Source: Escherichia phage vB_EcoM_E9.1 | Sequence record: PP886230 | Length of the DNA stretch: 64,000 nt | Direction: 5' to 3' (one strand) | Shown here: positions 1 to 64,000 of the stretch, one piece after another | Numbering within the stretch: the stretch's first letter is position 1 | How the letters are laid out: every line of letters starts with the position of its first letter | Notes under the pieces: generated by a model | What the model was told of the DNA's origin: nothing | The model's database searches: none | Seen by the model: only the letters and a program-made list of their open reading frames with translations | Made by a program: the position numbers and the translations under genes

Positions 1-1
1 C

Positions 2-421
2 GACAACGGTCAGCTTGGTGAATTATTTGGTTTACGACAAAATATTTTTCAGGCTATTGGTGAAGACACAACCAACTTAGTAAAAGACCCAACCGATTTA
101 CAAAATCGTGGTCTATACGTTGATGCGATACCAAGTATCAGTGATGAAATGCTTGATACGGTTCCAAGATTTATGAATCACCCATACATTGAAGATGGTA
201 TACAGAAAAAATTCATGCCTATCATTCCAGTTGCATATTGTCAACCAGGGAAAGGTGAAGCATTTTTCAACACTTTACTTCAGAACAATGAACATGGTAC
301 AATGGTAGGTGTAGAGTTCGAAATCACATCGGTTGAATTCGGATACTTTTCGCATGAATCAGTGAATTATGTTTCAGATACATTTTTGATTACATTGCAA
401 AACAATAACATAGGAGGTTAA
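2..421 (+). CDS. hypothetical protein, 5' end cut by window edge
   Basis: Open frame from nt 2 with no upstream stop, continuous with track ORF 149..421. Confidence 0.5.
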   Translation, partial: DNGQLGELFGLRQNIFQAIGEDTTNLVKDPTDLQNRGLYVDAIPSISDEMLDTVPRFMNHPYIEDGIQKKFMPIIPVAYCQPGKGEAFFNTLLQNNEHGTMVGVEFEITSVEFGYFSHESVNYVSDTFLITLQNNNIGG

Positions 422-422
422 T

Positions 423-734
423 ATGTTTAATCCGTTTTTTGACCCGTCTGGAATGACGGAAAAAGAACTACAGTTAAAAATTAATGAACAGTCAATGCGT
501 TTGACTTCTGCTCGTGCTGCTGGCCTAAGCGACATGATTATTGGTAATATGCAAACTGTCTTAAATCAATGTTATGCTGAACTAGAACTTCGCCAAGGAC
601 AAAAAGAAAAAACTGTTTATGACGAAGAAGACCCATGTATCTTCGATATGGATTCATATCTAACTGACAACGAAGAGGCCCAGAAGAAGAAAAATGAAAG
701 TACAAGGAAACAGATTTATAAGTCCCAATGGTGA
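423..734 (+). CDS. hypothetical protein
   Basis: Track ORF; strong RBS AGGAGG upstream of ATG (aggaggttaatATG). Confidence 0.6.
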   Translation: MFNPFFDPSGMTEKELQLKINEQSMRLTSARAAGLSDMIIGNMQTVLNQCYAELELRQGQKEKTVYDEEDPCIFDMDSYLTDNEEAQKKKNESTRKQIYKSQW

Positions 735-1212
735 TGTGAAATGTAATCTTAACGCAGTTGTTTATGCAATCAATTGCGGTGCAGATATCCAGTACTTACA
801 ATTGCAGGAAATTGATGAACCTGAAAGGTTGAAATTCAATGATAACTGTAAAAAATTTGGCTTAGAACAACGTATGCTGGATTATACAATTGAGCATGAT
901 AAAAATCATGAACTGTGGCGATATGATCCAGTATACGACAATATAAATCTGCGTGACTTTTTCTTACAAAAATGCACATCCGATGAAGCACGAAAACGTG
1001 TTGAGTATGAACTTGATTTATATGAATATTATAATATGACAAAGCTACTAAGATGTATGATATGGCTTGTTGATTATATGGAAGAAAATGAGATCTTTTG
1101 GGGTCTAGGTCGTGGAAGCTCTGTTGCATCATACTGTTTGTTTTTGATTGGACTACATATGGTAGATTCATTGAAGTACGAACTTGATGTTAACGAATTT
1201 TTGAAATGGTAG
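694..1212 (+). CDS. hypothetical protein (start uncertain)
   Basis: Track ORF overlapping upstream gene by 41 nt; true start may be internal. Confidence 0.4.
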   Translation: MKVQGNRFISPNGDVKCNLNAVVYAINCGADIQYLQLQEIDEPERLKFNDNCKKFGLEQRMLDYTIEHDKNHELWRYDPVYDNINLRDFFLQKCTSDEARKRVEYELDLYEYYNMTKLLRCMIWLVDYMEENEIFWGLGRGSSVASYCLFLIGLHMVDSLKYELDVNEFLKW

Positions 1213-1230
1213 AAAAACATGTGATATAAT
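1201..1230 (+). promoter_or_regulatory. sigma70-like promoter, extended -10
   Basis: TTGAAA-N18-TGTGATATAAT upstream of CDS 1276. Confidence 0.5.
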
Positions 1231-1275
1231 GTTTATTGTAGGCTTATATCACACATACAATAAAAGGATTTTGAT

Positions 1276-1620
1276 ATGTCTAAACATACAACTTATCGTG
1301 GTACAACAATTGACATGGATATGCTCAAGTACCAAAATCAACATCAGGTAGCATTGGGTAATGCTAATCTAAACGCACGTGGTGATAAAATCGGTTCCGG
1401 TGGAACAATTATTAAAACTCGTGAAGAGTTGATTCAAGAAAAAGAACGAGAAATGCAAATTCCTGATTATATCCCTGAACATCAACTTCATAGTACTGAA
1501 CATGGTACGGATGAAGTATGGGATGATGAGAGTTTTGAAGTTAAGCCCGAAGAACAAGAAGCTGAGGTTTCTGAAGAGAAGAAAGCACCACGTCGAGCTA
1601 GAACCAAAGATCAGGAGTAA
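1276..1620 (+). CDS. hypothetical protein, acidic C-terminus
   Basis: Track ORF; RBS AAAGGA upstream. Confidence 0.55.
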   Translation: MSKHTTYRGTTIDMDMLKYQNQHQVALGNANLNARGDKIGSGGTIIKTREELIQEKEREMQIPDYIPEHQLHSTEHGTDEVWDDESFEVKPEEQEAEVSEEKKAPRRARTKDQE

Positions 1621-1628
1621 TATATTAA

Positions 1629-1955
1629 ATGACTAATAAAGTAATGACTGCATGTAAAGGTAAAGTACTGGTAACTGAACTGGAACATGGTGAACGCAAA
1701 ACAGCAGGTGGTATCGTTTTAACAAACGATGACGGTAAAATTAGAGGTATTCGTTCTCGCTGGGCAAAAGTTTATTCTGTAGGCGAAGACATTACTGATA
1801 TTAAAGAAGGTCAATGGATTTTAATTGATCATGGTCGATGGTCAAGAACTATTGAAGTTGATGGTATTGAATTAAACTTGGTTGATTATCCAGCCGCAGT
1901 TAGTTTAGTTTCAGATGAAGATCCACGAACTAAAATGCTAACCTTTGGTCGTTAA
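1629..1955 (+). CDS. GroES-like co-chaperonin (Cpn10 family)
   Basis: KVLV..ERKTAGGIVLT...VYSVGED...IEVDGIELNLV matches GroES mobile-loop and beta-barrel pattern; RBS CAGGAG. Confidence 0.65.
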   Translation: MTNKVMTACKGKVLVTELEHGERKTAGGIVLTNDDGKIRGIRSRWAKVYSVGEDITDIKEGQWILIDHGRWSRTIEVDGIELNLVDYPAAVSLVSDEDPRTKMLTFGR

Positions 1956-1970
1956 TAAAATATAATTAAA

Positions 1971-1995
1971 GCTCGGATGAATATCTGGGCTTTTT
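1971..1995 (+). terminator. putative intrinsic terminator
   Basis: GCTCGG-loop-CTGGGC hairpin (2 G-U pairs) followed by TTTTT, 16 nt after stop of 1629..1955. Confidence 0.4.
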
Positions 1996-2008
1996 ATTTG
2001 GACAGATT

Positions 2009-2281
2009 TTGATGATAACTGATGATGGAAAATTTAGTTTCAAGGATGTAACATTAGTATCTAAAAACGGAAGATTCATGTTTGAAGATAGAAAAAATAC
2101 CAAATATGTATATGAAGTTTCACATGATATGTTTAAAGTTTTATTAGTTGCATCAGCCCAAGCTGAAAGTACTGGGATTAAAAATAAGGCAAATTCTTTT
2201 AATTTTTTATTAAATCAATTGGAAATGACAGAAGAACTTTTCACGGCTTTATTATATAATTCAGCCGATTGGATTCTATAA
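2009..2281 (+). CDS. hypothetical protein
   Basis: Track ORF; weak RBS. Confidence 0.4.
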   Translation: MMITDDGKFSFKDVTLVSKNGRFMFEDRKNTKYVYEVSHDMFKVLLVASAQAESTGIKNKANSFNFLLNQLEMTEELFTALLYNSADWIL

Positions 2282-2304
2282 CACGTACACATAAGGAAAT
2301 ACAA

Positions 2305-3258
2305 ATGACCACACTATGGACTGAAAAATATCGCCCACAATCAATGGAAGATTATGTATCAAAAAACGATGCACTACGCCAGAAAATGGAAGAATGGATT
2401 AAGACTGGTGACATTCCACATATTGGGTTTTTTGGCCCAGCAGGAACTGGTAAAACATCTGCGATCAAAGTACTAATTAATGGACTAGTTCAAAATGGAC
2501 ACCTTGATCCAAGTGATGTGACCACGCTTAACATGTCCGATGAAGGCATTGATGCTGTTCGTGACAAAATCGATGCCGCAGCAAAGCTATCATGTTTTGG
2601 TAGATATCGTATTTTTGTTCTTGAAGAAATGGAGCAGATGAACCACAAAGCACAAGGTAGTTTGAAACGTGTAATGGAAGACTATCATGAAAATGCTCGC
2701 TTTATTTTAACAAGTAACGAACCACATAAAATTCAAAAACCTATCATTTCTCGTGTTCAAGTTATTACAATCGAAAAGCATGATATGGAACAATTCATGA
2801 CTCGAATTTATAATATTCTTCTAGCAGAAGGTGTTGATTTGAGTAGTGATGATAGTGTTGAACAAGTTCAAAAGTACATCAATGCTTCCTATCCTGATTT
2901 CCGTAAAACACTAAACGTATTGCAAAGTTCAGTTGTTGATGGTAAGCTAGTAAAACTTGAAGATAGTATTGAAAATTCAGCAGGGTATCGTACTGCAATT
3001 GTTGAAGCATTAAAGGCAGGCAACATTCGCCAAATGCGTGAACAAATTGTACAAAATATCCCTGATGATGAGATGGATGCATTTTTCTCTTACTTGTACA
3101 GAAATGCTGAAATGTTCAGTACTGATGAAATCACACTGATGAAGATTAAAGTTAAAATTCGTGATGCAGTTGTTAAGCAAGCAACAGTATCAGACCGTGA
3201 AATGAATCTTAGTGCTTTACTGTGTGAGATTGACCTAATTTGTTCGGGGAACATGTAA
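2305..3258 (+). CDS. clamp-loader ATPase, gp44 / RFC small-subunit type (AAA+)
   Basis: LWTEKYRP N-terminus, Walker A GPAGTGKTS, and ...NASYPDFRKTLNVLQ... resembling T4 gp44 ...KNFPDFRKT...; start moved to ATG 2305 behind RBS AAGGAAA. Confidence 0.75.
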   Translation: MTTLWTEKYRPQSMEDYVSKNDALRQKMEEWIKTGDIPHIGFFGPAGTGKTSAIKVLINGLVQNGHLDPSDVTTLNMSDEGIDAVRDKIDAAAKLSCFGRYRIFVLEEMEQMNHKAQGSLKRVMEDYHENARFILTSNEPHKIQKPIISRVQVITIEKHDMEQFMTRIYNILLAEGVDLSSDDSVEQVQKYINASYPDFRKTLNVLQSSVVDGKLVKLEDSIENSAGYRTAIVEALKAGNIRQMREQIVQNIPDDEMDAFFSYLYRNAEMFSTDEITLMKIKVKIRDAVVKQATVSDREMNLSALLCEIDLICSGNM

Positions 3259-3884
3259 TGAAACCACGTTGTATAGTTTTTGATTGTGATGAAGTTCTAT
3301 TGGACCATATGGGTATGCTTTCTGAGTTTGTAAAACAAACTTATAATATCACACCATCAACACCATACCCATTAGAATATGATTTATCAGACTGGTTGGG
3401 TGTTCCTCAACCTGAAGTTAAAAAGATTCTTGAACAGTTCAACCAACAATCATATTTGTTTGGGTTGTTAAAGCCAGTCGAACCAAATACAGTTGATATT
3501 GTACAAGAGCTACGTGATCGTTTTCATAAAGAAAAATTCGTAGTACTCACAAAATGTGGTAAAAAAGGCTATGGTGAAGTTTTACGAAATGTAAATCTAA
3601 TGCGTGAATTTGGTGAAAACTGCTTTGATGAGATTATTATCATAGAAATGAATGAATCAAAGAAAGAAGCATTAGAGGATTTACAAACACGATATGATGT
3701 AAAACTAATGATTGATGATTATATCAATAATATTGAAACTGCTATGGGTCTTGGTATTCCATCAGTTATGATGGGATGTTCTCATAATACTATGTATAAG
3801 AATCATAGTGGTTTTGAATATATCGAAAACTGGACAGAACTTAGACTGAAAATTTATTCAGTACTAGGTAAATATTACAAATAA
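3258..3884 (+). CDS. HAD-superfamily hydrolase, putative 5'(3')-deoxyribonucleotidase
   Basis: N-terminal CIVFDCDEVLLDH fits HAD motif I (DxDx[TV]); start ATG overlaps upstream stop (TAATG). Confidence 0.5.
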   Translation: MKPRCIVFDCDEVLLDHMGMLSEFVKQTYNITPSTPYPLEYDLSDWLGVPQPEVKKILEQFNQQSYLFGLLKPVEPNTVDIVQELRDRFHKEKFVVLTKCGKKGYGEVLRNVNLMREFGENCFDEIIIIEMNESKKEALEDLQTRYDVKLMIDDYINNIETAMGLGIPSVMMGCSHNTMYKNHSGFEYIENWTELRLKIYSVLGKYYK

Positions 3885-3896
3885 AACTTTTAAATT

Positions 3897-3920
3897 GGGG
3901 TTTGATTCAAACCCCTTTTG
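3897..3920 (+). terminator. intrinsic terminator
   Basis: GGGGTTTGA/TCAAACCCC hairpin followed by TTTTG. Confidence 0.7.
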
Positions 3921-3980
3921 TTGTATTTTAAAAGTAGTAAATAGTATTATATGTGCTAGTTTTTAAGGATAATATAAAAT

Positions 3981-4544
3981 ATGGACGATTTAGATTATAC
4001 AGATAATGCTATTCAGCAGTTGTATGATAACAGTGGTATGTTAGATATACTTCTTGCTGTAGAGAAATATTTCGATGATAATGATTTATATGCGTATAAA
4101 GGAATTATTGAGGGTGAGTTGGTAGAGGGGCCAATTGTAAGTAAGTATTGGTGTACTGTTACATTTAAATACTATCGTGAAAATTTTCCCGATCCTACCG
4201 CATTCTCTATTTTAGAGAAACATGGAACTAAAGTATATGTTAAAGCTGATTATGAAATAACTCCTATTAAAGAACCAAATCGTCAAGCTGACATGAAAAG
4301 TGTAGCGACACAATCTGGCTCTGTACGTATACCAAAAAATGAAAGAATCCCAGTACTATTGGTTAGAGTGCAGATTCCACGAAACTTGATTAATCCAGAA
4401 AGTTTTGATGAATATAAACTAATGGCAGCAGAATTCAATAGTAATCCAATGAATTCTCCTGAGAATATTGAAGAACCTGTAACTGGTGATGATGTGGATT
4501 TAGATGTAGAAGTAACGGATGAGACACAAGAAGGTGGAATGTAA
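3981..4544 (+). CDS. hypothetical protein
   Basis: Track ORF; RBS AAGGA. Confidence 0.55.
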   Translation: MDDLDYTDNAIQQLYDNSGMLDILLAVEKYFDDNDLYAYKGIIEGELVEGPIVSKYWCTVTFKYYRENFPDPTAFSILEKHGTKVYVKADYEITPIKEPNRQADMKSVATQSGSVRIPKNERIPVLLVRVQIPRNLINPESFDEYKLMAAEFNSNPMNSPENIEEPVTGDDVDLDVEVTDETQEGGM

Positions 4545-5224
4545 TGAAAAAGAAATTAAATGAACAAGGCTTACGTCCGCAAGTTCTCAAAGATTTGATT
4601 CATCCTATCATTAGTGTTGATGAATATACTCCTAAAATTGAAGATAGTAATATTGTTATTATGTTTCAGGTACTTAACAATTTTGATGCAGCATATGATT
4701 TATCTTCTTTTATTGAAAAATCACCTATTGATGTAGCTGATACAGAAGCAGCAGAAACACCAAATTTAGATGGTCGATATCAAGTTTATGTTGAAATGGA
4801 ACGAAATGCCGAATTCCCTGAAAAACTTTTACGTTTAATTAAAACTATTGAAAATATTTGTCCAGACCCAGGTTGGAAAATACAACTATATGGTGTTAAT
4901 GACCCAATCGATGTTGATTTTGAAGAAATACAGCAGAGAATTGATTTGGGTATTCCTAGTTCAATTAGTGAGTTCCTTGATTATGCTGGTGTTTCAGTAA
5001 TCAAAGAAGGAAACATGTTGACATTAAAAACAGCATATGGTAAATTACATTACAGTACTGGAAGCGGTTTTGTTTCAGAAACATATGTGAAAAAGTTATT
5101 AAAGAATGATACACAATTAGACACTTCGCGTCTTAGTTCCATACTAGGGGAAAGCTATACAGTACTACGAAGTGGTGATCAATATGTAATTGGAAGAAAC
5201 GGGAAATATTTGGTGTTGCGATGA
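4544..5224 (+). CDS. hypothetical protein
   Basis: Track ORF; start overlaps upstream stop (coupled). Confidence 0.55.
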   Translation: MKKKLNEQGLRPQVLKDLIHPIISVDEYTPKIEDSNIVIMFQVLNNFDAAYDLSSFIEKSPIDVADTEAAETPNLDGRYQVYVEMERNAEFPEKLLRLIKTIENICPDPGWKIQLYGVNDPIDVDFEEIQQRIDLGIPSSISEFLDYAGVSVIKEGNMLTLKTAYGKLHYSTGSGFVSETYVKKLLKNDTQLDTSRLSSILGESYTVLRSGDQYVIGRNGKYLVLR

Positions 5225-6039
5225 GAATTTTAAATATGCTTAAATCTCTTCACGAAACAACCAAATTACATCAGGATGAAAAGTATCGTCGCAGCCTTAC
5301 TAAAGATTTAGCATGTCGTATGTATATGCGTAGATTTGAAATTTCAAGAATTGGTAAAGGCTGGGATGATGTAAATCGTGAAGACATTGATCCAGATGCA
5401 ATTTTTAAAGCATACATGGCTAGAAAAGTTTTCATAAATGAAAAAACTTTTTATATTGATAGTGATAGAGAATTAGAAAATAAATTTACAAAAGGTTTAT
5501 GGAAGATATGGTGTGTTGAAGTATTCGGTGAAGTATTACCTGAGCCACCTGTTCCAGAAACTTATAAAGATTTAAAAAGTATTTTTGATAATGAACATAT
5601 ACATTCAAATTTCTCATTATATGATACTGTGTCAGAAGCTGTATTTTATGGTGAGTTACATGGTCATAACAAATACTTTGATAGTATGGTTAGTTTTGAT
5701 TTGTTTTGTCACTTGCCTGGTGTATCAAGTTGGACATGTGACCAACACAGAGCAAGTAAGATTGATAAGCGAAAATTCTCGGCCCAAAGATTTATGCAAG
5801 TTGCTATGAGTATGTATAAACTTGATTATCTTGGTTGTCCAGAACCATATAAACATTTTTGGAAAGAAAGAGCACAAAAATGTTTAAACTATTGTATAAT
5901 CCGTTTAATGGACACATACATTCTTAAGTTTAGAAATGCAACTGTATACGACATGCCTGAACCACCAAAGAATGAAAAATATCCACCTGTCAAGACATTT
6001 GTATGGTACAAGGATAAAAGTAACAAAAGGATGCACTAA
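5221..6039 (+). CDS. hypothetical protein
   Basis: Track ORF; ATGA overlap with upstream gene. Confidence 0.55.
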   Translation: MRILNMLKSLHETTKLHQDEKYRRSLTKDLACRMYMRRFEISRIGKGWDDVNREDIDPDAIFKAYMARKVFINEKTFYIDSDRELENKFTKGLWKIWCVEVFGEVLPEPPVPETYKDLKSIFDNEHIHSNFSLYDTVSEAVFYGELHGHNKYFDSMVSFDLFCHLPGVSSWTCDQHRASKIDKRKFSAQRFMQVAMSMYKLDYLGCPEPYKHFWKERAQKCLNYCIIRLMDTYILKFRNATVYDMPEPPKNEKYPPVKTFVWYKDKSNKRMH

Positions 6040-6054
6040 GGTGCGTCCTTTTTT
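6029..6054 (+). terminator. intrinsic terminator overlapping stop codon
   Basis: GGATGCAC-TAAG-GTGCGTCC hairpin followed by TTTTTT. Confidence 0.6.
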
Positions 6055-6065
6055 CTTTTCAGGTG

Positions 6066-6094
6066 TTGACATGTGTAGTCGAAGTATGTACAAT
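6066..6094 (+). promoter_or_regulatory. sigma70-like promoter
   Basis: TTGACA-N17-TACAAT upstream of CDS 6136. Confidence 0.55.
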
Positions 6095-6135
6095 ATCACC
6101 ATAGCGTAAATTTTAATTGATTATGAGGTTTTATA

Positions 6136-7263
6136 ATGAAAGGTAAATATTTTTTCATTGAAAATGGCAAAGAAGTTGAGATTCAAGAATTTAACTATAA
6201 TTATGTACTGAACTCTTTATTGAAACAATATGACCGTTCATCAAACAAAAAATACATTTACAATGTAATTGTACGTCGCACCTATGACTCGCTGGGTAAT
6301 CCGTTATTTGATGTAAAAACTCTGTCATTAGATGAAATCTATTTTGATAATAAACGTCTGAAAGTTCTTGATTTAATGAAGGATAAAATTCATTTTAGTA
6401 ATATTAGAATTGATCCTAACATGCCAGTACCGCCATTAGAGCGTGAATATCGTGAATGGAAAGAAGGTCGTGCCAAACCACGTTTAGACTTGGTACAAAC
6501 ATCACCAGATGTACCTGCACCTATTGTTCTTAAGAAAAAACCTATCAACCCAGACGATAGCAGAATTGATGACATTGAAAGATGGGTTGAATTCCCTAGT
6601 ACTATTGAAAAGAATTCAGTAAAAGTACTAGACTGGTTTGTAAACTTACCAGTTTGTGCACAAGAAATTGGAACTAAGATTCAACAAATTTCAGAACGTC
6701 AATTGGATCTTAACTCAGCATTACAACAGCATAGTGATTATATTAGAATGCTTATGAATAACCTTACTGTTGCGTTGGAGACGTTGTTCCCATTGAAGCC
6801 GACCTTTACACAGAAATTGTTTGGTAAAACTGATATCAAAGTGCAACCATCAGATTTGCCAAAAGTGATGAAAGCACTAAATGAAGCAGTTAAGTATGAC
6901 ACTAATAAGTTTAGTGGTCTTAGTACGATGTTTTCAGAACTTAGAAACGAAGTTAATGAAATCAAAAATGAACTTGAATATGGTAAGTTGGGTTGTGAAT
7001 ACGCACTACGTTGTGTGGATGATGCGTTTGAATATGAATTAACATTAGAACGTATTATGAAAATGGGAATCACCACCTCCATGACTGAAACGAGCATTAT
7101 TGCAACAAGTAAGCAATATCAAGTTGATATGAATCGTATGGTAGATATTCAAACTATTACTATTCCTTTGATTATCAATCGTTTACAATCACAGACAGGT
7201 AAAGCTGTGGATGAGAGTACTGTAGAAATTATTCGTAATCTGGCATATGGTAACAAAGAGTAA
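6136..7263 (+). CDS. hypothetical protein
   Basis: Track ORF 375 aa; RBS GAGG. Confidence 0.6.
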   Translation: MKGKYFFIENGKEVEIQEFNYNYVLNSLLKQYDRSSNKKYIYNVIVRRTYDSLGNPLFDVKTLSLDEIYFDNKRLKVLDLMKDKIHFSNIRIDPNMPVPPLEREYREWKEGRAKPRLDLVQTSPDVPAPIVLKKKPINPDDSRIDDIERWVEFPSTIEKNSVKVLDWFVNLPVCAQEIGTKIQQISERQLDLNSALQQHSDYIRMLMNNLTVALETLFPLKPTFTQKLFGKTDIKVQPSDLPKVMKALNEAVKYDTNKFSGLSTMFSELRNEVNEIKNELEYGKLGCEYALRCVDDAFEYELTLERIMKMGITTSMTETSIIATSKQYQVDMNRMVDIQTITIPLIINRLQSQTGKAVDESTVEIIRNLAYGNKE

Positions 7264-7271
7264 AAAAATAC

Positions 7272-7300
7272 TTGACTATCATACGTGCTGCCCGTATAAT
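7272..7300 (+). promoter_or_regulatory. sigma70-like promoter
   Basis: TTGACT-N17-TATAAT; inverted repeat GTGCTGC...GCAGCAC brackets the -10. Confidence 0.6.
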
Positions 7301-7348
7301 GTTTATCACAGAGCAGCACATCATATTAAATTAAACGAGGAATACTAA

Positions 7349-8485
7349 ATGTCCGAGAAAGAAATCAATCCTAAAAAAGCATCCACCGCAGCTAAATCAG
7401 CAAAACGCACTACTAAAACTGCGTCTAAAGGTCATACAATTGATGCAAGTGATATTTTTAACCAAACTACAAAATCACTACCAGTACTGAAAGATGTTAA
7501 GGGAAATACTATGTCTCTAACAGTTCAAAACATCAATACTGTTGGTACAACTGCTGGTGCTGCTGTTGGGCGTTTGGCTGATGAAATTATGTCTAAAGTT
7601 AATGTAACGGATGACAATACCGAGTTTGGTAAATCAATCACCACAATTCTTACGTTGACTCGTGCAGTTGATATTGACAGTCTTCAAGAAGATAAATCAA
7701 TTGTTGGTCGTATTAAGAAATTCTTTGTTAATGCTCAACAGAAAGTAGGTGATCAGTACAAAAACAGTAAAGAGCAAATTGACGAAATTATGAAAACTCT
7801 TCAAACTGGTATTAATCGCCAGCACGGAGAATGTGAATGGCTTGATAAAGCATATAATGAAAACAAAGAATATTTGTTTGAATTACGTGATACATTAGTT
7901 GGTTTAGAAGAAGTAACTAAAACACAAGATGCATTATTATTAGAAATGCAAGCAGACAAAAATGTAGACTCTTTTGCTATTCAAGAGCAAAAGATGATTT
8001 GTGAAGCACTTTCTAAACAAGAAGATAAGATTCGTCGTCTTATCATGATGTGCGAGCTAAGTGGTCCACGTTTGATGAGTATGAAAAAAGTAAACTTGAA
8101 CACTGTTTCTAAGTTTGAAGATTTAAAATCTGTTGTTATTCCAGCATGGAAGTCTCAATTGGCTGAACAGTTAATTTCCGAGCGTCAACGTAAGGATAAT
8201 GAACTAGGCAATCTAATTGATAATGAGACAAACCGTCTTTTGGAAACTAACTCTAAAATGGTTGCAGCAAATATGTTGGACGCAGCAAAGGCAAACAACC
8301 GTGGTATTGTGGATATTAAAACCTTGCGTAATGTACATAAAACGATGATTGACAGTATTGAAGCAGTTATTGAAGAAGAGAAAAAAGGTAAATTGGAACG
8401 TGAACGTGCTAAACAGGAAATTGCACAACTTTCCTATGAACTGGAAGACACTCTTCGTGAAATTGCCGAAAAAGCTAACAAGTAA
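7349..8485 (+). CDS. hypothetical coiled-coil protein (possibly TelA-like, not verifiable here)
   Basis: Track ORF 378 aa; RBS GAGGAA; family assignment is a guess. Confidence 0.55.
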   Translation: MSEKEINPKKASTAAKSAKRTTKTASKGHTIDASDIFNQTTKSLPVLKDVKGNTMSLTVQNINTVGTTAGAAVGRLADEIMSKVNVTDDNTEFGKSITTILTLTRAVDIDSLQEDKSIVGRIKKFFVNAQQKVGDQYKNSKEQIDEIMKTLQTGINRQHGECEWLDKAYNENKEYLFELRDTLVGLEEVTKTQDALLLEMQADKNVDSFAIQEQKMICEALSKQEDKIRRLIMMCELSGPRLMSMKKVNLNTVSKFEDLKSVVIPAWKSQLAEQLISERQRKDNELGNLIDNETNRLLETNSKMVAANMLDAAKANNRGIVDIKTLRNVHKTMIDSIEAVIEEEKKGKLERERAKQEIAQLSYELEDTLREIAEKANK

Positions 8486-8488
8486 TAG

Positions 8489-8517
8489 TTGACATATGAG
8501 TGCGTTTTTAATATAAT
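8489..8517 (+). promoter_or_regulatory. sigma70-like promoter
   Basis: TTGACA-N17-TATAAT upstream of CDS 8565. Confidence 0.55.
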
Positions 8518-8540
8518 CTTATTGAAAACGCACTCTTTTT
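8498..8540 (+). terminator. hairpin + T-run nested in the promoter
   Basis: GAGTGCGTTTT...AAAACGCACTC 11-bp stem, loop carries the -10, followed by TTTTT. Confidence 0.5.
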
Positions 8541-8564
8541 AATGTACAGATAAGGAACTAACTT

Positions 8565-9254
8565 ATGAAACGTCGTCATATTAGTGTTGATATTGAAGCT
8601 CTTGGAACACCTGAACTTTCCGGTTATGATATTATTATCCCAAATTACGCAGCAGTAGTAGTTCCAAGTAAACCTGAAAATGACATTCGTCAGTTCTTAT
8701 ATATTAAATTACCATACCAGGATCAAGTTGCTGCTGGTTTAAAATCAGACGCAGGTGCAATGGATTTTTGGATGAATACATGTCAGAAAGAATACCCTAA
8801 TGCATATTCTGAAGTTGCCAGTACTATGAAACTCAAAGCACCTGAACTGTATGGACCGAATGGTCAATCACGACGATTTTTTGCATACAGTAGTATTGTT
8901 GATTTCTGGAAAGAATTACGTTACAATGATTATGGTGAAGAAGTTCCTCATTCAGTCTGGGGCAACGGATGTAACTTCGATTGTAGTATTTTACAAGCAA
9001 ACCATTTAAAACTAATGAACGCTGGTGAGTTGTGGAAGTATGATGCACCTGAAAATGCACGCACATTGAAACGTTTATTGAATGAAGAAGCTCGTATTGA
9101 AATGGATGAAATCGTTTCGGTACAGTTGGATAAATTTATCACATATGCAAATACGTGTGGGATTAATGGGTTGGAGTTACATCACCCACTGTTTGATGCA
9201 GCACGTGAAGCAATCCAGATTTCATTCTGTCTAAACAAGCTTAAAATGGATTAA
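8565..9254 (+). CDS. DEDDh 3'-5' exonuclease (DnaQ-like; DexA-like)
   Basis: Exo motifs: SVDIEALGT (D-x-E), WGNGCNFDCSIL, HHPLFDAAREA (H-x4-D). Confidence 0.65.
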   Translation: MKRRHISVDIEALGTPELSGYDIIIPNYAAVVVPSKPENDIRQFLYIKLPYQDQVAAGLKSDAGAMDFWMNTCQKEYPNAYSEVASTMKLKAPELYGPNGQSRRFFAYSSIVDFWKELRYNDYGEEVPHSVWGNGCNFDCSILQANHLKLMNAGELWKYDAPENARTLKRLLNEEARIEMDEIVSVQLDKFITYANTCGINGLELHHPLFDAAREAIQISFCLNKLKMD

Positions 9255-9257
9255 TAC

Positions 9258-10352
9258 ATGAATTTCATTATTCTGTTAATACCTGCTCTTATCGTTGTAT
9301 TCGTTATGAAATACATGTACGATAAGCATATCAGTACTAAAGAACTATTGATTCATATTGGTTGTTGTCTGGTTGGTGCGGCTCTTGTTCTTGGTATTTC
9401 ATACGCAATCAACTATAGCCAGCTTTATGATGTTGAGATTCTGAATGGTCAAGTAACTTCAAAATACAGCCACAAAGAATATTGCACACAATCTAGTTCA
9501 TGTAAGCACTATACATGGCATGAGAAGTGCCATACGCGATATGATAGTAAAGGTAAATCACATCGTGAGTGTGAATCATATAAGGTTTTTGATTACTCAT
9601 ATGAAGTTGATTGGTATGTGAAAAGTACAGTAGGTGAGTTTGAGATTGAACGTGTGAACCGTCAAGGTACAATGACACCACCACGTTGGCAGCAAGTTAT
9701 GATTGGTGACTATGCCGCCGCAGAGAGTTCATATATCAACTATCTATTTGCTGATAAGAACTCATTGTTTAGTCCTGAAGAACTACACAACATGTATGAT
9801 GAAAAGTATCTTAGTACTATTCCAGAATACCCAAGTGTAGTTGATTATTACAAAACACATCACGTAATTAACACTACAAATTACAACGTTGATGGTTACG
9901 ATGAATACCTTCGTAATGAGCTAAAAACGATGGGTGCACGAAAGCAGGTAAACATCCAAGTACTAGTTTATGATTACAAAGATGTGGATTTTGTTGATGC
10001 TACCCTTGCATCGTGGCGTGGTGGTAAGAAGAATGATGTTATTATGTTCTTTGGTATTGACAATGATGGTAACGTTGTCAAATTTTACAGTACATCATTT
10101 GCACAAGGAATGAAGAATGAAGAGTTACATGCAAAGATGCGTATTGATGCATTAAATGAAAAATTAACTCTTGACTTACTAGTTAAAGAAGTACATAATA
10201 TTGACACACAGTTTGAGAGACTCTCTAATAAAGAGTTTGAGTACTTGTCAGTAAAAATGGAACCTAGAAAAGATGTTCTTATCGGTGCTTCCATTGTTTT
10301 GTTGATTCTGTCTATTTTCATTGGCCTTTATATGAGGGATAACGATTTATGA
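9258..10352 (+). CDS. membrane protein, Cys-rich ectodomain
   Basis: Track ORF; hydrophobic N- and C-terminal segments. Confidence 0.55.
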   Translation: MNFIILLIPALIVVFVMKYMYDKHISTKELLIHIGCCLVGAALVLGISYAINYSQLYDVEILNGQVTSKYSHKEYCTQSSSCKHYTWHEKCHTRYDSKGKSHRECESYKVFDYSYEVDWYVKSTVGEFEIERVNRQGTMTPPRWQQVMIGDYAAAESSYINYLFADKNSLFSPEELHNMYDEKYLSTIPEYPSVVDYYKTHHVINTTNYNVDGYDEYLRNELKTMGARKQVNIQVLVYDYKDVDFVDATLASWRGGKKNDVIMFFGIDNDGNVVKFYSTSFAQGMKNEELHAKMRIDALNEKLTLDLLVKEVHNIDTQFERLSNKEFEYLSVKMEPRKDVLIGASIVLLILSIFIGLYMRDNDL

Positions 10353-10903
10353 ATGGTAAACTCCTTGCGTTAATTGGTATTTTGGTAGTTATTGTACTAA
10401 TGGTGTTTGGTTCTATTAGTATGTATGTTGGTGCACATGATCGTGCAGTTGAGTTTGAAGGAAACATTAAAAAGTACTATGATGCATCTGAAAGTCAACT
10501 TAGCAATTATACTCTTACTATTCAAGATAAGGTTCAAGTAGCAGATAAGTACAAAAATGCGTTGAAAGAAACGATTGAGTCATACTTTAAAGGGCGTGAA
10601 GGTGTTGACCAGAAGTTTGTAATGTCACAGATTCAACAACAGGTTCCAAATCTTGATCCTAAAATTTATCAGGAATTGATGGTGACAATTGAAGCAGGAC
10701 GTACAAAGTTCAACAATCTTCAGAAAATGAAAATTGACCAGTGTACTGATTATGCTAAGTTCCGCAAAGGCTTCTGGAATTCCAAAATTCTTGATTCGAA
10801 TACGTTTCCAAGTGAAAATATTGAACACCTTTGTACAGTAGTATCTGATACACGTACCAAGAAAGCAATGGATACTGGTATTCAAGAATCAATTAAACTA
10901 TAA
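10349..10903 (+). CDS. membrane-anchored protein (LemA-like architecture, tentative)
   Basis: N-terminal TM helix then soluble domain; ATGA overlap with upstream gene. Confidence 0.5.
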   Translation: MNGKLLALIGILVVIVLMVFGSISMYVGAHDRAVEFEGNIKKYYDASESQLSNYTLTIQDKVQVADKYKNALKETIESYFKGREGVDQKFVMSQIQQQVPNLDPKIYQELMVTIEAGRTKFNNLQKMKIDQCTDYAKFRKGFWNSKILDSNTFPSENIEHLCTVVSDTRTKKAMDTGIQESIKL

Positions 10904-10912
10904 TTAAATGTT

Positions 10913-10937
10913 GGGAGTACTTTGTACTCCCCTTTTC
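10913..10937 (+). terminator. intrinsic terminator
   Basis: GGGAGTAC-TTT-GTACTCCC hairpin followed by CTTTTC. Confidence 0.7.
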
Positions 10938-10950
10938 TATGGGGTGTACT

Positions 10951-11538
10951 ATGTTTTTAAAAAATACTTATGAATTAATTAAAATGCTTCAAAATATGAA
11001 TTCCGGTGGCTTGTTTCCCTATTACTCTGAGGATGAAACTCATCGTTTAGTCCTTAAATTGGATGAAACTGGACGTATTATATCACTAAGAACAACAGTC
11101 CCCAGTGTAGAACCAGTAATTACCAAATCAACTCAAAATTCAGGAACTGCTGTTAAAACACCACAAACATACAACTCTAATTACCAACAACCACAAATGT
11201 ACACGATTAGCACTCCACCTATTAAACGAGTTGCTTGTATTGTGAATATAAAAGTATCTAAGGACTATCGCGACTTAATATCAGTTGAATGGTCAGAACT
11301 AACATCATCATTAGCAACAAATGGATTTGTAGTAACAAATACAGGTCTAGCACAAAATGTGAAAGAAGGACAACAGATCATGAGTGCATTGTATCTTAGT
11401 AATGGTTGTGTTATCATCAATGGTAAGTTGTATAGCGATGCCGACCCCACTGCATTCACTGAAGATTTGATTGGTGATAAAGAATACAGCATTCTTGAAA
11501 TTATGAATTTGAAAAAGGTATATGAAAACCATGACTAG
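10951..11538 (+). CDS. hypothetical protein
   Basis: Track ORF 10939..11538; start moved to ATG 10951 because 10939 abuts the terminator. Confidence 0.5.
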   Translation: MFLKNTYELIKMLQNMNSGGLFPYYSEDETHRLVLKLDETGRIISLRTTVPSVEPVITKSTQNSGTAVKTPQTYNSNYQQPQMYTISTPPIKRVACIVNIKVSKDYRDLISVEWSELTSSLATNGFVVTNTGLAQNVKEGQQIMSALYLSNGCVIINGKLYSDADPTAFTEDLIGDKEYSILEIMNLKKVYENHD

Positions 11539-12103
11539 ATTTCATCAAGATGATTTGCCATTTATACAAGAACTAGAAGAACTGGTGATAAGTATTATGG
11601 ATGAAATTAGTACTTGGGATATAACAGTTTTTCGAAATGTATATGATAAAGTGGTGAATTTTAAAAATGTTAATATTGAAGTAAAACATAATAATTTTTA
11701 CTTAACAAAACAATTCATTCTAACTCGACCAGGATCAAAGCCAGTTAAACGTAATTTATCATTCGGACACCTGATTGGTGCAGAAAATGTACATGATGAA
11801 TGGGTTGATTCAATCTATTCGTATACAAAAGAACTTATTCCTGATATTGAGAAAAAATATTATCTTAGTATCACATTAGATGAACAAGGAAAACTAAATG
11901 CGTATTCCATAAATTCATCAGCACACGTTCCATTACATTCAACGTCAATTGGTGATAAACAATTACTAATCGATTCATCAACATGGCACAATAGGGAAAG
12001 TTTCTCCGCTGAAACTTTTCAGTACTCGGTATCTGAACCAAAGTCTCCATTTGATTTTGTGTTTGTTAATAACATCCTTTTACGTTTTGGTGTAGGAGTC
12101 TAA
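11522..12103 (+). CDS. hypothetical protein
   Basis: Track ORF; weak ...AETFQYSVSE... resemblance to the EE-x-FFQ family. Confidence 0.5.
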   Translation: MKTMTRFHQDDLPFIQELEELVISIMDEISTWDITVFRNVYDKVVNFKNVNIEVKHNNFYLTKQFILTRPGSKPVKRNLSFGHLIGAENVHDEWVDSIYSYTKELIPDIEKKYYLSITLDEQGKLNAYSINSSAHVPLHSTSIGDKQLLIDSSTWHNRESFSAETFQYSVSEPKSPFDFVFVNNILLRFGVGV

Positions 12104-12105
12104 TT

Positions 12106-12459
12106 ATGCTAATTTATTTGAGTGTTCTTGTTATTTCATTACTGGTATCATTAGCAGTACTGAAAGCTGTTGCCATCGGTCGTAGTAAAATTGACAGTAC
12201 TGAAACGAGTTCCGTTCTAGATTTGATTATGGATCATCCTAAAGTCTGTGGTATTATTGTATTGTTTGTTATTCTGATTAATACGTATATTGTCAGGGAT
12301 CATTTATATAATATGTATGATTGTAGTGTTAGATCTATATCACAAGGTGTTGAAACTGACTATAGCTGGTACTATGAGAAATGTAGATTTAAAAATCAGC
12401 ATGGTATTTGGGTTGATTTTGACAAACTACGTGGAACTCCTTCAGGAGAAGAAGAATAA
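12106..12459 (+). CDS. membrane protein
   Basis: Track ORF; two hydrophobic segments. Confidence 0.5.
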   Translation: MLIYLSVLVISLLVSLAVLKAVAIGRSKIDSTETSSVLDLIMDHPKVCGIIVLFVILINTYIVRDHLYNMYDCSVRSISQGVETDYSWYYEKCRFKNQHGIWVDFDKLRGTPSGEEE

Positions 12460-12461
12460 TT

Positions 12462-12953
12462 ATGTTTGAGTTCCCAGAAGAGTCATTTGACTTTATTGAC
12501 CCTACTGATGATGGATACCGACACATTAACATTTATAGTAAAGCTAGAACTAAGTTAGGTAGAGATCTATCTAACTTTTCTTCACATAGCTTCACACTTG
12601 AACCATATGGTTGGTTCCCTTCAGTTGAAACATTTTACTTTTGGTTTTTAACTGGGCAAAAACATGATGACCTTAGAAAAGTATCTGGTGCAGCAGCAAA
12701 AGCAGCCGCTAACAAATATATGCATGATCGAATTGAAATGACGGATGATTGTATTTCTATTATTCAAGATGCTATTTGTGCTAAGATAATTCAAAATCCA
12801 GAGTTAGCCGAAAGATTAAGAAAAAGCAAGTTACCTTTTTACCATTACTATGTATATGGTGGTAAAGTTGTAGATGTATCCGACGAACATGATTGGTTTG
12901 TTAAAACATTCGAATATATAAGAACGGTGTTAAAGGAAAACTATAATGGGTAA
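12462..12953 (+). CDS. hypothetical protein, possible NADAR-like domain
   Basis: LSNFSSHSF...FPSVETFYFW resembles NADAR/YbiA core (FSNF...PTVEHYYQA); tentative. Confidence 0.45.
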   Translation: MFEFPEESFDFIDPTDDGYRHINIYSKARTKLGRDLSNFSSHSFTLEPYGWFPSVETFYFWFLTGQKHDDLRKVSGAAAKAAANKYMHDRIEMTDDCISIIQDAICAKIIQNPELAERLRKSKLPFYHYYVYGGKVVDVSDEHDWFVKTFEYIRTVLKENYNG

Positions 12954-13224
12954 ATGTTGGGTATGCTTCAAGGTGTTTGATGAAGAATATGAAATAATAT
13001 TAGATGTATTGCCACAGCAGTACATGGTGTGTAATGAAAAATACAAATTGGACACCTACCCGACCCCCAAGTACATGGGAATATGTCCTTTGTGTGATGC
13101 AAATGGCGTGTCCAATAGTGAGATTTCATTCACTAACCAAGCCACAACTAACTGTGTATCTGGGTATATAAGAGAGAATCGAGAATATTTTATTAGGAGA
13201 TTATATGAACGACAAAATCTTTGA
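12946..13224 (+). CDS. small Cys-rich (zinc-ribbon-like) protein
   Basis: CWVC...CPLCD cysteine pairs. Confidence 0.45.
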   Translation: MGKCWVCFKVFDEEYEIILDVLPQQYMVCNEKYKLDTYPTPKYMGICPLCDANGVSNSEISFTNQATTNCVSGYIRENREYFIRRLYERQNL

Positions 13225-13435
13225 TACATATGACATCGATACTTTACTAACACCATCTGATAACAGTACTGTTAAAATGGACATGTACTGGATTGTCGTT
13301 GATAAAAAAGTATTTAGACATAAAATTACTAAAGTTTGGCAATGTAATAAAAACAAATCTATTGTTGAAGGATTGGCACAATGCATTCCTAATGCAGAGG
13401 TTTTATTTTTACCATATGCATATACAAAGGAATAA
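13205..13435 (+). CDS. hypothetical protein
   Basis: Track ORF. Confidence 0.4.
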   Translation: MNDKIFDTYDIDTLLTPSDNSTVKMDMYWIVVDKKVFRHKITKVWQCNKNKSIVEGLAQCIPNAEVLFLPYAYTKE

Positions 13436-13436
13436 A

Positions 13437-13598
13437 ATGAAAAAAACTTGGAAAATATTCACAATACCTGCTATAATGTTGTTATTGGCACTTTTCACAC
13501 CGCAGAGTCATGTATTGTCTCTTAACATTGTGGAAATAATTCTTCTTGTAATTCACTGTGTCGTGTGTTATAATTATGTAAAAGGTGATAAAGAATGA
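13437..13598 (+). CDS. small membrane protein
   Basis: Internal ATG of track ORF 13293..13598 behind RBS AAGGAA; hydrophobic. Confidence 0.4.
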   Translation: MKKTWKIFTIPAIMLLLALFTPQSHVLSLNIVEIILLVIHCVVCYNYVKGDKE

Positions 13599-14017
13599 AG
13601 TTCTTTAAAATTCGAATTGGTGTAAGTTCTGGTTTATCTCATTGGGTATTTTATGATTTACCTGATAGTTATACTATTGATGATGTAATTGATTTATATA
13701 CCGAAGATCAACAATGGGTGTTAGATACCGAAACACATAGAATTGATTGTCAAGAGATTAGTGAAGAAGATTACAAACACGGAAAGCAAGCCATGAAGTA
13801 TTTTGAAACAAATATCAAAATGCTGACTGAAAACGTATTTCCAGTAAAAGAATGGGCGATTTTACTTGCTAATCCTAAAAAACCTGTTAGAATTGGTTAT
13901 CCAAATTTTCATATGGTGTATCGTATGAATGATAAGCGAGAGCTTAACTATCAATACGATTACGATTCATCTAAGTTTGGAGTTCTTAAACAATTTTTAA
14001 AGGCTTATCCAGTATGA
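13595..14017 (+). CDS. hypothetical protein
   Basis: Track ORF; ATGA overlap. Confidence 0.5.
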   Translation: MKFFKIRIGVSSGLSHWVFYDLPDSYTIDDVIDLYTEDQQWVLDTETHRIDCQEISEEDYKHGKQAMKYFETNIKMLTENVFPVKEWAILLANPKKPVRIGYPNFHMVYRMNDKRELNYQYDYDSSKFGVLKQFLKAYPV

Positions 14018-14349
14018 GTGAAGATAGTAAAGAGTATATTTTACGTTGTTCTTGTGGCGATAAAATGGAGCATTGCGTTCACATTGCACAATTTGACTTG
14101 ACAGAGGAATATGGAGATGATAAACTTGGTCAATGTCTGATAAGTATGCGTTTAAATCCTTTTTTAAAATGGTATAACCGTGTATGGGTTGCAGTAAAGT
14201 ATGTTTTTGGTGTAAACGACTATCAATATGTAGAAGCAACAATTGATGTTGACATTCTAAAAGAAGTTGTGTTACAATTAGAAGATACTAGAACTGATGA
14301 GGTTAAAAAAGAACAAAGAGAAAAACGTACTGATGTGAAGGTTTTATGA
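14014..14349 (+). CDS. hypothetical protein (Cys cluster)
   Basis: Track ORF; ATGA overlap. Confidence 0.5.
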   Translation: MSEDSKEYILRCSCGDKMEHCVHIAQFDLTEEYGDDKLGQCLISMRLNPFLKWYNRVWVAVKYVFGVNDYQYVEATIDVDILKEVVLQLEDTRTDEVKKEQREKRTDVKVL

Positions 14350-14540
14350 GTACTGAACTTTATGAAAAAAAGTACTGTACAAATTGCTCAACTGAGTATA
14401 CAATACAAGGTATGTTGATTTGTACAATATGTCAGTCAAAGAAATCAGCAACTTTCATCGTTGATGATAGATTTGGTGATTTGAAACAGTTTAAAGCAAA
14501 CCGCAATCTTCGTATTTTTAGCAATCTAAATAAGGAATAA
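14346..14540 (+). CDS. small zinc-ribbon-like protein
   Basis: CTNC...CTIC cysteine pairs. Confidence 0.45.
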   Translation: MSTELYEKKYCTNCSTEYTIQGMLICTICQSKKSATFIVDDRFGDLKQFKANRNLRIFSNLNKE

Positions 14541-14543
14541 TAT

Positions 14544-14972
14544 ATGAATATCGAACAAACTATCCGTGAACATTCTTTCTTCGCTCCAGAAACTGGTCGT
14601 GTTATTGAGAGCGTCAAAATCGAAGAACTAATGGTCAATGTTAAATACAAAGAACCAAATGATGAGATTAGCAGTACTTTTTGTGCTCTACGTGCACCAT
14701 TCCGTAATGAAAAAGCTAAGAAACCAGCATATGTTCTTGCCATTGCACTGGGTTGTGTTGTAAAACTTGCAGTTGATGAAAATCTTCTGAATATTAAAGT
14801 TGCACCAAGCAATGACGATGAAAACATTGATTTGAACTTTGATGGTTCTCTTGATGAAGATGTATTTTTCCAACAGTCACTTGTTTACGACTTCCGTACA
14901 GTGACACATTCTCACATCAAGTTCATTAATGAAATGGTTGAGATTGTTGCTGAATACGAAGAATCTCTCTAA
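14544..14972 (+). CDS. EE-x-FFQ family small protein
   Basis: C-terminal ...DEDVFFQQSLVYDF...; RBS AAGGAA. Confidence 0.6.
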   Translation: MNIEQTIREHSFFAPETGRVIESVKIEELMVNVKYKEPNDEISSTFCALRAPFRNEKAKKPAYVLAIALGCVVKLAVDENLLNIKVAPSNDDENIDLNFDGSLDEDVFFQQSLVYDFRTVTHSHIKFINEMVEIVAEYEESL

Positions 14973-14981
14973 GTAAATACA

Positions 14982-15006
14982 AAAGCCTCCATTATGGAGG
15001 CTTTTA
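14982..15006 (+). terminator. intrinsic terminator
   Basis: GCCTCCA-TTA-TGGAGGC hairpin followed by TTTT. Confidence 0.65.
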
Positions 15007-15025
15007 TCACATAAGGAAATGAAAT

Positions 15026-15577
15026 ATGATAGACCAAATTAAAATCCTTACAAAGCAAATCACTGATTTTCTTTCTGATAAAGATGGATTTAATACAGAA
15101 GTAAAAATGCACGGTGTTAGTGTTGATGTAATTGCACCAAATGGTAATGTAACAAGTTACGACATGTATGAATTACTTCTTTATACTCTAGCAGTACGTA
15201 AACTAGGTAGTGATATTGAACTCAATATCAATACTGATGAAAGTGGGAATAAAATTTTTGCAATCAACACCAGTGCTAAATTCGATATCAGTACTGAAAT
15301 TAAAAAAATAAATGAAAGTTTTATTGGCTTTAAGCATGAATCAATTCAAAGTGTTTTTATTGGAAAGCAAACTTCTAATAGTGAATGCCCATATTGTGTA
15401 ATGACTTTATATAAAGATGGAAACTGGATGCGTCAAGATTTAGTATTTGCTGAACTTCTGTATGCATTTACACATGAACTTAAAATCGAATTGGACGATA
15501 GTGTTTATTGCTTTAAGAAAATTCGAAATATAACTAAAGATATACAAACCCAACTTAAAGAATTAAATGATAAATAA
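15026..15577 (+). CDS. hypothetical protein
   Basis: Track ORF; RBS AAGGAAA. Confidence 0.55.
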   Translation: MIDQIKILTKQITDFLSDKDGFNTEVKMHGVSVDVIAPNGNVTSYDMYELLLYTLAVRKLGSDIELNINTDESGNKIFAINTSAKFDISTEIKKINESFIGFKHESIQSVFIGKQTSNSECPYCVMTLYKDGNWMRQDLVFAELLYAFTHELKIELDDSVYCFKKIRNITKDIQTQLKELNDK

Positions 15578-15693
15578 ATATACCAGAAATGGTTAACATA
15601 TCATGTTACTTTCCTCCCTTACATAATAATGATGCGTTATTATATTTTCATTTTGTTCTTATTCCCCTTTTGGTACAAAATCATTTTAGTACT

Positions 15694-15717
15694 GCCCCGA
15701 TCTTCGGGGCATTTTTC
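15694..15717 (+). terminator. intrinsic terminator
   Basis: GCCCCGA-TCT-TCGGGGC hairpin followed by ATTTTT. Confidence 0.7.
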
Positions 15718-15737
15718 TTATCTAAAATTGAGGATAT

Positions 15738-16133
15738 ATGAAGAACAATATTGGAACTTCAATAATTAAACCACTTTCTTATTACCTTGAAAAATTTAGA
15801 AGCACAAATGGTAATAAATTTAATAATATATTTCAGTTCTCTCATAAAGAATATATTACAATTGATCATTTTTCAAAGAAACTAATGTATGTAAATGATA
15901 ATAGTCATATTATTAAATTATCATTCGATATTGAGTTAGATAAATTAACATTTACTGAATACATTAATCAAAAAACTTCTTTTTTATGTCAATACAATAG
16001 GAAAGTATATAGTAATATTTCTATGTATCTAAATGATGAATATCACTTTCAACAATCTACAATAGAAGAAGTATTGTTCAGTACTGAAGAATTAAAAGAA
16101 CTATATTACTGGTATAATTATTTCACATCTTGA
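15738..16133 (+). CDS. EE-x-FFQ family small protein
   Basis: C-terminal ...NDEYHFQQSTIEEV...; RBS GAGGA. Confidence 0.55.
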   Translation: MKNNIGTSIIKPLSYYLEKFRSTNGNKFNNIFQFSHKEYITIDHFSKKLMYVNDNSHIIKLSFDIELDKLTFTEYINQKTSFLCQYNRKVYSNISMYLNDEYHFQQSTIEEVLFSTEELKELYYWYNYFTS

Positions 16134-16188
16134 CATTATTGTGGGTTTATCCTACAATACATGATGATGCTGCATTGAGGATAAATTT

Positions 16189-16599
16189 ATGAGTTTAGAT
16201 TTACACAATGAACTAAAATATTTTTTAGATTTGGACATATCAGAATTGAACCACCACGTCAATCATATGACTAGTACTGTATGGTGGTCTAATGAACAAG
16301 ACGACCCAATTATCCAACTAAGTGATGAATCGTCAATTATGCGATTTTATAAGATTAATTATAAAAAGAACATCAAGATCACATATGTACCATACAAAAA
16401 CATACTACTAGTCGAAACACTTAATCCAAGTTCTTTATTAAAAATCACCGATTTAGATACATTACAAACAAGTGAATCTTTATTCCAACGTTCATTAGTT
16501 GATGATCTTGGTGGTATTACTTTTGAAGATATATTACAATTGAAGAATATGTATAGTGAATTGTTGGAGATTAAAAACACTTTAGTAATGGGGAATTGA
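16189..16599 (+). CDS. EE-x-FFQ family small protein
   Basis: C-terminal ...SESLFQRSLVDDLGGITFEDILQL... Confidence 0.6.
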   Translation: MSLDLHNELKYFLDLDISELNHHVNHMTSTVWWSNEQDDPIIQLSDESSIMRFYKINYKKNIKITYVPYKNILLVETLNPSSLLKITDLDTLQTSESLFQRSLVDDLGGITFEDILQLKNMYSELLEIKNTLVMGN

Positions 16600-16600
16600 T

Positions 16601-17005
16601 ATGGTAAGTTTACTAGATATTGATAATACCAGTTTAGTGCTGGTGAAAAAAGGTTTAATTCCAAATTCTAAAAAAATTGATTATGCTGTTATTGAAACAA
16701 ATATTGGAAATATCTGGTACGACTCTGAAAGGGATATTGTGTTTAGCTGTGTAGACAGTGATCGTTCTGAATGTTGTAGAGTCGGTCATGACGGACAATT
16801 TGTTTTTGAATTTCGTTATTGGAAGGACGCAAAATTTCACCAAGAACTGGTTGCTTTGTCAAATGAACTATATACAGAAGAATCGTTCTTCATGGCTAGT
16901 ACTATTAATGATTTTGGTTCAGTTACATTTGAGTACTATAAAAAAATATACGCACTATCCAGAGAAGTTATGAAAATTATCAGAACTGCTGAAGGTAAAG
17001 AATAA
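16601..17005 (+). CDS. EE-x-FFQ family small protein
   Basis: C-terminal ...EESFFMASTINDFGSVTFEYY... Confidence 0.6.
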   Translation: MVSLLDIDNTSLVLVKKGLIPNSKKIDYAVIETNIGNIWYDSERDIVFSCVDSDRSECCRVGHDGQFVFEFRYWKDAKFHQELVALSNELYTEESFFMASTINDFGSVTFEYYKKIYALSREVMKIIRTAEGKE

Positions 17006-17006
17006 C

Positions 17007-17384
17007 ATGACTACTATATATGATATTTTGGGTGTTCTGAGTAGAAATATAGATGATGATTTTGTTATTGTTCAAGATACTAGAAATACATTTCAACTAC
17101 CAATAGGTTCACCAGATAGGTTAATTTTTAATAGATACTCAAATGAACTAACTTACATCCATGATGGGATTGCAATTGTATCAGTTTCTATAAACGACTA
17201 TACAATACGATATGTATATGACTTCAACGATTATTGTACAAGAATCCACAGTATTGATATTTCCGAAGAGGAACTATTCCAATTGTCATTGATTGAGAAA
17301 AATGTAATAGGAATTACAGAAATTGGTATTATTAAAAAAGCATTAAACTATACAAATATAAGAATTAATGGTGGGTGCGGATGA
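17007..17384 (+). CDS. EE-x-FFQ family small protein
   Basis: C-terminal ...EEELFQLSLIEKNVIGITEIGII... Confidence 0.6.
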   Translation: MTTIYDILGVLSRNIDDDFVIVQDTRNTFQLPIGSPDRLIFNRYSNELTYIHDGIAIVSVSINDYTIRYVYDFNDYCTRIHSIDISEEELFQLSLIEKNVIGITEIGIIKKALNYTNIRINGGCG

Positions 17385-17836
17385 ATGTTGACGAAATAAA
17401 AAATCATTTTGAAATTGCAATGTCATGTGAATTTGACACACAACGTGTTCATGACCCGAAAGAACATATACGCATTTGTTGTGAATTGTCAGATGATTGT
17501 AATATTTTTATTGGAAAAACCTATGACATGATCGATCTTTCATGTATAGATCCATTGGAAAGAAAAACAAAATATTTATATCTGTACAACACAACATCAG
17601 ATACGATTGCAATACAACTAATATCAACCACAACATCCCAAAGTTATTATAACATAACTGAGGTTAGTAGTTTAACGTTAACCGAAGAAGGATTCTTTCA
17701 ACAATCGCTTATTCGTGAAATTGGTGTTAGTTATGATGAGTTAAATGTATTAGTAGATTGTTTCGAAAAATTGAGTACTTTTGTATTATCCCTTTTTAAT
17801 ATACAGTCGCAAAATCCAATGGTGGTGAAATGCTAA
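17375..17836 (+). CDS. EE-x-FFQ family small protein
   Basis: C-terminal ...EEGFFQQSLIREIGVSYDELNVL... Confidence 0.6.
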   Translation: MRMNVDEIKNHFEIAMSCEFDTQRVHDPKEHIRICCELSDDCNIFIGKTYDMIDLSCIDPLERKTKYLYLYNTTSDTIAIQLISTTTSQSYYNITEVSSLTLTEEGFFQQSLIREIGVSYDELNVLVDCFEKLSTFVLSLFNIQSQNPMVVKC

Positions 17837-18270
17837 ATCCAAGTAAATTTCTCCACTTACTTTCGATAACATCAATACCGGATCTTACCAGTGAAACTAA
17901 TGAATATCGTGAAGCTGGGGTGGTGTCTATGGAACTCGATACATTTGACCACAAATGCTATGTGACATATGACCCACCGCGTTATGGTAAAGAACATTCT
18001 TCTTTTATTTTTGTATTCGTATACACTGTATATGATAATACAACACTTGATGATGTTTGTATTGACACTTACGAAATTTGTGATAATATCATAACTGATG
18101 ACAACAATAATTCATTTGATATGTCACTATATAACACAGAAGAATCGTTGTTTCAACTTAGTACTGTTATTGATGCACCATCATTAGAAGATATAAAACA
18201 ATTTCAAGAACATCTTGACGCAGTTCGTGAGATGTTCTATAATCATTATCCAGAAGTAGAGTTCAATTAA
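17830..18270 (+). CDS. EE-x-FFQ family small protein
   Basis: C-terminal ...EESLFQLSTVIDAPSLEDIKQF... Confidence 0.6.
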   Translation: MLNPSKFLHLLSITSIPDLTSETNEYREAGVVSMELDTFDHKCYVTYDPPRYGKEHSSFIFVFVYTVYDNTTLDDVCIDTYEICDNIITDDNNNSFDMSLYNTEESLFQLSTVIDAPSLEDIKQFQEHLDAVREMFYNHYPEVEFN

Positions 18271-18284
18271 CTAAAGGTAATAAG

Positions 18285-18545
18285 ATGACTAAAGTAGTTC
18301 GTAAACGCCACATGATGAACATGGATGAATTTCGCACATTTGACAAATATCGTACTATGTTTCGTATGCTTTCACAGGGCCGTCCAATCGTCATTGTAAC
18401 AGAGAATTACATGTCACCTGAGATTATGTTTGGTAATTATGAAAAGGTCTTCATGTTGTACGTGAAGCGTGGATTACTTACAATCAAGACATTAGCTGAA
18501 GCAACTGATGAAGATATGGATGGTGATAATACCTTTACCATGTGA
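18285..18545 (+). CDS. hypothetical protein
   Basis: Track ORF; RBS AAGG. Confidence 0.5.
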   Translation: MTKVVRKRHMMNMDEFRTFDKYRTMFRMLSQGRPIVIVTENYMSPEIMFGNYEKVFMLYVKRGLLTIKTLAEATDEDMDGDNTFTM

Positions 18546-18620
18546 GGAAATATATGTCTGAAAAGCCAAAAGAACCATTAGATCGTGATGATGATTTTTA
18601 TGACGAACGATATGGAGATG

Positions 18621-18875
18621 ATGATGAGTGAACATAGTGATGTGCTTAAAAAGATTTTAAAGGAACTTGATGGTGAGTTTAATGTCACAGAAGAAGAATA
18701 TGAGCATTGGAAGAAAGGTTTTGAACAACTAACCGAGTATGATAAAGTGTTCAATATGATTGGCGTAATTAGCCAGTACTTACTCGGTGGAGGACGTGCA
18801 AGTGCTTCAATTCTGGCATCTGCAATCATCTGTACATCACGATGGTGTGATGAAAAAAGTTTGGAAGATTTCTAA
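18621..18875 (+). CDS. hypothetical protein (start uncertain)
   Basis: Track ORF 18585..18875; run of ATG codons after GGAG at 18614-17. Confidence 0.4.
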   Translation: MMSEHSDVLKKILKELDGEFNVTEEEYEHWKKGFEQLTEYDKVFNMIGVISQYLLGGGRASASILASAIICTSRWCDEKSLEDF

Positions 18876-18890
18876 ATAAGATGCTATAAT
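18861..18890 (+). promoter_or_regulatory. sigma70-like promoter, extended -10
   Basis: TTGGAA-N18-TGcTATAAT upstream of the methyltransferase gene. Confidence 0.45.
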
Positions 18891-18927
18891 ATATTATAGT
18901 ACCTTAACAATATAAAAAGGATTTTAT

Positions 18928-19788
18928 ATGAAACCTATCCGAGTACTTTCTCTTTTTAATGGAATGAGTGTGGGATATATGGCATTGCAAGATGCTGGTA
19001 TCCCAGTTGAAAAATATTATTCATCCGAAATTGACAAGTACGCAATAGCTGAATCTCAAGCTAACTTTCCTGATATTATCCAATTGGGTGATGTAACTAA
19101 GTGGAGAGAATGGGATATTGAGTGGGATAAAATAGATTTATTAATGGGTGGTTTCCCATGTCAAGCCTGGTCAGTTGCAGGTAAACAGGGTGGTTTAAAT
19201 GATATACGTGGGCAGTTATTTTTAGTAATGGTTGAAATTTTTGATCATATCAAAAGTCTCAATCCTAACTTGAAATTTCTGTTTGAAAATGTTAAAATGA
19301 AGGAAGATTTCAAAGAATACATTAATAGTATTTTAGGAATCACGCCAGTACTGATAAACTCCCAGCATTATACGCCTCACTTCAGGCAGAGATATTACTG
19401 GTACAGTACTGATAAGCTTTTTATACCACCTGCATTATCCAATGCACCTAAACTTCAAGATATTATTGAAGATGGTTGGTACACTGACAGAACCGCTTCG
19501 TACTGTATAGATGCTAACTATTTTAAAGGTGGTGATTGTAACCAGTACTTTAATAAATCCAGACGACAATTGGTGTTTCGTGACCCAGTGATCAGTCGTC
19601 AATATCTATTAGAGAATGGCAAAAGAAATATTGACTATAGACACTTAAGTGTAGTAGAATGTTGTAAATTACAGGGTGTTCCTGAAGATTTCTTTAAAGT
19701 GTCTAGTAAGACACAAGCATACAAAATGCTTGGGAATGGATGGACTATGCCAGTTATATCACATTTACTAAGAGAGATATTCTTTTGA
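18928..19788 (+). CDS. DNA (cytosine-5)-methyltransferase
   Basis: Motif I LFNGMSVG, motif IV GGFPCQAWS (PCQ), motif VI ENV, motif VIII FRQRYYW, C-terminal GNGWTMP; RBS AAAGGA. Confidence 0.8.
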   Translation: MKPIRVLSLFNGMSVGYMALQDAGIPVEKYYSSEIDKYAIAESQANFPDIIQLGDVTKWREWDIEWDKIDLLMGGFPCQAWSVAGKQGGLNDIRGQLFLVMVEIFDHIKSLNPNLKFLFENVKMKEDFKEYINSILGITPVLINSQHYTPHFRQRYYWYSTDKLFIPPALSNAPKLQDIIEDGWYTDRTASYCIDANYFKGGDCNQYFNKSRRQLVFRDPVISRQYLLENGKRNIDYRHLSVVECCKLQGVPEDFFKVSSKTQAYKMLGNGWTMPVISHLLREIFF

Positions 19789-20270
19789 ACATAAACAAAT
19801 ACCAAACTTATATAAAACGTACAGAAAGTTTCAAACGGCTGGCTGTAAAATCTGAATTAGAATTTAATTTGTATTATCCTAATATTGGTGATGAGGTATT
19901 TTATTGCTCTCATTCAAAGAATGGAACTTTACTTAAATCGGGTAAAGGAACTATTGTTGATATGACCGCAAATTTCAGAGGTAAACTTAATGTAATGTAC
20001 AAAGTACAAGATTCAAGTACTGAGTGTATTCATGAAGTGATGCATAACATACCTGCATATCCAAAAGATTTTGTTCAGCTAATATCTCGAAGGGAGAAAC
20101 CTATGTTTTATTGTGGTTACGACAAATTAACCAAACAAATTATTCCTAATACTATGGGAAAATTTAAAAGTGATGTGAAATCTGAACTTGAAAAGAAATT
20201 TGGCACGTCATGGGAAACTGAAAACGAGTTTATCGAAATTCGTTTAATTGAAATTACTATACTTGAATAA
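19740..20270 (+). CDS. hypothetical protein (start uncertain)
   Basis: Track ORF overlapping the methyltransferase 3' end by 48 nt; alternative TTG start at 19785. Confidence 0.5.
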   Translation: MDYASYITFTKRDILLNINKYQTYIKRTESFKRLAVKSELEFNLYYPNIGDEVFYCSHSKNGTLLKSGKGTIVDMTANFRGKLNVMYKVQDSSTECIHEVMHNIPAYPKDFVQLISRREKPMFYCGYDKLTKQIIPNTMGKFKSDVKSELEKKFGTSWETENEFIEIRLIEITILE

Positions 20271-20274
20271 TTAC

Positions 20275-20299
20275 AAATCCACGCATTGCGTGGATTTTT
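20275..20299 (+). terminator. intrinsic terminator
   Basis: ATCCACGC-ATT-GCGTGGAT hairpin followed by TTTTT. Confidence 0.65.
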
Positions 20300-20312
20300 C
20301 ACAGGTGCATAT

Positions 20313-20828
20313 ATGCCAATTCCTTATGTTAAAATTATTAATAATATTCTCGATTCATGGGAAGATGTTATTACGGGTAAAAAGCAACCATCACCAGTAC
20401 ATGCTTTATCTGGGAAACTTCAATTCAGAATGTCAAACCAAACTGAAACATTTAATAATCATGATATTTGCATTACATTAAAAACACCTATTAGTATTGT
20501 AATTAAAAAAAATAAAGATGATGAATTGACATTATCTATTGGTCGTGATAAAATCATTTTAAGTAATTTGTCTGAAGAAGAATTCTTTCAAAGAAGTACT
20601 ATTATCGATATGAAAGATTTCACATATGAATCATTGGTTGAACTCAATACACGTTTTAACGATATTCAGGAACGATTGCGACCAATTCTTCGTATCGAAG
20701 AAGAAGCCTGGATTGAAAGTATTAGGAAGATGCAAGAAATGTTGAAAGAAAATATTAACAATCTGGGTAAAGCTACAATGGAATTTGGTAAAACTTTTAA
20801 ACTGAACTTTTCAAAGGATCGTAAATGA
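20313..20828 (+). CDS. EE-x-FFQ family small protein
   Basis: C-terminal ...EEEFFQRSTIIDMKDFTYESLVEL...; start moved to ATG 20313 downstream of terminator, RBS AGGTG. Confidence 0.6.
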   Translation: MPIPYVKIINNILDSWEDVITGKKQPSPVHALSGKLQFRMSNQTETFNNHDICITLKTPISIVIKKNKDDELTLSIGRDKIILSNLSEEEFFQRSTIIDMKDFTYESLVELNTRFNDIQERLRPILRIEEEAWIESIRKMQEMLKENINNLGKATMEFGKTFKLNFSKDRK

Positions 20829-21280
20829 AAATTGATAATTTGATTCATGTTTTAGGATCTTTACATAAAATATTATCACATCTACATGAGATAAAGAAAC
20901 TGGGATTTAACATCTCAAATTCAATTGAAACTACATTTAAATATCAATCAATTACTGGTGATGGTTATTACATAATCGAATATACTTATGAAACCGATCC
21001 AGACTTCTATCCTCTTACGTTGAGAATTTATCCAACAAATCCGAGAGGAATTCACGACATATCATCAATTTCACTTGATCCAGATGGTGAAACGAGTATT
21101 GAATACAATAATGATTCAAAACCAGAATTTTACATTGATGATATTAAAATGATGTTCAACGATGAATATGTGTTCCAGCAAAGTACAGTGCATGATGTTG
21201 GAAGTACTAATGGACAATTTTGGAATACATGTTATTATCATATGATTGAAATTTGTAAATTACTAAAAGGTGATGATTAA
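20825..21280 (+). CDS. EE-x-FFQ family small protein
   Basis: C-terminal ...NDEYVFQQSTVHDVGS...; ATGA overlap. Confidence 0.6.
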   Translation: MKIDNLIHVLGSLHKILSHLHEIKKLGFNISNSIETTFKYQSITGDGYYIIEYTYETDPDFYPLTLRIYPTNPRGIHDISSISLDPDGETSIEYNNDSKPEFYIDDIKMMFNDEYVFQQSTVHDVGSTNGQFWNTCYYHMIEICKLLKGDD

Positions 21281-21663
21281 TGAAATACAGCATTGAAGTA
21301 CATTACACTACAGGGGACACTGAAACTGAAGATTCAGTTACCAATACATTGGATGTTCAATGGGAATCAAAGGATGAGGCAGTTGTAGCATTACAGTCTT
21401 TGAAAGAGCATTGGGTATTCTTTAAGAAACTCGATGATGCATATAGTAACGAACGTGCGACAATAATCGATGAAGCCAAACATAAAGAATGGTTTGATCC
21501 AATGTCATGTGAATTCTCTTTCTTTGTAAAAATTGGAGATAAAAAAATTCCAGTACGAACACCGTGGAACGGCTACTTTGAAACTCTTCATAATGCACGA
21601 GTTGTCGCTGTTGATAATCCTGAGCAAATCGATTTCGATTCATTGGACTGGAAAAAACTATGA
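21280..21663 (+). CDS. hypothetical protein
   Basis: Track ORF; coupled start. Confidence 0.55.
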   Translation: MKYSIEVHYTTGDTETEDSVTNTLDVQWESKDEAVVALQSLKEHWVFFKKLDDAYSNERATIIDEAKHKEWFDPMSCEFSFFVKIGDKKIPVRTPWNGYFETLHNARVVAVDNPEQIDFDSLDWKKL

Positions 21664-22103
21664 CAGTACTGCACCAATTGAAGAAGGTTAAGCATCCAGT
21701 TGTATACGAGGATTGGAAACGACAGAAGTTGATGGGTGATTTTTATTTCCCAAAATCTAAAGTACTAGCAACGTCAAAAGCTATATACTTGAAATATAAG
21801 GATGAAGATTGTTTGTGTATTCAAATGGGATTCCATCCTAAAGTTGGTTTGTTTACAACAAATCAAACATTTTATAAATTTAGAATTCAAAAAGATACAT
21901 TTAGTATTCATATCGAAAAACATGATGTACAAGATACAATTTATCGTGTGGAAAGTGAGCCTTTGAATCTTGTTGAGATCCCGTACAATAATTTAGAAGA
22001 AATGTACTTTCAGCAGTTGACAATACAAGAAGACTTTGGTATGATAGGACTTCAAGAGTTAGAGATGATTAAACAAATTCGTGATATCTACTTTAAGGAG
22101 TAA
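21660..22103 (+). CDS. EE-x-FFQ family small protein
   Basis: C-terminal ...EEMYFQQLTIQEDFGMIGLQELEMI... Confidence 0.6.
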   Translation: MTVLHQLKKVKHPVVYEDWKRQKLMGDFYFPKSKVLATSKAIYLKYKDEDCLCIQMGFHPKVGLFTTNQTFYKFRIQKDTFSIHIEKHDVQDTIYRVESEPLNLVEIPYNNLEEMYFQQLTIQEDFGMIGLQELEMIKQIRDIYFKE

Positions 22104-22105
22104 CT

Positions 22106-22249
22106 ATGCCAGTACGTAACAGTACTTCACGCTTTACGCTTCAACAGAAAGCAGATCTTTTGAATATGGCAAACAAAGATTCTAATTTTCACTATCTAGT
22201 GCTCGGTGGGTCAGTAGAAAAGATTGACCTACGTGAGTGTATGAAATAA
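22106..22249 (+). CDS. small protein (47 aa)
   Basis: Below track cutoff; ATG 7 nt after strong RBS AAGGAG. Confidence 0.45.
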   Translation: MPVRNSTSRFTLQQKADLLNMANKDSNFHYLVLGGSVEKIDLRECMK

Positions 22250-22263
22250 CAAAAGGGGCTAAA

Positions 22264-22434
22264 ATGAGTTTACGTGAATCATGGGAACAATTTAAAGAAG
22301 AGATTGGTTATCGTGGTGTTAAGATTGAACCAATCAATCGTACTGAAAGCATCAAAGCTAGTACTAATGGTACTACCTATGATCGTTATGATGAAAAGTA
22401 TGGTTTACATTCTAAACCAAAGGATACTGAGTAA
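22264..22434 (+). CDS. small protein
   Basis: Internal ATG of track ORF 22237..22434 behind RBS AAGGGG. Confidence 0.4.
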   Translation: MSLRESWEQFKEEIGYRGVKIEPINRTESIKASTNGTTYDRYDEKYGLHSKPKDTE

Positions 22435-22577
22435 TGGTGTATACTAATATTTTTACTGGTATTATGCGTAAATTTATTAATGGTACTGGATACGTATCTA
22501 ATGACAACGGTAGTACATGGGTAAAAAATAATACGTCTGAATCTTTAGTAAAAAGTCTTCCGTATTATAAAGCTTGA
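22434..22577 (+). CDS. small protein (47 aa)
   Basis: Below track cutoff; TAATG coupling to upstream gene. Confidence 0.35.
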   Translation: MVYTNIFTGIMRKFINGTGYVSNDNGSTWVKNNTSESLVKSLPYYKA

Positions 22578-22634
22578 CACATGAAAATGGAGTATATATA
22601 ATACTCCTATATTAATTAAACGAGGATATACGAA

Positions 22635-23207
22635 ATGGCTGGTGTTGATAAAATTTGTGAATTCAGTTCAGATTATGAAGGTTACGAGATGTACAAGTCC
22701 AAGCGTAATCACATTCAAGTACTGTCAAAGTACCGTAAAGAATTCCGAGGACACAAAGCAACATTGTATGTTTTTGAGAATGGATATTCTGAAGTTTTCA
22801 CAAGTGGTGGGTACAGTACAGCTAACATGGCACATATCAACCCAAACCCAACTGAAGATGATTGGAATAGTGGTAACGCTTTTCGTATTTCAATTTTGAA
22901 TAAAATGAATCGTTACGACCGTTATTGTACATTCTTTGAAAATATTTCAGAATACAAGCAAGCATTAAAGAAATATAATCAACGCTTACTAATGAATTAT
23001 GATTACATTCTTCATGTGCCAACTGTTCCAGGTCAGGTTAATGGTCTGTATACGAATAGTACACATGATTTAACTGCGGTGAAGCGTCGCCTCAAACGTA
23101 TGTTGGGTTGTCGTAATTTAACAATCAAGGTTGTGCGTAATGAATCAATGTATAACTTTTTAGATGTACTACACTACACATTGAAGGATAATAATGGAAA
23201 CGATTAA
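22635..23207 (+). CDS. hypothetical protein
   Basis: Track ORF; RBS GAGGA. Confidence 0.55.
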   Translation: MAGVDKICEFSSDYEGYEMYKSKRNHIQVLSKYRKEFRGHKATLYVFENGYSEVFTSGGYSTANMAHINPNPTEDDWNSGNAFRISILNKMNRYDRYCTFFENISEYKQALKKYNQRLLMNYDYILHVPTVPGQVNGLYTNSTHDLTAVKRRLKRMLGCRNLTIKVVRNESMYNFLDVLHYTLKDNNGND

Positions 23208-23391
23208 GTTTATGTTTGAGGTGTTTGTTGCATTCATCTTATGTGCTGTGTCTATTACTATTGCTTTAATCCCAGTAATCGTTTACCAAGTTAATGGTGG
23301 GACAGATCCAACAATTGATATTTTACTTCGTTGTTTCGGGTTTTTTATATGGTTGGCGATGTTTATGTACTACATGCATCTTGAGGATTGA
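23194..23391 (+). CDS. small membrane protein
   Basis: Track ORF; two hydrophobic helices. Confidence 0.45.
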   Translation: METIKFMFEVFVAFILCAVSITIALIPVIVYQVNGGTDPTIDILLRCFGFFIWLAMFMYYMHLED

Positions 23392-24224
23392 TTATGTCAT
23401 TAGAAAAAATAATCATTTCTGAATTCCGAAAGTATATCATGGATTGTGATAGAGATGTACAGCGTAAGTTCAATGAGTACCTTGACAAATATCCGTATTT
23501 GATGTTTAATCCGTTTGAAACTGATGATGATTTATATCTTGGTTTTTACATAGGATTTACTCAACGAATTCTTCATAAAGATGAAATGAAACAATCTGAG
23601 ATTTGGGTAGAAACTGACTCATCAGAGTCTAATGTTTTTTATCTTTATACATATTATGCCGAAATTGTTAGAGATACGACACCTGATGGTTGTCTATTTG
23701 TACAATCTTCTGATATTGAAAGAATATATATCGAACCTGTATCTTTGGATATGGTGGCACAGCTTCCAACTATCCAAGAACTAGGTGCAGACGAATTAAC
23801 TTATTCTGTATTTGAATATCTAAATAGAGATGATTTGACTCAAGAAATTGATAAAATGGTTTCTAGATATACTTCATCACTTATTTCGAATGGTAAACTT
23901 AAATTAGAATTAATTTTTGAAGATACTAGTATTAATCCAGTAAGAGGGGTTACAATTGGAAAAGTTACCATACGTGTTGTTTACGATAATGAAGTACTAG
24001 GATATATTTCAAAACGTGGACATGATTTATGTATAATTAGTACATTCGTTATTTCTCGTAAAAAATGGAATGATTTAATGCAAAAAATCGTGGACGGCAG
24101 TAAAATTCGTGATATAATATGTAATGACATGGTAATTATGAATCCTGATGTTGACTGTGATGTATATTTTCCAGTTCCTGGATTTACACGAGAAAACTTT
24201 AGTAAATTGAAGGATACGAAATGA
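23388..24224 (+). CDS. hypothetical protein
   Basis: Track ORF; ATGA overlap. Confidence 0.55.
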   Translation: MIMSLEKIIISEFRKYIMDCDRDVQRKFNEYLDKYPYLMFNPFETDDDLYLGFYIGFTQRILHKDEMKQSEIWVETDSSESNVFYLYTYYAEIVRDTTPDGCLFVQSSDIERIYIEPVSLDMVAQLPTIQELGADELTYSVFEYLNRDDLTQEIDKMVSRYTSSLISNGKLKLELIFEDTSINPVRGVTIGKVTIRVVYDNEVLGYISKRGHDLCIISTFVISRKKWNDLMQKIVDGSKIRDIICNDMVIMNPDVDCDVYFPVPGFTRENFSKLKDTK

Positions 24225-24511
24225 AAATTTTAGAAGTCTTGCTAGAAAAAGATGCATCTGGTACTCTTTATGTTGGTAATGAGTTCAGTCCAGATCCAAT
24301 TGATATGTTACAGAGAATCCAAACACTGACTCAAAACATCTCGGTTAAAAAACCGTTTCAGAAAGAATTGGAAATCTTTTGTGATAAAGATATTGAACAG
24401 CATGATAATGTGATTTCAGATATTAAAAGTCTATTGACAAAAAATGGTTATGTAGAGTATAATCCTCCTATCGTAATCGTTATTCCAGACTTCATGAAAG
24501 GAACAATCTAA
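24221..24511 (+). CDS. hypothetical protein
   Basis: Track ORF; ATGA overlap. Confidence 0.5.
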   Translation: MKILEVLLEKDASGTLYVGNEFSPDPIDMLQRIQTLTQNISVKKPFQKELEIFCDKDIEQHDNVISDIKSLLTKNGYVEYNPPIVIVIPDFMKGTI

Positions 24512-24780
24512 TGACTAAAGACGAAATGAAATCTCGCTTAAGCGAACTGAAGAAAGAACGTAAACTAGTACGTTTAGACTGGGATATCCTTAACAGGAAA
24601 GATGAGCAATCATATGCTAACTGGAGTTCTGATAAAGTACGAAATGACCGTTCTAAAGAAGATGCAAAGCAATTCATGGCATTATCGAAGCGACTATCAT
24701 CTTTGAACAGTGAAATTACTGGCCTTCAGAAAGAGATCATTTCCATTCTTAAAGCGGAGATTGAATCACTCTATGAATAA
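24511..24780 (+). CDS. hypothetical coiled-coil protein
   Basis: Track ORF. Confidence 0.5.
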   Translation: MTKDEMKSRLSELKKERKLVRLDWDILNRKDEQSYANWSSDKVRNDRSKEDAKQFMALSKRLSSLNSEITGLQKEIISILKAEIESLYE

Positions 24781-25069
24781 ACATGAAGTAATTCATTTTG
24801 ATGATAAGATCTATATTCCAAATATTGATAGTACTGAAACATATTACCTAATCAATAAGATTATGGCTGAAACAAATACGTGTTGTCGTCAACAGCCAGG
24901 AAAATATGAGTTCAGTCAGACTATTGGTTATTACCGATATGATATGTTAGAATCATTTACAATTGATAAGTCTAAAGTTATTGACATTCTTGTACAGAAT
25001 GGATATAATGAACAACGTGTAAATGATACAGATTTACCAGTTTCAAAAATTGTTCTTTCTAATAATTAA
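24773..25069 (+). CDS. hypothetical protein
   Basis: Internal ATG of track ORF 24710..25069. Confidence 0.45.
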   Translation: MNKHEVIHFDDKIYIPNIDSTETYYLINKIMAETNTCCRQQPGKYEFSQTIGYYRYDMLESFTIDKSKVIDILVQNGYNEQRVNDTDLPVSKIVLSNN

Positions 25070-25072
25070 AAA

Positions 25073-25101
25073 TTGGACAAGAACAGATATTGTGATATAA
25101 T
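25073..25101 (+). promoter_or_regulatory. sigma70-like promoter, extended -10
   Basis: TTGGAC-N17-TGTGATATAAT. Confidence 0.5.
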
Positions 25102-25136
25102 GTTTGTTATCGGCAGATATTAAAATGCAAACCATT

Positions 25137-25156
25137 CCTCAATGATGAGGGTTTTT
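25137..25156 (+). promoter_or_regulatory. leader hairpin + T-run (possible attenuator)
   Basis: CCTCA-ATGA-TGAGG followed by GTTTTT, between promoter 25073 and CDS 25185. Confidence 0.3.
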
Positions 25157-25184
25157 CATAAAAAAGAAATAAAAGGGTATTAAA

Positions 25185-25394
25185 ATGGCTAAAGAAACTA
25201 ACGCACAAGTACTAGATATCACCGACTTCGACCGCACTGTGAACTACATTCAATTCCAGATTCATCAAGCAGAAGAAGCTCTAGCAGTATTCCACGGTAC
25301 TGGTGCAAGGCCAATCCGTTTTGCTCACTTGATTGCATGGAAGAAAAGTCTTCAAGAAGAACTATCTGAACTGCGTAAAGCAAATCGTAAGTAA
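25185..25394 (+). CDS. hypothetical protein
   Basis: Track ORF; RBS AAAGGG. Confidence 0.5.
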   Translation: MAKETNAQVLDITDFDRTVNYIQFQIHQAEEALAVFHGTGARPIRFAHLIAWKKSLQEELSELRKANRK

Positions 25395-25405
25395 TTTATC
25401 TTACC

Positions 25406-25432
25406 GCCTCATCATTTTTGATGGGGCATTTT
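25406..25432 (+). terminator. intrinsic terminator
   Basis: GCCTCATCA-TTTT-TGATGGGGC hairpin followed by ATTTT. Confidence 0.6.
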
Positions 25433-25459
25433 AATCATATAAAGTAAGAGGATTTATAA

Positions 25460-25966
25460 ATGAGTGTTGAATATTGGTTTTTGTTTGTGTGTATTGGTAC
25501 ACTTGCATTAATCACCATTGGATTGATTTTCAATACCATGATTAGTGGAAGTAAGTACTTTAAGACATTCCAACTTTTAATGTCTGCTATGCCATATAGT
25601 GCTGATGCCGAAAAAACAATTTCTCTAATTTTAGATAAGTTCGATGCAAATCTTTTGGTGGCTAAAATTTCAGCATGTGATACAAATATTTCATTCTACT
25701 CGGTAGACACGGATCTAGATGGAATTGATACACAATACTCAAATCCAGTAGTTGCTGAAATTTTCATTGGTTCAAAATATTATGCCTATGGATATGTAAG
25801 AAAATATTATTCAGAAGCAAAAGCTGAGTTGACGAAGAAGCGACCATCAATAAAAACTTTAAAACGCATCATTGCGTTGGAAAAATCACTTCGTGGTCAA
25901 ACAAGCGTTAATGAGCCACCATCAGTGATTAAATCCAAAAAAAGTAATGTTGTGGAGTTGGAGTAA
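25460..25966 (+). CDS. membrane-anchored protein
   Basis: Track ORF; N-terminal TM; RBS AAGAGGA. Confidence 0.5.
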   Translation: MSVEYWFLFVCIGTLALITIGLIFNTMISGSKYFKTFQLLMSAMPYSADAEKTISLILDKFDANLLVAKISACDTNISFYSVDTDLDGIDTQYSNPVVAEIFIGSKYYAYGYVRKYYSEAKAELTKKRPSIKTLKRIIALEKSLRGQTSVNEPPSVIKSKKSNVVELE

Positions 25967-26256
25967 TGGAACCAGAAAAATCAAGAAAAATTCTTATTGA
26001 TGTCCAAACTAAATTACTAGATATTATGGAAATCATCAATGAGTTACCACAGGGTTATCAGTACAAAGTTCGTGAAATGTTATCTTGTGCCGAAACCGTT
26101 GTTTCTATGTACGATGATATTCAACATGGTATTATCCCTGATATTCTCAAAGATGACGTAAATATTAACACTGAGGTAAAAGAAACTAAATTAGAATCAG
26201 AAACAGTATCTAATAAAAAAGTTCTAGACCTTAGTGGTATAAAAATTAATATCTAA
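25966..26256 (+). CDS. hypothetical protein
   Basis: Track ORF; coupled start. Confidence 0.5.
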   Translation: MEPEKSRKILIDVQTKLLDIMEIINELPQGYQYKVREMLSCAETVVSMYDDIQHGIIPDILKDDVNINTEVKETKLESETVSNKKVLDLSGIKINI

Positions 26257-26278
26257 AAAACATCCAATAGGAGAAGTA

Positions 26279-26428
26279 ATGAGTAATCAAAAAATCGACT
26301 TAGTAGTAAAACTTCAAGAGATTCAAGCACTAGCTAAAGACCTTGATAACACACGTGCATCAGTAGTTGATTCACTATGTGCAACAATCCTGACTGTTTT
26401 TACAGATTACGAAAAGAAATCTGATTAA
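26279..26428 (+). CDS. small protein (49 aa)
   Basis: Below track cutoff; RBS AGGAGAAG then ATG. Confidence 0.4.
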   Translation: MSNQKIDLVVKLQEIQALAKDLDNTRASVVDSLCATILTVFTDYEKKSD

Positions 26429-26440
26429 ACGTTACTTTGT

Positions 26441-26470
26441 AAATACCCAGTCAAGTACTGGGTATTTTTA
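26441..26470 (+). terminator. intrinsic terminator
   Basis: AAATACCCAGT-loop-ACTGGGTATTT hairpin followed by TTTAT. Confidence 0.65.
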
Positions 26471-26482
26471 TAAGGAAATAAA

Positions 26483-26875
26483 ATGACTGAATCAGAACTA
26501 CACGAAATGATAGATTTCATTTATGAAATGGTACAAGATAAAAATAACATCAATACAATTGCATCAGGCCCAAGACAAATTGGTAACCAAATAACATATT
26601 CTTTGTCCTTATGGTTACACCCGTGCATTAAGGTTGATTGTTTGTATTTCCGTCCTGATATTGATGCTTATTATTTTGTCAATCATGATGCATTAATGAA
26701 ACCACATAATCGTCCAGTTGATGATACCTTTGTGACACACCCATTTTACCTGGCTGATTCCGAAGAAGATGAGTTTCAAAAGAACACAACGTTAAGCCCA
26801 GGTGAAATTTGCATCCCTTACACACTAAAAGATAAAATGATTTACATCACAGAAGTTATGAAAACATGCTGGTAG
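26483..26875 (+). CDS. EE-x-FFQ family small protein (divergent)
   Basis: C-terminal ...SEEDEFQKNTTLSPGE... Confidence 0.5.
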   Translation: MTESELHEMIDFIYEMVQDKNNINTIASGPRQIGNQITYSLSLWLHPCIKVDCLYFRPDIDAYYFVNHDALMKPHNRPVDDTFVTHPFYLADSEEDEFQKNTTLSPGEICIPYTLKDKMIYITEVMKTCW

Positions 26876-26922
26876 ATGCAATGAAACTCTGATATAATAC
26901 TATGACTTACTAAGGAGAACAT

Positions 26923-27492
26923 ATGAACTTTATTAAATTCAACACATATGAGTCAGAAGCATACTTTAATACAAATAATAAATTTAATATTATTCTTAAA
27001 GACGGAACGGTTGTTATCGGAGTATCATTGCTTTCATTTGATGGCGAAAAACTCAAAACTGTTTATAAATTCACCAATCTTGATGGTGATTACTGGGATA
27101 CGTCAGATGTATCTAAAATTTGCACACATTATGTATTTGAATCTATTGAAGTTGGTGATGGCTGGGCATTGACCTGTAATGGTAATAAAGTATTTTCTGG
27201 TAACATATTTGGAGTAATTTCCAGTAAAGAAATCGTAGACCATCATCTTCATGTTCTCAATAATAACGCCAACACTTATACACCTGATAATATCAAAATT
27301 CACGATATTGTAACATATACTGATTATAATGGTTTCAGACATAAAGCAATCGTAACTGAAGTTAAAAAACCAAAAAATTATTTCGACCACGGTTTAATTG
27401 AAGTATATATGGTAGGTGGCGAAAAACAATACTTTGATCATTTCACTTATACTGGTTGGGATAGATTCCTAACCGTTATTGAGGAATACTAA
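26923..27492 (+). CDS. hypothetical protein
   Basis: Track ORF; RBS AAGGAG. Confidence 0.55.
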   Translation: MNFIKFNTYESEAYFNTNNKFNIILKDGTVVIGVSLLSFDGEKLKTVYKFTNLDGDYWDTSDVSKICTHYVFESIEVGDGWALTCNGNKVFSGNIFGVISSKEIVDHHLHVLNNNANTYTPDNIKIHDIVTYTDYNGFRHKAIVTEVKKPKNYFDHGLIEVYMVGGEKQYFDHFTYTGWDRFLTVIEEY

Positions 27493-27493
27493 C

Positions 27494-27982
27494 ATGCCGA
27501 TTCGTGGTGTCCCAGAACCATTAATGGAAGTTATTAAGCATGTTCGCATTGGAGATCGAGAAGTTAATCTTCGCCGTAATAACATTTATTACTTTAAAAC
27601 TTCAGAAATGAGTTCTGTGCAGATTGTCATTGGTACATCTATTAAGATTACTCGTGTACTTGATGGTAGTACTGACTTCGTTGAATATAATGTACTTACT
27701 AATAAAGTAACGCATATATATAAATGGAGTGGGTATAAAACTATTAAGTATGAATTTGACTTAGCTAGAACTGAAGAAGAACGATTTATGCTGAGTACTA
27801 TCAATCCGGCAAACTATCCCGATCTTGATGCATTTTTGCTAATTTTAAAATTGTATAATGAAGCAAATCAGAAAGCTAAAGAGTATGATAGAATCATGTA
27901 TGAACGCCGAAAAGAACGTGCACAAAAAAGTTATGATCTGTATGATAGCCCATACGTGAAATATAGTAAGGGGTCGAAATGA
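27494..27982 (+). CDS. EE-x-FFQ family small protein (divergent)
   Basis: ...RTEEERFMLSTINPANYPDLDAF...; start moved to ATG 27494 behind GAGGAA. Confidence 0.5.
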   Translation: MPIRGVPEPLMEVIKHVRIGDREVNLRRNNIYYFKTSEMSSVQIVIGTSIKITRVLDGSTDFVEYNVLTNKVTHIYKWSGYKTIKYEFDLARTEEERFMLSTINPANYPDLDAFLLILKLYNEANQKAKEYDRIMYERRKERAQKSYDLYDSPYVKYSKGSK

Positions 27983-28383
27983 ATAACGAAGTTCAAATTG
28001 TCATTACTCCACCTATACAAAGTCTGGATGTATCCATTAGTGATTTTTTGGAAAAATACTATGAATGGTTTAATGAAGATTCAGTAATTTATAACCATTC
28101 ATTACCTGATGGTTTCGTTGAGCTTATTGAATTAAATGCCAAATCACTATACTTCTGTGTTGAATATAATGATTATATGACAGATGAAGCATATCGTTTT
28201 CGTTGTACATTGTATCCTAACCATTTTTCCATTGGTTATAAAGACTATCAGTACTGTACCACTAACTATAGTGTTGAGGAAGAATTTCAGTACAATTTAC
28301 TTTATCCTGATTTAGATTATACGATTGCAGTACTGTTGACTAAAATCATGGATTTTTATAAAGATAAATATAATGCAGCCTAA
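27979..28383 (+). CDS. EE-x-FFQ family small protein (divergent)
   Basis: ...SVEEEFQYNLLYPDLDYTIAVL...; ATGA overlap. Confidence 0.5.
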   Translation: MNNEVQIVITPPIQSLDVSISDFLEKYYEWFNEDSVIYNHSLPDGFVELIELNAKSLYFCVEYNDYMTDEAYRFRCTLYPNHFSIGYKDYQYCTTNYSVEEEFQYNLLYPDLDYTIAVLLTKIMDFYKDKYNAA

Positions 28384-28558
28384 GACATTTGATGAGTGGT
28401 TTAATCTACACTATAATATAAATGCAGCAGATATATACTATTTTAAGCTTGAATTGTATATATCATTGCGTAACCCAATTGAGTACTATAACAACATTAT
28501 CAATTGTGATGATTTTGGTACATATTTTAGTATAGCCGTTATGGATATTAAGAGATGA
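28373..28558 (+). CDS. hypothetical small protein
   Basis: Track ORF. Confidence 0.35.
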   Translation: MQPKTFDEWFNLHYNINAADIYYFKLELYISLRNPIEYYNNIINCDDFGTYFSIAVMDIKR

Positions 28559-28734
28559 CACATGAAGAATGGATGGCAATGATGAAAAAACGTTATGACC
28601 AGTTTGGAAATGGATTTATTGATGGTCATTTCGATATTTTACGAGACAAATATAAGTTCGAATCATATGTACTAGATGAGAATGGAAATCGTTGGTTCAT
28701 CTATGAGCTTGCGGTTAGAGACAAAAAAATATAA
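28555..28734 (+). CDS. MTHEEWM-family small protein (59 aa)
   Basis: Below track cutoff; MTHEEWMAMMKKRYDQFGNGFIDGHFDILRDKYKFESYVLDENGNRWFIYELAVRDKKI. Confidence 0.5.
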   Translation: MTHEEWMAMMKKRYDQFGNGFIDGHFDILRDKYKFESYVLDENGNRWFIYELAVRDKKI

Positions 28735-28760
28735 TAACCTTTTCCATTGTCCATTGCAAT

Positions 28761-28989
28761 GCTTTCTTTACAGAAGAATAAATGAAACACTTAATTGAAC
28801 TGGATACATAAAATGACACACAAAGAATGGATAGATGAACTAAAATTCAAACATAATCCTTTTGGTTTTGGTATACGCCAAGGTCATTATGATGTGTTAA
28901 AAGATAAACAACTTTTCAAATCATTTGTACTTGATGCGGATAGCAACCACTGGTTCATCTATGAGCTTGCAATTAGAGACAAAAAATAG
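28761..28989 (+). repeat. duplicated segment, copy A (pairs with 29280..29514)
   Basis: gctttctttacaGaagaa...cttaattgAactggatacataaaATGacacac... near-identical to the copy at 29280; extends through the paralogous gene. Confidence 0.6.
28813..28989 (+). CDS. MTHEEWM-family small protein
   Basis: MTHKEWIDELKFKHNPFGFGIRQGHYDVLKDKQLFKSFVLDADSNHWFIYELAIRDKK; ATG 28813 inside track ORF 28795..28989. Confidence 0.5.
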   Translation: MTHKEWIDELKFKHNPFGFGIRQGHYDVLKDKQLFKSFVLDADSNHWFIYELAIRDKK

Positions 28990-28994
28990 TAAGA

Positions 28995-29330
<336 letters not shown>

Positions 29331-29331
29331 A

Positions 29332-29514
29332 ATGACACACGAAGAATGGATGTCCAAACAGCATAAAGAACATGACTGCTTTGGGAATGGCATTCGTCAG
29401 GTACATTATGATATATTAAGAGATGAAAATCTTTTCAGGTCATATGTTTTGGATACCAGAAAACCCTGGTTTATATGCGAACTGGCATTTAGAAAGTCAA
29501 ATAATCAAAACTAA
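29332..29514 (+). CDS. MTHEEWM-family small protein
   Basis: MTHEEWMSKQHKEHDCFGNGIRQVHYDILRDENLFRSYVLDTRKPWFICELAFRK...; ATG 29332 inside track ORF 29314..29514. Confidence 0.5.
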   Translation: MTHEEWMSKQHKEHDCFGNGIRQVHYDILRDENLFRSYVLDTRKPWFICELAFRKSNNQN

Positions 29515-29530
29515 ACAAGGAATACAAAAA

Positions 29531-29749
29531 ATGGAAACAACTTTATTTGAAGTTATTCAATCATTAAAACCTGAAGATGAGGTTCAAGTACTACTACATG
29601 GTTATCGTGTAAAAGGTACTGTGGTTTTAGTCAATGATACAACATTGGTTATTACAGAAACAAACCCATATGATAGTAATCAACTTGTCAATATCCATAT
29701 CGATATCACTGGAATTATTGGTGTCGGTGTATCTAAAACACTTGCATAA
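29531..29749 (+). CDS. hypothetical protein
   Basis: Internal ATG of track ORF 29423..29749 behind RBS AAGGAA. Confidence 0.45.
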   Translation: METTLFEVIQSLKPEDEVQVLLHGYRVKGTVVLVNDTTLVITETNPYDSNQLVNIHIDITGIIGVGVSKTLA

Positions 29750-29802
29750 ATCATTAATTCATTATATAATGATTATCACTGGTTCTAGATGAGGATAATA
29801 TT

Positions 29803-30075
29803 ATGCATTTTGAAAAATTCAACGTAAATCGTAACACACGCATTGAAGTTCTTTATGAAACTCAAGACACCATTAGTATTCGTACAAGTAGTGGGGATGT
29901 ATATCATGACTGTACGATTGGCTGGGAACAGGGAAGAACGCGTAGTGCAGTATTTGATAATTATCGCTTTTATCAAGGAGACACTACGATTTGGCCTGAA
30001 TACGTAGAAGATATTGCGTTTGAAGATGAACATAAAGATGAATTTATCAAATTTAATCCTCAAACTGAATCATAA
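29803..30075 (+). CDS. hypothetical protein
   Basis: Track ORF; RBS GAGGA. Confidence 0.5.
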   Translation: MHFEKFNVNRNTRIEVLYETQDTISIRTSSGDVYHDCTIGWEQGRTRSAVFDNYRFYQGDTTIWPEYVEDIAFEDEHKDEFIKFNPQTES

Positions 30076-30079
30076 ATAA

Positions 30080-30208
<129 letters not shown>

Positions 30209-30212
30209 AAAT

Positions 30213-30314
<102 letters not shown>

Positions 30315-30318
30315 AACC

Positions 30319-30479
30319 ATGACGCATGAAGAATGGATGAATGACATTAATTTTAGATATGCAGGTTTCGGTAACTGGAGAAAGTATCATTGGGAAATCA
30401 TGTCAGACCCAGCAGAATACGATAAACTTATAAACCATGAAGCGTATCCGTGGTTCTTTATTGAAATAATGGTACGAAC

Positions 30480-30483
<4 letters not shown>
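30319..30483 (+). CDS. MTHEEWM-family small protein (54 aa)
   Basis: Below track cutoff; MTHEEWMNDINFRYAGFGNWRKYHWEIMSDPAEYDKLINHEAYPWFFIEIMVRT. Confidence 0.5.
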
Positions 30484-30645
<162 letters not shown>

Positions 30646-30653
30646 AAAAAAAG

Positions 30654-31067
<414 letters not shown>

Positions 31068-31124
31068 CTAAATAATTCAGTACTGAGGATATTAATATGT
31101 TTAAAGATGAACGTCCAGATTTGT

Positions 31125-31162
<38 letters not shown>

Positions 31163-31168
31163 GAATTC

Positions 31169-31510
31169 CACAATCAGACGTATATGGTGTAAGTTACGTC
31201 GATGCAATCCAGAACAAGATCTCTGGTACTCTAGGAAGTGGTGAATGTTAACCTAGACGGGTTTGATAATTGGACGATAGGCAATTATTACTTGACTAGC
31301 AGGTTTAAACTAGAGGTGACTATCCTTCACCAAACTGGAAAACCGGATGGACTTTTATTTAAAAGGGTAAGGCGTGGAAATATGTTTACAGTAGTTGCTT
31401 TTAGTATCCTGTACGCCCCACGTCAAGGTAGCCGAAAGGCAAGTTAAAACGGGTGGTTATAAAGCTGAATTAACAGCGACGTTTAAAAGCGTCACCATCC
31501 ATTTTTTTTT
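31169..31510 (+). ncRNA. candidate structured RNA or leader
   Basis: ~340 nt GC-richer stretch between promoter 31134 and a 9-T run at 31502-31510; only a doubtful 69-aa ORF (31238..31447). Confidence 0.25.
31478..31510 (+). terminator. putative terminator (weak stem, long T-run)
   Basis: GACG-loop-CGTC then ACCATCCA + TTTTTTTTT. Confidence 0.4.
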
Positions 31511-31526
31511 AATTAAAGTTGGTGAT

Positions 31527-32164
<638 letters not shown>

Positions 32165-32165
32165 T

Positions 32166-32335
<170 letters not shown>

Positions 32336-32358
32336 CGAAATTACAATAGGAAATTAAA

Positions 32359-32544
32359 ATGCAACTTTTAATTCTTTCAATATTGTATATTATTATAATG
32401 GTTCCGATATCAATACGTTTAATTACAGTTGAACGATTTTTATCGAAACATGGAAATAGATCTATGATCTTTGTACCAATTGGGCTTATATTGTTTGGTA
32501 TTTTTGCATTTATAATGGGAATTAACGCTACATTCATTTCATAG
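32359..32544 (+). CDS. small membrane protein
   Basis: Track ORF; two hydrophobic helices; RBS TAGGAAA. Confidence 0.4.
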   Translation: MQLLILSILYIIIMVPISIRLITVERFLSKHGNRSMIFVPIGLILFGIFAFIMGINATFIS

Positions 32545-32553
32545 GAAACAAAT

Positions 32554-32811
<258 letters not shown>

Positions 32812-32814
32812 CTA

Positions 32815-33015
32815 ATGTCAAAATTTATTAACCGTAAGAAAAGAAAAAAACGTTCTAAAGAAGAAATTCTTCAGTTAATTAAACAAAACAAGAAAGAATT
32901 GATACTTGATGAATATGTTTTCCAATACGGAATGAAAAGTGGTTTAGTGAAAGAATGTAATAATAAGTACAGTACTGAGCATTTTGATCTTATTAAAAAT
33001 ATTCTTTTAAAATAA
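32815..33015 (+). CDS. small basic protein
   Basis: Track ORF; K/R-rich N-terminus. Confidence 0.45.
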   Translation: MSKFINRKKRKKRSKEEILQLIKQNKKELILDEYVFQYGMKSGLVKECNNKYSTEHFDLIKNILLK

Positions 33016-33183
33016 AAGTATTTTTTGGATTAATTATGAGATTAACACTTGAAGAAAAAGAAGCTATTCGAGTACTGGTACGGTAAAAAGAAATTGACAA
33101 AATATGTCATTTCACCTAAACTACGTGGTAAGACTTCACTTGGTGTATTCAACGCCGCAGACTTAAACTACTAGCGGGTATTA

Positions 33184-33525
<342 letters not shown>

Positions 33526-33550
33526 GGACGTAGGATGTAAGTATTCAGTT

Positions 33551-33734
<184 letters not shown>

Positions 33735-33736
33735 TA

Positions 33737-33793
<57 letters not shown>

Positions 33794-33794
33794 A

Positions 33795-33826
<32 letters not shown>

Positions 33827-33878
33827 TACCAAGCAGCTTGAAGAACTTTGTAGTGCTGCACCTATGCCGACTCTTGGC

Positions 33879-33979
<101 letters not shown>

Positions 33980-33991
33980 TATCTTACTTCT

Positions 33992-34081
<90 letters not shown>

Positions 34082-34087
34082 TACACT

Positions 34088-34513
34088 ATGACATACAACA
34101 TTGTTAAAATGGTGAACTATGTATTAAAAAACAACGCATGGTCACTGCATGATGTACAATTAGAAGATATTGGTGAAGTTAGAGTATTTTGCTATGATCC
34201 AGATTTGAATCAAACCACAGATTTGAGTAAATGTTTTAATATTTTTCTTGGTTATGAATTCAATAATCATTTTTATTCATTTGATGTGTATTTTGAAAAA
34301 GTTATATTCAGAAGTTATGAATGTGATAATGAAGATTATGATTATGATGATGAATCAATTGAATTGAATGTTAACGATATTGATACTGAAGAAAAATTCT
34401 TCCAGTACTGCCTCCTTAACGACATATTAGGATTAACATTTGAGGACATTAAAGCTATACTTAAAGTTCAAAAGTTGATTCCAGAAGAGGTTCTAAATCC
34501 ATTAAATGACTAG
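34088..34513 (+). CDS. EE-x-FFQ family small protein
   Basis: C-terminal ...TEEKFFQYCLLNDILGLTFEDIKAIL... Confidence 0.6.
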   Translation: MTYNIVKMVNYVLKNNAWSLHDVQLEDIGEVRVFCYDPDLNQTTDLSKCFNIFLGYEFNNHFYSFDVYFEKVIFRSYECDNEDYDYDDESIELNVNDIDTEEKFFQYCLLNDILGLTFEDIKAILKVQKLIPEEVLNPLND

Positions 34514-34871
34514 TCTAATAGTACGTATAATGCAAGATGTTTGTAATAACCTTTATACAGGCAATTTTGACGATCCGAACATAAAAATATTATGTTATGA
34601 TGGTTTTACAATGGTACATCCATCCTATTCAAATAATATCTACGTAGCATATACAGGTGAAAATCTATTATATCAATTTGATATATATAGTACAATGACA
34701 AAGATAATTTTGGATGCCTCTAAACCAGCAATCTTTATTGCTTCTCATGATTACCATTACACTGAAGAATCACTATTTCAGTACTCAATGATTAATGACA
34801 TTGGTGGGTTGACATTGGATGAGGTTAATGCTATACTAGCTGTCTCACGTTTAGTTAAAACCCACAATTAG
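34506..34871 (+). CDS. EE-x-FFQ family small protein
   Basis: C-terminal ...TEESLFQYSMINDIGGLTLDEVNAIL... Confidence 0.6.
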   Translation: MTSLIVRIMQDVCNNLYTGNFDDPNIKILCYDGFTMVHPSYSNNIYVAYTGENLLYQFDIYSTMTKIILDASKPAIFIASHDYHYTEESLFQYSMINDIGGLTLDEVNAILAVSRLVKTHN

Positions 34872-34880
34872 GAGATTCAT

Positions 34881-35072
34881 ATGTTCTGGAATTTATTATG
34901 CTTGTTTGGTCGTACATTGGTTCTTGCTATTATTCATACACCTGGTATTCGTAATTATGTTTCTTATGAATTTAAGAAAAATTATCACAACAATACTGAA
35001 GTTCGTACAACTAAGATGTGCAAAGACTTCAAGGTAGATGTTCCACCATTCAAGAAGTACGAGGATGAATAA
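34881..35072 (+). CDS. small protein
   Basis: Track ORF; RBS AGGAG. Confidence 0.4.
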   Translation: MFWNLLCLFGRTLVLAIIHTPGIRNYVSYEFKKNYHNNTEVRTTKMCKDFKVDVPPFKKYEDE

Positions 35073-35356
35073 TGGAATTCATTGTTGCACCTGATGAACT
35101 TAAAACATTCACGTTCAGAGATAATAACAATTATCCTTATACAAATCATTCATTGAATTCATTACATGTTATTTCAATCATTGCATCTGAATACAGGGAT
35201 AATCCATGTATTGATTTTAAAACCACTGATGGTGAATATACATGGGTGATCCCAAAAGATAAATATAGTTATCAAGGGGCAGTAGAAATTCGTGACTCGA
35301 TTCTAAAACAAATCGAAGATGGAAATACTCATCCTAAACTAAACACTCAGTACTGA
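35072..35356 (+). CDS. hypothetical protein
   Basis: Track ORF; TAATG coupling. Confidence 0.5.
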   Translation: MEFIVAPDELKTFTFRDNNNYPYTNHSLNSLHVISIIASEYRDNPCIDFKTTDGEYTWVIPKDKYSYQGAVEIRDSILKQIEDGNTHPKLNTQY

Positions 35357-35369
35357 AATCGTTTAACCC

Positions 35370-35424
35370 GATAGCTTCTAGTCAGTACTGATTCCTCCTT
35401 ATGTATAGAAGCTATCACTTTTTT
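35370..35424 (+). terminator. long-loop hairpin + T-run
   Basis: GATAGCTTCTA...TAGAAGCTATC 11-bp stem, 25-nt loop, then ACTTTTTT. Confidence 0.5.
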
Positions 35425-35544
35425 ACGTATAATGATATTACCCTCAAATTCATTATATTCGTTACCCTCTAACAGTATCTTTTTATTCCTCTTGGATGCT
35501 GTAATTTAGAAGTTGACTTTTTAACTTCTACTGTGTTATACTTA

Positions 35545-35573
35545 AGGCTGATTCGATGAATCGGCCTTTTTTC
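35545..35573 (+). terminator. intrinsic terminator
   Basis: GGCTGATTC-GAT-GAATCGGCC hairpin followed by TTTTTT. Confidence 0.6.
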
Positions 35574-35590
35574 TTATATAGGTGAATGCA

Positions 35591-36010
35591 ATGAGTTATT
35601 TGTTTACTTTAATTGATAAGTATGTTGACATTGTATACTGTCAAGTTTGTAGTGATACGTTTGAAACAAAAAACCCAATTAGAGATGGCTTTTTTGATGT
35701 TGTCGTTGGATCATTTTTGAATGGATACACCGAGACATTATACAACAGTAATAATATTTTTATTTCAGTTCAATCCAGACATACATCAGACTATGCTGTT
35801 AGCATTGATATTTGGGAAAATAATATAGAAATAGATATAACGGAACATACTAACATTCATGTTGATGATACATTTAATCAATTAACTGAAGAAATGTACT
35901 TGCAGTTGAATTTTGTACATGATCTTACAAATATCAGTTATGATACATTAAGGAAAATATGTTTTCTTAGTGGGGTGATCCGTAGTAATATGAGTAAGGA
36001 TGGGAAGTGA
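35591..36010 (+). CDS. EE-x-FFQ family small protein
   Basis: ...TEEMYLQLNFVHDLTNISYDTLRKI...; start moved to ATG 35591 behind AGGTGA. Confidence 0.55.
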   Translation: MSYLFTLIDKYVDIVYCQVCSDTFETKNPIRDGFFDVVVGSFLNGYTETLYNSNNIFISVQSRHTSDYAVSIDIWENNIEIDITEHTNIHVDDTFNQLTEEMYLQLNFVHDLTNISYDTLRKICFLSGVIRSNMSKDGK

Positions 36011-36011
36011 A

Positions 36012-36428
36012 ATGTTAAAAATTCCACCTAAGTCGTTAACACATCTTATTGAATGTGGTGTAATATTTTCCGAAGGTGATACCTCATCATACACATTGGT
36101 CGATGAACCTTATAATTTTTCATACCAATCTTATAAAAATAATTCTAAAATTTCTTGTAGATATGCTGAAAACATATTAATAGATGTTTCGTTACATAAT
36201 GTTCCGAAATTTTACATTGATATCTTTGGTGATTCTTTGACAATTCGAACATATGATTATTTTATTAATAAAGACCTCTTGAGTCTTCCAATTGAACATG
36301 ATACTATAGATTCAGAGATGTTCTTTCAACTATCAACAGTTTACGATTTACAGGGTTTAACTGTTGAGCAGTTGAATGGAATATTTGAGATTTCACGAAA
36401 CATACGAAGCAGGAATAAAAATGTCTAA
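36012..36428 (+). CDS. EE-x-FFQ family small protein
   Basis: ...DSEMFFQLSTVYDLQGLTVEQLNGIF...; ATG 36012. Confidence 0.6.
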   Translation: MLKIPPKSLTHLIECGVIFSEGDTSSYTLVDEPYNFSYQSYKNNSKISCRYAENILIDVSLHNVPKFYIDIFGDSLTIRTYDYFINKDLLSLPIEHDTIDSEMFFQLSTVYDLQGLTVEQLNGIFEISRNIRSRNKNV

Positions 36429-36831
36429 TATTTTAAATGAAAAAACAGTTGATGTTGTTATTGGTGTTCTTAACACCGCAACTTCATTTCAGAAGAAACA
36501 CAGTGTTGTATACTTTGGTGAAGATTGTTGGCTGAACTATACTAATAATTCGTTTATAATTCGTGTAGAGGCTGATGATATTGGATTAACCGTTCAGGTA
36601 GGATGTACCAAAACTGACAAACAAATCACTGTCATTGTTGATAAACTTACGTCTTCTTTTTATGATAGTATAGATGATTGTGAACACTGTAGTTCAACAT
36701 TTTATGATACAGAAGAAGAACATTTTATGGAAAGTACTGTTCAAGAGTTAGCTATTCCATATAAGCTAATGAAAGCAGTGAGTGATTTAATTTTAAAATA
36801 TAAAAAAATAGGAGTTACTAATGCAATTTAA
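36421..36831 (+). CDS. EE-x-FFQ family small protein
   Basis: ...TEEEHFMESTVQELAIPYKLMKAV...; internal ATG 36421 behind AGGAATAAAA. Confidence 0.55.
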   Translation: MSNILNEKTVDVVIGVLNTATSFQKKHSVVYFGEDCWLNYTNNSFIIRVEADDIGLTVQVGCTKTDKQITVIVDKLTSSFYDSIDDCEHCSSTFYDTEEEHFMESTVQELAIPYKLMKAVSDLILKYKKIGVTNAI

Positions 36832-37267
36832 TGGTAAAGTTTCCAAAGTAGGTTTGGTTTTTGAAAACTGTGAATTTGTTGATATTGATGTAAAGAATGT
36901 TTTATGGATGCATATTGCTGATGAGAAGACTCTTTGTAGCCGTTTTTCAAACGGTCTGACAATTAGTACTGTTATCGGTGAGTTCGGTATTGCATTACGC
37001 AGCAATACACCATCGGATTTCATGGACAACTCTACACTGTTAGACCGTTTAAAAATGCGTGACGTTACACACGTTTATCTATATGATACTAACGGTGTTG
37101 AACAGCGTTATGTAGTTGAATGGGCTAATTATAACCTTAGTGATCAATATTCAGTAAACCAGCGTGTTCAAATCACCCCTGGTGGTAATATTGTGTTTGT
37201 TAGTTCAACTGGTAAATTAATCAGTGTAGATGATAAAAACATTGACCTATTCACAGCATATAACTAA
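36821..37267 (+). CDS. hypothetical protein
   Basis: Track ORF. Confidence 0.55.
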   Translation: MQFNGKVSKVGLVFENCEFVDIDVKNVLWMHIADEKTLCSRFSNGLTISTVIGEFGIALRSNTPSDFMDNSTLLDRLKMRDVTHVYLYDTNGVEQRYVVEWANYNLSDQYSVNQRVQITPGGNIVFVSSTGKLISVDDKNIDLFTAYN

Positions 37268-37278
37268 TACGAGCTTCC

Positions 37279-37698
37279 ATGAAAACAATCAAAATTCATT
37301 TCAAAGACACTTGGACAGAAGTAAGTACTGGTAATATTCAGGATATTTTATATAGTACTGAAACTATTCATGTTTATGATGAAGAGACTGCTACCGAGCA
37401 GTTAAAAGTTTTGCATCGTAGTGTTGGTGTGCACACCGAATATGGCATTAAACATACTCGTGAATTACTTAATACTAATCACATTGAAACCCGTAAAGCA
37501 AACTTATCAAAAGAAGAAATGTTCGATTTCATCCTGAACCATAAAGTTCATATTGAGCCTGATGGGTCTATATGGGAGAACACTGCTGGACAAAAAGTGC
37601 TGAAAAAATATCATGTTTCAATTGATAATGTAAAAATGTCAGGGTATGATTTGGAAGATGCAATTAATGAATATGTATCTAGGCAGAGGGCAAATTGA
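37279..37698 (+). CDS. hypothetical protein
   Basis: Track ORF. Confidence 0.55.
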   Translation: MKTIKIHFKDTWTEVSTGNIQDILYSTETIHVYDEETATEQLKVLHRSVGVHTEYGIKHTRELLNTNHIETRKANLSKEEMFDFILNHKVHIEPDGSIWENTAGQKVLKKYHVSIDNVKMSGYDLEDAINEYVSRQRAN

Positions 37699-38069
37699 TG
37701 AGCTTGATAACATTTACAATTATTTGTTGCATTACTATTGTACTTTGTCGCCTGATTCATGTATACTCATATCATAAAGCGTTGCGAATCGAACAAGAGA
37801 TTTACAACGAAAACCGAGAACCAGAACCAGTCAAGAAGCCACCATCACCTTATGGGTTGAAACGTGAGATGCATTCTCAAAGTAAAAAGTGGGGTTATGC
37901 AATTACTAAAAATGGCTACATCTATACTGCAAGTAATGGTTATTTTCAAATTCACCACGAATTAGAAGTGGCAGTTCAAATTTTGTGGGAGATGGAGGAC
38001 ATTGGTGGTTATGAGCGTACTAAGTTTGAATTCATATCAAATGATCCAGGAACTTCACGAGAAACATGA
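37695..38069 (+). CDS. membrane-anchored protein
   Basis: Track ORF; N-terminal TM; ATGA overlap. Confidence 0.5.
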   Translation: MMSLITFTIICCITIVLCRLIHVYSYHKALRIEQEIYNENREPEPVKKPPSPYGLKREMHSQSKKWGYAITKNGYIYTASNGYFQIHHELEVAVQILWEMEDIGGYERTKFEFISNDPGTSRET

Positions 38070-38214
38070 TATAATTGTTGATGTGAAGAAGAAGGAAGTC
38101 GTTATGAAAAAGCAAGCATATAGAATTTTAGAAGACTTCCATCTAAAAGCATTTATAATGAAGTTCTGTACAGATGAACATCTTACCGGACGAGTAATAC
38201 GTAAGGAGTTGTAA

Positions 38215-38556
38215 ATGAACTTAAGTTCAACAATTCAGTACTTGAGCAGTAACTTCGAGAAAATTATTTCTCGCGGTGGGATGATTGTACACCCAGAAAC
38301 AGAGGAAATGTACATCATTGGATTTGATAAAAATTCTTATGATCAAGTACTTGTAATTTCCAAGTTAGAAAGTTATAATGAAGTTGTTCAGTTTTGCTGT
38401 ACCGAATTTGGTATCTATATTAAAGACGCTGAAACTAATACAATTTCGCATTATTTTTACCACACACTGATGGGTACTAAAGACTTCGGCTTGAAGTTCG
38501 ATGATTTAGTACAATGTCACTATATGTTTAAAACCTTCCCAGCTAGTGGGCATTAA
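38215..38556 (+). CDS. hypothetical protein
   Basis: Track ORF; RBS AAGGAG. Confidence 0.5.
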   Translation: MNLSSTIQYLSSNFEKIISRGGMIVHPETEEMYIIGFDKNSYDQVLVISKLESYNEVVQFCCTEFGIYIKDAETNTISHYFYHTLMGTKDFGLKFDDLVQCHYMFKTFPASGH

Positions 38557-38569
38557 GGAGTATATCAAT

Positions 38570-39358
38570 ATGAGCAACATTTTCTTCAAAACTATTTCTT
38601 TCAAAAAAGCATCTTACTCCTACGCCTACGTTGATGGTAAAGTGCTTAATATTGTACTGGATGGTGTTGACGTACCAGTTGAATTTAAAACACATGAAGA
38701 AGCAGTTGAAGGTGCTAAAGAATTGAATTCAATTCTTAATGGTGAAGTAAGTCAAAAACAACATGTAAAATCTGATTTAGATGTACTTTTGGAAAAAATC
38801 AAAACTGGTGAAGTATTAGAAATTTTAGACAACTGTAATGAAAAACTTCGTAATGTAGTTAATAATGTTCGTGACCAGATTCAAGAAAAAGCACTAGAGC
38901 AAGCATTCAAACATGTATCCAAGAATGCTGAATCTCGTATTGACGGTATGGTTAAAAATCTTGATGATGTACTATCTCATCTCTTTACTAAAGAATACGA
39001 ACAAGAAGTTGAAGAAGAACCAGTAAAAGAAACTAAAAAAGAAAAACGTAGCTTTGGCTCAGGTGATGATGTGTTTGGTTTTACGAATGTCCGAACAAGT
39101 GCAGATGAACCAAAAGAAATTAGTGAGATGCTCATTGGTGACATGACAACTAAGCAGCTTCGTAATGAAATTGACAAGTTTGTAACTAGTTGTATCAAAT
39201 CAGAACGTGCACAAAGTATGTTTAAAAGCATTAGTGAGAACTTTGGTCCAGAAGCAACTGAGCAGGCACTAACTGCATTTAAAGAATTGATTTATAATGT
39301 AGCCATTAGCAATCCAGATAAAACACTTGAAGAAGTTCTACGTGACAATTTCAAATAA
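38570..39358 (+). CDS. hypothetical protein
   Basis: Track ORF 38546..39358 (GTG); start moved to ATG 38570 behind AAGGAG. Confidence 0.55.
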   Translation: MSNIFFKTISFKKASYSYAYVDGKVLNIVLDGVDVPVEFKTHEEAVEGAKELNSILNGEVSQKQHVKSDLDVLLEKIKTGEVLEILDNCNEKLRNVVNNVRDQIQEKALEQAFKHVSKNAESRIDGMVKNLDDVLSHLFTKEYEQEVEEEPVKETKKEKRSFGSGDDVFGFTNVRTSADEPKEISEMLIGDMTTKQLRNEIDKFVTSCIKSERAQSMFKSISENFGPEATEQALTAFKELIYNVAISNPDKTLEEVLRDNFK

Positions 39359-39370
39359 TTAGATAAAATT

Positions 39371-39398
39371 AAAGCCACTACAATGTAGTGGCTTTTTT
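39371..39398. terminator. bidirectional terminator between convergent genes
   Basis: AAAGCCACTAC-loop-GTAGTGGCTTT hairpin with A-run on one side and T-run on the other. Confidence 0.65.
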
Positions 39399-39400
39399 TA

Positions 39401-40555
39401 TTATGCGTTGTAACCAACTATTACGACTGAGCAGTCAAGCGGTTCTACTACTTTAAGAATTACATTATCATCTTCATCCACTTGTATTTCACTATGAACT
39501 ACATGATTGTCTGAAGAATATAATTGAACTTGTGGTAGTGCTTTACCATGTTCAGTTACTGGAACTGAGATAGAGTACATAGAGTCTTCACCGAGAACCC
39601 ACTCACTTAAAGTATATTCTTTATGGAAAGGAGTAGTATGCAGTGTTTTTCCGATTATACTCAAAGAAACAGGTAAATTATCAGTTTGATACACAGTAAT
39701 ATTACCTTCTGCGTCTACAGAAAGATCTACACCAACTTGATATAAGTCACCACTGTATGCTTGAAGTGCTAAGTACTGTCCACGATCATGAACATCAAAT
39801 GGAACAACCGCAGAAAATACACCTTCCGAAACAGGTTCAAATTGGGATAGAAGAACTGATGTAACAAAATCAATATCCTCACCACTTTCAAGAACATCAA
39901 ATTCCACCACTTTAGTGTTATAATATGGAGAAGTGAGCGTAGCAGTACCTTTCCCTGATTGTGTGATAACATCAACTGGAATTGTAAATGCATCATTAAC
40001 AAATTGGGTAGTAAAGTATTCTGTCCCGTCTGGTAATACGATTGTTATTACCATACCGTTAGTATCAATTTCTGAACCAGTGTTGAATAATTTACCACTA
40101 ATTGAGTCATTACCAACAAATACTGGTGAAATGAGAATATTATCTATATCACGATCTATAATACCACATTCAGGTGTATACATATGATACAAGGTTTGTG
40201 AACTACCTAAAATTGTTTTATGTAGCATAAATTTATATACAAATCCAGTATCAGTTTCTTGTGGCTCTTCAGAATATCCACGAACAAAGAAACAATTTTT
40301 ATTAATTTCACTTAATAGTTGGTCATTAGTTTTATTGTAATTTAATAGATAACCTTTATTATCTTTAGTTGTTATTTGTACTTTACGATATATTATATTA
40401 GTTCTTGGATCAACTAAATCATATAATCTATGGCTTCTTTGGCGATAGATTCTAATATTTTTTAGTCTAGTTCCATCGTTGAGGATTGCACCATCAACAA
40501 CATAACCACATTCACCAAACTTATAGCGTCCAGCCGCAGCAATTGACCTTGACAT
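39401..40555 (-). CDS. hypothetical protein (384 aa), the only substantial minus-strand gene
   Basis: Track ORF on minus strand; GGAGG 5 nt upstream of its ATG, TATAAT-like -10 further upstream on minus strand; no recognisable motif. Confidence 0.6.
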   Translation of the reverse strand: MSRSIAAAGRYKFGECGYVVDGAILNDGTRLKNIRIYRQRSHRLYDLVDPRTNIIYRKVQITTKDNKGYLLNYNKTNDQLLSEINKNCFFVRGYSEEPQETDTGFVYKFMLHKTILGSSQTLYHMYTPECGIIDRDIDNILISPVFVGNDSISGKLFNTGSEIDTNGMVITIVLPDGTEYFTTQFVNDAFTIPVDVITQSGKGTATLTSPYYNTKVVEFDVLESGEDIDFVTSVLLSQFEPVSEGVFSAVVPFDVHDRGQYLALQAYSGDLYQVGVDLSVDAEGNITVYQTDNLPVSLSIIGKTLHTTPFHKEYTLSEWVLGEDSMYSISVPVTEHGKALPQVQLYSSDNHVVHSEIQVDEDDNVILKVVEPLDCSVVIVGYNA

Positions 40556-40615
40556 TTATCCCTCCATTGGTATAATTATTATAACGTATTTATTATGCAT
40601 ATCCAAAAAATGAGC

Positions 40616-40644
40616 TTGACTGGTGTATGATTTGGTGTTATCAT
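40616..40644 (+). promoter_or_regulatory. sigma70-like promoter
   Basis: TTGACT-N17-TATCAT with TG just upstream; divergent from the minus-strand gene. Confidence 0.45.
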
Positions 40645-40671
40645 GTAGTGAATGAATAATGAGGTGTTTTT

Positions 40672-41256
40672 ATGAATGTTATTGATAATAGATTAGTACT
40701 GAAAAATGGAAAAATGACTGTTAAGTTATATAAAGATGAAGCTGATTCTTTTATGGCAAAAGCGATTGAAAAATCAGAACGATATAAACTTTTGGCTCCA
40801 GCAAGTAAATCGCCATATGGTTTTAATCATGCACATAGTCATTTTGTTGGTATGGTGTGTGAGCACGCATCTTTAGTACTTTTTAATGAAATTGAAAACA
40901 ATACTGGTATTAAACTTAATATCGATCCAGCATTCCAAAATGAAGCACGTGACGGTGAATGTGATATTAAGGTAAACAACCTTCGTATTGAAGTAAAAGG
41001 TATCAAGTATAAATCATGGACTGACTTTGGACCATGTGTTAGTACTCGACAGTTAAAAAATATCCAGAAAAAAGCTGACGTAATACTATGGGTATTGTAT
41101 AATGAGAAAAAACAAGAGTTCACGTTTGAGGGATTCAACTATGTAAAAGATATTAGTTCTATCCCAGTTATCCTCACTGGTGTACCAGGGCGACCAATGA
41201 TTGAAAATCACCCAGTACTCGGTATTATGAAACCACTACAGGAGTTACCATTGTGA
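40672..41256 (+). CDS. hypothetical protein
   Basis: Track ORF; RBS TGAGGTG. Confidence 0.55.
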   Translation: MNVIDNRLVLKNGKMTVKLYKDEADSFMAKAIEKSERYKLLAPASKSPYGFNHAHSHFVGMVCEHASLVLFNEIENNTGIKLNIDPAFQNEARDGECDIKVNNLRIEVKGIKYKSWTDFGPCVSTRQLKNIQKKADVILWVLYNEKKQEFTFEGFNYVKDISSIPVILTGVPGRPMIENHPVLGIMKPLQELPL

Positions 41257-41480
41257 TTACTGCAACTGTATATCAAGATATCAATGAAGAATTTCATTCT
41301 AAAATTGCGTTCTTATCATTTCCTGTACTCCCAGTAGTTGGGTCAACGTTGAATCTTACCATTTGTGGGTTTGAGAAATATTATAAAGTTCTAGATATTG
41401 AGTACTGTGCTGATGTATATTCATGTAATAGTGAAATTGCAATTCCAGTATCAATCGATATTATTGTAAAAGAGGTTTGA
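41253..41480 (+). CDS. hypothetical protein
   Basis: Track ORF; GTGA overlap. Confidence 0.45.
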   Translation: MITATVYQDINEEFHSKIAFLSFPVLPVVGSTLNLTICGFEKYYKVLDIEYCADVYSCNSEIAIPVSIDIIVKEV

Positions 41481-41938
41481 TTATGTTTAAGAATTTTATG
41501 GTTATCGTAGCAGTACTGTTTGGTACATCATGTTTTATTTCCCCAGTACACGCAGAAGAACAACGTCAAACTATTAAAACTATTGGGACTGGTAAAACTC
41601 CCCCTAAACGTACTGCTGACGAATACATGCCTGAAATGCGTGAACGTTATCGTCAGACATACAGGGAAAAACATGCTAATGATAAACCCATCAAGAAGCA
41701 TAAATGGGAAGTTGTTAAATCTCCTTCATTTTGTGCTGGATATGCTAAAGTAAAGATTGAGCAGCACAAAAACCAGTACTATAAAGATATGTATTCCTTC
41801 TATGACTCCAGAATTTCTGACACAGATATGATGGCAGGGAAGGTTGATAAAGAAGAATTTCTACAAGGCTATGATATGATGGACGATGACAAAATCATGG
41901 AATGCGTTGAAGTGTATGAAAAATACAGAGGCTTCTGA
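41477..41938 (+). CDS. secreted protein (signal peptide)
   Basis: N-terminal MIMFKNFMVIVAVLFGTSCFISPVHA. Confidence 0.5.
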   Translation: MIMFKNFMVIVAVLFGTSCFISPVHAEEQRQTIKTIGTGKTPPKRTADEYMPEMRERYRQTYREKHANDKPIKKHKWEVVKSPSFCAGYAKVKIEQHKNQYYKDMYSFYDSRISDTDMMAGKVDKEEFLQGYDMMDDDKIMECVEVYEKYRGF

Positions 41939-42414
41939 TGTTAACAATAGTGTTGTTGGTAAGTCCATTTGTGTATTTTGTGCTGTATAATATTTTTAGT
42001 AATGCTAATCATTTTAAATATGCACAAACAATTGCAAAGTATGAAGGTTTTTGGAATTTTTTCCCAGCATTACTATGCTCATATCTATACCATGAACGCT
42101 ATTTCATTTTTCCTGAATATAAAAATTATGGTTATGATTCTAAAGTAAATGGTATAATTGAGTACTGTATAAGAAATTATCTTAATAATAATGATAACGT
42201 CCAAGTAAGAATAGGAAATGGTAATATATCAAGAATAGTTTTCATACCTGATATACAAGATCCAATATACTTATATCCATATGATTATAGTATTAGTGTA
42301 GGTTGTTCGATACATGGTAGTAAATCTATGTACGATTACTTTATCTTACCACCAACACAAATTAGATTAATAGAAAAATATTTGAGGGAAAAGTTTGACA
42401 ACAAAGATTCTTAG
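41938..42414 (+). CDS. membrane-anchored protein
   Basis: Track ORF; N-terminal TM. Confidence 0.5.
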   Translation: MLTIVLLVSPFVYFVLYNIFSNANHFKYAQTIAKYEGFWNFFPALLCSYLYHERYFIFPEYKNYGYDSKVNGIIEYCIRNYLNNNDNVQVRIGNGNISRIVFIPDIQDPIYLYPYDYSISVGCSIHGSKSMYDYFILPPTQIRLIEKYLREKFDNKDS

Positions 42415-42455
42415 TATTATAATTAACACACCAAGTAACCCAAGGGGGATGGAAA

Positions 42456-42914
42456 ATGGATGTATTAGCTACAAATTTCAAACGTAATGTTGAAGAGCGT
42501 GAAGGTTATTTTAGTATTAGTGAAGTTGTCGATGACAATTTTAAACAATACATTTTTAATAGTGCAATTAAATTAAAATGCACAAAAGATTCACCTGATC
42601 GTAGCTTTACTAAATGGATTGCGTATTGGGAAGATTCACCAGTTGCAATTGAAATGACTGTGATTACAACAGTACTTGAAACTGGTTACATCAAAGCCAT
42701 TATAGTTGATAAGAAAGTCCGTACTCTTGATGAAATTAATCCATATCCAGCCCGAAATTCTAAAGTTTTTGGTGTGTTGGTTGATGGTAAATTTATGATA
42801 GAAAAAGATGCAAAGGAATATGTAATTAATAAACTTCAAACTACATCAGAAAAAAAGGAAGTAGTGGACCAAAACTCTGTTGATGCAATCAAAAAAGCAT
42901 GGGGATTAAAGTAA
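42456..42914 (+). CDS. hypothetical protein
   Basis: Track ORF; RBS AGGGGGA. Confidence 0.55.
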   Translation: MDVLATNFKRNVEEREGYFSISEVVDDNFKQYIFNSAIKLKCTKDSPDRSFTKWIAYWEDSPVAIEMTVITTVLETGYIKAIIVDKKVRTLDEINPYPARNSKVFGVLVDGKFMIEKDAKEYVINKLQTTSEKKEVVDQNSVDAIKKAWGLK

Positions 42915-42915
42915 T

Positions 42916-43338
42916 ATGTTCACACTAAGTAATGCAAAATATCTTTTTCTTATTAGTATTATTGGTTGGGTTATGGCTCCAGTGCTAAATGCACTGGGGT
43001 TTTCCGATGAACATAAACTTTTAAATGTTTCAGGTTTAATTCAGGGTATTTCATGGTATACATTAATTACATTTTCAGTGTGCATCAATACATTTGCCCG
43101 TGATTATCGACGTTTGTTATATCTGAAAGTATTTGGAACTACACGATATAGTTTTGTTTACACTTTCATTTTAGTACCGTGTATGTTATATGCATTTGTA
43201 TTTGATTACTATACATATCTATGGGTATGTGGAACTATGTTTGTTATGTTGGAATACATCAGAACTGTTCAAAACTCATATGCCGATGAGTTTCATGATC
43301 TAGAAGTTAAACGAAAATTAACGGAGCTAAACAAATGA
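42916..43338 (+). CDS. integral membrane protein
   Basis: Track ORF; about four hydrophobic segments. Confidence 0.5.
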   Translation: MFTLSNAKYLFLISIIGWVMAPVLNALGFSDEHKLLNVSGLIQGISWYTLITFSVCINTFARDYRRLLYLKVFGTTRYSFVYTFILVPCMLYAFVFDYYTYLWVCGTMFVMLEYIRTVQNSYADEFHDLEVKRKLTELNK

Positions 43339-43760
43339 GAGGCTATAATAAGATTTGTATTTTTGTATTTTTAGTTTGTGCATTCAATTCGTTTGGTTAC
43401 TACTGTACAGAAAATAATATTTCATATGGTTTAAATCCTTTGTGGTTTACAATTTCCAATGTAGCACAAATTGGTATTGCTCTTATGTCTGCACTTATGT
43501 TCTGTCCAATTGTCACTATGGATACTGATCATGAAAGGCTTGGATTTCTCCGTGATACTGGAGACGAACCTTACAGTAGATTGATTGTGTTGTATCCATT
43601 TATTGTTATTTTAGGTACTAACATCCAACTTGGGTCATTATCTAATAGTGTTACATCAGCAGCTATTGCTATATTTGCATTCACATTTTTTATGGTACAC
43701 AAATCAGTACTTAATTGGTATATCACAAAAATGGCAGAAGAAGGTACTAAAAATACTTGA
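43335..43760 (+). CDS. integral membrane protein
   Basis: Track ORF; ATGA overlap. Confidence 0.5.
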   Translation: MRGYNKICIFVFLVCAFNSFGYYCTENNISYGLNPLWFTISNVAQIGIALMSALMFCPIVTMDTDHERLGFLRDTGDEPYSRLIVLYPFIVILGTNIQLGSLSNSVTSAAIAIFAFTFFMVHKSVLNWYITKMAEEGTKNT

Positions 43761-43785
43761 CATAATTTAGTATGTTATATATAAT
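43757..43785 (+). promoter_or_regulatory. sigma70-like promoter
   Basis: TTGACA-N17-TATAAT; -35 overlaps upstream stop codon. Confidence 0.6.
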
Positions 43786-43819
43786 TATTTTGTTAAAAAC
43801 AAATTAGAGTAAGGAACTT

Positions 43820-44071
43820 ATGAACATCGATAAGGTCAAAGAACTTAGTGCTGCACTAATTAAGAATGAAGAAGTTTGTGAAGAACTTCGCAGTACTATC
43901 AAAGTTGAGTACGCACGACTCCAAGGTATGCTTCAAGAATCAGAATGGGTAGTAACTAAATCTATCGAAGCAATCTATAAGGATATCGAATCCCTTTTCA
44001 ACAAGAAAAGTAAGATTGAATCTGATTCATATAACAAACGTAAAGAGTTATCTACTGCACTTGGTATCTAA
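43820..44071 (+). CDS. hypothetical protein
   Basis: Track ORF; RBS AAGGAA. Confidence 0.5.
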   Translation: MNIDKVKELSAALIKNEEVCEELRSTIKVEYARLQGMLQESEWVVTKSIEAIYKDIESLFNKKSKIESDSYNKRKELSTALGI

Positions 44072-44077
44072 AAGTAT

Positions 44078-44106
44078 TTGACATAACAAATAATATGGAG
44101 TACAAT
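44078..44106 (+). promoter_or_regulatory. sigma70-like promoter
   Basis: TTGACA-N17-TACAAT. Confidence 0.55.
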
Positions 44107-44145
44107 GTGCTCCTAATTTAATTATCAGCTAAAAAGGAAAACATT

Positions 44146-44406
44146 ATGAAATCTATTCTCGTTGCAGTTAACCTGGTTGCTTCCCCATCTTTCAACTTCA
44201 AACAAGTTGTTGCTGATAATCTGAAGAAGATCTGTCCAAACGCTGAATTAACTTTCTGTGTGTTTGATTCAGAAAAAGTAACTAAAGTTGATCTAAACTA
44301 TCTTTTGAACGAAGTAAAAAGCGTTTCTGGTGAAAGTAACTTAAAAGTTCTTCATGATATTGCAGAAGATTATGATGACACTCTAGTAATTTCGGAGAAA
44401 TTCTAA
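44146..44406 (+). CDS. hypothetical protein
   Basis: Track ORF; RBS AAAGGAAA. Confidence 0.5.
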   Translation: MKSILVAVNLVASPSFNFKQVVADNLKKICPNAELTFCVFDSEKVTKVDLNYLLNEVKSVSGESNLKVLHDIAEDYDDTLVISEKF

Positions 44407-44411
44407 ATCAA

Positions 44412-44831
44412 ATGATTACATTCATTCAGTACTTAATCATTAAATTTTTTGGCTATTATACGATTGAAGGCAAAGCTACACTCGCACATAAAATCTTTGT
44501 AGCATTATGTACGGGTGATTATGACGTATTGAATAAGTACTGTAAATCGCAAGCATGTATTGATATAATGGCACTTCGTATCTATGAGTGCCAGTTCAAT
44601 AGATATAATTTTTACCAGTACAGATTTGATAAAGAAGAATTTGATAGCATCAAAATGCTAAAGAATTTATGTAACAATAAAAAGAATATGCATATATCAG
44701 AATTTGTTGCTTTGTATTTTTATTTAAAAAGTTCATTGTATATGAACACGATGCAAAGATTCGATACTAGAATTAATGTATTCACCGATAAAGAATTTTA
44801 TATATACGATAAATTCTTAGATAAGGTTTAA
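44412..44831 (+). CDS. hypothetical protein
   Basis: Track ORF. Confidence 0.5.
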   Translation: MITFIQYLIIKFFGYYTIEGKATLAHKIFVALCTGDYDVLNKYCKSQACIDIMALRIYECQFNRYNFYQYRFDKEEFDSIKMLKNLCNNKKNMHISEFVALYFYLKSSLYMNTMQRFDTRINVFTDKEFYIYDKFLDKV

Positions 44832-44832
44832 T

Positions 44833-45330
44833 ATGACAACTGTTTATATTGATAAACGATTAAATTTATTGATTACCGATTCTAGAGTTACGTCAACTAT
44901 ACCACGAAACTTATTTGGTTTTTTCCCACTAAGACCAAAATATCAATATGGAGTTGTTAATCAAAAAACTTTATATGTACATGACCGTTTATTCAGTGCT
45001 AGTGGGGTAGTAAGTGAAATTGATAAAGTACTGGATTGGTTAATTAATAAAGTACCAGTTATACCTGACAGAAAGTTAAGTTGCCATTGTGTGCTTCTTT
45101 CTAAAGATTATGTTATTCATATGATTTTAACTAAAGGAAAGTTTATTAAAAAACTTGAATATCTACATGAAGACTACACTTTCTTTATGGGAAGTGGTGG
45201 TGAATACATGCTAGATGCTGCTATTCATGAAGAACATACAACTTTATATGATAAAGTGTTTAGTACTTTCATGGATGTGCACAACCATGATTGCTTCACA
45301 GATGATAATATTAATGTATATCGATTTTGA
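44833..45330 (+). CDS. hypothetical protein
   Basis: Track ORF. Confidence 0.5.
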   Translation: MTTVYIDKRLNLLITDSRVTSTIPRNLFGFFPLRPKYQYGVVNQKTLYVHDRLFSASGVVSEIDKVLDWLINKVPVIPDRKLSCHCVLLSKDYVIHMILTKGKFIKKLEYLHEDYTFFMGSGGEYMLDAAIHEEHTTLYDKVFSTFMDVHNHDCFTDDNINVYRF

Positions 45331-45351
45331 TTTCGTCATTAGGAGATGTAA

Positions 45352-46317
45352 GTGAAAAAGCTTGATTTAAATACAATTGCCGAAGAAGTTCTGGATGAAT
45401 GTTTTGCTAATGAAGAAGTCAACACACTAGAAGCCTTAGATTTCGTTGAAGATAAAGATGATAATGAAGGTAAAGTACAAAGCAGTTTCAAATATAATAT
45501 TACACTTAAGCGACCACCAAATGTTTCCAATGAAGATCTAATTCGTGATATTCAAGCTGGTATCAATGTAAAGAAAAACACTGAACTGTTAGTTCGTTAC
45601 AATTATGGACTGATTATTGATGTAGCAAGTAAATGTACTTGTTATATCCCATTTGAAGATAAGATTTCATATGGTGTTGAGGGGTTCATGAGAGCACTAA
45701 AAACCTTTGATCTTAATAAGAATGTTAAGTTCATTACCTATGCTTCTTCTAGTATTTACATGACAGTCTATAACGAAAGTTCTGACGCTAACTATATGGT
45801 ACACTTCCCACGTTATATGAGTGTTCATAAGATCAAAGTAAAAAGATTCTGCCAGGAATATATGCGTAAACATGGTGTTCGCCCAACACCTGAAATAATC
45901 TCAGAGGGTACTGGGATTGAGATTCAGCATGTTAATAATTGTTTGTTATTTCAAAGCGAATACACTTCGCTGGATGCACCATTAGACGGTGTTACAGATG
46001 GTACATTAGGTGACATTATTCATTCACCTGCTTCTGATTTTAACCTCAATGTTGATAGTATCCGTGCACCTTTGCGTTATGCTATCAATGAACTGACCAA
46101 CGAATTGAGTACTAAAGAACGTGAGATTATCCAGCGTGTTCATGGTCTAGGTGAATATGAACCTGAAACGCTTCGTGAGATTGCTGATAATGGTTTTGTT
46201 GATGATAATGGAAAATATGTTAAATCCCGTTCATCAATACATCGAAAGTACAGTGAAGCTATGCAAAAGCTTAAGAAGTTAGTACTTGCAAAAGGGTACG
46301 AATACGAAGATTTCTAA
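45352..46317 (+). CDS. sigma-70-family RNA polymerase sigma factor
   Basis: Region 2-like ELLVRYNYGLIIDVASKC...VEGFMRALKTFD...FITYASSSIY...HFPRYM; region 4-like KEREIIQRVHGLGEYEPETLREIADN; GTG start 6 nt after AGGAG. Confidence 0.65.
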   Translation: MKKLDLNTIAEEVLDECFANEEVNTLEALDFVEDKDDNEGKVQSSFKYNITLKRPPNVSNEDLIRDIQAGINVKKNTELLVRYNYGLIIDVASKCTCYIPFEDKISYGVEGFMRALKTFDLNKNVKFITYASSSIYMTVYNESSDANYMVHFPRYMSVHKIKVKRFCQEYMRKHGVRPTPEIISEGTGIEIQHVNNCLLFQSEYTSLDAPLDGVTDGTLGDIIHSPASDFNLNVDSIRAPLRYAINELTNELSTKEREIIQRVHGLGEYEPETLREIADNGFVDDNGKYVKSRSSIHRKYSEAMQKLKKLVLAKGYEYEDF

Positions 46318-46324
46318 AGAACAA

Positions 46325-46350
46325 GGGTTGGCTTATGCCAACCTTTTTTT
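46325..46350 (+). terminator. intrinsic terminator
   Basis: AAGGGTTGGC-TTAT-GCCAACCTT hairpin followed by TTTTTTT. Confidence 0.7.
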
Positions 46351-46351
46351 A

Positions 46352-46380
46352 TGGGATGAAGTAAAAGTTTGTGATATAAT
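46352..46380 (+). promoter_or_regulatory. promoter, extended -10 with TGGGAT -35-like element
   Basis: TGGGAT-N17-TGTGATATAAT; same architecture as the tRNA-Ser promoter at 30080. Confidence 0.45.
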
Positions 46381-46874
46381 TATCTTGTACAATTCTGTTG
46401 GCATGATATTCATGTACCTGATCCACTCGAAAACGTAGAGGGCAGTTGAGCAGTCCGACAGTGCGAACAGCAAAAGAAACCCGTTAGATGTGGGCATAGT
46501 TTGAACCCCTCACGGCAATGCGGCTGTATAAAGAACCACGTTAGGATAGCTGGTGGTTCCTTGATAGACATATAAGGATAACACCTTACGAATTATCTAA
46601 GGGAGAGTTATCGAATTTTGTACAGGAAAGTTGCGTCCAAAATTTGAGTACTCACATTAAGTATTTGATTGCATAGATACTTAATGAAGATACACTATGT
46701 TTAAAAGTGTAGACCGTCATATGAAACTGAAGTAGAGAGAAACAGGATGACCCGCTTTCGCACTCTTTATGAGTAATCTTCAATGCAATAGCTCTGATAC
46801 CATCAGCGTCAAATTTCCCTCCTTGTGGGGGGAAGAAAAATCCCTTCCTCAAATCCCGTCAATATTAAAAGTCC
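46381..46874 (+). ncRNA. candidate large structured ncRNA (identity unknown)
   Basis: ~490 nt with stops in all three + frames, visibly GC-richer than flanks, local hairpins (e.g. GAACCAC...GTGGTTC), bounded by promoters at 46352 and 46875. Confidence 0.3.
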
Positions 46875-46903
46875 TTGACAGTTATTAATCATTCGCGTAG
46901 AAT
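46875..46903 (+). promoter_or_regulatory. sigma70-like promoter
   Basis: TTGACA-N17-TAGAAT upstream of CDS 46968. Confidence 0.5.
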
Positions 46904-46967
46904 ACGTAGTATTAGAAGCGAACAGACATCTCGAAGAGATGGATGATTAACCATTAAGGAATATCAA

Positions 46968-47177
46968 ATGAATTCAGTAATCTTTTTAGTAGTCGCTTTC
47001 TCTGTTAATTCCGGTGTACAAATAACCCCAATGAATTCCATGAATCAATGCATAGCAGTACGTGATAGTACATACGAACAAGTAAACAAAGATATTTGGA
47101 TTACAGTTAGTAAAGAACAAATGTGGTGTTACAATAGTAATACTAACACAAAGCTTATTGTAGGACAAACTCAATGA
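46968..47177 (+). CDS. small protein with N-terminal hydrophobic segment
   Basis: Track ORF; RBS AAGGAA. Confidence 0.4.
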   Translation: MNSVIFLVVAFSVNSGVQITPMNSMNQCIAVRDSTYEQVNKDIWITVSKEQMWCYNSNTNTKLIVGQTQ

Positions 47178-47404
47178 GTTATGGCGTTCGTTTTGAGATT
47201 CGTTCTATTGTCATCAATGCAGAGAAACAAGTATCGTTGGATGGTGATATACGTGAAATTTATCTATCATGTATCCGTGCGAAATCTGAAGCAGATGCCT
47301 TAGTACAAATGTATAGTTTTAACTTTTCAAATGGATTCTATTTGGTACGAGTTATTGAAGTGAAAAAAGTACTTATTGGTTGTAGCATAGAAGGATTAAT
47401 GTAA
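47174..47404 (+). CDS. hypothetical protein
   Basis: Track ORF; ATGA overlap. Confidence 0.45.
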   Translation: MSYGVRFEIRSIVINAEKQVSLDGDIREIYLSCIRAKSEADALVQMYSFNFSNGFYLVRVIEVKKVLIGCSIEGLM

Positions 47405-47405
47405 A

Positions 47406-48194
47406 ATGAGCACTATAGATGAACTGATTCGACGGAATTCAAAATATTACCAACCATCAGAAATTGTAGGTAACATTACCAAATCAGAGTTTGGTCCAAA
47501 TACTCGAAAACTCATTCATGTAATGTCACGTGATGGCTTTAAATGTGATTGTTGCGGTGAATCTAATGTAGTATTCACTTTACACAAGCACAGTACTAAA
47601 GATCGTTATAAATTCAGACCTTATGTACTTAAAGGGAAACGCCTTGTACGCATGACGTTAGACCATAATGTACTGGACTGTCTTCAGGGCGGTAATGATA
47701 AAGAGAACATGACTGCACTGTGTGAAGATTGTAACGCATTACGCCAGCATAAGTTTGCTGAATACAGTGAGTTTAAACACTGGTATCATAACGCGGATCG
47801 TTCAATCGAGCCTGACGTTAACTACTGCTTCATTGAGTACATTAAGAATGCCAAAGATACATACATTCTTAAATCAATGTCACCTATTACCGTGTTTCCT
47901 GAGAACCTATTCACTACATTAAAGAATAGTTTTATTGTGGGTGATATTGATGCATTCAAGTATTTTGACAAAGGTGCAAAACATTTTGAAATTCAATGTC
48001 TTAGTACTGCACTATGTGAACTCATTAAAATTTACATAAAAGAGTATTTGGGTATTGACAATGTACGTGTACCAGAGTATACTTTTTCTATTGAATTCGA
48101 TTGTGAATCAATCAAAGAGTTTGGAATTCTTTTCAATAAACAAATAGAACTTGCAATTCAAAACGAAATCAAGTACTATACTACTAACATTTAA
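47406..48194 (+). CDS. HNH endonuclease (homing-endonuclease-like)
   Basis: FKCDCCGE...TLDHNVLDCLQGGNDKENMTALCEDCNALRQH fits the HNH Cys/His/Asn pattern. Confidence 0.7.
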   Translation: MSTIDELIRRNSKYYQPSEIVGNITKSEFGPNTRKLIHVMSRDGFKCDCCGESNVVFTLHKHSTKDRYKFRPYVLKGKRLVRMTLDHNVLDCLQGGNDKENMTALCEDCNALRQHKFAEYSEFKHWYHNADRSIEPDVNYCFIEYIKNAKDTYILKSMSPITVFPENLFTTLKNSFIVGDIDAFKYFDKGAKHFEIQCLSTALCELIKIYIKEYLGIDNVRVPEYTFSIEFDCESIKEFGILFNKQIELAIQNEIKYYTTNI

Positions 48195-48209
48195 TCAGAG
48201 GAAATTATC

Positions 48210-48392
48210 ATGCAAATTATCATTCTTATCGTTGGCATCATGCTGGGTGTTTACGGTCACTCCTGGATGAACGAGAAGTTTCCTAATACGCGTCCTGAGT
48301 ATTGCAGTACTAATGTATTCCAGAATGGTGAGAAACCAAAGGAAAGCATTGGTAAAAAGCTGGATAAAGTACTTGATGTGATCAATGAATAA
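48210..48392 (+). CDS. small membrane-anchored protein
   Basis: Track ORF; RBS GAGGAAA. Confidence 0.4.
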   Translation: MQIIILIVGIMLGVYGHSWMNEKFPNTRPEYCSTNVFQNGEKPKESIGKKLDKVLDVINE

Positions 48393-48402
48393 GGGCCATA
48401 AA

Positions 48403-48603
48403 ATGTTTAAACCGAATTCCAATGTTGGTAAGAAAGTTCAATTACTTGAAGATGTATCCACCATGAGTGGAATTTTCCCAAGAGGTCACATCATGACTAT
48501 TATTGCCGAAACATCCCGTGGGTGGGATTTGGAAGATGCTGATGGTAATCGCATCCTTGAGGCTGGATTCTATGGTCATCGTGAATATAAAATCGTTGAT
48601 TAA
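48403..48603 (+). CDS. hypothetical protein
   Basis: Internal ATG of track ORF 48385..48603 behind AAGGG. Confidence 0.45.
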   Translation: MFKPNSNVGKKVQLLEDVSTMSGIFPRGHIMTIIAETSRGWDLEDADGNRILEAGFYGHREYKIVD

Positions 48604-48612
48604 GGATACAAC

Positions 48613-48696
48613 ATGACTTTAGAGATTGTCTTTGGTATTGTTAGCTTAGTCGTCTGTGTGGGTTGGTTTGGGTATCTGATGATTTTTGGTGATTAA
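48613..48696 (+). CDS. small hydrophobic peptide (27 aa)
   Basis: Below track cutoff; RBS AAGGA; MTLEIVFGIVSLVVCVGWFGYLMIFGD. Confidence 0.35.
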   Translation: MTLEIVFGIVSLVVCVGWFGYLMIFGD

Positions 48697-48699
48697 TAC

Positions 48700-48727
48700 T
48701 TGACATAAGATATCAGTACTGTATAAT
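48700..48727 (+). promoter_or_regulatory. sigma70-like promoter
   Basis: TTGACA-N16-TGTATAAT. Confidence 0.6.
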
Positions 48728-48772
48728 GTTTATATCAAACGAAATCCACTTTAACAAATGATAGGAAATATT

Positions 48773-49051
48773 ATGTCTTTTTCTAAAGAAGAACGTGACC
48801 TTATTAAAAAAGCAATTTGGTTTTATGCTAATGAAGGGAAGTGCGATGAAGAAAAAGCACGTGAACTGTGTAATATTCTTGAGAAGAAACAAGAACTGAA
48901 AGTGTATCGTATCCGTGATTTGGATGAAGGAGATCGTATTGTCCTAGCTGAAACAAAAGAAGAAGCAGAACAAATCTTCACTGATAAAAACGAAAATCCA
49001 CATTGGATGGAAGAAGTCTGTGATGTTAAAAAAGGTACTTATATCGATTGA
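48773..49051 (+). CDS. hypothetical protein
   Basis: Track ORF 48758..49051; ATG 48773 behind TAGGAAA. Confidence 0.5.
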   Translation: MSFSKEERDLIKKAIWFYANEGKCDEEKARELCNILEKKQELKVYRIRDLDEGDRIVLAETKEEAEQIFTDKNENPHWMEEVCDVKKGTYID

Positions 49052-49170
49052 CAGTACTGAATAATAGCAGTATTATGTTTTATATAAAAGGGAATGCAGT
49101 GAAAGGAAAGACAGCATAATCGTACTCGTCACTGCGTTCCCGCCCTTTTAAATTAAATGAGGAATTAACT

Positions 49171-49479
49171 ATGTTTCAAACTAACACTCAAGGTTTTGTA
49201 ATCATCGATTTGAATCAAAACAGCGGTCATTGGATGAAACCTACTGACGCATGTATGCAGTTTGATTTCTTAGGTTACAAAATTAGTGTAAGTACTGGTG
49301 CTTCTGTACTGAGAGGTGGTTGTATCGTTGAACATCTGGTAACTGATCCAGAAGGTCGTGAGTATGAAATCGCAGGTTCAGTACAAGATGCCATTATGTT
49401 TGTATGTCAGCGTGAAATGAATGGTTCGAATTCAAATGCACTGACTCATGCTCTTTCTCAAGAAGTGGAGGTTCGTTAA
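49171..49479 (+). CDS. hypothetical protein
   Basis: Track ORF; RBS TGAGGAA. Confidence 0.5.
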   Translation: MFQTNTQGFVIIDLNQNSGHWMKPTDACMQFDFLGYKISVSTGASVLRGGCIVEHLVTDPEGREYEIAGSVQDAIMFVCQREMNGSNSNALTHALSQEVEVR

Positions 49480-49724
49480 TGAAATACATTGTAGCAGTAC
49501 TCGTCGCATTTCTACTCACTGCATGTGATGCTTCTACCAAAGAACGTACAAGTGATTTTGTTCTACCTGCTGAATTAAAAGAAGCAGGGTGTAAGATTTA
49601 TCGTATGCAACAAGATGGTGCTGGTGCGACTTTATACACTGTGTACTGTCCTAATGCAAATACAAGTACTGGATACACTAGCGGTAAAACACGAATCAAC
49701 ACTTCCGTAATTCATGGAGAATAA
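49479..49724 (+). CDS. putative lipoprotein
   Basis: Signal peptide + lipobox MKYIVAVLVAFLLTAC. Confidence 0.5.
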   Translation: MKYIVAVLVAFLLTACDASTKERTSDFVLPAELKEAGCKIYRMQQDGAGATLYTVYCPNANTSTGYTSGKTRINTSVIHGE

Positions 49725-49726
49725 CA

Positions 49727-50095
49727 ATGAGCCTTGATACAACACGTGCAGCAGATTTATTAACTCGTCTGAATGATGAAGAATATCTTGCTGAGATAAA
49801 GTACAAGCTTGACAAACTTGTTCGAAGTGCTGAAGTAATTGAAGTTGAAGGTCACTTACCGATGGATCAATACCATAGGTTCAAGGAAGATATGGTTTAT
49901 TATCCTAATGAAATTTGGATTGAGTGGCAACATTGGACTAACAAAACTCTTCGCATTGAAGGGTATTGTGTGAAGTATGAAAGTTCACCTGGTGATGTTA
50001 CAAAAACTCTATCAATTTGGTGTACAAAAACAAATGAACTCGTTGAGGTGAATTTGAATTATATGAATGGATTCCGTTGGGGTGATGTTAAATGA
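49727..50095 (+). CDS. hypothetical protein
   Basis: Track ORF. Confidence 0.5.
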   Translation: MSLDTTRAADLLTRLNDEEYLAEIKYKLDKLVRSAEVIEVEGHLPMDQYHRFKEDMVYYPNEIWIEWQHWTNKTLRIEGYCVKYESSPGDVTKTLSIWCTKTNELVEVNLNYMNGFRWGDVK

Positions 50096-50367
50096 TTAAA
50101 AAACTCTTGACTGGAATCATTGTGTGCAGTACAATGTTTCTTACAGCATGTAATGATGACGGCAGGTTTAGTGCAAAAGACTTAGTTCGTCAGGATTGTA
50201 CATTCACAGGTAAGTCTTTTATTAACGAGTATGAAATATGTACACAATCAGGTCGTATCTGTGGTGGTTGGGAAAAACGACAGGAGCGATTGTATGTATA
50301 TGAATGCCCTGGACATCACAACAAAGTACTAAGCACACACAAACTTGTTTATGATAAGGTTGAATAA
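50092..50367 (+). CDS. putative lipoprotein
   Basis: Signal peptide + lipobox ...VCSTMFLTAC. Confidence 0.5.
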   Translation: MIKKLLTGIIVCSTMFLTACNDDGRFSAKDLVRQDCTFTGKSFINEYEICTQSGRICGGWEKRQERLYVYECPGHHNKVLSTHKLVYDKVE

Positions 50368-50582
50368 TGACTACCAATGAAATGATGCAGGTTATTTGGG
50401 ATAAAGGTTGTGATATTAAAATCACTAGTACTGATGTTCGTGTATTCAAAACTGAATATATGGAGTACTTGGACCTTGATACTTATAATAATATTGTATC
50501 AATTGAACACAAAGGTGCAGTACTGGAAACCATTGACGTAGTACTCAAGAAAGCTACCGACCTATTAGGAGTGGCAGTGTGA
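50367..50582 (+). CDS. hypothetical protein
   Basis: Track ORF; TAATG coupling. Confidence 0.45.
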   Translation: MTTNEMMQVIWDKGCDIKITSTDVRVFKTEYMEYLDLDTYNNIVSIEHKGAVLETIDVVLKKATDLLGVAV

Positions 50583-50735
50583 ATAACAAAGAGTGGGAAG
50601 ATTACCGCAAGAAGTGCAGGGAGTTTGATAAAGAACTTACTGGTACAGTGAATGCAGTAATGTGGGTATCTGTAATTATTGCAGTTCTTGCGTTGGGTGC
50701 TATTATTATTAATAAATTATTCTAAGGCGAATATC

Positions 50736-50936
50736 ATGTTTACTTTATATCTCGCAGTAGTTCTCACCAATGGTGAAATCACTCGTACTATTGGTGAAGG
50801 TGTATATAAAACACCAGACCAGTGCTACTCTGCCACTCATTGGCCTCGCGATAGTGGGGATGAAACTCGCACTGAATTCAAATGCATGAAAGTAAAAGGT
50901 GATTTTGTTAACCTTAAGGTTATCGAGGCGAAATAA
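50736..50936 (+). CDS. small protein with N-terminal hydrophobic segment
   Basis: Internal ATG of track ORF 50679..50936 behind AAGGCGA. Confidence 0.45.
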   Translation: MFTLYLAVVLTNGEITRTIGEGVYKTPDQCYSATHWPRDSGDETRTEFKCMKVKGDFVNLKVIEAK

Positions 50937-51454
50937 TGGATATTAATGAGTTGTTGAAATTAGTGTTTAATCGTGAACGCCGCGATACAAGACCAATTGA
51001 ATATCAAGATGTGATACGCATTGAAACTGATTTCTGTTATGGTAAAACAACTCATGACCTTTTGAATCTCTCTGGAAAACGCTATGCTGATGTTTGTTTT
51101 TCAGAGAGAAGTGATGGTTCAGAAATAACGAGTACTGATATTGTTTGTTACGCACGCAGTGCTGATAAATCTTATGAAATAGAACTTATATATTCCCCTA
51201 GTTCTAAAACAAATCATCACCGCCATATTTTATATGATGTTTATACACCACCTGGTATTGCTGAATATTTTGTTATTGATTATAGTACTGAAGAAAATGT
51301 GTTTCAACAAAGTTTGATTCATAACTTTGAGGTGAATGATCCATTAGTACCAAAGTTGTTCAAACTACTTGACACCATAGATGTTGATTTTGAATTTGTT
51401 ATGTGCATTAGAACTTCTTTATTCAATGAATTCATGGAACTTTTTAATATATGA
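50936..51454 (+). CDS. EE-x-FFQ family protein
   Basis: ...TEENVFQQSLIHNFEVNDPLVPKLFKLL... Confidence 0.55.
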   Translation: MDINELLKLVFNRERRDTRPIEYQDVIRIETDFCYGKTTHDLLNLSGKRYADVCFSERSDGSEITSTDIVCYARSADKSYEIELIYSPSSKTNHHRHILYDVYTPPGIAEYFVIDYSTEENVFQQSLIHNFEVNDPLVPKLFKLLDTIDVDFEFVMCIRTSLFNEFMELFNI

Positions 51455-51672
51455 ATAGATACTATGTTGTGTATGAACACGTCTCTGAATTTAATAACAT
51501 ACGCGGGTTTTCCAGAGTAGTCACCAAGATGGATGTATTCATTCGTGCTCTTAGTGAAGTAGATGCACTGTTTAAATTGTTTGATGAAATTACAAAGTAT
51601 AACACACCTAAAACACACCGCTATGTGGAAACTGTACATAGCATTATGCTAACTGAAAGTGATGAGGAATGA
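51451..51672 (+). CDS. hypothetical protein
   Basis: Track ORF; ATGA overlap. Confidence 0.45.
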   Translation: MNRYYVVYEHVSEFNNIRGFSRVVTKMDVFIRALSEVDALFKLFDEITKYNTPKTHRYVETVHSIMLTESDEE

Positions 51673-51675
51673 TAA

Positions 51676-51894
51676 ATGAATTTATATCTAGTTGAAGGTT
51701 TAGTACAAGTCTATAAACCAGAAGGTGAAGGTCAACGTTTTTCACACGTAGAAGAATTTAAGTACGTTGTACAGGCTGATGGTCAGTACGATGCGGAAAT
51801 TCAAGTAGATGAATCATTCCGTAAGAAAAATGAAATTGGTAAATTTCAATACCAGAACTTACAATATAAAGTATGGCCTAGTATAAATGACTAA
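51676..51894 (+). CDS. hypothetical protein
   Basis: Track ORF. Confidence 0.45.
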   Translation: MNLYLVEGLVQVYKPEGEGQRFSHVEEFKYVVQADGQYDAEIQVDESFRKKNEIGKFQYQNLQYKVWPSIND

Positions 51895-52102
51895 GATGTG
51901 GTGGTGTCATGGTGTATATAACGTGTATGTAAATGGTAGATATAAAATGTCTAGTACCTATGCAAGACGTGTTAATGCGAACAACCAAGTTGATGCTGCT
52001 TGTGAGATCATTGAGTGGTATGCTGAGTTCAATGCACCTGACTATATGTACGAAATAGTTACAATAAATGTTGTACAAATCGATACATCTTTGATACAAT
52101 AA
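51887..52102 (+). CDS. hypothetical protein
   Basis: Track ORF. Confidence 0.45.
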   Translation: MTKMWWCHGVYNVYVNGRYKMSSTYARRVNANNQVDAACEIIEWYAEFNAPDYMYEIVTINVVQIDTSLIQ

Positions 52103-52134
52103 CCACATCAAAAAAATTGCATCTGAGGATACTT

Positions 52135-52797
52135 ATGTTAGTTAATCTTAATTTCATCACTTCACCTGACTGGGCATTACGTGGAGTTTCTTTAAACTTC
52201 AAGGAAACTATGTTTGACTACATTGGTGAGTGTACATTGGTAAATGCAACTTTTGATCCAAATCATCCGTTTTGGGCTGAAATTCATGATCCAAATGTAA
52301 ACAACAATACATCTGTTATGACTATTGTCCAGACTAAACATGCAGGTATCCTTGCAGGTTATCGACCTGCACATGCAATTGAACACTTCACTGATTACGA
52401 TGTCGTGGATGAATACCCAATGATCCATGAAGATGGAAGTCTATACACATCTGAAGACTTCCGTGCTATCTTTAATAGTACTGATGATATTCTACCAAGT
52501 GGACGTCCACGTCCTGAGTCTTATCTTATGCATCCATCTTATGGTGTAGCAGATACGCTTGAACAGATTATGAATAAGTACAAGAACCTAATTGAAGGTC
52601 CAGAAGAAATTGTCCTGTGCTATCACCCAGTACTGAAGTCTGAACAACCAAAGGATGGTGGATGGCGTTGGCATAAGAATGGTGAGTATATCGGTACTAA
52701 ACGAAGTAAAGAACGTTTTGAGTACTTGTATGATGAGCCAGATGTTGATGTGGTTTTGTGTTATAATTTTATTAAGGTGAAAAAGAAATGTATCTAG
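52135..52797 (+). CDS. hypothetical protein
   Basis: Track ORF 52117..52797 (TTG); ATG 52135 behind GAGGA. Confidence 0.55.
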   Translation: MLVNLNFITSPDWALRGVSLNFKETMFDYIGECTLVNATFDPNHPFWAEIHDPNVNNNTSVMTIVQTKHAGILAGYRPAHAIEHFTDYDVVDEYPMIHEDGSLYTSEDFRAIFNSTDDILPSGRPRPESYLMHPSYGVADTLEQIMNKYKNLIEGPEEIVLCYHPVLKSEQPKDGGWRWHKNGEYIGTKRSKERFEYLYDEPDVDVVLCYNFIKVKKKCI

Positions 52798-53030
52798 TAC
52801 TAAGTTTTGTTGTTGCACTATTGTTTATGTTCTATCCTACACTAGTGGCATTAGCCACTAGGCGAACGATGGTAGATCTCACTACTGTATTCTTGCTAAA
52901 CGTGGCATTAGTACTGGTGTCTATTATCATTCCAGTGAGCTTTACAGTTATTGATATTATTTCGGTATTACTCTTCGTGTTAAGTTATCTTATGCTTATT
53001 GAAGAAACAAATGTTGACAAACGTTCGTAG
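52788..53030 (+). CDS. small membrane protein
   Basis: Track ORF; hydrophobic. Confidence 0.45.
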   Translation: MYLVLSFVVALLFMFYPTLVALATRRTMVDLTTVFLLNVALVLVSIIIPVSFTVIDIISVLLFVLSYLMLIEETNVDKRS

Positions 53031-53041
53031 TACTGTATAAT
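53014..53041 (+). promoter_or_regulatory. sigma70-like promoter
   Basis: TTGACA-N16-TGTATAAT overlapping the end of CDS 52788..53030. Confidence 0.55.
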
Positions 53042-53088
53042 GGTTCCTGTAGTCTGAAACTTAACACTTAAACTTGAGGTAAAAAAAT

Positions 53089-53415
53089 ATGCTATCAGTA
53101 CTAATTTCAATTCCGTCTTTAATTCTGATTTGGCTTCTGGTTTACGAATGCTTTATTACTGATGATAATGATAAAAAAGAGTTCTCTGAGTTGTTTATGC
53201 TTGATTCACCGATTGTGCGTATTTTCTATACAGTCGTTGTGGTTTCAGTAATTGTATGGATTTTGAGTTTTATCTTCCCACTCGGTGCAGTAGTTAAAAC
53301 TTTGGATTTAGTTGAGAACTTTGTTGCAATTATGTGGCTAATCAAAGCACTATTTGCAGGAAATGTTAAAATTTGGATTGATATTATCAAATTCAAGTTC
53401 ACGAATAAGATGTAA
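53089..53415 (+). CDS. membrane protein
   Basis: Track ORF; RBS TGAGGTAAA. Confidence 0.5.
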   Translation: MLSVLISIPSLILIWLLVYECFITDDNDKKEFSELFMLDSPIVRIFYTVVVVSVIVWILSFIFPLGAVVKTLDLVENFVAIMWLIKALFAGNVKIWIDIIKFKFTNKM

Positions 53416-53493
53416 CAGTGAAAATATCTCTATAGTATTAAATACTTCTGTACATATATATAGTACAGAAGTATTTCTCGTTAGAGGTTTGTT

Positions 53494-53853
53494 ATGAAGA
53501 GTTATATAAAATTAATAGCACTTGTGTGTGCATTATTTTCATGTTTTAGTTATGGTGCAGCAGCAGAAACATATTGTCGTAGTACTAAGGGAACGTGGCA
53601 TGTATTGACTAACGACCCTAGAAATGGTAAAAATATAGTTGTTGATGGTGTGATTTATCGTTTTAAAGTAGAAAGTATTATCGGTAATAAAAAAATCTCG
53701 ACTTATAGAGATGATTCTGGTACATTAGCAAACGTAATATTAATTGTAGACCCAAGAACTGGTAATGGTGATATCTATATAGTAATTTACTTGGACTCAT
53801 CGGTACGCCGTGACCTAGATATAGATAAATTGAACTTACACTGTGAAATATAG
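53494..53853 (+). CDS. secreted protein (signal peptide)
   Basis: N-terminal MKSYIKLIALVCALFSCFSYGAAA. Confidence 0.5.
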   Translation: MKSYIKLIALVCALFSCFSYGAAAETYCRSTKGTWHVLTNDPRNGKNIVVDGVIYRFKVESIIGNKKISTYRDDSGTLANVILIVDPRTGNGDIYIVIYLDSSVRRDLDIDKLNLHCEI

Positions 53854-53864
53854 GACTTAAAAAA

Positions 53865-54242
53865 ATGGTAAACACTATTTTACTTTTGTTGTTGAATATT
53901 CCAATTATTCTGTCTTTTTTAATTTCTATTTTTATGGCAGGATATTGTTTAGTTGCAGTAATTCATTTCATTTTAACAAACAAATATGTCCTAATTTCTA
54001 AGCTTGATTCTATTTTTGCTTGCGATTCGATTGCTTATAACTTGTGGTTAATTTGTTCTTGCATTATGGGAGTAACTTTCCTTCTGTATGTATTTGATGT
54101 CCTTGACCAAAAGTTCGTATACATCAGTACTGGATTGGCTCTTTATCCTGCTACGTGGTACTTGATTTACGTTGGTGATATATGGTATAGTACTTATAAA
54201 GAATATCAGTACAAGAAATCACTTAACGTTGGAGGAAAATAA
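53865..54242 (+). CDS. integral membrane protein
   Basis: Track ORF; multiple hydrophobic segments. Confidence 0.5.
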   Translation: MVNTILLLLLNIPIILSFLISIFMAGYCLVAVIHFILTNKYVLISKLDSIFACDSIAYNLWLICSCIMGVTFLLYVFDVLDQKFVYISTGLALYPATWYLIYVGDIWYSTYKEYQYKKSLNVGGK

Positions 54243-54244
54243 TC

Positions 54245-54595
54245 ATGAAAATTATTTTATTTTTTGTATGTATGTTAATGTGTGGATTGTCATATGCTGA
54301 ACCATTGGAAGGTTTAGTTTGTACAGATGGTAATATTAAACATATCTATCAAGGTGATAGTGACGATCGAGATATTGTATATATTGATGGACAATCATAT
54401 ACGTTTGTTAAAGAGCATACAGTAGGCGACATTAGCTTCACTGAGTTTTCTAACGACACAGACCCTAACTTCTTAGCGTTTATTGAAGTAGATGTATATG
54501 AAGATAGTAATGGCACACAATATGCTAAATTAGTTATGATGCGTCGTGGTGCTAAAGAAACTAGTTTTGGTGGCTTGTGTAAATATAAGGATTGA
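54245..54595 (+). CDS. secreted protein (signal peptide)
   Basis: N-terminal MKIILFFVCMLMCGLSYA. Confidence 0.5.
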   Translation: MKIILFFVCMLMCGLSYAEPLEGLVCTDGNIKHIYQGDSDDRDIVYIDGQSYTFVKEHTVGDISFTEFSNDTDPNFLAFIEVDVYEDSNGTQYAKLVMMRRGAKETSFGGLCKYKD

Positions 54596-54599
54596 TATT

Positions 54600-54791
54600 A
54601 TGTTGATTTATCAAAGTGATAATATTCGTGTTATGCAGCATCCCTACTTACAAATCTTTGATGTGCAGCAGTATATGGAAGGTGATGACCCAAGAACCTA
54701 TGGTCGTAAGTATGATTACTTCACTGTAAAGCAGTGTAAAAATATTAACGAAGTACGACAATTAGTTCAAGAACTTCAAAACAAAGGTTGA
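54600..54791 (+). CDS. hypothetical small protein
   Basis: Internal ATG of track ORF 54546..54791 behind AAGGA. Confidence 0.4.
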   Translation: MLIYQSDNIRVMQHPYLQIFDVQQYMEGDDPRTYGRKYDYFTVKQCKNINEVRQLVQELQNKG

Positions 54792-54817
54792 CTTCGGTCA
54801 GCCTTTTTTGTTATAAT
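54784..54817 (+). terminator. terminator-promoter cassette, copy 1 of 5
   Basis: AAGGTTGAC-TTCG-GTCAGCCTT hairpin + TTTTTT overlapping stop codon; TTGACT in the stem and TATAAT 18 nt downstream. Confidence 0.6.
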
Positions 54818-54845
54818 TCTCTTAATAAATTAGAGGATTTTAATT

Positions 54846-55286
54846 ATGTATGTATATCGTTTTGAACTTAAATTTAGTTACATTGAACCTAACTTAGATC
54901 CTGCACGAACTGTAGGTCCGTTTGCACGGTATTCAACTAGATACAGTACTAAAAATGGATTTGACCGTTTGCTTATGACTACACCTTCTCAATTCCAACC
55001 TGAACCAACTGAGGATGGGATCTATTCAATCAAAAGTGGATGGGTATTTGGCTGTCAAAGTTTGAAAGATTTGTTCAGATTCTTCACTATGGACTTGGGT
55101 AAATTGCATCGTGCTGGGTTTGCTATATCTGTATATGAAGTTCCAGACCACCATGTAGACATTGGTCGTAATCAGGTTCAGTACTATTGCGGTAGTGCTA
55201 AATTAGTTCGTATCATGTCAGTTAAGGAAGCAAAGGATGAGTTCCGACAAAGTAAAAGAGAAACACATGAGGTAATATATGGATAA
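54846..55286 (+). CDS. hypothetical protein
   Basis: Track ORF; RBS AGAGGA. Confidence 0.5.
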   Translation: MYVYRFELKFSYIEPNLDPARTVGPFARYSTRYSTKNGFDRLLMTTPSQFQPEPTEDGIYSIKSGWVFGCQSLKDLFRFFTMDLGKLHRAGFAISVYEVPDHHVDIGRNQVQYYCGSAKLVRIMSVKEAKDEFRQSKRETHEVIYG

Positions 55287-55623
55287 AACTCAAATAGAAT
55301 TAAAGAAATTTGTTTCATTCTATTTTCCTGATGACCCACGTAATTCACAAAAAGATATTGAATATTATAATATCCTATCTAAACAGTTAATGAGAAAGTT
55401 TCAACAGTGTTTAACTATATTCAATACAGATGGAAGACGTAGATACCGAATCGTTTCAATGAATGATGAAAACGCAAATTTCTTTGATTACGATGTAGTT
55501 TTTAGAGCATATAATGATGATCGTATAAAATTAAATTATGATCAAATTATACTTGACCTGAATGTTATATGTGTTATAATCACTCACGTAGCCGAACTTA
55601 ATGGTTTTAAAGAATGGTATTGA
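55279..55623 (+). CDS. hypothetical protein
   Basis: Track ORF. Confidence 0.5.
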   Translation: MDKTQIELKKFVSFYFPDDPRNSQKDIEYYNILSKQLMRKFQQCLTIFNTDGRRRYRIVSMNDENANFFDYDVVFRAYNDDRIKLNYDQIILDLNVICVIITHVAELNGFKEWY

Positions 55624-55637
55624 ATAGAGGATAACAT

Positions 55638-55904
55638 ATGAAGCTTAAATTACAATATAATGGATTTACTTTACGTAATGATACTGAATTTATTAATCGT
55701 TCTCCTGGTGCTGAACTGTTTTTACGAGAGATGAACATTCCTTTCATCATTACTACAGTGGGCGACCGTGAAGTTCTACAATATGCAGAGCATCCGATTA
55801 TTGATGTTCCTTGGTACTCTGAGCATATGTACATGGATATGGCACGTCGCTACAACTGTAAGTTCGTAGTTGAAGGTGATAAAATTACAGTCGAATTTAA
55901 ATAA
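55638..55904 (+). CDS. hypothetical protein
   Basis: Track ORF; RBS AGAGGA. Confidence 0.5.
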   Translation: MKLKLQYNGFTLRNDTEFINRSPGAELFLREMNIPFIITTVGDREVLQYAEHPIIDVPWYSEHMYMDMARRYNCKFVVEGDKITVEFK

Positions 55905-55916
55905 GGTAAATTAAAA

Positions 55917-56210
55917 ATGATCAGTACTTCAGTTAATGAAAGCATCGTCGCTGACGTAGAAATGGTTAAAGAATGTGCAGATGAAACTCTTCGTGATATG
56001 TACATTAATGATTTAATTACTGAATACGGTAGTCGTGGTGTACACGAATTTATTCGTTTAAGTGGAGAGTTGATGAAAAATCGAATTCGTATGAAGCTTA
56101 ACGTACATCCAAAAGCATGGGCATTTACATTAAAATACGCAGAAGATATTGTGAATTTGCGTCGAACTGAAGTATATGAACGTTTGCACAATGGTATGTT
56201 AGATAAATGA
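55917..56210 (+). CDS. hypothetical protein
   Basis: Track ORF. Confidence 0.5.
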   Translation: MISTSVNESIVADVEMVKECADETLRDMYINDLITEYGSRGVHEFIRLSGELMKNRIRMKLNVHPKAWAFTLKYAEDIVNLRRTEVYERLHNGMLDK

Positions 56211-56262
56211 TTGTAAAAAAGGAATTCTTAAATGAATTCCTTTTTGTTTATAAGGTATAGTA

Positions 56263-56484
56263 ATGAAATATATAGTACTTGTACTGATATTATTCAGTAC
56301 TGTTGTAAGTGCTAAACAAAAAGAATATGTTAAATGTATAAATTATGAAGAGAAATATGTTGAAACATATAAAAAAAGTATAATTAAAAACGTTTCGATT
56401 ACTAACAGAGCAACAATCATTGTACTTAAAAATGGGTTAATTATGCTATATAAACCACACGTTAAATGTGAAATTATTAATTGA
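56263..56484 (+). CDS. small secreted protein
   Basis: N-terminal MKYIVLVLILFSTVVSA. Confidence 0.45.
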   Translation: MKYIVLVLILFSTVVSAKQKEYVKCINYEEKYVETYKKSIIKNVSITNRATIIVLKNGLIMLYKPHVKCEIIN

Positions 56485-56491
56485 GGAAATT

Positions 56492-57064
56492 ATGAATCGT
56501 AAAGGTCGTTTTAAAGTATCAAAAAAGAACAAAAGTTCTAGGTTTAAACCTATTGTTTTAACAGTTAAATCTAACAAAGAATTAACTGCACTTAGTAAAA
56601 AGATAATTTCATCTAAGATTGAAGTATCATACGTAAATTCATTAAAATATATGAATGTCAAACCACTGGACCAACTCATTTCACTTATATTTGAACGTAA
56701 TGATTTTGAGATATCAGTAGATGATTATAGAGCCTATAATGCTGGTTTCATTAATGTTACTTGTAATAAAAAACTAACTGAGTTGGAAAATTTGTCATGT
56801 ATAATAAATCTAGATAAAGGTGTTGTGAAGTACCATTTTGTACATTTCACTAATATCAATAATGGAATGGGTGTACAATCCAGACCTATAGTGCCTACGT
56901 GTGATGTTACTAAATTAGCAAAGCTCAATGATGAAGAATATTTTCAAGAAAGCATTGTAACTGAGCATTTAGATGATATAATAGCTACTTACAAAGAATG
57001 CATATGGGTGTTGAATGCTATAAAACCTAAATTGTGTTTAATGAATATTGTTCGTGATTTATGA
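56492..57064 (+). CDS. EE-x-FFQ family protein
   Basis: ...NDEEYFQESIVTEHLDDIIATYKE...; ATG 56492 behind GAGGAAA. Confidence 0.55.
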   Translation: MNRKGRFKVSKKNKSSRFKPIVLTVKSNKELTALSKKIISSKIEVSYVNSLKYMNVKPLDQLISLIFERNDFEISVDDYRAYNAGFINVTCNKKLTELENLSCIINLDKGVVKYHFVHFTNINNGMGVQSRPIVPTCDVTKLAKLNDEEYFQESIVTEHLDDIIATYKECIWVLNAIKPKLCLMNIVRDL

Positions 57065-57077
57065 ATGGGGAATCGTA

Positions 57078-57521
57078 ATGAGTTGGGTAAATGTTAATAG
57101 TATTGAACTTAACGAACAAGATATTTTTGCATTTGTAAATTTAACTAATAACACAGTACTAAAAGGGCGTTTGTTCAGTGCTAGTGATGGGTACAAATGG
57201 ATCTCTTTGATGGATGATAGTGGTGTGATTTATAATGTAATGCAATTACCCCAATGGGTATATAGTAACACTGCTGACGATGTTCTTACCGCAGTTATGC
57301 GTGAGTTTGAAAAACTCCCAGGTGGTGATATCAAAAACAAAGTTTTTAATGCAGAACGTAAAAATTATACAGCACAGCAGTTGGAATCCCTTGCCATTGC
57401 TGCTTATCAAGCTGCTATTAAGAAGCCAGAGTGCGTTATTCTTAAGTATGTACCAGACTTAAAACTTACGTTGGAAGACATGGATGCATTCATTTTTACA
57501 TCTGAACTTGATCAGTACTAA
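57078..57521 (+). CDS. hypothetical protein
   Basis: Track ORF 57048..57521 (TTG); ATG 57078 behind GGGGAA. Confidence 0.5.
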   Translation: MSWVNVNSIELNEQDIFAFVNLTNNTVLKGRLFSASDGYKWISLMDDSGVIYNVMQLPQWVYSNTADDVLTAVMREFEKLPGGDIKNKVFNAERKNYTAQQLESLAIAAYQAAIKKPECVILKYVPDLKLTLEDMDAFIFTSELDQY

Positions 57522-57528
57522 TTTAACT

Positions 57529-57558
57529 TTGGGACAACCATTCTTATTATGATATAAT
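57529..57558 (+). promoter_or_regulatory. promoter, extended -10 with TTGGGA -35-like element
   Basis: TTGGGAC-N17/18-TATGATATAAT; ~80-nt leader with hairpin TGTCATT...AATGACA. Confidence 0.45.
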
Positions 57559-57636
57559 GTTTTATGTCATTCGATATAAATGACAACGGAACTATAAATA
57601 TTATAGTAAAATTTATCTCTTATAGGAGTTATAAAA

Positions 57637-58020
57637 ATGGTTGATAAATGGAATAAGAAAGATCCATCACATGATGTTGATATTTCTGGTCTAGACAATG
57701 CACATAAGCACAAGTATCTAGATTCACTAGGTCTTCTAAAACCAGACCAAAGTCTTGCACATGATCGTCCATCCCGTGAAAAAGCATTTAGCCTAGAATC
57801 ACTAGGTCATGAGCTTAATCGTGTGTTTGAGGATCACCCAATCTATGTACGTGATATTATCGAGAAACTTAAAGTAACTCCTAAAGAGCACTTTAAAGCA
57901 ACTGTACACTCTGCATTCCGTGCATTACATGAATCTCTAAAGAAAACTCACAATCTTCGTAAAATTCATGATGAAATCGTGAATGCAATCGAAAGTGAAA
58001 AACATAAGTTCAAGAAGTAA
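57637..58020 (+). CDS. hypothetical protein (shares SLGLL motif with 58266..59543)
   Basis: Track ORF; RBS TAGGAG; ...HKHKYLDSLGLLKPDQ... Confidence 0.5.
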   Translation: MVDKWNKKDPSHDVDISGLDNAHKHKYLDSLGLLKPDQSLAHDRPSREKAFSLESLGHELNRVFEDHPIYVRDIIEKLKVTPKEHFKATVHSAFRALHESLKKTHNLRKIHDEIVNAIESEKHKFKK

Positions 58021-58025
58021 TAAAA

Positions 58026-58060
58026 AGGGGTTGACTAAGGTCAGCCCTTTGTTGTATCAT
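58026..58060 (+). terminator. terminator-promoter cassette, copy 2 of 5 (variant loop TAAG)
   Basis: GGGTTGAC-TAAG-GTCAGCCC hairpin + TTTGTTG; TTGACT in the stem, TATCAT downstream. Confidence 0.5.
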
Positions 58061-58089
58061 AAATTCTCAATATAACTGAGGTATCATAT

Positions 58090-58203
58090 ATGCAAGGTTT
58101 GAAATTTGTAGTTGCTGCACTCATCGCCGCAGTACTGGTTGGTGGTGTATTCTATGTAGTGGATCAAAAAGTAAATCCACCTGCACAAGAACAATCTAAG
58201 TAA
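58090..58203 (+). CDS. small membrane peptide (37 aa)
   Basis: Below track cutoff; RBS TGAGG; MQGLKFVVAALIAAVLVGGVFYVV... Confidence 0.4.
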   Translation: MQGLKFVVAALIAAVLVGGVFYVVDQKVNPPAQEQSK

Positions 58204-58209
58204 CAAAAT

Positions 58210-58242
58210 AAGGTTGACTTCGGTCAGCCTTTTCTTTATACT
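58210..58242 (+). terminator. terminator-promoter cassette, copy 3 of 5
   Basis: AAGGTTGAC-TTCG-GTCAGCCTT hairpin + TTTCTTT; TTGACT-N17-TATACT. Confidence 0.55.
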
Positions 58243-58265
58243 ATAAATATAGACATAGAGAAAAA

Positions 58266-59543
58266 ATGAAATCTATGGAGAGAAATCAAATGCCAAGTAA
58301 TTTTACTGATAAAAATGGTGGTAACATGGCTGGTCACTCTGATAAATGGAGTGAACGCAACCGCCGTCCAAATAGTTATCAAGCAGGTCAAGGTTCACGT
58401 GGATCACGTAACCAAGGAACTGGTCTAGCTGGTAAAGCAAACGCAGAAGCAGGTGAAGTTAAGAGTACTGAGAACATGACTGAGCTAGAAAAGCTACGTT
58501 ATGTTAATTCATTGGGACTTCTTAATGCTACACAAAAACAACGCCTAGCTGATATGGAACGTGAAGAAAAAGAAAAATCTGCTCCTGCTAAAGAAGAACC
58601 AAAACAAGAAGCACCAAAGGCGGTTAACCCTGTCAAAGAACTGTCGGATAAGTTAGGTAAGATTTTTGCTAATAAACCACAACTTATCCAAGGTATTGTG
58701 AAAGAATTGCAATCTGTACCTAAAGAAGAATTAAAAGTCAAAGCACAAGCTGTGCTTGATGCAATGAGTGGAAATACCAGTACTGAACCAACTGAAGTAT
58801 TCAGTACTATAATGCGTGCACTTGAAGGTACGCAACAAGGTGATGTGCCTGCACAAGAGGAAGTAAGTCTTGAAAGCGTACTTAAAACATTTGATAGTAT
58901 TGGTAAAGAAGACCGTGCTAATGCTCAACAAGTTAAGAATGTACTAGCTAAGTTAGAAAACCGTCTGGAAGGTAAAGACGATAAGATTAAATTAGTATCT
59001 GATGCAGTTAACGATGCACTTAAATCTTATGTACAAGGTGAAAAGAGTCGTTTTGTAACTGCAATGGATGCTGCATTCAATACTATGAAAAAGTATGAAG
59101 CTGATCATGGTGAGAAGGTTACACGAGATGGTTATCTGATGCGTGATGATGAAGAAGGTGCAGTAGAACAGAACGATGTTCATTCAGACGAAGAAATTGA
59201 TGACATGGAAGCTGAACTGTCACAAGACCGCCAAATGACTGAAAAATCCCATAACGAACTACAGAAATTAATGCAATGGGTTGCAGATGTTGGTGAAAAA
59301 GCTGGTGCTGATAAGAAGAGTATAAACCGAAATCTTAGTTGGATTAAAGATAAAGTTGGTAACAACGCTCGTAAACTACAAAAAGCGTGGACTGATGTAG
59401 TGAATGGTGCTGTTGACATTGATGTTGAATCCGGTGAGGCATATGATTATGCATTGACTACACTTGATGACTCTTTCCGTGATTACGAAAATGGAAATGT
59501 AACTCCTTGGGAAAAGGACATCATGAGCAAATACGGTAAATGA
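58266..59543 (+). CDS. hypothetical protein (425 aa), Gly/Ser-rich N-terminus, acidic coiled-coil rest
   Basis: Track ORF; ...LEKLRYVNSLGLLNATQ... paralogous to 57637 motif. Confidence 0.55.
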   Translation: MKSMERNQMPSNFTDKNGGNMAGHSDKWSERNRRPNSYQAGQGSRGSRNQGTGLAGKANAEAGEVKSTENMTELEKLRYVNSLGLLNATQKQRLADMEREEKEKSAPAKEEPKQEAPKAVNPVKELSDKLGKIFANKPQLIQGIVKELQSVPKEELKVKAQAVLDAMSGNTSTEPTEVFSTIMRALEGTQQGDVPAQEEVSLESVLKTFDSIGKEDRANAQQVKNVLAKLENRLEGKDDKIKLVSDAVNDALKSYVQGEKSRFVTAMDAAFNTMKKYEADHGEKVTRDGYLMRDDEEGAVEQNDVHSDEEIDDMEAELSQDRQMTEKSHNELQKLMQWVADVGEKAGADKKSINRNLSWIKDKVGNNARKLQKAWTDVVNGAVDIDVESGEAYDYALTTLDDSFRDYENGNVTPWEKDIMSKYGK

Positions 59544-59551
59544 TAAAACAA

Positions 59552-59584
59552 AAGGTTGACTTCGGTCAGCCTTTTTTTGTAAAT
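59552..59584 (+). terminator. terminator-promoter cassette, copy 4 of 5
   Basis: AAGGTTGAC-TTCG-GTCAGCCTT hairpin + TTTTTTT overlapping stop; TTGACT in stem. Confidence 0.6.
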
Positions 59585-59614
59585 ACAAAAGAGGAATTAA
59601 GAAGAGGGATTACA

Positions 59615-59866
59615 ATGAAAAAATATATTATATTTGGAATTGTATTATTTTCCAGTACTGCTTATGGTGCAGATTATCATTGCTCCGTAGCAAGGCAGGA
59701 TTTCAGAAATGGGGAGTTCTATACTACCTCATACACAAAAGGAATAATACACGACACCGACAGAACTATTGGATTTAATGCGTTTGACAACAAAGATTCA
59801 TATACTTCAGGTATACTATCTGAGCGTAAGACTGATGTAATGGGAATAGAAAAAGAGTTCCGGTGA
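59615..59866 (+). CDS. secreted protein (signal peptide)
   Basis: Internal ATG of track ORF 59540..59866 behind AGAGGGA; MKKYIIFGIVLFSSTAYGA. Confidence 0.5.
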   Translation: MKKYIIFGIVLFSSTAYGADYHCSVARQDFRNGEFYTTSYTKGIIHDTDRTIGFNAFDNKDSYTSGILSERKTDVMGIEKEFR

Positions 59867-59876
59867 TTCAGTAGCA

Positions 59877-60176
59877 ATGTGCAATGGCATTGAAAGTACT
59901 AAAACAATTTATTATAATAATGAACGTAACTATCGTTTTCATAATTTAACCACAAATAAAAGTTTACTATTTTACAATTGTAAAGAAGTAATACTCCCAT
60001 CAGACAATAGCTGTACTCCAACTAATCAACCCCCAGCACAATGTAATACTCCCTCTGAACCTGATAAAAATAAAAAAGACAAAAAACCTTTAAAAGATAA
60101 AAAGAAAGATAAAAAACCTAATCCGTTTAAAAATAATAAACAAGCACAACCCGATATGACGTGTAAAATAAAATAA
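59877..60176 (+). CDS. hypothetical protein with Lys-rich low-complexity tail
   Basis: Track ORF; ...DKNKKDKKPLKDKKKDKKPNPF... Confidence 0.35.
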   Translation: MCNGIESTKTIYYNNERNYRFHNLTTNKSLLFYNCKEVILPSDNSCTPTNQPPAQCNTPSEPDKNKKDKKPLKDKKKDKKPNPFKNNKQAQPDMTCKIK

Positions 60177-60185
60177 GGATATATA

Positions 60186-60605
60186 ATGAAAAAGATTTTT
60201 TTAAGTATTATTTTAGTACTTTTTAGTTTTAATGTATATGCAGCAGATGCTAAACAGGTTGCAAATACAGTAAAAGATGTTATAGTAGATAATGCTCCTA
60301 CATTAGAGGAAATTGGGGTAAAAACTTGTGATATAGTAATATATAATTTAGTTAATGATGAACGAGTTATGTTGAATACGTATGAACAAGTAGTCCCATT
60401 GGTTGAATCTGGTGATGCTTTTAGCTTTACATATAAAGTTAAATTAACAGGAGGGGTTGAAGTTAATCTTGACATTGATACCGCTTCAGTACTAAAAGAT
60501 AAACTAGGATATGTGTTCAATCGTATTCGTGAAGAAGGTCATCTTAAGTATGTTTATGAAAGTAAAATACTAAAACGTGCAATAGTTATAGAAAACTGTA
60601 AATGA
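60186..60605 (+). CDS. secreted protein (signal peptide)
   Basis: N-terminal MKKIFLSIILVLFSFNVYAADA. Confidence 0.5.
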   Translation: MKKIFLSIILVLFSFNVYAADAKQVANTVKDVIVDNAPTLEEIGVKTCDIVIYNLVNDERVMLNTYEQVVPLVESGDAFSFTYKVKLTGGVEVNLDIDTASVLKDKLGYVFNRIREEGHLKYVYESKILKRAIVIENCK

Positions 60606-60611
60606 TAATAA

Positions 60612-60646
60612 AAGGGTTGACTTCGGTCAGCCTTTTTTGTTATGAT
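60612..60646 (+). terminator. terminator-promoter cassette, copy 5 of 5
   Basis: AAGGGTTGAC-TTCG-GTCAGCCTT hairpin + TTTTTT; TTGACT-N18-TATGAT. Confidence 0.6.
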
Positions 60647-60674
60647 GTTGGTATTAACTACAGAGGATAAAGTA

Positions 60675-61316
60675 ATGACTAAGCAAGACATATTCAAAAC
60701 TTTAATTGACATTTTGCGTCCATCAAAAACTCGTTGTGCGATGGAGTTTGATATTCCTTATGCTGAACGCGTAATCTTTCCACAAGTTAAAGCTGCTGGA
60801 CTTACTTTGCTTGGAATGGGGATGTACTCTGTAGTAGTTGAACATAAAAACTATCCTGGGCGTGCATTTAAAGTAACCACTTCACGCTGGGATGGTTTTC
60901 GTGCTTATGCAAAGTACTGCATTGAAAACGCAGGAACCAAGTTTCTTCCAGTGATCTACAGTGCAAACGAACAAGGAAACTTTGGATGGTATGAGATGGA
61001 CAAGTACTATCCTATAATTAAACAAAAAAATAATTATGATGACTTTGTTAGTACTAAAATTGGAGATTTATATTCTTATGCACATGCTGGTCAGTACGCT
61101 ACTTCAGTGAATGATATGCGTGGAAATTCTGAAGAGATTGCTATTGCGACGGTCGCTGCTAACATCATGAAAGAGTTTCACGGGCGTTTTGTACCAGACA
61201 TTCATTCCAGTAATGTCATGATGGATAAAGATGGCAATGTATTCATTACTGATCCTCTTTCGTGTGATGTACGTAGAGAAATACCAGTTACTGAAGAAGA
61301 TCCAGTTTTTTATTGA
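60675..61316 (+). CDS. hypothetical protein, possible protein-kinase-like fold
   Basis: ...FVPDIHSSNVMMDKDGNVFITDPLS... resembles kinase catalytic loop (D-x-H-x2-N) plus metal-binding Asp; ATG 60675 behind AGAGGA. Confidence 0.45.
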   Translation: MTKQDIFKTLIDILRPSKTRCAMEFDIPYAERVIFPQVKAAGLTLLGMGMYSVVVEHKNYPGRAFKVTTSRWDGFRAYAKYCIENAGTKFLPVIYSANEQGNFGWYEMDKYYPIIKQKNNYDDFVSTKIGDLYSYAHAGQYATSVNDMRGNSEEIAIATVAANIMKEFHGRFVPDIHSSNVMMDKDGNVFITDPLSCDVRREIPVTEEDPVFY

Positions 61317-61377
61317 CAGAACTGATGTTCTGGTGTATTCTTAATAAACCATAAAAATTGCGGTAAAGGATAAAATC

Positions 61378-61659
61378 ATGCGTTCATTTGAAAACTTAAT
61401 AGGTAAGCATCTTTTATCTGAAATTGATGCAGACGTTAAAGAATTATCCAAATCAAAAAGTTACATTCATTTGGATGAACTGTTTATTAAGTACGGTGAG
61501 ATTGGTTTTAAGTCATTATTTGTTTTTACTATGAAAGTACATAGTTTAAAGTACTTCGATTTGAGTGCTAAAGATGGTGAACCGAATCTATATTACATGT
61601 ATTACCTTAAGAACAAAGATGAAGCTAATACATTACTCTCTGAATATATATTGGGGTAA
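61378..61659 (+). CDS. hypothetical protein
   Basis: Track ORF; RBS AAAGGA. Confidence 0.5.
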   Translation: MRSFENLIGKHLLSEIDADVKELSKSKSYIHLDELFIKYGEIGFKSLFVFTMKVHSLKYFDLSAKDGEPNLYYMYYLKNKDEANTLLSEYILG

Positions 61660-61661
61660 AA

Positions 61662-62000
61662 ATGGAACAATATTTTGAATTAATAAACAAAGTATCATTT
61701 TATGTAGTATCTTTGGTTTGGGTGTATTATATGTTTTGCTACATTATTGCATTCTTCCGATACACTACTTTATATGAACGTATCTATTATGATGCCCCAA
61801 TTTCATTCTTGATGTTTTGTGCATGTACGTGGGGAATATTAGAAGTACTGATATGTGGGTATAGTACTGATGAATTAAATCTGGTATCGGTCTTGACTGG
61901 GTTTTCATTTGTTGTTATGATAGCTGCCGTTCCAGTATGGTTGTTCTTTGGACTAGTTCATCGCATTGATATATGGCGTTCTAATATCCCTGAAAAGTAA
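61662..62000 (+). CDS. membrane protein, tandem paralog 1 of 3
   Basis: Hydrophobic; C-terminal ...RSNIPEK. Confidence 0.5.
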   Translation: MEQYFELINKVSFYVVSLVWVYYMFCYIIAFFRYTTLYERIYYDAPISFLMFCACTWGILEVLICGYSTDELNLVSVLTGFSFVVMIAAVPVWLFFGLVHRIDIWRSNIPEK

Positions 62001-62009
62001 GGATTGGTA

Positions 62010-62351
62010 ATGATTTATTACACTAACATGTTTGCCTATGCTGTTGCTTGCATTTACATTGTGTACTTCTTATTCGGTGGAGTACTGTGCTTCTTTAAGT
62101 ACAAAACGTTGTTCAACCGAATGTACCCAAATCATCCAATTGTGGTTGTACTTTTGATTCTTTCAGTTTCTCAAATAATAGTTGAAACTACAATGGGTAT
62201 CAGTAGTGTACATTATAGTTTTGGTACTATAGTAATTATTACTATGCTTATTGCATACATTTTAGTACTTGGATATGGTATCTTTGGTAATATTGGTATG
62301 AAAATGTATCATCGAATTAAAACATTACGTGATAATCTACCGGAGCGTTGA
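62010..62351 (+). CDS. membrane protein, tandem paralog 2 of 3
   Basis: ATG 62010 inside track ORF 62004..62351; C-terminal ...RDNLPER. Confidence 0.5.
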   Translation: MIYYTNMFAYAVACIYIVYFLFGGVLCFFKYKTLFNRMYPNHPIVVVLLILSVSQIIVETTMGISSVHYSFGTIVIITMLIAYILVLGYGIFGNIGMKMYHRIKTLRDNLPER

Positions 62352-62352
62352 T

Positions 62353-62697
62353 ATGTATAATTTGAACCTAATCTCATATATTATAACAACACTGTTTACA
62401 TTCTATGCCTTTGTTGGTATAATCCTACTGTACTTTAAATTTTATAAAGTGTTTAACCGTTTCTATCCTTCAATGGAGAATGAGTTTTTCTTTGTGTTGT
62501 ACGTAGGTTACACATTAATGGCTACATGTTTCACTGTAGCCGATGGTGTCATCGGCATTAAAACTGATTCCCCAAATGGTAGTACGCTGGTTGCATTTAT
62601 TCTTACTGGATTCCTTGCAACTTATATTGCCTTCATTACAACATGGTCAGTGGTTGAATTTCTCTTGCGACTACGAAAGAATATGCCGAATCGATAG
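62353..62697 (+). CDS. membrane protein, tandem paralog 3 of 3
   Basis: ATG 62353 inside track ORF 62329..62697; C-terminal ...RKNMPNR. Confidence 0.5.
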   Translation: MYNLNLISYIITTLFTFYAFVGIILLYFKFYKVFNRFYPSMENEFFFVLYVGYTLMATCFTVADGVIGIKTDSPNGSTLVAFILTGFLATYIAFITTWSVVEFLLRLRKNMPNR

Positions 62698-62706
62698 GAG
62701 ACATAT

Positions 62707-62961
62707 ATGTTTGCGTTGCGTAATAAAAACACTAAAGAATTATTATGTATTGATACCGTATGGGATTGTGCGGGGTCAACTACAGTTCTTGAAGAAGGAA
62801 CTGGATATTGCGTGTTTGTTGTACATGATAGGAATGAACTCGAATTATTACTTGCTGAGTTCAATGCTGGTGGTAATCCTAACAGTACTGAATACCCTGA
62901 GATTATCAATCCAGCACCACCAGGCTCTTATGAAATTCTACAACTGTGGGAGTTGAAGTAA
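62707..62961 (+). CDS. hypothetical protein
   Basis: Track ORF; RBS TAGGAGA. Confidence 0.5.
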   Translation: MFALRNKNTKELLCIDTVWDCAGSTTVLEEGTGYCVFVVHDRNELELLLAEFNAGGNPNSTEYPEIINPAPPGSYEILQLWELK

Positions 62962-63341
62962 TGCGTCAAATGCACAAAGTAACCGAGCTAAACAAGCGTC
63001 TGGTTAAACAATCAATGTTCGAGGATAAAGAGTCTTATTATAACTTTAAACGTGCTGTAGAGGCTGCTATCCACATTCAGAAGCTTAAAGAACGTGGTTG
63101 TATTATTCTGGAAAATGGGTCGGAAGTTGTAACGGATGACTTTAGTGTAGCGTTTGATGTTTCACCTGACGGGACGCTATCAATGCCCCGCTTAGGAACT
63201 GGAAACATGACTGTTTGGGTTGGCTTCACTATGGGGAATGTACCTGGTACTGTGTACGTAGATGATGCGGAATTGAAAGACAGTTTCAAAAACTTATCTT
63301 ATCTTGAACCACAATACGCACATGAAATGAATTTATTTTGA
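62961..63341 (+). CDS. hypothetical protein
   Basis: ATG 62961 inside track ORF 62946..63341; TAATG coupling. Confidence 0.5.
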   Translation: MRQMHKVTELNKRLVKQSMFEDKESYYNFKRAVEAAIHIQKLKERGCIILENGSEVVTDDFSVAFDVSPDGTLSMPRLGTGNMTVWVGFTMGNVPGTVYVDDAELKDSFKNLSYLEPQYAHEMNLF

Positions 63342-63342
63342 G

Positions 63343-63370
63343 TTGACAAACACATTCAGTACTGTATAAT
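63343..63370 (+). promoter_or_regulatory. sigma70-like promoter
   Basis: TTGACA-N16-TGTATAAT upstream of CDS 63418. Confidence 0.6.
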
Positions 63371-63417
63371 GCTTATCAAGGGGATGAACTTCTCATCCCT
63401 ACAATCGAGGAACTACC

Positions 63418-63972
63418 ATGATTACTTTTAAGAAAACTGCTAACCACATCCATGAAATCTACATTAACGGTCACAAAGCTGGCCTTCTTCGTTTACTCGC
63501 CCATCATCCTGATGTTACCGTATCTGATAATGAACCTAAAGATTGGCGTGTATTTTTCTTTGGAAAGTACAGTGATTTTCAAGTATCAAACCTGAAGAAC
63601 ATTCGTTCAGTATGCACGTTAACTGAAATTAAAGAAAAGTTAGAAAAAGCATTGAAAACTAATCCAGATGGTGTTCTTCCACCTGATAACTTTGTAGAGA
63701 AAGGTTATGCATTAGCTCATTTCAAAGATGGTACTATTCAATCTATCAGTACTGAATATGAATATCAATGGACTGAGTACTTCACTTATGGATCGCGTAA
63801 TACATTGATGGCTTCACGTAGTAAATTGGAAGAAGTACTGACTCGTATGAATGAACGCGAGCGTCAATTTTATGACAAACCAGAAATGTGGAGTTCAACT
63901 TACATTGACCGTATTGACTATGTTATTATGACTCCAATCTTTGACACTGCTTACTATGATTCTTTGAAATAA
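63418..63972 (+). CDS. hypothetical protein
   Basis: Track ORF; RBS GAGGAA. Confidence 0.55.
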   Translation: MITFKKTANHIHEIYINGHKAGLLRLLAHHPDVTVSDNEPKDWRVFFFGKYSDFQVSNLKNIRSVCTLTEIKEKLEKALKTNPDGVLPPDNFVEKGYALAHFKDGTIQSISTEYEYQWTEYFTYGSRNTLMASRSKLEEVLTRMNERERQFYDKPEMWSSTYIDRIDYVIMTPIFDTAYYDSLK

Positions 63973-63983
63973 GGATAACTTAT

Positions 63984-64000
63984 ATGAAACTACGTACTCG
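63984..64000 (+). CDS. start of next gene (3' end beyond window)
   Basis: ATG behind RBS AAGGA; only 5 codons visible. Confidence 0.3.

Follow-up and report, generated by a model that had tools for sequence, protein, structure and literature searches.

Several described systems read one short DNA sequence at many places in a replicon. Chi (GCTGGTGG), the DNA uptake sequences (USS/DUS) and KOPS, which orient FtsK, are short exact words that recur hundreds to thousands of times. SlmA-SBS, Noc-NBS and ParB-parS are palindromic sites of 12-16 bp, tens in number, whose dimeric readers spread or oligomerise on DNA and serve functions of the whole DNA molecule. Here we examine a 64,000-bp stretch of Escherichia phage vB_EcoM_E9.1 (PP886230; hereafter the window), the early-gene region of an Asteriusvirus jumbo coliphage that is 99.8% identical to PBECO4. 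An earlier note, made from the sequence alone, had described the palindrome AGTACT as about ten-fold over-represented in it. The over-representation is real, and AGTACT appears to be a signal that marks phage DNA; we found no earlier description of one in the literature.

Results

AGTACT is the most frequent hexamer of the window, with 166 copies by exact count (2.6 per kb, or about one every 382 bp). Base composition predicts 21.5 copies, a 7.7-fold excess, and 100 dinucleotide-preserving shuffles gave 17.6 ± 4.4 with a maximum of 32. "About ten-fold" is therefore a fair description of an excess that runs from 7.7- to 9.4-fold according to the null. Exact counting also bore out the local counts in the note and its impression of recurrent octamers, with 36 copies of CAGTACTG and 10 of TCAGTACTGA in the window.

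Codon usage does not explain the excess. Shuffling synonymous codons within each gene, so that neither its protein nor its codon pool changes, predicts 39.7 ± 5.6 copies in ORFs, and shuffling codon order predicts 21.0 ± 4.5, against 146 observed. Among all hexamers, AGTACT was the strongest outlier of the synonymous shuffle (z ~17), with the runners-up CAGTAC and GTACTG being words that overlap it. Codon phases 0, 1 and 2 hold 64, 32 and 50 copies in the window versus 19.2, 7.0 and 13.7 expected from the same shuffle. All three phases are in excess (3.3-4.6-fold). The enrichment is thus not an artefact of amino-acid usage or, as the note had held, of codon usage. Density is 2.57 per kb in coding and 2.78 per kb in noncoding DNA of the window. 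None of 18 single-mismatch variants tested was enriched there (ratios 0.3-2.0), and AATACT was mildly depleted.

The preference continues into the flanks with dyad symmetry, as TTC-AGTACT-GAA. C is favoured (2.7-fold) and G disfavoured (0.47-fold) at position -1, T is preferred at -3 and -4, and on the sense strand C occupies -1 in 41-43% and G occupies +6 in 47-48% of sites. The palindrome reaches 12 bp, in a sequence space where palindromes are 64 of 4,096 hexamers (1.6%). In the 350-kb genome of the related phage ECO103, which we used for whole-genome analysis, CAGTACTG has 204 copies where 3.5 are expected (58-fold), while GAGTACTC accounts for 4 of 918 AGTACT sites. Because the core is an exact palindrome, no mismatch variant is in excess and the flanks are symmetric, the site is probably read as duplex, with two-fold symmetry.

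Comparison with TH47 (82.6% identity) indicates that these sites are maintained. Of 113 aligned AGTACT sites, 80 are conserved (71%, versus 39% for all hexamers), which places AGTACT first among 92 same-composition controls. Where the amino acid is conserved, TAC is kept in 23 of 23 cases within the motif versus 62% outside it, ACT in 90% versus 67%, and CTG in 82% versus 46%. Genome-wide, AGT-ACT encodes 53% of Ser-Thr dipeptides and CAG-TAC-T 73% of Gln-Tyr-(T..), and the dipeptides ST, VL and QY are themselves ~1.45-fold over-represented. Gains and losses of AGTACT relative to TH47 involve many different substitutions, none of them dominant. The pattern shows purifying selection on AGTACT sites and on their synonymous positions. 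Combined with frame independence, noncoding density and dyad-symmetric flanks, it argues for selection on the DNA itself, as the earlier note had proposed, and against mutation bias. The contrast that the note drew with palindrome depletion in phages is stronger than it supposed: GCGC and 23 palindromic hexamers have zero counts in the whole genome.

The note had also placed AGTACT in a conserved promoter module, and this module is real. Six sigma-70-type promoters in the window follow TTGAC-N10-AGTACTG(N)TATAAT (Table 1), and the whole genome has 21 cases. Only 6 of the window's 166 copies are counted in promoter modules; the others lie within genes. Two window promoters carry AGTACT pairs 20 bp apart that bracket the -35 and spacer, and across the genome short spacings are most often 20-22 bp. 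In the first, the copy at 31129 sits directly at the -35 TTGACT and overlaps it, and the copy at 31149 lies in the spacer ahead of gATATAAT (canonical extended -10, TGnTATAAT). The window also encodes a sigma-70-family factor, which marks it as the early, host-takeover region where motif-bearing promoters are located.

Table 1. Features of the window discussed in the text.
Feature	Position	Strand	Remarks
AGTACT set	1..64000	.	146 coding and 20 noncoding copies, over the whole early-gene region; 36 are CAGTACTG
Terminator-like hairpin GGGAGTAC-TTT-GTACTCCCC, then T run	10913..10938	+	AGTACT within stem; found by eye
C5-cytosine DNA methyltransferase, DNMT3-like	18928..19788	+	286 aa; PF00145
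Sigma-70-type early promoter TTGACTAAATAGTTCAGTACTGTATAAT	30655..30682	+	AGTACT in spacer; next G gives TG beside -10
Two-AGTACT early promoter	31129..31162	+	Copies 20 bp apart, at 31129 and 31149
Second two-AGTACT promoter	31890..31923	+	AGTACT at 31890 and 31910; TTGACT ... TGATAAAAT
Sigma-70-family factor, phage-encoded	45352..46317	+	Regions 2, 3 and 4; G17 annotation; CBB paper PMC5259590
Early promoter TTGACATAAGATATCAGTACTGTATAAT	48700..48727	+	
Early promoter TTGACAAACGTTCGTAGTACTGTATAAT	53014..53041	+	
Early promoter TTGACAAACACATTCAGTACTGTATAAT	63343..63370	+	

AGTACT is enriched 6-10-fold in five Rak2-like lineages, comprising four genera (Asteriusvirus, Alcyoneusvirus, Mimasvirus and Eneladusvirus) and the unclassified Munch group. 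An unrelated group of ~33-kb temperate phages of Enterobacteriaceae has the same AGTACT core and flank preferences, and its palindrome profile correlates with that of the jumbo phages (r = 0.97 for 4-mers and 0.87 for 6-mers). No enrichment was seen in the Pseudomonas phage PA5oct, in E. coli (3 copies in a 50-kb sample, ~one per 17 kb), in T5 (1 in 30 kb) or in T4 (4 in 30 kb). XbC2, isolated on Xanthomonas, retains it, which fits inheritance in a phage clade better than an Enterobacteriaceae-specific factor. By tblastn and profile HMM, the sole protein shared by jumbo and 33-kb phages is a lysozyme; this gives no support to a reader encoded by both groups, and a host reader is conjecture only. 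The 33-kb phages showed no use of AGTACT in a promoter module, so an operator role is not its general function.

Within ECO103, density is graded: highest at the terminal repeat, lower in the early region and lower still in the structural region. The maximum, 6.8 per kb, falls in the terminal-repeat equivalent, where 70% of synonymously accessible AGTACT positions are realised versus 44% in the genome bulk. Two neighbouring paralogue arrays realise 0 of 52, and both are likewise poor in AGTACT in TH47. Such a range within one genome argues against a genome-wide mutational bias. One of the AGTACT-free arrays holds AGTACA, 53 on the sense strand versus 10, a strand asymmetry that a simple symmetric binder does not explain. 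In the related whole genome, Chi too clusters in the terminal repeat (11 versus ~0.12 expected), with an orientation bias.

No reader protein was identified among the candidates considered. The window's C5 methyltransferase, to which the earlier note had hinted a link, can be aligned over its full length with the short-TRD catalytic domain of the CpG enzyme DNMT3, and AGTACT contains no CpG. Bisulfite sequencing found CpG methylation in RaK2 (PMC3622015), and no homologue of either jumbo-phage methyltransferase was detected in the 33-kb phages that share motif and flanks. The hinted link is thus unsupported; of the note's "binding or modification site", binding is the best reading, and modification is possible only via another enzyme. 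An SlmA site must start with G, then T, then a purine (positions 1-3). GTRAGYRCTYAC has no match in the 350-kb genome, and the GTG and GTA flanks of AGTACT are depleted (GTG 0.29-fold). LexA boxes are absent. We consider all three proteins unlikely readers, and the literature gave no other E. coli protein with an AGTACT site. Among the enzymes that the phages do encode is an orphan N6-adenine methyltransferase (ECO103 260321-260842) from the phage Dam family PF05869, some members of which have relaxed specificity; the AGTACT-rich jumbo phages also encode PD-(D/E)XK nucleases. DNA of fEgEco12 is cut normally by ten enzymes other than ScaI, so it carries no bulk modification.

Discussion

Our tentatively preferred explanation is that AGTACT, extended as T-T-C-AGTACT-G-A-A, is a positively selected symmetric site on duplex DNA that may serve as a protein-read phage "self" tag and double as an early-promoter operator. 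We infer that the reader is a symmetric (dimeric), sequence-specific DNA-binding protein, which could be phage-encoded, virion-borne or host-encoded, and we likewise infer the effect of its binding. AGTACT would tag phage DNA at a mean interval of about 380 bp, and a reader on the sites of the entering and replicating genome would mark, organise or shield it as "phage" DNA, its load being heaviest at the terminal repeat and early region. At early sigma-70 promoters, AGTACT adjoins the -10 from within the spacer, in some cases with a further copy on the -35 at a distance of 20 bp; bound reader would make these sites an operator and couple early-gene shut-off to the amount of reader. Counting against this explanation, spacing of the sites is close to random (in the window, mean 382 bp, CV 0.84 and widest gap 1437 bp; genome-wide, CV 1.1 with the hot region excluded), without phasing indicative of a structured coat.

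Exact hexamer specificity with zero mismatch tolerance is more reminiscent of restriction or modification enzymes than of a typical transcription factor. AGTACT could be the substrate of a DNA enzyme (a methyltransferase, another base modifier, or a ScaI-like nicking or cutting enzyme) and not a binding site, with dense marking or opening of phage DNA serving self-marking, recombination-dependent replication or concatemer formation at the terminal repeat. We regard this as unlikely. Its absolute specificity is typical of type II recognition, the PF05869 methyltransferase and the nucleases are candidate enzymes, the terminal-repeat peak coincides with the Chi concentration and would suit recombination or end processing, and the AGTACA array could be an asymmetric half-site acted on in one strand only. 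However, graded symmetric flank preference to ±4 bp is unusual for type II enzymes, and protective methylation gains nothing obvious from extra target sites. The DNMT3-like type of the window's methyltransferase, CpG methylation in RaK2, the normal digestion of fEgEco12 and the 33-kb group, where neither the methyltransferases nor the nucleases of the jumbo phages have a detectable homologue, weigh in the same direction.

It is improbable that the sites are decoys that titrate or activate a specific Enterobacterales host protein. SlmA, a nucleoid-occlusion factor with an AGTACT core in its consensus GTGAGTACTCAC, is the obvious candidate, and its binding would block host cell division; against it stand the missing and depleted SlmA-type sequences, including the scarcity of GAGTACTC. 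More generally, two unrelated phage groups share the extended motif and the host family, and PA5oct lacks enrichment, but T4 and T5 are unenriched in the same host, XbC2 is enriched, and the literature gave no other E. coli protein with such a site.

A signal in RNA is about as improbable. AGUACU or the self-complementary CAGUACUG would then be an RNase cleavage or binding site or an RNA-RNA pairing element, its palindromicity incidental. Transcription of nearly the whole window from one strand, the graded density along the genome and the strand-specific AGTACA array are consistent with this. Yet a single-strand signal needs no dyad-symmetric flanks on the sense strand, a 12-bp palindrome would be a rare coincidence given how few hexamers are palindromic, and copies in promoter spacers lie upstream of the transcription start.

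Least probable of all is a neutral by-product of mutation or repair bias (very-short-patch-like), of codon or amino-acid usage, or of palindrome purging: similar coding and noncoding densities, the extreme restriction-site avoidance with correlated palindrome profiles that accompanies the excess, and the mild depletion of AATACT would fit, but the shuffles rule out codon and amino-acid usage, depletion of neighbour words is too small to feed a 7-13-fold excess, no substitution path dominates, realised fractions differ sharply inside one genome, T4, T5 and E. coli are unenriched in the same host background, and site conservation far exceeds background.

A selected symmetric tag would share features with several known systems. 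ScaI and Eco255I recognise a site identical to AGTACT, a 6-bp exact palindrome. Restriction-site avoidance follows the textbook pattern in these phages, as the absent palindromes illustrate; unlike the avoided sites, AGTACT is enriched 8-13-fold, and a ScaI-type enzyme was not identified. Operators of early-gene repressors are likewise dyad-symmetric and overlap strong early promoters, at the spacer or the -35, in some cases as two copies two helical turns apart, whereas most AGTACT sites are inside genes and the 33-kb phages lack the promoter module. With SlmA-SBS, Noc-NBS and ParB-parS, AGTACT would share a palindromic site read by a (here putative) dimer at many places and a role that concerns the DNA molecule as a whole, but it has about 900 sites and a 6-bp exact core; since SlmA-specific flanks are absent and depleted, it is not an SBS. 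Like Chi, USS/DUS and KOPS, AGTACT is a short exact word selected in every frame and in noncoding DNA, tells "own" DNA apart, and leaves its mark on synonymous codon choice and even on dipeptide usage; in the related whole genome the CAGTACTG octamer reaches 58-fold enrichment versus roughly 15-fold for Chi. Those words are asymmetric, depend on orientation, are recognised on a single strand or by a translocase and are found in cellular chromosomes, whereas AGTACT, perfectly palindromic and symmetrically flanked, occurs in the genomes of viruses.

AGTACT in the early region of the jumbo phage

By nucleotide identity (megablast; PBECO4 99.8%, 121Q 97.7%) the window belongs to the Asteriusvirus jumbo coliphages, a group in which PBECO4 and 121Q have genomes of ~350 kb. 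Its genes are small, lack annotation and lie on the + strand nearly throughout; features that could be named or placed are collected in the table. The equivalent region of phage CBB has been described as an early, host-takeover region with RpoD-like promoters (PMC5259590).

The palindrome AGTACT occurs 166 times in the window, more often than any other hexamer. Base composition predicts 21.5 copies and dinucleotide-preserving shuffles give 17.6 ± 4.4, with a maximum of 32, which bears out the over-representation that the earlier note had estimated by eye. Within ORFs, defined as simple longest-ORF gene calls, 146 copies compare with 21.0 ± 4.5 when codon order is shuffled and 39.7 ± 5.6 when synonymous codons are shuffled, and under the latter null no hexamer deviates more than AGTACT. 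A maximum-order Markov null, which predicts 127 copies, was dropped in favor of these four because the sub-words AGTAC and GTACT themselves carry the excess and make its expectation uninformative. None of the one-mismatch variants is enriched in the window (ratios 0.3-2.0).

The same note had held the excess to be independent of reading frame, and so it is: codon phases 0, 1 and 2 hold 64, 32 and 50 copies against 19.2, 7.0 and 13.7 expected, and non-coding DNA carries sites as densely as coding DNA (2.78 and 2.57 per kb). Concentration in one codon phase through amino-acid usage, which the note had named as grounds for giving up the claim, is an escape route closed by the synonymous shuffle. 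We reject a codon-usage or amino-acid artefact altogether, since the excess survives when protein and codon pool are fixed, spans all phases and equals the non-coding density.

Phage genomes typically lose palindromes. GCGC is absent from the window (~48 expected) and from all 350 kb of ECO103 4-12-1 (hereafter ECO103), a whole genome of the same species (~300 expected). Of the 64 palindromic hexamers, the window lacks 26 entirely and ECO103 lacks 23, among them GGATCC, CTGCAG, GTCGAC, CCATGG, GGTACC and CGTACG, and GATC, CTAG, TCGA and AGCT stand at about half of expectation in ECO103. AGTACT is the single large exception, so its enrichment opposes a strong purging of restriction sites, in keeping with the contrast to palindrome loss drawn at the outset. 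Its abundance is not a transition shadow of purged AGCGCT: ~32 AGCGCT would be expected, far too few to yield 918 AGTACT.

A separate avoidance concerns TATTTA (6 against 48 expected) and TAAATA (18 against 50), the most avoided hexamers in + strand genes of the window under synonymous shuffling. Both are similar to ATAAATA, the T4-like late promoter that has been reported for CBB and GAP32, and their scarcity suggests that chance late promoters are selected against on either strand of early genes.

The conserved promoter module that had been noticed around AGTACT is also present, in six sigma-70-type promoters of the window. AGTACT lies in the spacer with its 3' TG adjoining the -10, and two promoters carry a second AGTACT 20 bp upstream, over the -35 (31129/31149 and 31890/31910). 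Genome-wide there are 21 such modules, of which 14 fall in a hot region at 300-330 kb that contains the terminal repeat. This placement at early promoters is operator-like and covers only 6 of the 166 window sites; the other 160 (~96%) lie outside modules and are mostly intragenic. The copies in promoters may be functional, or may have been passed on as promoters were duplicated.

In the tRNA cluster, several AGTACT sit at or beside tRNA ends, promoter modules are interleaved among the tRNAs, and one TATAAT-tatt-AGTACT (30113-30118) directly abuts the apparent 5' end of a tRNA-Ser.

Features located in the window and in related genomes
Feature	Location	Strand	Remark
TelA-like protein	window
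Clamp-loader subunit	window
Protein kinase	window
C5 DNA methyltransferase, 286 aa	window 18928-19788	+	DNMT3-like by alignment
tRNA cluster	window ~29-34 kb
Sigma-70-family factor	window 45352-46317
Sigma-70-type promoters (six)	window 30655, 31134, 31895, 48700, 53014, 63343		TTGAC-N10-AGTACTG(N)TATAAT
AGTACT in terminator-like hairpins	window 10916, 26454, 35384
First paralogue array	ECO103 285,377-294,700; TH47 (L016) ~72.5-80 kb		genes of ~170-200 aa, without AGTACT
Second paralogue array	ECO103 ~295.3-301.0 kb		~20 diverged tandem paralogues, 70-105 aa

Motif anatomy and selection

Sequence preferences extend beyond the hexamer. Counted on both strands of the whole ECO103 genome (350 kb), C is favored 2.7-fold and G disfavored (0.47-fold) at position -1, symmetrically about the dyad; T is preferred at -3 and -4, and TTC is the top upstream triplet. 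From these symmetric flanks it follows that the preferred site is the 12-bp palindrome TTCAGTACTGAA. The octamer CAGTACTG, which contains the AGTACT core, occurs 204 times against 3.5 expected (58-fold), whereas GAGTACTC is found 4 times.

A reader of duplex DNA that has two-fold symmetry would be expected to leave just this pattern, an exact palindromic core whose flanks are symmetric and graded. Symmetric flanks around such a core are not expected of an RNA or single-strand signal, and given the exact palindrome with its dyad symmetry we consider an RNA-level role for AGTACT very improbable.

Coding sequence bends to the motif. Of 707 Ser-Thr dipeptides genome-wide, AGT-ACT encodes 373, where codon usage would yield 109 at most; CAG-TAC-T encodes 57 of 78 Gln-Tyr-(T-initial) triplets (6.5 expected), and A precedes 75% of GTA-CTN Val-Leu pairs, compared with 32% in other cases. 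As dipeptides, too, ST, VL and QY are in excess, by ~1.45-fold, and the reversals TS and LV are not; AGTACT therefore shapes protein sequence too.

Comparison with TH47, an 82.6%-identical relative, reveals purifying selection. Of 113 aligned sites, 80 (71%) are retained, against 39% for hexamers in general, and this retention is the highest among 92 words of the same composition. Where the amino acid is kept, the same codon is also kept more often inside the motif than elsewhere: TAC in 23 of 23 cases against 62%, ACT 90% against 67%, AGT 94% against 81% and CTG 82% against 46%. Gains and losses involve many different substitutions with no dominant path. Turnover by substitution at aligned, ungapped sites also rules out the spread of a 12-bp element by mini-insertion. 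Together with the regional differences described next, these data show AGTACT to be a DNA-level signal under positive and purifying selection, with regional control of its density.

Regional density along the genome

ECO103 contains 918 AGTACT in 350 kb, 7.7-fold more than the 119 expected. Density is ~1.5 per kb in structural genes and 2.5-3 per kb in window-like regions, and reaches 6.8 per kb in a hot region at ~301.0-323.4 kb, with similar density for ~5 kb further and up to ~10 per kb in its non-coding DNA. The hot region aligns to a 21-kb direct terminal repeat that has been experimentally defined in phage fEgEco12, and the ECO103 repeat boundaries used here are inferred from that alignment. 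Intervals between sites are near-random (CV 0.84 in the window, 1.1 genome-wide outside the hot region and the paralogue arrays), which rules out regular spacing or phasing.

Just inside the repeat lie two AGTACT-free stretches (285,377-293,663 and 296,096-301,095), both arrays of small paralogous genes. The first array carries AGTACA instead, 52-53 times on the sense strand against 10 antisense. These copies occupy every codon phase as well as non-coding DNA, and they are flanked by C(-1) and G(+6) just as AGTACT is. The second array encodes proteins sharing a conserved C-terminal '(L/F)LGT(N/D/Q)(Y/H/F)QE' motif, and ~17 of its genes fill the 5 kb of 296,096-301,095, free of both AGTACT and AGTACA, a stretch whose end coincides with the inner limit inferred for the terminal repeat. 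Both arrays are AGTACT-poor in TH47 as well, and the AGTACA array is conserved there; in the genome of a RaK2-like Klebsiella phage (337.5 of 347.5 kb) the hot region is present and the AGTACA array was not seen.

We scored positions where AGTACT is synonymously accessible by whether the motif is realised. The fraction is 70% in the hot region, 44% in the bulk of ECO103 and 0 of 52 in the AGTACT-free stretches. Such differences between neighboring regions of one molecule argue against a genome-wide mutation or repair bias, and region-specific selection intensity can account for them. A VSP-like bias should also act uniformly, and it fits poorly with AGTATT and AATACT, neither of which is strongly depleted, or with the mixed substitutions by which sites are gained and lost. 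We therefore give a neutral origin of the excess very little credence.

Other features of this part of the genome deserve mention. Chi (GCTGGTGG in E. coli) occurs 11 times in ~301.0-323.4 kb of ECO103 against ~0.12 expected, nine of them on one strand, and 28 times genome-wide against 1.9 expected. From their orientation we infer that nine would act on RecBCD entering from the right end and two on RecBCD entering from the left. The terminal-repeat region (L008:1-25000) matched 203 phage records by megablast, including many unrelated coliphages (Phapecoctavirus, Justusliebigvirus) and 13 Campylobacter phages, at 80-90% identity; it probably holds some short shared element, such as a tRNA, promoter or mobile gene. 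Elsewhere, a 2.1-kb AGTACT-free gap at 84,009-86,112, among the longest outside the arrays, contains, possibly by coincidence, the gene for a highly conserved PD-(D/E)XK, Cas4-like nuclease (84,696-85,394), which in phage Munch carries the annotation 'type II restriction endonuclease'.

Taxonomic breadth

AGTACT enrichment extends well beyond Asteriusvirus. Sampled over 20-100 kb in most relatives, it reaches 7.1-fold in TH47, 5.7-fold in Munch and 6.1-fold in CBB (Mimasvirus), with 52 copies against 5.8 expected in XbC2 (Mimasvirus) and 47 against 4.9 in fHe-Yen9-04 (Eneladusvirus); the RaK2-like phage (Alcyoneusvirus) has 920 copies in its 337.5 kb. The signal is thus conserved over at least five jumbo-phage lineages (four genera and the Munch group). 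GCGC is absent from the sampled stretches of TH47, the RaK2-like phage, Munch and CBB. The Pseudomonas relative PA5oct has one AGTACT in 25 kb and normal GCGC. A general trait of low-GC coliphages is ruled out by T4 (4 AGTACT against 10.1 expected) and T5 (1 against 9.8), neither enriched and both containing GCGC. A single 50-kb sample of E. coli K-12 holds 3 AGTACT and 327 GCGC, an AGTACT density of 0.06 per kb against 2.6 in the phage (~43-fold).

Unrelated temperate phages share the signal

A scan of IMG/VR for two closely spaced CAGTACTG returned jumbo phages together with ~31-34-kb contigs (25-34 kb) of 40-42% GC. The latter encode a large serine recombinase, a lambda-type terminase, a tape-measure protein and a J-like tail protein, and represent a previously uncharacterized group of temperate Enterobacteriaceae phages resembling siphoviruses. 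Neither the phage nor the E. coli collections contain a nucleotide match to them; relatives of their terminase occur in prophages of the Enterobacteriaceae Phytobacter diazotrophicus and Leclercia sp.

These 33-kb phages reproduce the jumbo-phage pattern closely. AGTACT is enriched 10-17-fold and GCGC is absent; ORFs hold 342 AGTACT against 88 ± 8 under synonymous shuffling, and AGT-ACT makes up 54% of Ser-Thr pairs. Flanks are similar (C at -1 2.9-fold, G at -1 0.36-fold, T favored at -3/-4), and palindrome profiles follow those of the jumbo phage (r = 0.97 over tetramers, 0.87 over hexamers). Essentially no Chi occurs in them. Because the same motif and flanks recur in unrelated phages, AGTACT is no quirk of one lineage.

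A reader gene common to both groups, sought by tblastn and with 130 family HMMs, yielded only a T4-type lysozyme and a weak, probably spurious membrane-protein match. This leaves three accounts: an external reader shared by the groups, for instance a protein of the host; convergence of two lineages; or a reader gene that is small and evolves too fast to be detected.

Candidate readers

Considering which protein might recognize AGTACT, we examined enzymes of the phage and DNA-binding proteins of the host. The earlier note had brought in the C5 methyltransferase of the window as a possible partner of the motif, a link that fails on three counts. The enzyme aligns over its full length to the DNMT3 catalytic domain and is thus a candidate for CpG, which AGTACT lacks; RaK2 DNA is reported to be CpG-methylated (PMC3622015); and the 33-kb phages have no homologue of it, nor of the second methyltransferase encoded elsewhere in the genome, an N6A enzyme of the phage Dam family (PF05869). 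A restriction-modification target of a phage methyltransferase is likewise unlikely, as no cognate enzyme could be recognized across the genomes in which the motif is enriched. The C5 enzyme is closest to eukaryotic DNMT3A/B/C (E ~1e-23), less so to bacterial enzymes such as M.HhaI and M.HaeIII, and for a coliphage to carry a DNMT3-like CpG methylase is itself unusual.

Among host proteins, SlmA recognizes GT-R-AG-Y-R-CT-Y-AC, a sequence of 12 bp in which positions 1, 2, 4 and 5 must be G, T, A and G (PMC3020112). The SlmA site GTGAGTACTCAC shares the AGTACT core. Hijacking of SlmA is nonetheless rejected: the full SlmA-type site GTRAGYRCTYAC has no match in 350 kb, only 4 of the 918 AGTACT sites read GAGTACTC, and the upstream flanks GTG and GTA are depleted. 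The LexA box is CTGT-N8-ACAG, i.e. TACTG(TA)5CAGTA; an SOS half-site is excluded by one match to CTGT-N8-ACAG and none to the full consensus in 350 kb.

A Munch homologue annotated as 'type II restriction endonuclease' is a PD-(D/E)XK, Cas4-like nuclease, and nothing about it indicates AGTACT specificity. It is 80-84% identical across genera and therefore probably a core replication or recombination enzyme. No DNA-binding domain that could be nominated emerged from Pfam scans covering the neighbors of the sigma-factor gene and the accessory genes of the 33-kb phages. Full-text literature searches turned up no connection of AGTACT, CAGTACTG or ScaI with these phages or with any DNA-binding protein of bacteria, and a looser search of the operator and repressor literature found no paper containing AGTACT.

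Discussion

The symmetry, selection and distribution of AGTACT lead us to favor, tentatively, a model in which a putative dimeric, sequence-specific protein binds the motif as a high-density tag of phage DNA. The tag load would be heaviest on the terminal repeat and early region, and sites at early promoters might double as operators.

A rather unlikely alternative is that AGTACT is acted on by an enzyme that modifies, nicks or cuts DNA and is tied to recombination at the repeats or to the concatemers formed there. In its favor are a core as exact as that of an enzyme target, the clustering of Chi as well as AGTACT in the terminal repeat, and the AGTACA dialect on one strand. Titration of a host factor by the sites is far less credible. 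The AGTACA array and the motif-free paralogue array fit none of the models considered so far.

A broader form of the bound-tag model, which we put forward as speculation and think somewhat unlikely, is that unrelated enterobacterial phages converged on an identity code, their DNA being saturated with TTCAGTACTGAA and purged of GCGC and most other palindromes, by which a shared reader tells phage from host DNA. That reader might be a host protein or the product of a small mobile gene, recognition might serve protection, organization or expression of phage DNA, and regional dialects such as the sense-strand AGTACA array might exist within the code.

Whatever its reader, the commonest hexamer of a 350-kb genome is a palindrome, while dozens of other palindromes have been eliminated, and it is strong enough to set the coding of half of all Ser-Thr pairs. 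This implies an undescribed sequence-specific reader or DNA transaction in well-collected jumbo phages that are therapeutic candidates (PBECO4, 121Q, RaK2, GAP32 and CBB). The AGTACT-rich, GCGC-free signature offers a simple sequence classifier for metagenomes. With some 900 ScaI sites, each genome is predicted to be extremely sensitive to restriction systems of the ScaI type or else protected from them, and engineering or recoding of these genomes would have to respect AGTACT.

Hyper-abundant selected oligomers are already known in the form of Chi, uptake sequences and KOPS, and as part of an identity code AGTACT would parallel Chi or uptake sequences on the viral side. A palindromic, virus-borne signal common to unrelated phages could be new, and possibly the first of a new class. 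Like Chi-like signals, AGTACT has hundreds of selected copies, in all frames, at a density above that of foreign DNA. Unlike these polar signals, it is palindromic with symmetric flanks, and strand bias appears only in the AGTACA array.

What the first reader, a model, noticed from the sequence alone, without database searches (positions are those of the whole stretch)
12462..12953. Possible NADAR-like hydrolase
The motifs LSNFSSHSF and FPSVETFYFW resemble the NADAR (YbiA-like) core. NADAR enzymes can reverse ADP-ribosylation of DNA, so a phage copy could counter ADP-ribosylating defence systems. Tentative.
Basis: inference. Interest (0 to 1): 0.4.

Follow-up and report, generated by a model that had tools for sequence, protein, structure and literature searches.

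The report
Divergent phage NADAR (AdfN-like) hydrolase gene
This 163-residue gene of an E. coli jumbo phage is a real but very divergent member of the NADAR enzyme superfamily, closest to phage T4's AdfN, so it most likely strips ADP-ribose off nucleic-acid bases to defeat host defence; that makes it an expected kind of phage gene, currently labelled "hypothetical".

Summary
ORF 12462..12953 (+) encodes 163 aa with both quoted motifs, and it is conserved in 505 phage genomes.

The NADAR reading is supported, but only by sensitive methods.
- Single-sequence Pfam, NCBIfam and PDB searches find nothing.
- A family profile hits only NADAR chains in the PDB (8BAU, E 1.5e-5; YbiA, E 9e-4).
- hhalign gives 97.7% (E 2.6e-12, full length) to the T4 gp30.3/AdfN family and 94.4% to YbiA.
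- An AlphaFold model (pLDDT 89) matches only the three NADAR structures.

Glu56 (the ribose-binding Glu) is invariant. His128 sits where gp30.3-type "phage NADARs" carry their hallmark His. The phosphate-binding Lys seven residues after the Glu is absent (Leu63), and the D-x-x-W loop is replaced.

The family is large: 2088 clusters at 50% identity. It is often fused to DUF4326, SLOG, Macro or DUF488 domains, the NAD+/ADP-ribose network already described for jumbo-phage NADARs.

The most likely function is an ADP-ribosyl N-glycohydrolase that counters DarT1-type DNA ADP-ribosylation. This is inferred, not shown. Hydrolysis of soluble ADP-ribose signals is the main rival.

Verdict: an unannotated, unusual clade of a known kind; moderate interest.

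The parts
12462..12953 (+). CDS (163 aa plus stop) for a divergent His-type NADAR-fold protein
   Evidence: ORF. Family conservation. NADAR homology.
12444..12448 (+). AGGAG, a likely ribosome-binding site in a purine-rich stretch 13 nt upstream of the ATG
   Evidence: Read directly from the sequence; inference only.
12522..12578 (+). N-terminal motif H21-I-N-I-Y-S-K ... G33-R-x-L-S-N-F39, the counterpart of YbiA I-N-F-Y-S...G-D-F-S-N-F
   Evidence: Column conservation (N23 and G33 86/86; S37, N38, F39 81-84/86). Alignment to YbiA and PnNADAR.
12627..12629 (+). Codon of Glu56, the predicted catalytic or distal-ribose-binding glutamate (= PnNADAR E43, T4 AdfN E36)
   Evidence: 86/86 invariant. 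Aligned to E36 of T4 gp30.3 and to the S-E-Q/H-Y-F Glu of 8BAU and YbiA. Roles of E43 and E36 are from PMC11543638 and PMC11825919.
12648..12650 (+). Codon of Leu63, the position where canonical NADARs and AdfN have the phosphate-binding Lys (PnNADAR K50, T4 K43); the Lys is missing here
   Evidence: Alignment. Column composition L30/G16/S13/K7 of 86.
12843..12845 (+). Codon of His128 in the last-strand region, the counterpart of the hallmark His of gp30.3-type phage NADARs (E125 in YbiA-type, Asp in DarG1-type)
   Evidence: 85/86 conserved. Aligned to the invariant H123 of the gp30.3 family. The literature definition is in PMC11543638 and PMC11125620.
10913..10931 (+). Terminator-like hairpin marking the upstream end of the co-directional array of small ORFs that contains the gene
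   Evidence: A terminator is also annotated at the equivalent place in phage G17.
14979..15007 (.). Hairpin with a terminator-like pattern downstream of the array, a possible end of the transcription unit
   Evidence: where it was scored on the - strand (the stem is palindromic); inference only.

Best explanation
The gene encodes a stand-alone NADAR-fold (YbiA-fold) enzyme. It belongs to a large, so far unannotated phage clade that is sister to the T4 gp30.3/AdfN "phage NADAR" family.

By analogy with AdfN, DarG1 and PnNADAR, it most likely binds an ADP-ribosyl group attached through an N-glycosidic bond to a nucleobase. Glu56 and His128 would flank the distal ribose, and the enzyme would hydrolyse that bond and release ADP-ribose. 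During infection this would erase the guanine ADP-ribosylation that DarT1-type host toxins place on replicating phage DNA.

Shown here: gene reality, family conservation, NADAR homology and fold, and conservation of the Glu and His.

Inferred: catalytic activity, the substrate (DNA guanine-ADP-ribose) and the anti-defence role. My confidence in NADAR superfamily membership is about 0.9. My confidence in the specific anti-DarT1 DNA de-ADP-ribosylation role is about 0.45.
For: - The family HMM against all PDB sequences hits only 8BAU (PnNADAR, E 1.2e-4, then 1.5e-5 with the larger alignment) and 2B3W (YbiA).
- hhalign gives 97.65% (E 2.6e-12, 141 columns) to the gp30.3/AdfN family and 94.4% (E 8.7e-8, 136 columns) to the YbiA family. 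The positive control, gp30.3 against YbiA, gives 97.8%.
- Its only convincing PDB matches are YbiA, PnNADAR and G. lovleyi NADAR (probability 0.99-1.0, TM 0.52-0.62); every other hit has E>1. Many NADAR-annotated viral proteins appear in BFVD.
- E56 is 86/86 and H128 is 85/86. They align with AdfN E36 and H123.
- T4 AdfN, AdfN-Bas32 and AdfN-Bas60 remove guanine ADP-ribose and defeat DarTG1 (PMC11825919). NADAR guanine-ADPr hydrolysis and the roles of E43, K50 and E125 are in PMC11543638. The His as the gp30.3-type hallmark is in PMC11125620.
- Fusion partners in 84 long family members are DUF4326 (25), YAcAr SLOG (18), DprA-like SLOG (10), Macro (6) and DUF488-N3a (6). This is the NAD+/ADPr network described for jumbo-phage NADARs (PMC7824862, PMC9503650).
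- In Erwinia phage Ea35-70 the homologue lies immediately downstream of a Macro-domain gene.
Against: - There is no direct Pfam NADAR or Phage_30_3 hit for this protein. Only 5 and 6 of 28 relatives give weak, sub-threshold hits.
- The phosphate-binding Lys is not conserved in the family and is Leu63 here. That Lys is essential for efficient hydrolysis in E. coli C7 NADAR (K95, equivalent to PnNADAR K50), and its mutation in AdfN (K43A) impairs rescue.
- The counterpart of R79 is Asn84 in this phage's clade. W89, R93 and the D130-x-x-W133 loop have no conserved counterparts.
- The window holds no DarT, ART, Macro, SLOG or Nudix gene, and gene neighbourhoods differ between phages.
- Frequent fusion to SLOG and DUF4326 fits processing of small ADP-ribose derivatives at least as well as DNA repair.
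- No experiment exists on any member of this clade, as far as my searches show.
Confidence: 0.5

Rival explanations
1. It is a NADAR-fold N-glycosidase that acts on soluble NAD+/ADP-ribose-derived molecules rather than on DNA. Candidates are cyclic ADP-ribose isomers or other TIR/SIR2/ART-generated immune signals or toxins, or by-products of RNA repair. It would blunt host signalling-based immunity.
For: [quoted passage not shown]
- This clade is the one that carries those fusions: DUF4326 in 25, YAcAr or DprA-like SLOG in 28, and Macro in 6 of 84 long members.
- The remodelled phosphate-binding site (no Lys at E+7) is compatible with a different ligand.
Against: - Every NADAR tested biochemically so far, including the nearest relative T4 gp30.3, hydrolyses base-linked ADP-ribose on nucleic acids (PMC11543638, PMC11125620, PMC11825919, PMC12945103).
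- No soluble-signal substrate has been demonstrated for any NADAR in the papers read.
- The protein in this window is stand-alone, with no partner domains nearby.
Confidence: 0.25
2. It removes ADP-ribose from a different nucleic-acid target than DarT1-modified guanine. Possible targets are cytidine- or adenine-linked ADP-ribose, or ADP-ribosylated RNA. Alternatively it is an N-glycosidase of nucleotide metabolism, like YbiA acting on riboflavin intermediates.
For: - NADARs also reverse cytidine ADP-ribosylation (PMC12945103).
- YbiA is an N-glycosidase for riboflavin intermediates (cited in PMC11125620 and PMC9503650).
- In several phages the gene sits among nucleotide-metabolism genes: MazG in CBA120, anaerobic RNR and dCMP deaminase in a Vibrio phage, dUTPase in Yaphecito.
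- The active-site periphery differs from characterised enzymes.
Against: - The gene neighbourhoods are not conserved, so the nucleotide-metabolism context may just reflect early or middle gene regions.
- There is no specific evidence for any of these substrates.
- The closest relative by profile is the guanine-ADPr-specific AdfN family.
Confidence: 0.15
3. It is a catalytically dead NADAR fold that acts by binding, for example by sequestering ADP-ribose-containing ligands or a host toxin, or it has no NADAR-related role at all.
For: The canonical Lys and several ADPr-contacting residues are lost. The Pfam NADAR model does not detect the protein.
Against: - Glu56, His128, Asn23, Lys80, Tyr129/130 and Trp145 are near-invariant across sequences only 30-40% identical, the pattern expected of a maintained active site.
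- Fold and profile evidence for NADAR is concordant.
- T4 AdfN did not bind DarT1 in two-hybrid assays (PMC11825919).
Confidence: 0.07

Closest known systems
T4 gp30.3 = AdfN (anti-DarT factor NADAR; Pfam PF08010 Phage_30_3), the His-type "phage NADAR" family
   Same: - Both are small stand-alone phage proteins (152 vs 163 aa).
- The two families align by profile over the full length at 97.65%, E 2.6e-12.
- They share the L-S-N-F motif, the catalytic Glu (E36/E56), the A-K-x-x-G motif, a His in the last strand (H123/H128) and an Arg in the C-terminal helix (R149/R154).
- Both lack the canonical D-x-x-W-G loop.
   Different: - The window protein does not reach the PF08010 threshold. It gives no hit, and the best relative scores E 4.4e-6, below the 36-bit cut-off.
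- AdfN K43 is replaced by Leu63 and the position is not conserved in the family.
- This family has its own invariant N-terminal D-G-x-x-H-I-N-I-Y-S-K motif, a W-Y-W helix and an H-Y-Y-V-Y-G-G-K hairpin.
- It is frequently fused to DUF4326, SLOG, Macro or DUF488, whereas the gp30.3 relatives recovered were nearly all about 150 aa single-domain proteins.
- The host range of carriers differs: jumbo phages, Ackermannviridae and Vibrio phages rather than T4-like phages.
YbiA / PnNADAR-type canonical NADAR (Pfam PF08719; PDB 2B3W, 8BAU)
   Same: - Same fold: Foldseek probability 1.0, TM 0.54-0.62.
- Profile-profile match of 94.4%.
- The F-S-N-F and S-x-E motifs, the conserved Lys/Arg at K75/R76, the helix Lys (K104/K108) and the C-terminal helix Arg are all present.
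   Different: - His replaces E125.
- K50, W89, R93, D130 and W133 are not conserved.
- Sequence identity is only 16-18%.
- There is no Pfam hit.
DarG1 antitoxin NADAR (BC4488 family; PDB 8BAT G. lovleyi)
   Same: Same fold: third-best PDB match, probability 0.99. The activity I propose here is the one demonstrated for DarG1, hydrolysis of DarT1-made guanine-ADP-ribose (PMC11543638).
   Different: - DarG1 has an Asp in the last strand and is encoded next to DarT1.
- This protein has a His, is an orphan, and no DarT-like gene was detected in the window.
- DarG1 proteins are longer, about 230 aa, with extensions.

Membership tests
NADAR superfamily (YbiA fold) | Match to the curated Pfam NADAR model PF08719 at the gathering threshold | tested here: not met
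   No Pfam family at E<=10 for the window protein. Only 5 of 28 relatives give weak hits, best E 0.024.
NADAR superfamily (YbiA fold) | Statistically supported remote homology to bona fide NADARs (profile-sequence and profile-profile) | tested here: met
   The family HMM against the PDB hits only 8BAU (E 1.5e-5) and 2B3W (E 9.2e-4) as significant matches. hhalign to the YbiA family gives 94.4%, E 8.7e-8, 136 columns.
NADAR superfamily (YbiA fold) | [quoted passage not shown] | tested here: met
   The AF2 model (pLDDT 89) has helices 55-63, 69-73, 76-84, 95-110 and 113-121, flanked by strands 21-23/44-46/50-52 and 129-132/135-138. The Foldseek top three hits are 2B3W, 8BAU and 8BAT; all others have E>1.
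NADAR superfamily (YbiA fold) | Conserved Glu that coordinates the distal ribose (PnNADAR E43, E. coli C7 E88, AdfN E36) | tested here: met
   E56 is invariant in 86/86 sequences and aligns to that Glu.
NADAR superfamily (YbiA fold) | Conserved phosphate-binding Lys seven residues after the Glu (PnNADAR K50, C7 K95, AdfN K43) | tested here: not met
   The aligned position is Leu63. The family column is L30/G16/S13/K7 of 86.
NADAR superfamily (YbiA fold) | Charged or polar catalytic residue in the last strand (Glu in YbiA type, Asp in BC4488/DarG1 type, His in gp30.3 type) | tested here: met
   H128 is 85/86 and aligns with the invariant H123 of the gp30.3 family. The alignment to YbiA in this segment is ambiguous by a few residues.
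NADAR superfamily (YbiA fold) | ADP-ribosyl (N-glycosidic) hydrolase activity | not testable with these tools
   This needs an enzyme assay. None was found in the literature for this clade.
gp30.3 / AdfN family (Pfam PF08010) | Match to PF08010 at the gathering threshold (36 bits) | tested here: not met
   No hit for the window protein. Relatives score at best E 4.4e-6; the one relative whose score was shown, P0029, has 20.4 bits. T4 gp30.3 itself scores 237 bits.
gp30.3 / AdfN family (Pfam PF08010) | Full-length profile-profile similarity and the hallmark last-strand His | tested here: met
   hhalign gives 97.65%, E 2.6e-12, 141 columns, with H128 aligned to H123. This supports a sister-clade relationship, not membership in PF08010 itself.
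gp30.3 / AdfN family (Pfam PF08010) | Counter-defence against DarTG1 during infection | not testable with these tools
   Shown for T4 AdfN, AdfN-Bas32 and AdfN-Bas60 only (PMC11825919).
DarTG1 toxin-antitoxin (DarG1 NADAR) | Adjacent DarT1 ADP-ribosyltransferase gene and an Asp-type last strand | tested here: not met
   No ART or DarT domain was detected among about 88 window ORFs scanned with Pfam. The last-strand residue is His.

The most novel reading that the evidence does not exclude
This is not simply another AdfN. It would represent a distinct, very large NADAR clade (about 2000 clusters at 50% identity, in jumbo phages, Ackermannviridae and Vibrio phages) whose ADP-ribose-phosphate binding site has been rebuilt. 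The canonical Lys and the D-x-x-W loop are lost, and new invariant D-G-x-x-H-I-N-I-Y-S-K and H-Y-Y-x-Y-G-G-K elements are gained. It would act on a substrate different from guanine-ADP-ribosylated DNA, for example a soluble ADP-ribose-derived immune signal or another base-ADPr adduct, working together with the DUF4326, SLOG and Macro domains to which it is so often fused.
Probability: 0.3. Interest if true: 0.6.

Novelty: new member of a known kind. Interest (0 to 1): 0.4.

Why it matters
NADAR enzymes are a recently characterised class of ADP-ribosyl hydrolases that reverse base ADP-ribosylation of DNA. Phage copies (AdfN) were shown in 2025 to defeat the DarTG1 defence system.

The protein here is annotated as hypothetical in essentially every one of about 500 phage genomes that carry it, and current Pfam and NCBIfam models miss it. 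Recognising it as NADAR-fold gives a testable function to a widespread gene of therapeutic-candidate phages (Kuttervirus, Asteriusvirus, Erwinia and Vibrio phages).

It would also extend the known reach of anti-ADP-ribosylation counter-defence. Because the clade lacks the canonical phosphate-binding Lys yet keeps the Glu and His, it is a natural experiment on which residues NADAR catalysis really needs, and a candidate for a new substrate specificity.

Tried and rejected
- **Single-sequence searches found nothing:** Pfam at E<=10, phmmer against PDB sequences and NCBIfam. PHROGs gave only families of unknown function.
- **Local ADP-ribose context in the window:** Pfam scans of about 88 ORFs found TelA, an Rv2179c-like exoribonuclease, a C5 DNA methylase, replication proteins, a sigma factor, GroES and NT5C. 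They found no ART, DarT, Macro, SLOG, Nudix or NAD-salvage gene.
- **Paralogues:** no second copy of the family or of gp30.3 is in the window.
- **Gene neighbourhoods elsewhere:** in CBA120, a Vibrio phage, Serratia phage Yaphecito and Burkholderia phage FLC9 they are not conserved. Only Erwinia phage Ea35-70 shows a Macro neighbour.
- **Prior listing of this protein:** I tried to find out whether the Aravind-lab surveys or the AdfN paper list this exact protein. No supplementary files are held, and the RefSeq accession YP_009150746 appears in no paper.
- **Relation to AdfN-Bas60:** I tested whether the experimentally characterised AdfN-Bas60 (Vequintavirinae) belongs to this clade by scanning the whole rV5 genome with the three family profiles. 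There was no hit with any profile, so this detour was inconclusive.
- **Promoter scan:** no more promoter-like sites than in shuffled sequence.
- **Chance motif resemblance:** rejected because of the concordant profile and fold evidence.
- **Three-dimensional position of K27, R34 and K135:** I could not inspect where these residues sit relative to the active site, because model coordinates are not exposed.

Full report
**1. Observation**

The window carries an ATG-initiated ORF at 12462..12953 on the + strand, 163 aa. The quoted peptides are present: LSNFSSHSF at residues 36-44 and FPSVETFYFW at residues 52-61.

The ORF starts 2 nt after the stop of the preceding 117-aa ORF, and the next ORF overlaps it by 8 nt. 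A purine-rich AGGAG lies 13 nt upstream. The ORF sits in a long co-directional run of small ORFs. This run lies between a terminator-like hairpin at 10913-10931 and another at about 14979-15007.

The window is 99-100% identical to Asteriusvirus jumbo phages of E. coli and Salmonella (PBECO4, G17, slurp01, SD-2_S15 and others). In these records the gene is annotated as a hypothetical protein.

**2. It is a real, widespread gene family**

- tblastn finds it in 505 phage records. These include Asteriusvirus; many Salmonella, Escherichia, Klebsiella and Dickeya phages of about 150-160 kb, of which CBA120 was confirmed as Kuttervirus/Ackermannviridae; Erwinia, Serratia, Ralstonia and Burkholderia jumbo phages; and Vibrio phages.
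- It matches PHROG 652 (E 5.9e-45) and PHROG 11222, both of unknown function.
- A profile of 28 relatives finds 2088 clusters at 50% identity at E<=1e-3, and 641 at E<=1e-30.
- Near-invariant residues across 86 sequences only 30-40% identical are D17, G18, H21, N23, Y25, S26, G33, L36-S-N-F39, G50, F52, E56, G76, K80, K108, L124, P125, H128-Y-Y130 and W145.

**3. Is it NADAR?**

Direct tests fail. There is no Pfam hit at E<=10, no NCBIfam hit and no phmmer hit to PDB sequences. Among relatives, only weak sub-threshold hits appear: PF08010 Phage_30_3 in 6 of 28 (best E 0.0042) and PF08719 NADAR in 5 of 28 (best E 0.024).

Sensitive tests agree with one another:

- The family HMM searched against all 177,635 distinct PDB sequences returns only NADAR proteins as significant hits. 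These are 8BAU, P. nicotianae NADAR (E 1.2e-4, improving to 1.5e-5 with the 86-sequence profile), and 2B3W, E. coli YbiA (E 5e-4 and 9e-4).
- hhalign of the 86-sequence family alignment gives four results:
  - 93.5% to the single YbiA sequence;
  - 94.4% (E 8.7e-8, 136 columns) to a YbiA-family alignment;
  - 91% to the single T4 gp30.3 sequence;
  - 97.65% (E 2.6e-12, 141 columns, essentially full length) to a 51-sequence gp30.3 alignment.
- As a yardstick, gp30.3 against YbiA, two accepted NADAR subfamilies, gives 97.8%, E 1e-12.
- The AlphaFold2 model built from the family alignment is confident (pLDDT 89, pTM 0.82). [quoted passage not shown]
- Foldseek against the PDB ranks YbiA, PnNADAR and G. 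lovleyi NADAR first to third (probability 0.99-1.0, TM 0.52-0.62). Everything else has E>1.
- Against BFVD, after its own family, the model hits dozens of proteins named "NADAR domain" from giant viruses and phages.

I therefore accept NADAR-superfamily membership with about 0.9 confidence. The family is a sister clade of gp30.3/AdfN, not a member of Pfam PF08010 or PF08719 as those models are currently drawn.

**4. Active-site anatomy**

The residue roles below come from the PnNADAR-ADPr structure and mutagenesis (PMC11543638) and from AdfN mutagenesis (PMC11825919).

| Reference residue | Counterpart in this protein | Conservation or status |
|---|---|---|
| PnNADAR E43 / AdfN E36 (distal ribose) | Glu56 | invariant, 86/86 |
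| Last-strand residue: Glu in YbiA type, Asp in DarG1 type, His in gp30.3 "phage NADARs" (PMC11543638, PMC11125620) | His128, aligned to gp30.3 H123 | 85/86 |
| PnNADAR K75 / E. coli C7 K115 | Lys80 | 85/86 |
| C-terminal helix Arg | Arg154 | conserved |
| Phosphate-binding Lys at Glu+7 (K50 / K95 / AdfN K43) | Leu63 | absent; family column L30/G16/S13/K7 |
| R79 | Asn84 in this clade | R or K in 62 of 86 relatives |
| W89, R93 and the D130-x-x-W133 loop | an H-Y-Y-V-Y-G-G-K hairpin replaces the loop | no conserved counterpart |

Family-specific basic residues K27, R34 and K135 (K or R in 69-78 of 86 sequences) are candidates to take over phosphate binding. This is inference, because I could not inspect the model coordinates.

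**5. Context**

The window itself offers no ADP-ribose context. Pfam scans of about 88 ORFs show no ART, DarT, Macro, SLOG or Nudix gene, and there is no paralogue. Neighbourhoods in other phages vary, often with nucleotide-metabolism genes.

The family's domain fusions are informative. Of the 150 best representatives, 84 are 200 aa or longer. Among those 84, the partners are DUF4326 (25), YAcAr SLOG (18), DprA-like SLOG (10), Macro (6), DUF488-N3a (6) and a canonical NADAR domain (1).

This is the network that Iyer, Burroughs, Aravind and colleagues reported for NADAR domains of jumbo phages and giant viruses (PMC7824862, PMC9503650). So this clade was very probably already counted as NADAR in their surveys, although I could not verify the accession.

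In Erwinia phage Ea35-70 the homologue, fused to a weak sub-threshold YAcAr-like SLOG match (E 1.4e-4), directly follows a Macro-domain gene. A macrodomain protein of other nucleus-forming jumbo phages (Asesino, PhiKZ, PhiPA3) was recently shown to be the anti-DarTG2 factor AdfM (PMC13309987). I did not test whether the Ea35-70 Macro gene is its orthologue.

**6. Mechanism**

The best-supported explanation is an ADP-ribosyl N-glycohydrolase. Glu56 and His128 would flank the distal ribose, and the enzyme would cleave the bond between ADP-ribose C1'' and a nucleobase nitrogen.

The nearest characterised relatives (T4 AdfN, DarG1, PnNADAR, YbiA) all hydrolyse guanine-ADP-ribose on DNA. Three unrelated phage NADARs neutralise DarTG1 (PMC11825919, PMC11125620). 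The most likely role is therefore counter-defence against DarT1-type DNA ADP-ribosylation in E. coli and Salmonella hosts.

Rivals, in order of weight:
- hydrolysis of soluble ADP-ribose-derived signals, which the SLOG and DUF4326 fusions and the rebuilt phosphate site favour;
- another base-ADPr or RNA-ADPr adduct (cytidine-ADPr reversal by NADARs is reported in PMC12945103), or a nucleotide-metabolic N-glycosidase;
- a non-catalytic binder.

No experiment on this clade was found.

**7. Novelty and verdict**

Phage NADARs, their abundance in jumbo phages and their anti-DarT role are all published. This is therefore a new, currently unannotated and unusually divergent member clade of a known kind, not a new kind of system.

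What is mildly surprising is the loss of the "essential" Lys in a family that otherwise shows a strongly maintained active site, together with the family's size.

- Interest: 0.4.
- Most novel reading not excluded: a distinct substrate specificity, probability about 0.3, interest 0.6 if true.

Noticed in passing
L001 4001-4491 (phage vB_EcoM_G17, MK327931): In the G17 record the orthologous gene is annotated as two separate ORFs, G17_00233 and G17_00232. tblastn needs two pieces to cover the query at 99.4% identity. This points to a frameshift in that record, either a sequencing error or a pseudogene, so the gene may be dispensable in that isolate.
   Followed up: no
L003 2498-3855 (Erwinia phage Ea35-70, NC_023557): A Macro-domain gene (Ea357_151; Pfam Macro E 1e-9) lies directly upstream of the 293-aa homologue. 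That homologue combines the NADAR-like domain with a C-terminal region that gives a weak, sub-threshold YAcAr SLOG match (E 1.4e-4). A macrodomain protein of other nucleus-forming phages was recently named AdfM, an anti-DarTG2 factor. The pair could be a combined module against thymine- and guanine-ADP-ribosylation.
   Followed up: partly
Proteins P0024 and the A2 set (metagenomic relatives): The NADAR-like domain is fused in many relatives to DUF4326 (25 of 84), DUF488-N3a (6 of 84), SLOG or Macro domains, and once to a canonical Pfam NADAR domain in tandem. These multi-domain architectures are uncharacterised.
   Followed up: partly
window 29017-34071: A cluster of six tRNA genes on the + strand (Gly-tcc, Ser-tga, Ser-gct, Met-cat, Asn-gtt, Thr-tgt), interspersed with small ORFs.
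   Followed up: no
window 694-1212: A 172-aa ORF matches only positions 16-95 of the 260-position Pfam model for the DNA polymerase III alpha NTPase domain (E 1.9e-9). This suggests a split or fragmented PolIII-alpha-like gene in this phage.
   Followed up: no
window 7349-9254 and 18928-19788: A TelA-like protein (E 2.2e-37) and an Rv2179c-like 3'-5' exoribonuclease (E 1.1e-8) lie upstream of the finding. A C5 cytosine DNA methyltransferase (E 4.1e-38) lies downstream.
   Followed up: no
window 12106-12459 and 12946-13224: The immediate neighbours, apparently translationally coupled, are a 117-aa protein with a hydrophobic N-terminal segment (MLIYLSVLVISLLVSLAVLKAV) and a 92-aa protein with CxxC...CxxC spacing (CWVC...CPLC), possibly a zinc ribbon. 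Neither has a Pfam hit.
   Followed up: no
window, elsewhere (ORFs of 100 aa or more scanned as set A5): The window also encodes a sigma-70-like factor (regions 2, 3 and 4), a GroES-like Cpn10, a clamp-loader-like AAA+ protein, an NT5C 5'-nucleotidase and a HAD hydrolase. Which ORF carries each hit was not resolved, because the batch scan reports only counts per family.
   Followed up: no

Follow-up and report, generated by a model that had tools for sequence, protein, structure and literature searches.

A stand-alone cytosine-5 methyltransferase in a jumbo phage of the 121Q/RaK2 type, with a catalytic core most like that of animal DNMT3

Orphan cytosine-5 (C5) methyltransferases of phages are textbook anti-restriction devices. 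The gene at positions 18928..19788 of the window, that is, of the whole 64,000-nucleotide stretch of Escherichia phage vB_EcoM_E9.1 DNA that was analysed, raises the question of which sequence such an enzyme methylates, and to what end, in DNA where the hexamer AGTACT is far commoner than expected. The reading favoured here, with somewhat better than even confidence, is that the product of this gene is an active orphan C5 methyltransferase, probably expressed early, which protects progeny DNA and most likely targets CpG.

The locus holds a genuine, intact C5 methyltransferase gene that stands alone in a jumbo phage of the 121Q/RaK2 type. An earlier note, made from the sequence alone, had placed a 286-aa C5 methyltransferase here, and both coordinates and family were borne out by the open reading frame (ORF) listing and by three profile collections. 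The product matched Pfam PF00145 with E=4e-38 and 132 bits (cut-off 22 bits) and NCBIfam TIGR00675 (dcm) with 120 bits (cut-off 100.65 bits), both scores exceeding the curated thresholds for the DNA cytosine-5 methyltransferase family, and PHROG 116 (phrog_116, ‘DNA methyltransferase’) covers residues 1-285 with E=1e-60. The novelty of the gene call is low, as it brings nothing beyond existing records. The source is an Asteriusvirus jumbo phage, 99.6% identical to 121Q/PBECO4/G17, in whose records the gene already carries the name DNA cytosine methyltransferase; G17, CRJP21 and Sharanji have a methyltransferase gene 100% identical to that of the window, and more than 30 phage records hold the same protein, already named. 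With a gene already annotated, a DNMT3-like core and a probable CpG target, the case is therefore largely ordinary.

The motifs of the protein were read from the sequence and checked on a 35-sequence homologue alignment (A1), giving the following features:

18928..19788, plus strand: methyltransferase ORF, ATG start, 286 aa plus stop, from the ORF listing and the sequence
18955..18975, plus strand: motif I, AdoMet-binding loop F10-N-G-M-S-V-G16, with F10, G12 and S14 invariant in A1
19156..19164, plus strand: motif IV, P77-C78-Q79, with the catalytic cysteine
19285..19293, plus strand: motif VI, E120-N121-V122, invariant in A1
19384..19392, plus strand: motif VIII, R153-Q154-R155 in ‘HFRQRYYW’, with R153, R155, Y157 and W158 invariant
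19405..19635, plus strand: short target-recognition region, about residues 160-236, holding the family-conserved ‘SYCIDANYFKGG...NKSRRQ’ segment
19732..19737, plus strand: motif X, G269-N270 in ‘LGNGWTMPVISHL’, with G269, N270 and G271 invariant

The order of motifs (I-VIII, target-recognition domain or TRD, IX-X) is kept and is colinear with alignments to DNMT3 and M.HaeIII. The canonical series FxGxG, PCQ, ENV, QxRxR, GN, which had been read from the sequence beforehand, stands as written for PCQ, ENV and GN, but the other two are present only as variants: the third position of a literal FxGxG is Ser14, in a loop that lines up with ‘FDGIATG’ of DNMT3, and in motif VIII (H151-F-R153-Q-R155, which pairs with ‘RARYFW’ of DNMT3) a His occupies the place where most homologues have the leading Gln. 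Motif X pairs with ‘LGRSWSVPVIRHL’ of DNMT3, and its G269-N270-G271-W is invariant. A missing catalytic Cys in PCQ had been named among the observations that would overturn the assignment; Cys78 lies within P77-C78-Q79, with P77 and C78 invariant in the 35 sequences, as are all the catalytic residues. The compactness of the protein and the shortness of its TRD were also correctly seen, since an insert of 40-60 residues with the classical TRD ‘T-L’ element, located between ‘RRQLVF’ and ‘YRKLT’, occurs in longer homologues and is absent from the window protein. Within the recognition region, C193, A196, Y198, K200, K210, R212 and R213 are invariant in A1, and the pLDDT of the AlphaFold2 model runs from 76 to 96.

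For the 286-aa protein as a whole the model, which shows the Rossmann-type fold of the family, has a pLDDT of 92 and a pTM of 0.90, and, as judged from this model and from sequence comparison, the catalytic core looks most like that of the animal DNMT3 enzymes, which are CpG methylases. The top 50 PDB hits in Foldseek are all DNMT3 (TM 0.73-0.81, rmsd ~3 Å, 25-28% identity), and the best PDB sequence hits are the catalytic domains of DNMT3C/3A/3B, aligned end to end (residues 2-282) with E ~2e-23; the DNMT3A/DNMT3B/DNMT3C catalytic domain (PDB 5YX2, 6KDA, 8TCI) is the best match by both sequence and structure among solved structures. The two are colinear over 286 aa with a TM of ~0.8 and 26-28% identity, and have in common a recognition loop that is very short, the FxGxxxG form of motif I, and the signatures R-x-R-Y-(Y/F)-W and G-x-x-W-(T/S)-x-P-V-I-x-H-L. 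Unlike DNMT3, the window protein has no PWWP or ADD domain and no DNMT3L partner, its 286 aa being all catalytic domain, and its catalytic loop (PCQAWSVAGKQGG) follows the bacterial M.HhaI pattern instead of the PCNDLSIVNP of DNMT3. The guanine-contacting positions of DNMT3 are only partly matched in an HMM alignment, with K200 standing opposite what we take to be R836 of DNMT3A and K777 of DNMT3B, and G202 opposite N838 and N779, respectively. Phage genes of this kind have already been labelled ‘DNMT3A’ by KEGG-based pipelines.

The bacterial enzymes M.HhaI (GCGC) and M.HaeIII (GGCC) have the fold, the ten-motif order and the style of catalytic loop in common with the window protein, but score below DNMT3 in the PDB sequence search (8e-18 and ~2e-17), and the M.HhaI match (E ~1e-17) covers the N-terminal half only, motifs I-VI. 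Both are 324-331 aa long, have partner endonucleases, and carry a large TRD with the T-L element that the window protein lacks. GCGC can be ruled out as the sequence methylated in the phage's own genome, which contains no such site. An M.HaeIII identity was considered and rejected, as 1DCT/3UBT align in two separate stretches (the best at 6-204, E ~2e-17) and less well than DNMT3, and similarity running through the TRD, from which GGCC specificity would follow, was not found; the labels ‘HaeIII’, ‘HpaII’ and ‘DNMT2’ in public records were likewise rejected as automated names. GGCC is depleted in the 64-kb window, and all palindromic hexamers containing it are absent.

The last of these labels touches on the notion that the protein does not act on DNA at all, or modifies RNA or tRNA as DNMT2 does. 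These phages do have many tRNA genes, along with tRNA-related enzymes near the orthologue, and the homologue of phage Turkey5 carries the automated ‘DNMT2’ name. Such a role is nonetheless scarcely credible: DNMT2/TRDMT1 structures align with residues 1-170 only, at E 4e-10 to 1e-6 (against 2e-23 for DNMT3 and 8e-18 for M.HhaI), the catalytic residues of DNA methyltransferases are all invariant, and 5mC has been reported in the DNA of phage RaK2 (PMC3622015).

Orthologues are found across the RaK2-like jumbo phages: 121Q gp91, the ‘haeIIIM’ genes of PBECO4, G17, phAPEC6 and Sharanji, GAP32_390, CBB_399, K64-1 gp237 and that of RaK2. They agree with the window gene in length, in motifs and in a neighbourhood of small early-type ORFs, with no substantial difference, and their identity to it is 100-99% within Asteriusvirus, 75-78% in Mimasvirus and CBB and 64% in K64-1 and RaK2, so that the gene is kept at 64-100% identity over Asteriusvirus, Mimasvirus and Alcyoneusvirus. 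The RaK2 protein reads PCT at the PCQ position and its catalytic loop is longer by an 8-residue insert, but it retains the conserved recognition segment. TH47 and UE-S1, and probably JNE01 and A4, differ from the window gene in carrying an intein of ~340 aa before Cys78; in TH47 and UE-S1 it sits immediately before the catalytic Cys codon and leaves the gene in frame. The split genes of these two phages were entertained as pseudogenes, which would have made them natural knockouts, and rejected on these grounds; no natural knockout of the methyltransferase was found among the clade members examined. Cross-genus conservation and the maintenance of frame around an intein both count in favour of a function under selection. 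The gene is mentioned, by annotation only, in the papers on Sharanji, phAPEC6 and CBB (PMC5259590) and in jumbo-phage reviews.

Beyond this clade, the window protein belongs, as its compact form, to a very large phage family. Phage orphans of PHROG 116 (phi92 gp043, ICP1 and RB16-type enzymes, and those of Vibrio, Bacteroides and Cellulophaga phages) are 35-52% identical to it over the full length, share the segment ‘CIDANYxKGG...KSRRQ’ and lie in phage or prophage contexts with no nuclease partner; many differ in bearing the extra TRD insert, and their genomes lack both AGTACT enrichment and the absence of GCGC. The literature searched held no specificity data for any of these enzymes.

Whether the enzyme acts alone depends on its neighbours. 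The earlier note had seen no adjacent restriction enzyme, and for profile searches this holds: among the ten flanking ORFs (17007..22103; ~3 kb on each side) Pfam, annotated PHROG and PADLOC matched no nuclease, and clustering of 1195 neighbour ORFs from 159 homologue loci yielded no recurrent nuclease family, the recurrent neighbours being another DPPY-type methyltransferase, integrases, helicases and structural genes. The adjacent cognate endonuclease that marks a Type II restriction-modification system was therefore found neither among the ten ORFs nor as a recurrent partner at the 159 loci, and on this basis the label ‘orphan’ holds, with the proviso that divergent nucleases may escape profile searches of the Pfam, PHROG and PADLOC kind.

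A cryptic restriction-modification or host-shutoff pair, in which an unrecognised phage nuclease, encoded close by or elsewhere in the genome, would cut unmethylated DNA while the methyltransferase shielded that of the phage, trades on this proviso, restriction endonucleases being too divergent for exclusion by profile. Every flanking ORF lacks an assigned function, a downstream ORF of 176 aa overlaps the end of the methyltransferase gene by 49 nt and is weakly matched 3' of the GAP32 orthologue, and the complete lack of GCGC suggests that some nuclease acts on the clade. We regard such a pair as very unlikely, however, as the ten neighbours show no nuclease fold or motif in Pfam, PHROGs or PADLOC, none of the neighbour families tracks the methyltransferase through the 159 loci, and the upstream neighbour is not conserved, differing between the 121Q-type phages and GAP32. 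Moreover, a nuclease cutting GCGC would need no methyltransferase as a partner, because the phage has zero GCGC sites.

With a stand-alone enzyme as the preferred reading, the main issue becomes its target. The earlier note had speculated that this could relate to the enriched motif AGTACT, and the enrichment is real, with 166 sites in the 64-kb window against 21.5 expected from composition, or ~1 site per 385 bp. In the clade members examined AGTACT is enriched 7-10x, CAGTAC/GTACTG are the top hexamers, and an orthologue of the methyltransferase is present in all; the gene itself holds four of the sites. In each of the three frames synonymous codons are chosen in favour of the motif, which keeps the enrichment up, and a DNA-level reader of AGTACT must therefore exist. 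It is thus conceivable that the enzyme methylates the cytosine of AGTACT/(C)AGTACT(G), placing a genome-wide mark on phage DNA that is read by phage machinery or that shields against a ScaI/RsaI-type enzyme. In the improbable event that this is true, 5mC on (C)AGTACT(G) would be a dense, sequence-encoded epigenetic self-mark of RaK2-like jumbo phages, and it would be read during packaging, in replication or by a host-DNA nuclease so as to tell phage from host DNA.

The proposed target is not borne out by a wider comparison. AGTACT is enriched only in the RaK2-like clade (window, TH47, GAP32, XbC2, K64-1, RaK2), and since every member of that clade has both, the co-occurrence of enzyme and motif is inseparable from shared ancestry. 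The motif is at or below expectation in phi92 (homologue 51% identical), ICP1 (45%) and 66 IMG/VR homologue loci of more than 8 kb, and across ~150 phage or prophage loci outside the clade that carry homologues the enrichment is lacking; phi92, ICP1 and the ~150 loci share the recognition segment and often lack AGTACT altogether, many 20-kb loci having 0 sites against ~6.5 expected. A family-wide link was accordingly rejected, and the enzyme-site association across genomes that would mark an AGTACT/GTAC-specific methyltransferase was not found. Methylated cytosines are expected to show more C/T differences, whereas among close relatives GTAC cytosines differ at 0.61x the average C/T rate, and those of GTACT at 0.46x. 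Since the substrate of McrBC is R-m5C, A-m5C every ~385 bp would be open to attack, yet the record of a relative names a K-12 host. Protection by methylation could account for AGTACT being tolerated but not for an 8-fold enrichment that synonymous-codon choice maintains, and phage-encoded adenine methyltransferases could equally act on the motif. Together with the RaK2 bisulfite statement, which names CpG (PMC3622015), these observations make methylation of AGTACT by this enzyme quite unlikely. As an observation in its own right, the motif is under strong positive selection as DNA sequence, in the RaK2-like clade only; no paper on its over-representation in phages was found in a literature search.

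The most likely target is instead CpG or a short CpG-containing site, which is the best available guess because a statement of 5-methyl-CpG in RaK2 coincides with CpG depletion and an excess of TpG/CpA. The RaK2 authors reported methylated CpG by bisulfite sequencing, as data not shown and with no definition of the site (PMC3622015). In the window, TH47, UE-S1 and K64-1 the symmetrised odds ratio is 0.78 for CpG and 1.25 for TpG/CpA, against 0.96 and 0.98 in PA5oct, which gave no homologue hit and is the sole homologue-free control. CpG depletion is also common in AT-rich genomes that are not methylated. The case for CpG as the target therefore comes down to one unshown bisulfite result on a 64%-identical orthologue, the resemblance to DNMT3, and dinucleotide statistics. 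A poorly targeted search of the literature on Asteriusvirus methylation returned nothing useful.

Mutational footprints were sought by aligning the window to ECO103 4-12-1 (98.5%), IA-38 (99.1%), UE-S1 (90.6%) and TH47 (83%). The raw excess of C/T differences at CpG is 1.58x (p=4e-5) and is largely an effect of codon position. Of three contrasts, two show more C/T differences at synonymous third positions when G follows (OR 1.44, p=0.02; OR 3.1, p=4e-8) and the closest shows no signal (OR 1.13); at four-fold degenerate sites alone the CpG signal is not significant (Mantel-Haenszel OR 1.33). The context-dependent excess at CpG is thus a weak hint and not evidence. Restriction-site avoidance gave no protection signal either, because CpG-containing and CpG-free palindromes are avoided alike; this equal avoidance, and the absence of GCGC, would be unexpected if CpG methylation protected effectively. 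The CpG-containing HpyCH4IV site ACGT occurs 199 times in the window. Further, McrBC, McrA and Mrr of E. coli K-12 attack m5C-containing DNA, and the Sharanji record lists K-12 MG1655 as host, so dense methylation would need a further anti-restriction function.

An active orphan enzyme in the usual anti-restriction role, directed at some other short target that is neither CpG nor AGTACT, therefore deserves to be kept in mind as a possible, if doubtful, solution. Specificity is not readable from sequence, and the recognition segment does not match that of DNMT3 in its details. The mutational signal at CpG is weak, avoidance extends to restriction sites that contain CpG, and bacterial C5 methyltransferases are described as generally highly site-specific (PMC11879396). 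Against this, once codon position is taken into account the context-specific C/T analysis picks out no rival motif, and the sole experimental statement found for the clade names CpG (PMC3622015).

Under the preferred reading of a CpG-directed orphan, the enzyme would follow the standard C5 mechanism, in which Cys78 would attack C6 of a flipped-out cytosine, Glu120 would protonate N3, and AdoMet, held by motifs I-III, would donate the methyl group. It would consist of a catalytic core and a very short recognition loop, a minimal layout as in the catalytic domain of animal DNMT3. Two elements precede the gene:

18861..18890, plus strand: sigma-70-like promoter candidate TTGGAA-18 nt-TATAAT, with 10/12 consensus matches plus an extended -10
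18915..18921, plus strand: Shine-Dalgarno-like AAAAGGA, read off the sequence 6 nt ahead of the ATG

The candidate promoter, in which TG precedes the -10 hexamer (TTGGAA-18-TGnTATAAT), lies 38 nt upstream of the ATG; a consensus scan found promoter-like sites in the region no commoner than chance, and it is therefore a positional inference only. The CBB orthologue, CBB_399, sits in a predicted early region with RpoD-like promoters (PMC5259590). Transcription is thus probably early, from a host-type promoter, and replicating phage DNA would probably be methylated, so that progeny genomes would be shielded from restriction enzymes of the next host that are sensitive to cytosine methylation.

If it is a CpG methylase, this natural single-domain, DNMT3-like enzyme of 286 aa would be a compact substitute for M.SssI and a convenient system in which to study CpG recognition by a minimal TRD. 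Identifying the target would also show which of three features of the clade, AGTACT selection, missing GCGC and avoided GC-rich palindromes, have to do with methylation and which do not. GCGC absence, AGTACT selection and the sister-phage intein are more interesting than the methyltransferase itself. The total absence of GCGC is a feature of the clade as a whole, GC-rich palindromes are avoided, and the intein of the sister phages lies at the catalytic cysteine.

The gene at 18928..19788 (+) starts with ATG and encodes 286 aa, exactly as the earlier note had read it, and every sequence and fold criterion tested places the product in the C5 DNA methyltransferase (MTase) family. Pfam PF00145 matches it at 132 bits (cut-off 22), NCBIfam TIGR00675 'dcm' at 120 bits (cut-off 100.65), and PHROG 116 'DNA methyltransferase' covers its full length; the family is very large, with at least 8000 clusters at E<1e-10, mostly from metagenomic and phage contigs. 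In an alignment of 35 homologues (49-87% identity) the invariant residues include F10, G12 and S14 of motif I, P77-C78 of motif IV, E120-N121-V122 of motif VI, R153, R155, Y157 and W158 of motif VIII, and G269-N270-G271 of motif X. The canonical motifs described from the sequence therefore stand with regard to the catalytic residues, including the cysteine of PCQ, the absence of which was to have spoken against the assignment, but not with regard to two literal strings: motif I reads FNGMSVG, and motif VIII reads HFRQR, in which R-x-R is retained and His replaces the leading Gln. Both are normal variants that are also found in DNMT3.

Public records already contain this gene, together with its annotation and presumed role. 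The window region shares 99.6% identity with Escherichia phages CRJP21, G17, SP27, Sharanji and phAPEC6, 99.4% with 121Q and 98.8% with PBECO4, relatives that belong to the genus Asteriusvirus of 350-kb jumbo myoviruses. The products of G17, CRJP21 and Sharanji are 100% identical to the window protein and are recorded under such names as DNA cytosine methyltransferase and 'modification methylase HaeIII', so that the gene call was already known; the Sharanji, phAPEC6 and CBB (PMC5259590) papers name the enzyme by annotation only, with a presumed anti-restriction function.

The protein has a compact recognition region. Longer homologues carry an insert of 40-60 residues between 'RRQLVF' and 'YRKLT' that holds the classical 'T-L' element of the target-recognition domain (e.g. 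KSRCLTT); the window MTase lacks this insert, and of the recognition region it keeps the 'SYCIDANYFKGG...NKSRRQ' segment that is conserved across the family. Prediction with AlphaFold2 from the 35-sequence alignment gave a confident model (pLDDT 92, pTM 0.90). Among solved structures the best sequence matches are the catalytic domains of mammalian DNMT3C, 3A and 3B, which align end to end (E ~2e-23), while M.HhaI matches the N-terminal half only (E ~1e-17); in the structure search DNMT3 made up all of the top 50 PDB matches (TM 0.73-0.81, 25-28% identity). On the strength of this model the MTase would work structurally like a bare DNMT3 catalytic domain, a likeness known from sequence and predicted fold and already mirrored by routine KEGG 'DNMT3A' labels on such phage genes. 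It is nonetheless no full member of the DNMT3 family, since the regulatory PWWP and ADD domains are missing, and it has a bacterial-type catalytic loop (PCQAWSVAGKQGG).

In two sister phages an insert of about 340 aa interrupts the gene in frame, exactly before catalytic Cys78 of PCQ:

L088:18741-20630, intein-bearing MTase gene of Escherichia virus TH47 (MT446416.1)
L090:20925-22805, intein-bearing MTase gene of UE-S1, CDS UES1_076, 626 aa

The insert starts with 'CFTEGT', carries a pair of LAGLIDADG motifs and has its last residues, 'VVHN', next to Cys78, features that mark it as an intein whose +1 nucleophile is the active-site cysteine of the MTase itself. Pfam matches above thresholds are Hint_2 (39.4 bits) and LAGLIDADG_3 (30.7 bits), and phages JNE01 and A4 give the same split tblastn pattern.

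Candidate expression signals lie before and within the gene:

18861-18890, promoter-like TTGGAA-18-TG-TATAAT, upstream of the MTase
6 nt before the MTase ATG, Shine-Dalgarno AAAAGGA
19631-19660, promoter-like TTGACT-18-TAGAAT, inside the MTase gene

Promoter-like matches are no denser in this region than chance would give, so the promoter at 18861-18890 is proposed from its position. The region of CBB that contains the orthologue CBB_399 has been assigned to early genes with RpoD-like promoters (PMC5259590). A perfect 16-bp palindrome, CTATAATATATTATAG (18884-18899), overlaps the -10 hexamer of the upstream element and might serve as an operator or form an AT-rich hairpin.

With regard to the methylation target, a CpG or CpG-containing site has close to an even chance in our assessment. 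The orthologue in locus L007, which we take to be the RaK2 genome, is 64% identical to the window MTase and keeps the recognition segment. RaK2 DNA was reported to be cut by methylation-insensitive enzymes only, and bisulfite sequencing to reveal methylated CpG (in neither case were the data shown; PMC3622015). For the window, TH47, UE-S1 and K64-1 the symmetrised odds ratio of CpG stands at 0.78 and that of TpG/CpA at 1.25, as against 0.96 and 0.98 in PA5oct, a phage with no homologue match at E<1e-30. Of three independent contrasts, two show always-synonymous third-position C/T differences to be commoner before G (OR 1.44, p=0.02; OR 3.1, p=4e-8; the other, OR 1.13, not significant); the effect is not significant at four-fold degenerate sites only (MH OR 1.33), and transversions are not individually significant in any of the contrasts. 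Taken together, the odds ratios and synonymous-site differences would agree weakly with a CpG target. We count against it that palindromes with CpG are avoided no less strongly than those without, that GCGC is totally absent, and that the Mcr/Mrr systems of K-12 should attack m5CpG DNA. That the enzyme methylates some other motif, neither CpG nor AGTACT, is somewhat unlikely.

The hexamer AGTACT, to which the earlier note had speculatively tied the target, occurs 166 times in the window, where composition predicts 21.5 and a maximal-order Markov model 127, evenly spaced at about one per 385 bp. Four sites fall inside the MTase gene:

18942, 19347, 19405 and 19544, starts of AGTACT

No tetramer is more over-represented than GTAC (438 vs 194), and among hexamers CAGTAC and GTACTG rank highest. 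At the DNA level strong positive selection keeps AGTACT, extended to (C)AGTACT(G), whichever of the three reading frames it falls in: TAC encodes Tyr in 28 of 32 xAG-Tyr-Txx contexts (29% elsewhere), Ser-Thr pairs are written AGT-ACT 58 times out of 97 (14.4 expected), and xxA-Val-Leu uses GTA-CTx in 44 of 69 (13 expected). We found no literature on AGTACT over-representation in phages.

Enrichment and MTase do occur together in every clade member examined, and the clade offers no natural MTase knockout, as the 'split' genes of TH47 and UE-S1 contain inteins and are in frame. The enrichment is common to the window, TH47, GAP32, XbC2, K64-1 and RaK2 (Asteriusvirus, Mimasvirus, Alcyoneusvirus); it is absent from phi92 (51% homologue), ICP1 (45%), PA5oct and 66 IMG/VR loci >8 kb with MTase homologues, and many 20-kb homologue loci have 0 sites where ~6.5 are expected. 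It is thus a trait of the clade and not of the MTase family. Among close relatives, C/T differences occur at 0.61x the average rate at the C of GTAC and at 0.46x in GTACT, which indicates conservation and not methyl-cytosine hypermutability. Protective methylation accounts for tolerance of sites, not for their 8-fold enrichment; moreover, A-m5C would be an McrBC substrate, and the recorded host of Sharanji is K-12. On these grounds the proposed link is very improbable.

The absence of an adjacent restriction enzyme was borne out. None of the ten flanking ORFs (17007..22103) has a Pfam domain or a PADLOC match, and they fall only in PHROGs of unknown function. GAP32 has no conserved counterpart of the upstream neighbour; a weak homologue (32% over 74 aa) of the downstream neighbour follows its orthologue:

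19740-20270, 176-aa ORF (phrog_28599), overlapping the MTase 3' end and stop by 49 nt

Around homologues at 79 IMG/VR and 80 bacterial or archaeal genome loci, 1195 neighbouring ORFs were clustered; DPPY-motif methyltransferases, integrases, helicases, a small NPPY methyltransferase and structural genes recur, and no nuclease family does. Orphan status is supported as far as restriction enzymes, which are hard to recognise, would show in such searches, and the MTase is not in a recognisable restriction-modification pair. The DPPY-motif (N6A/N4C type) methyltransferase is the commonest neighbour (11 loci in IMG/VR and bacterial genomes, within L008-L170) and the small NPPY-motif enzyme recurs in seven loci of this set, which suggests multi-methylase cassettes in phages and prophages.

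The gene also lies within a tandem array (15738-22103) of small paralogous proteins of 125-180 aa:

15738..16133, 16189..16599, 16601..17005, 17007..17384 and 17375..17836, array ORFs
17830..18270, 20286..20828, 20825..21280 and 21660..22103, array ORFs, continued

These belong to PHROGs of unknown function, have no significant Pfam domain and share a C-terminal tail, 'EExFFQQSTIxDxG', resembling 'EE(x)(F/L)FQ(Q/R/L)S(T/L)(I/V)xDxG...'.

Other words are unevenly distributed. GCGC occurs 0 times in the window (48 expected), in 50 kb of K64-1 (28), in 40 kb of TH47 (33.6), and in the GAP32, XbC2 and RaK2 loci, and is present in phi92, ICP1 and PA5oct; a loss so complete in three genera suggests selection of a lethal kind, such as a host or phage nuclease that cuts GCGC would exert. 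Zero occurrences are found for 26 of the 64 palindromic hexamers, nearly all GC-rich, with GTGCAC (12 vs 5.3) and CACGTG (8 vs 5.3) as enriched exceptions. TGGTGA is about 4-fold and CTGGTG about 5-fold over-represented (31 vs 6.3, a count of the hexamer and not of the full octamer); CTGGTG, which leads the hexamers of phi92 as well, forms the core of the Chi sequence of E. coli, GCTGGTGG.
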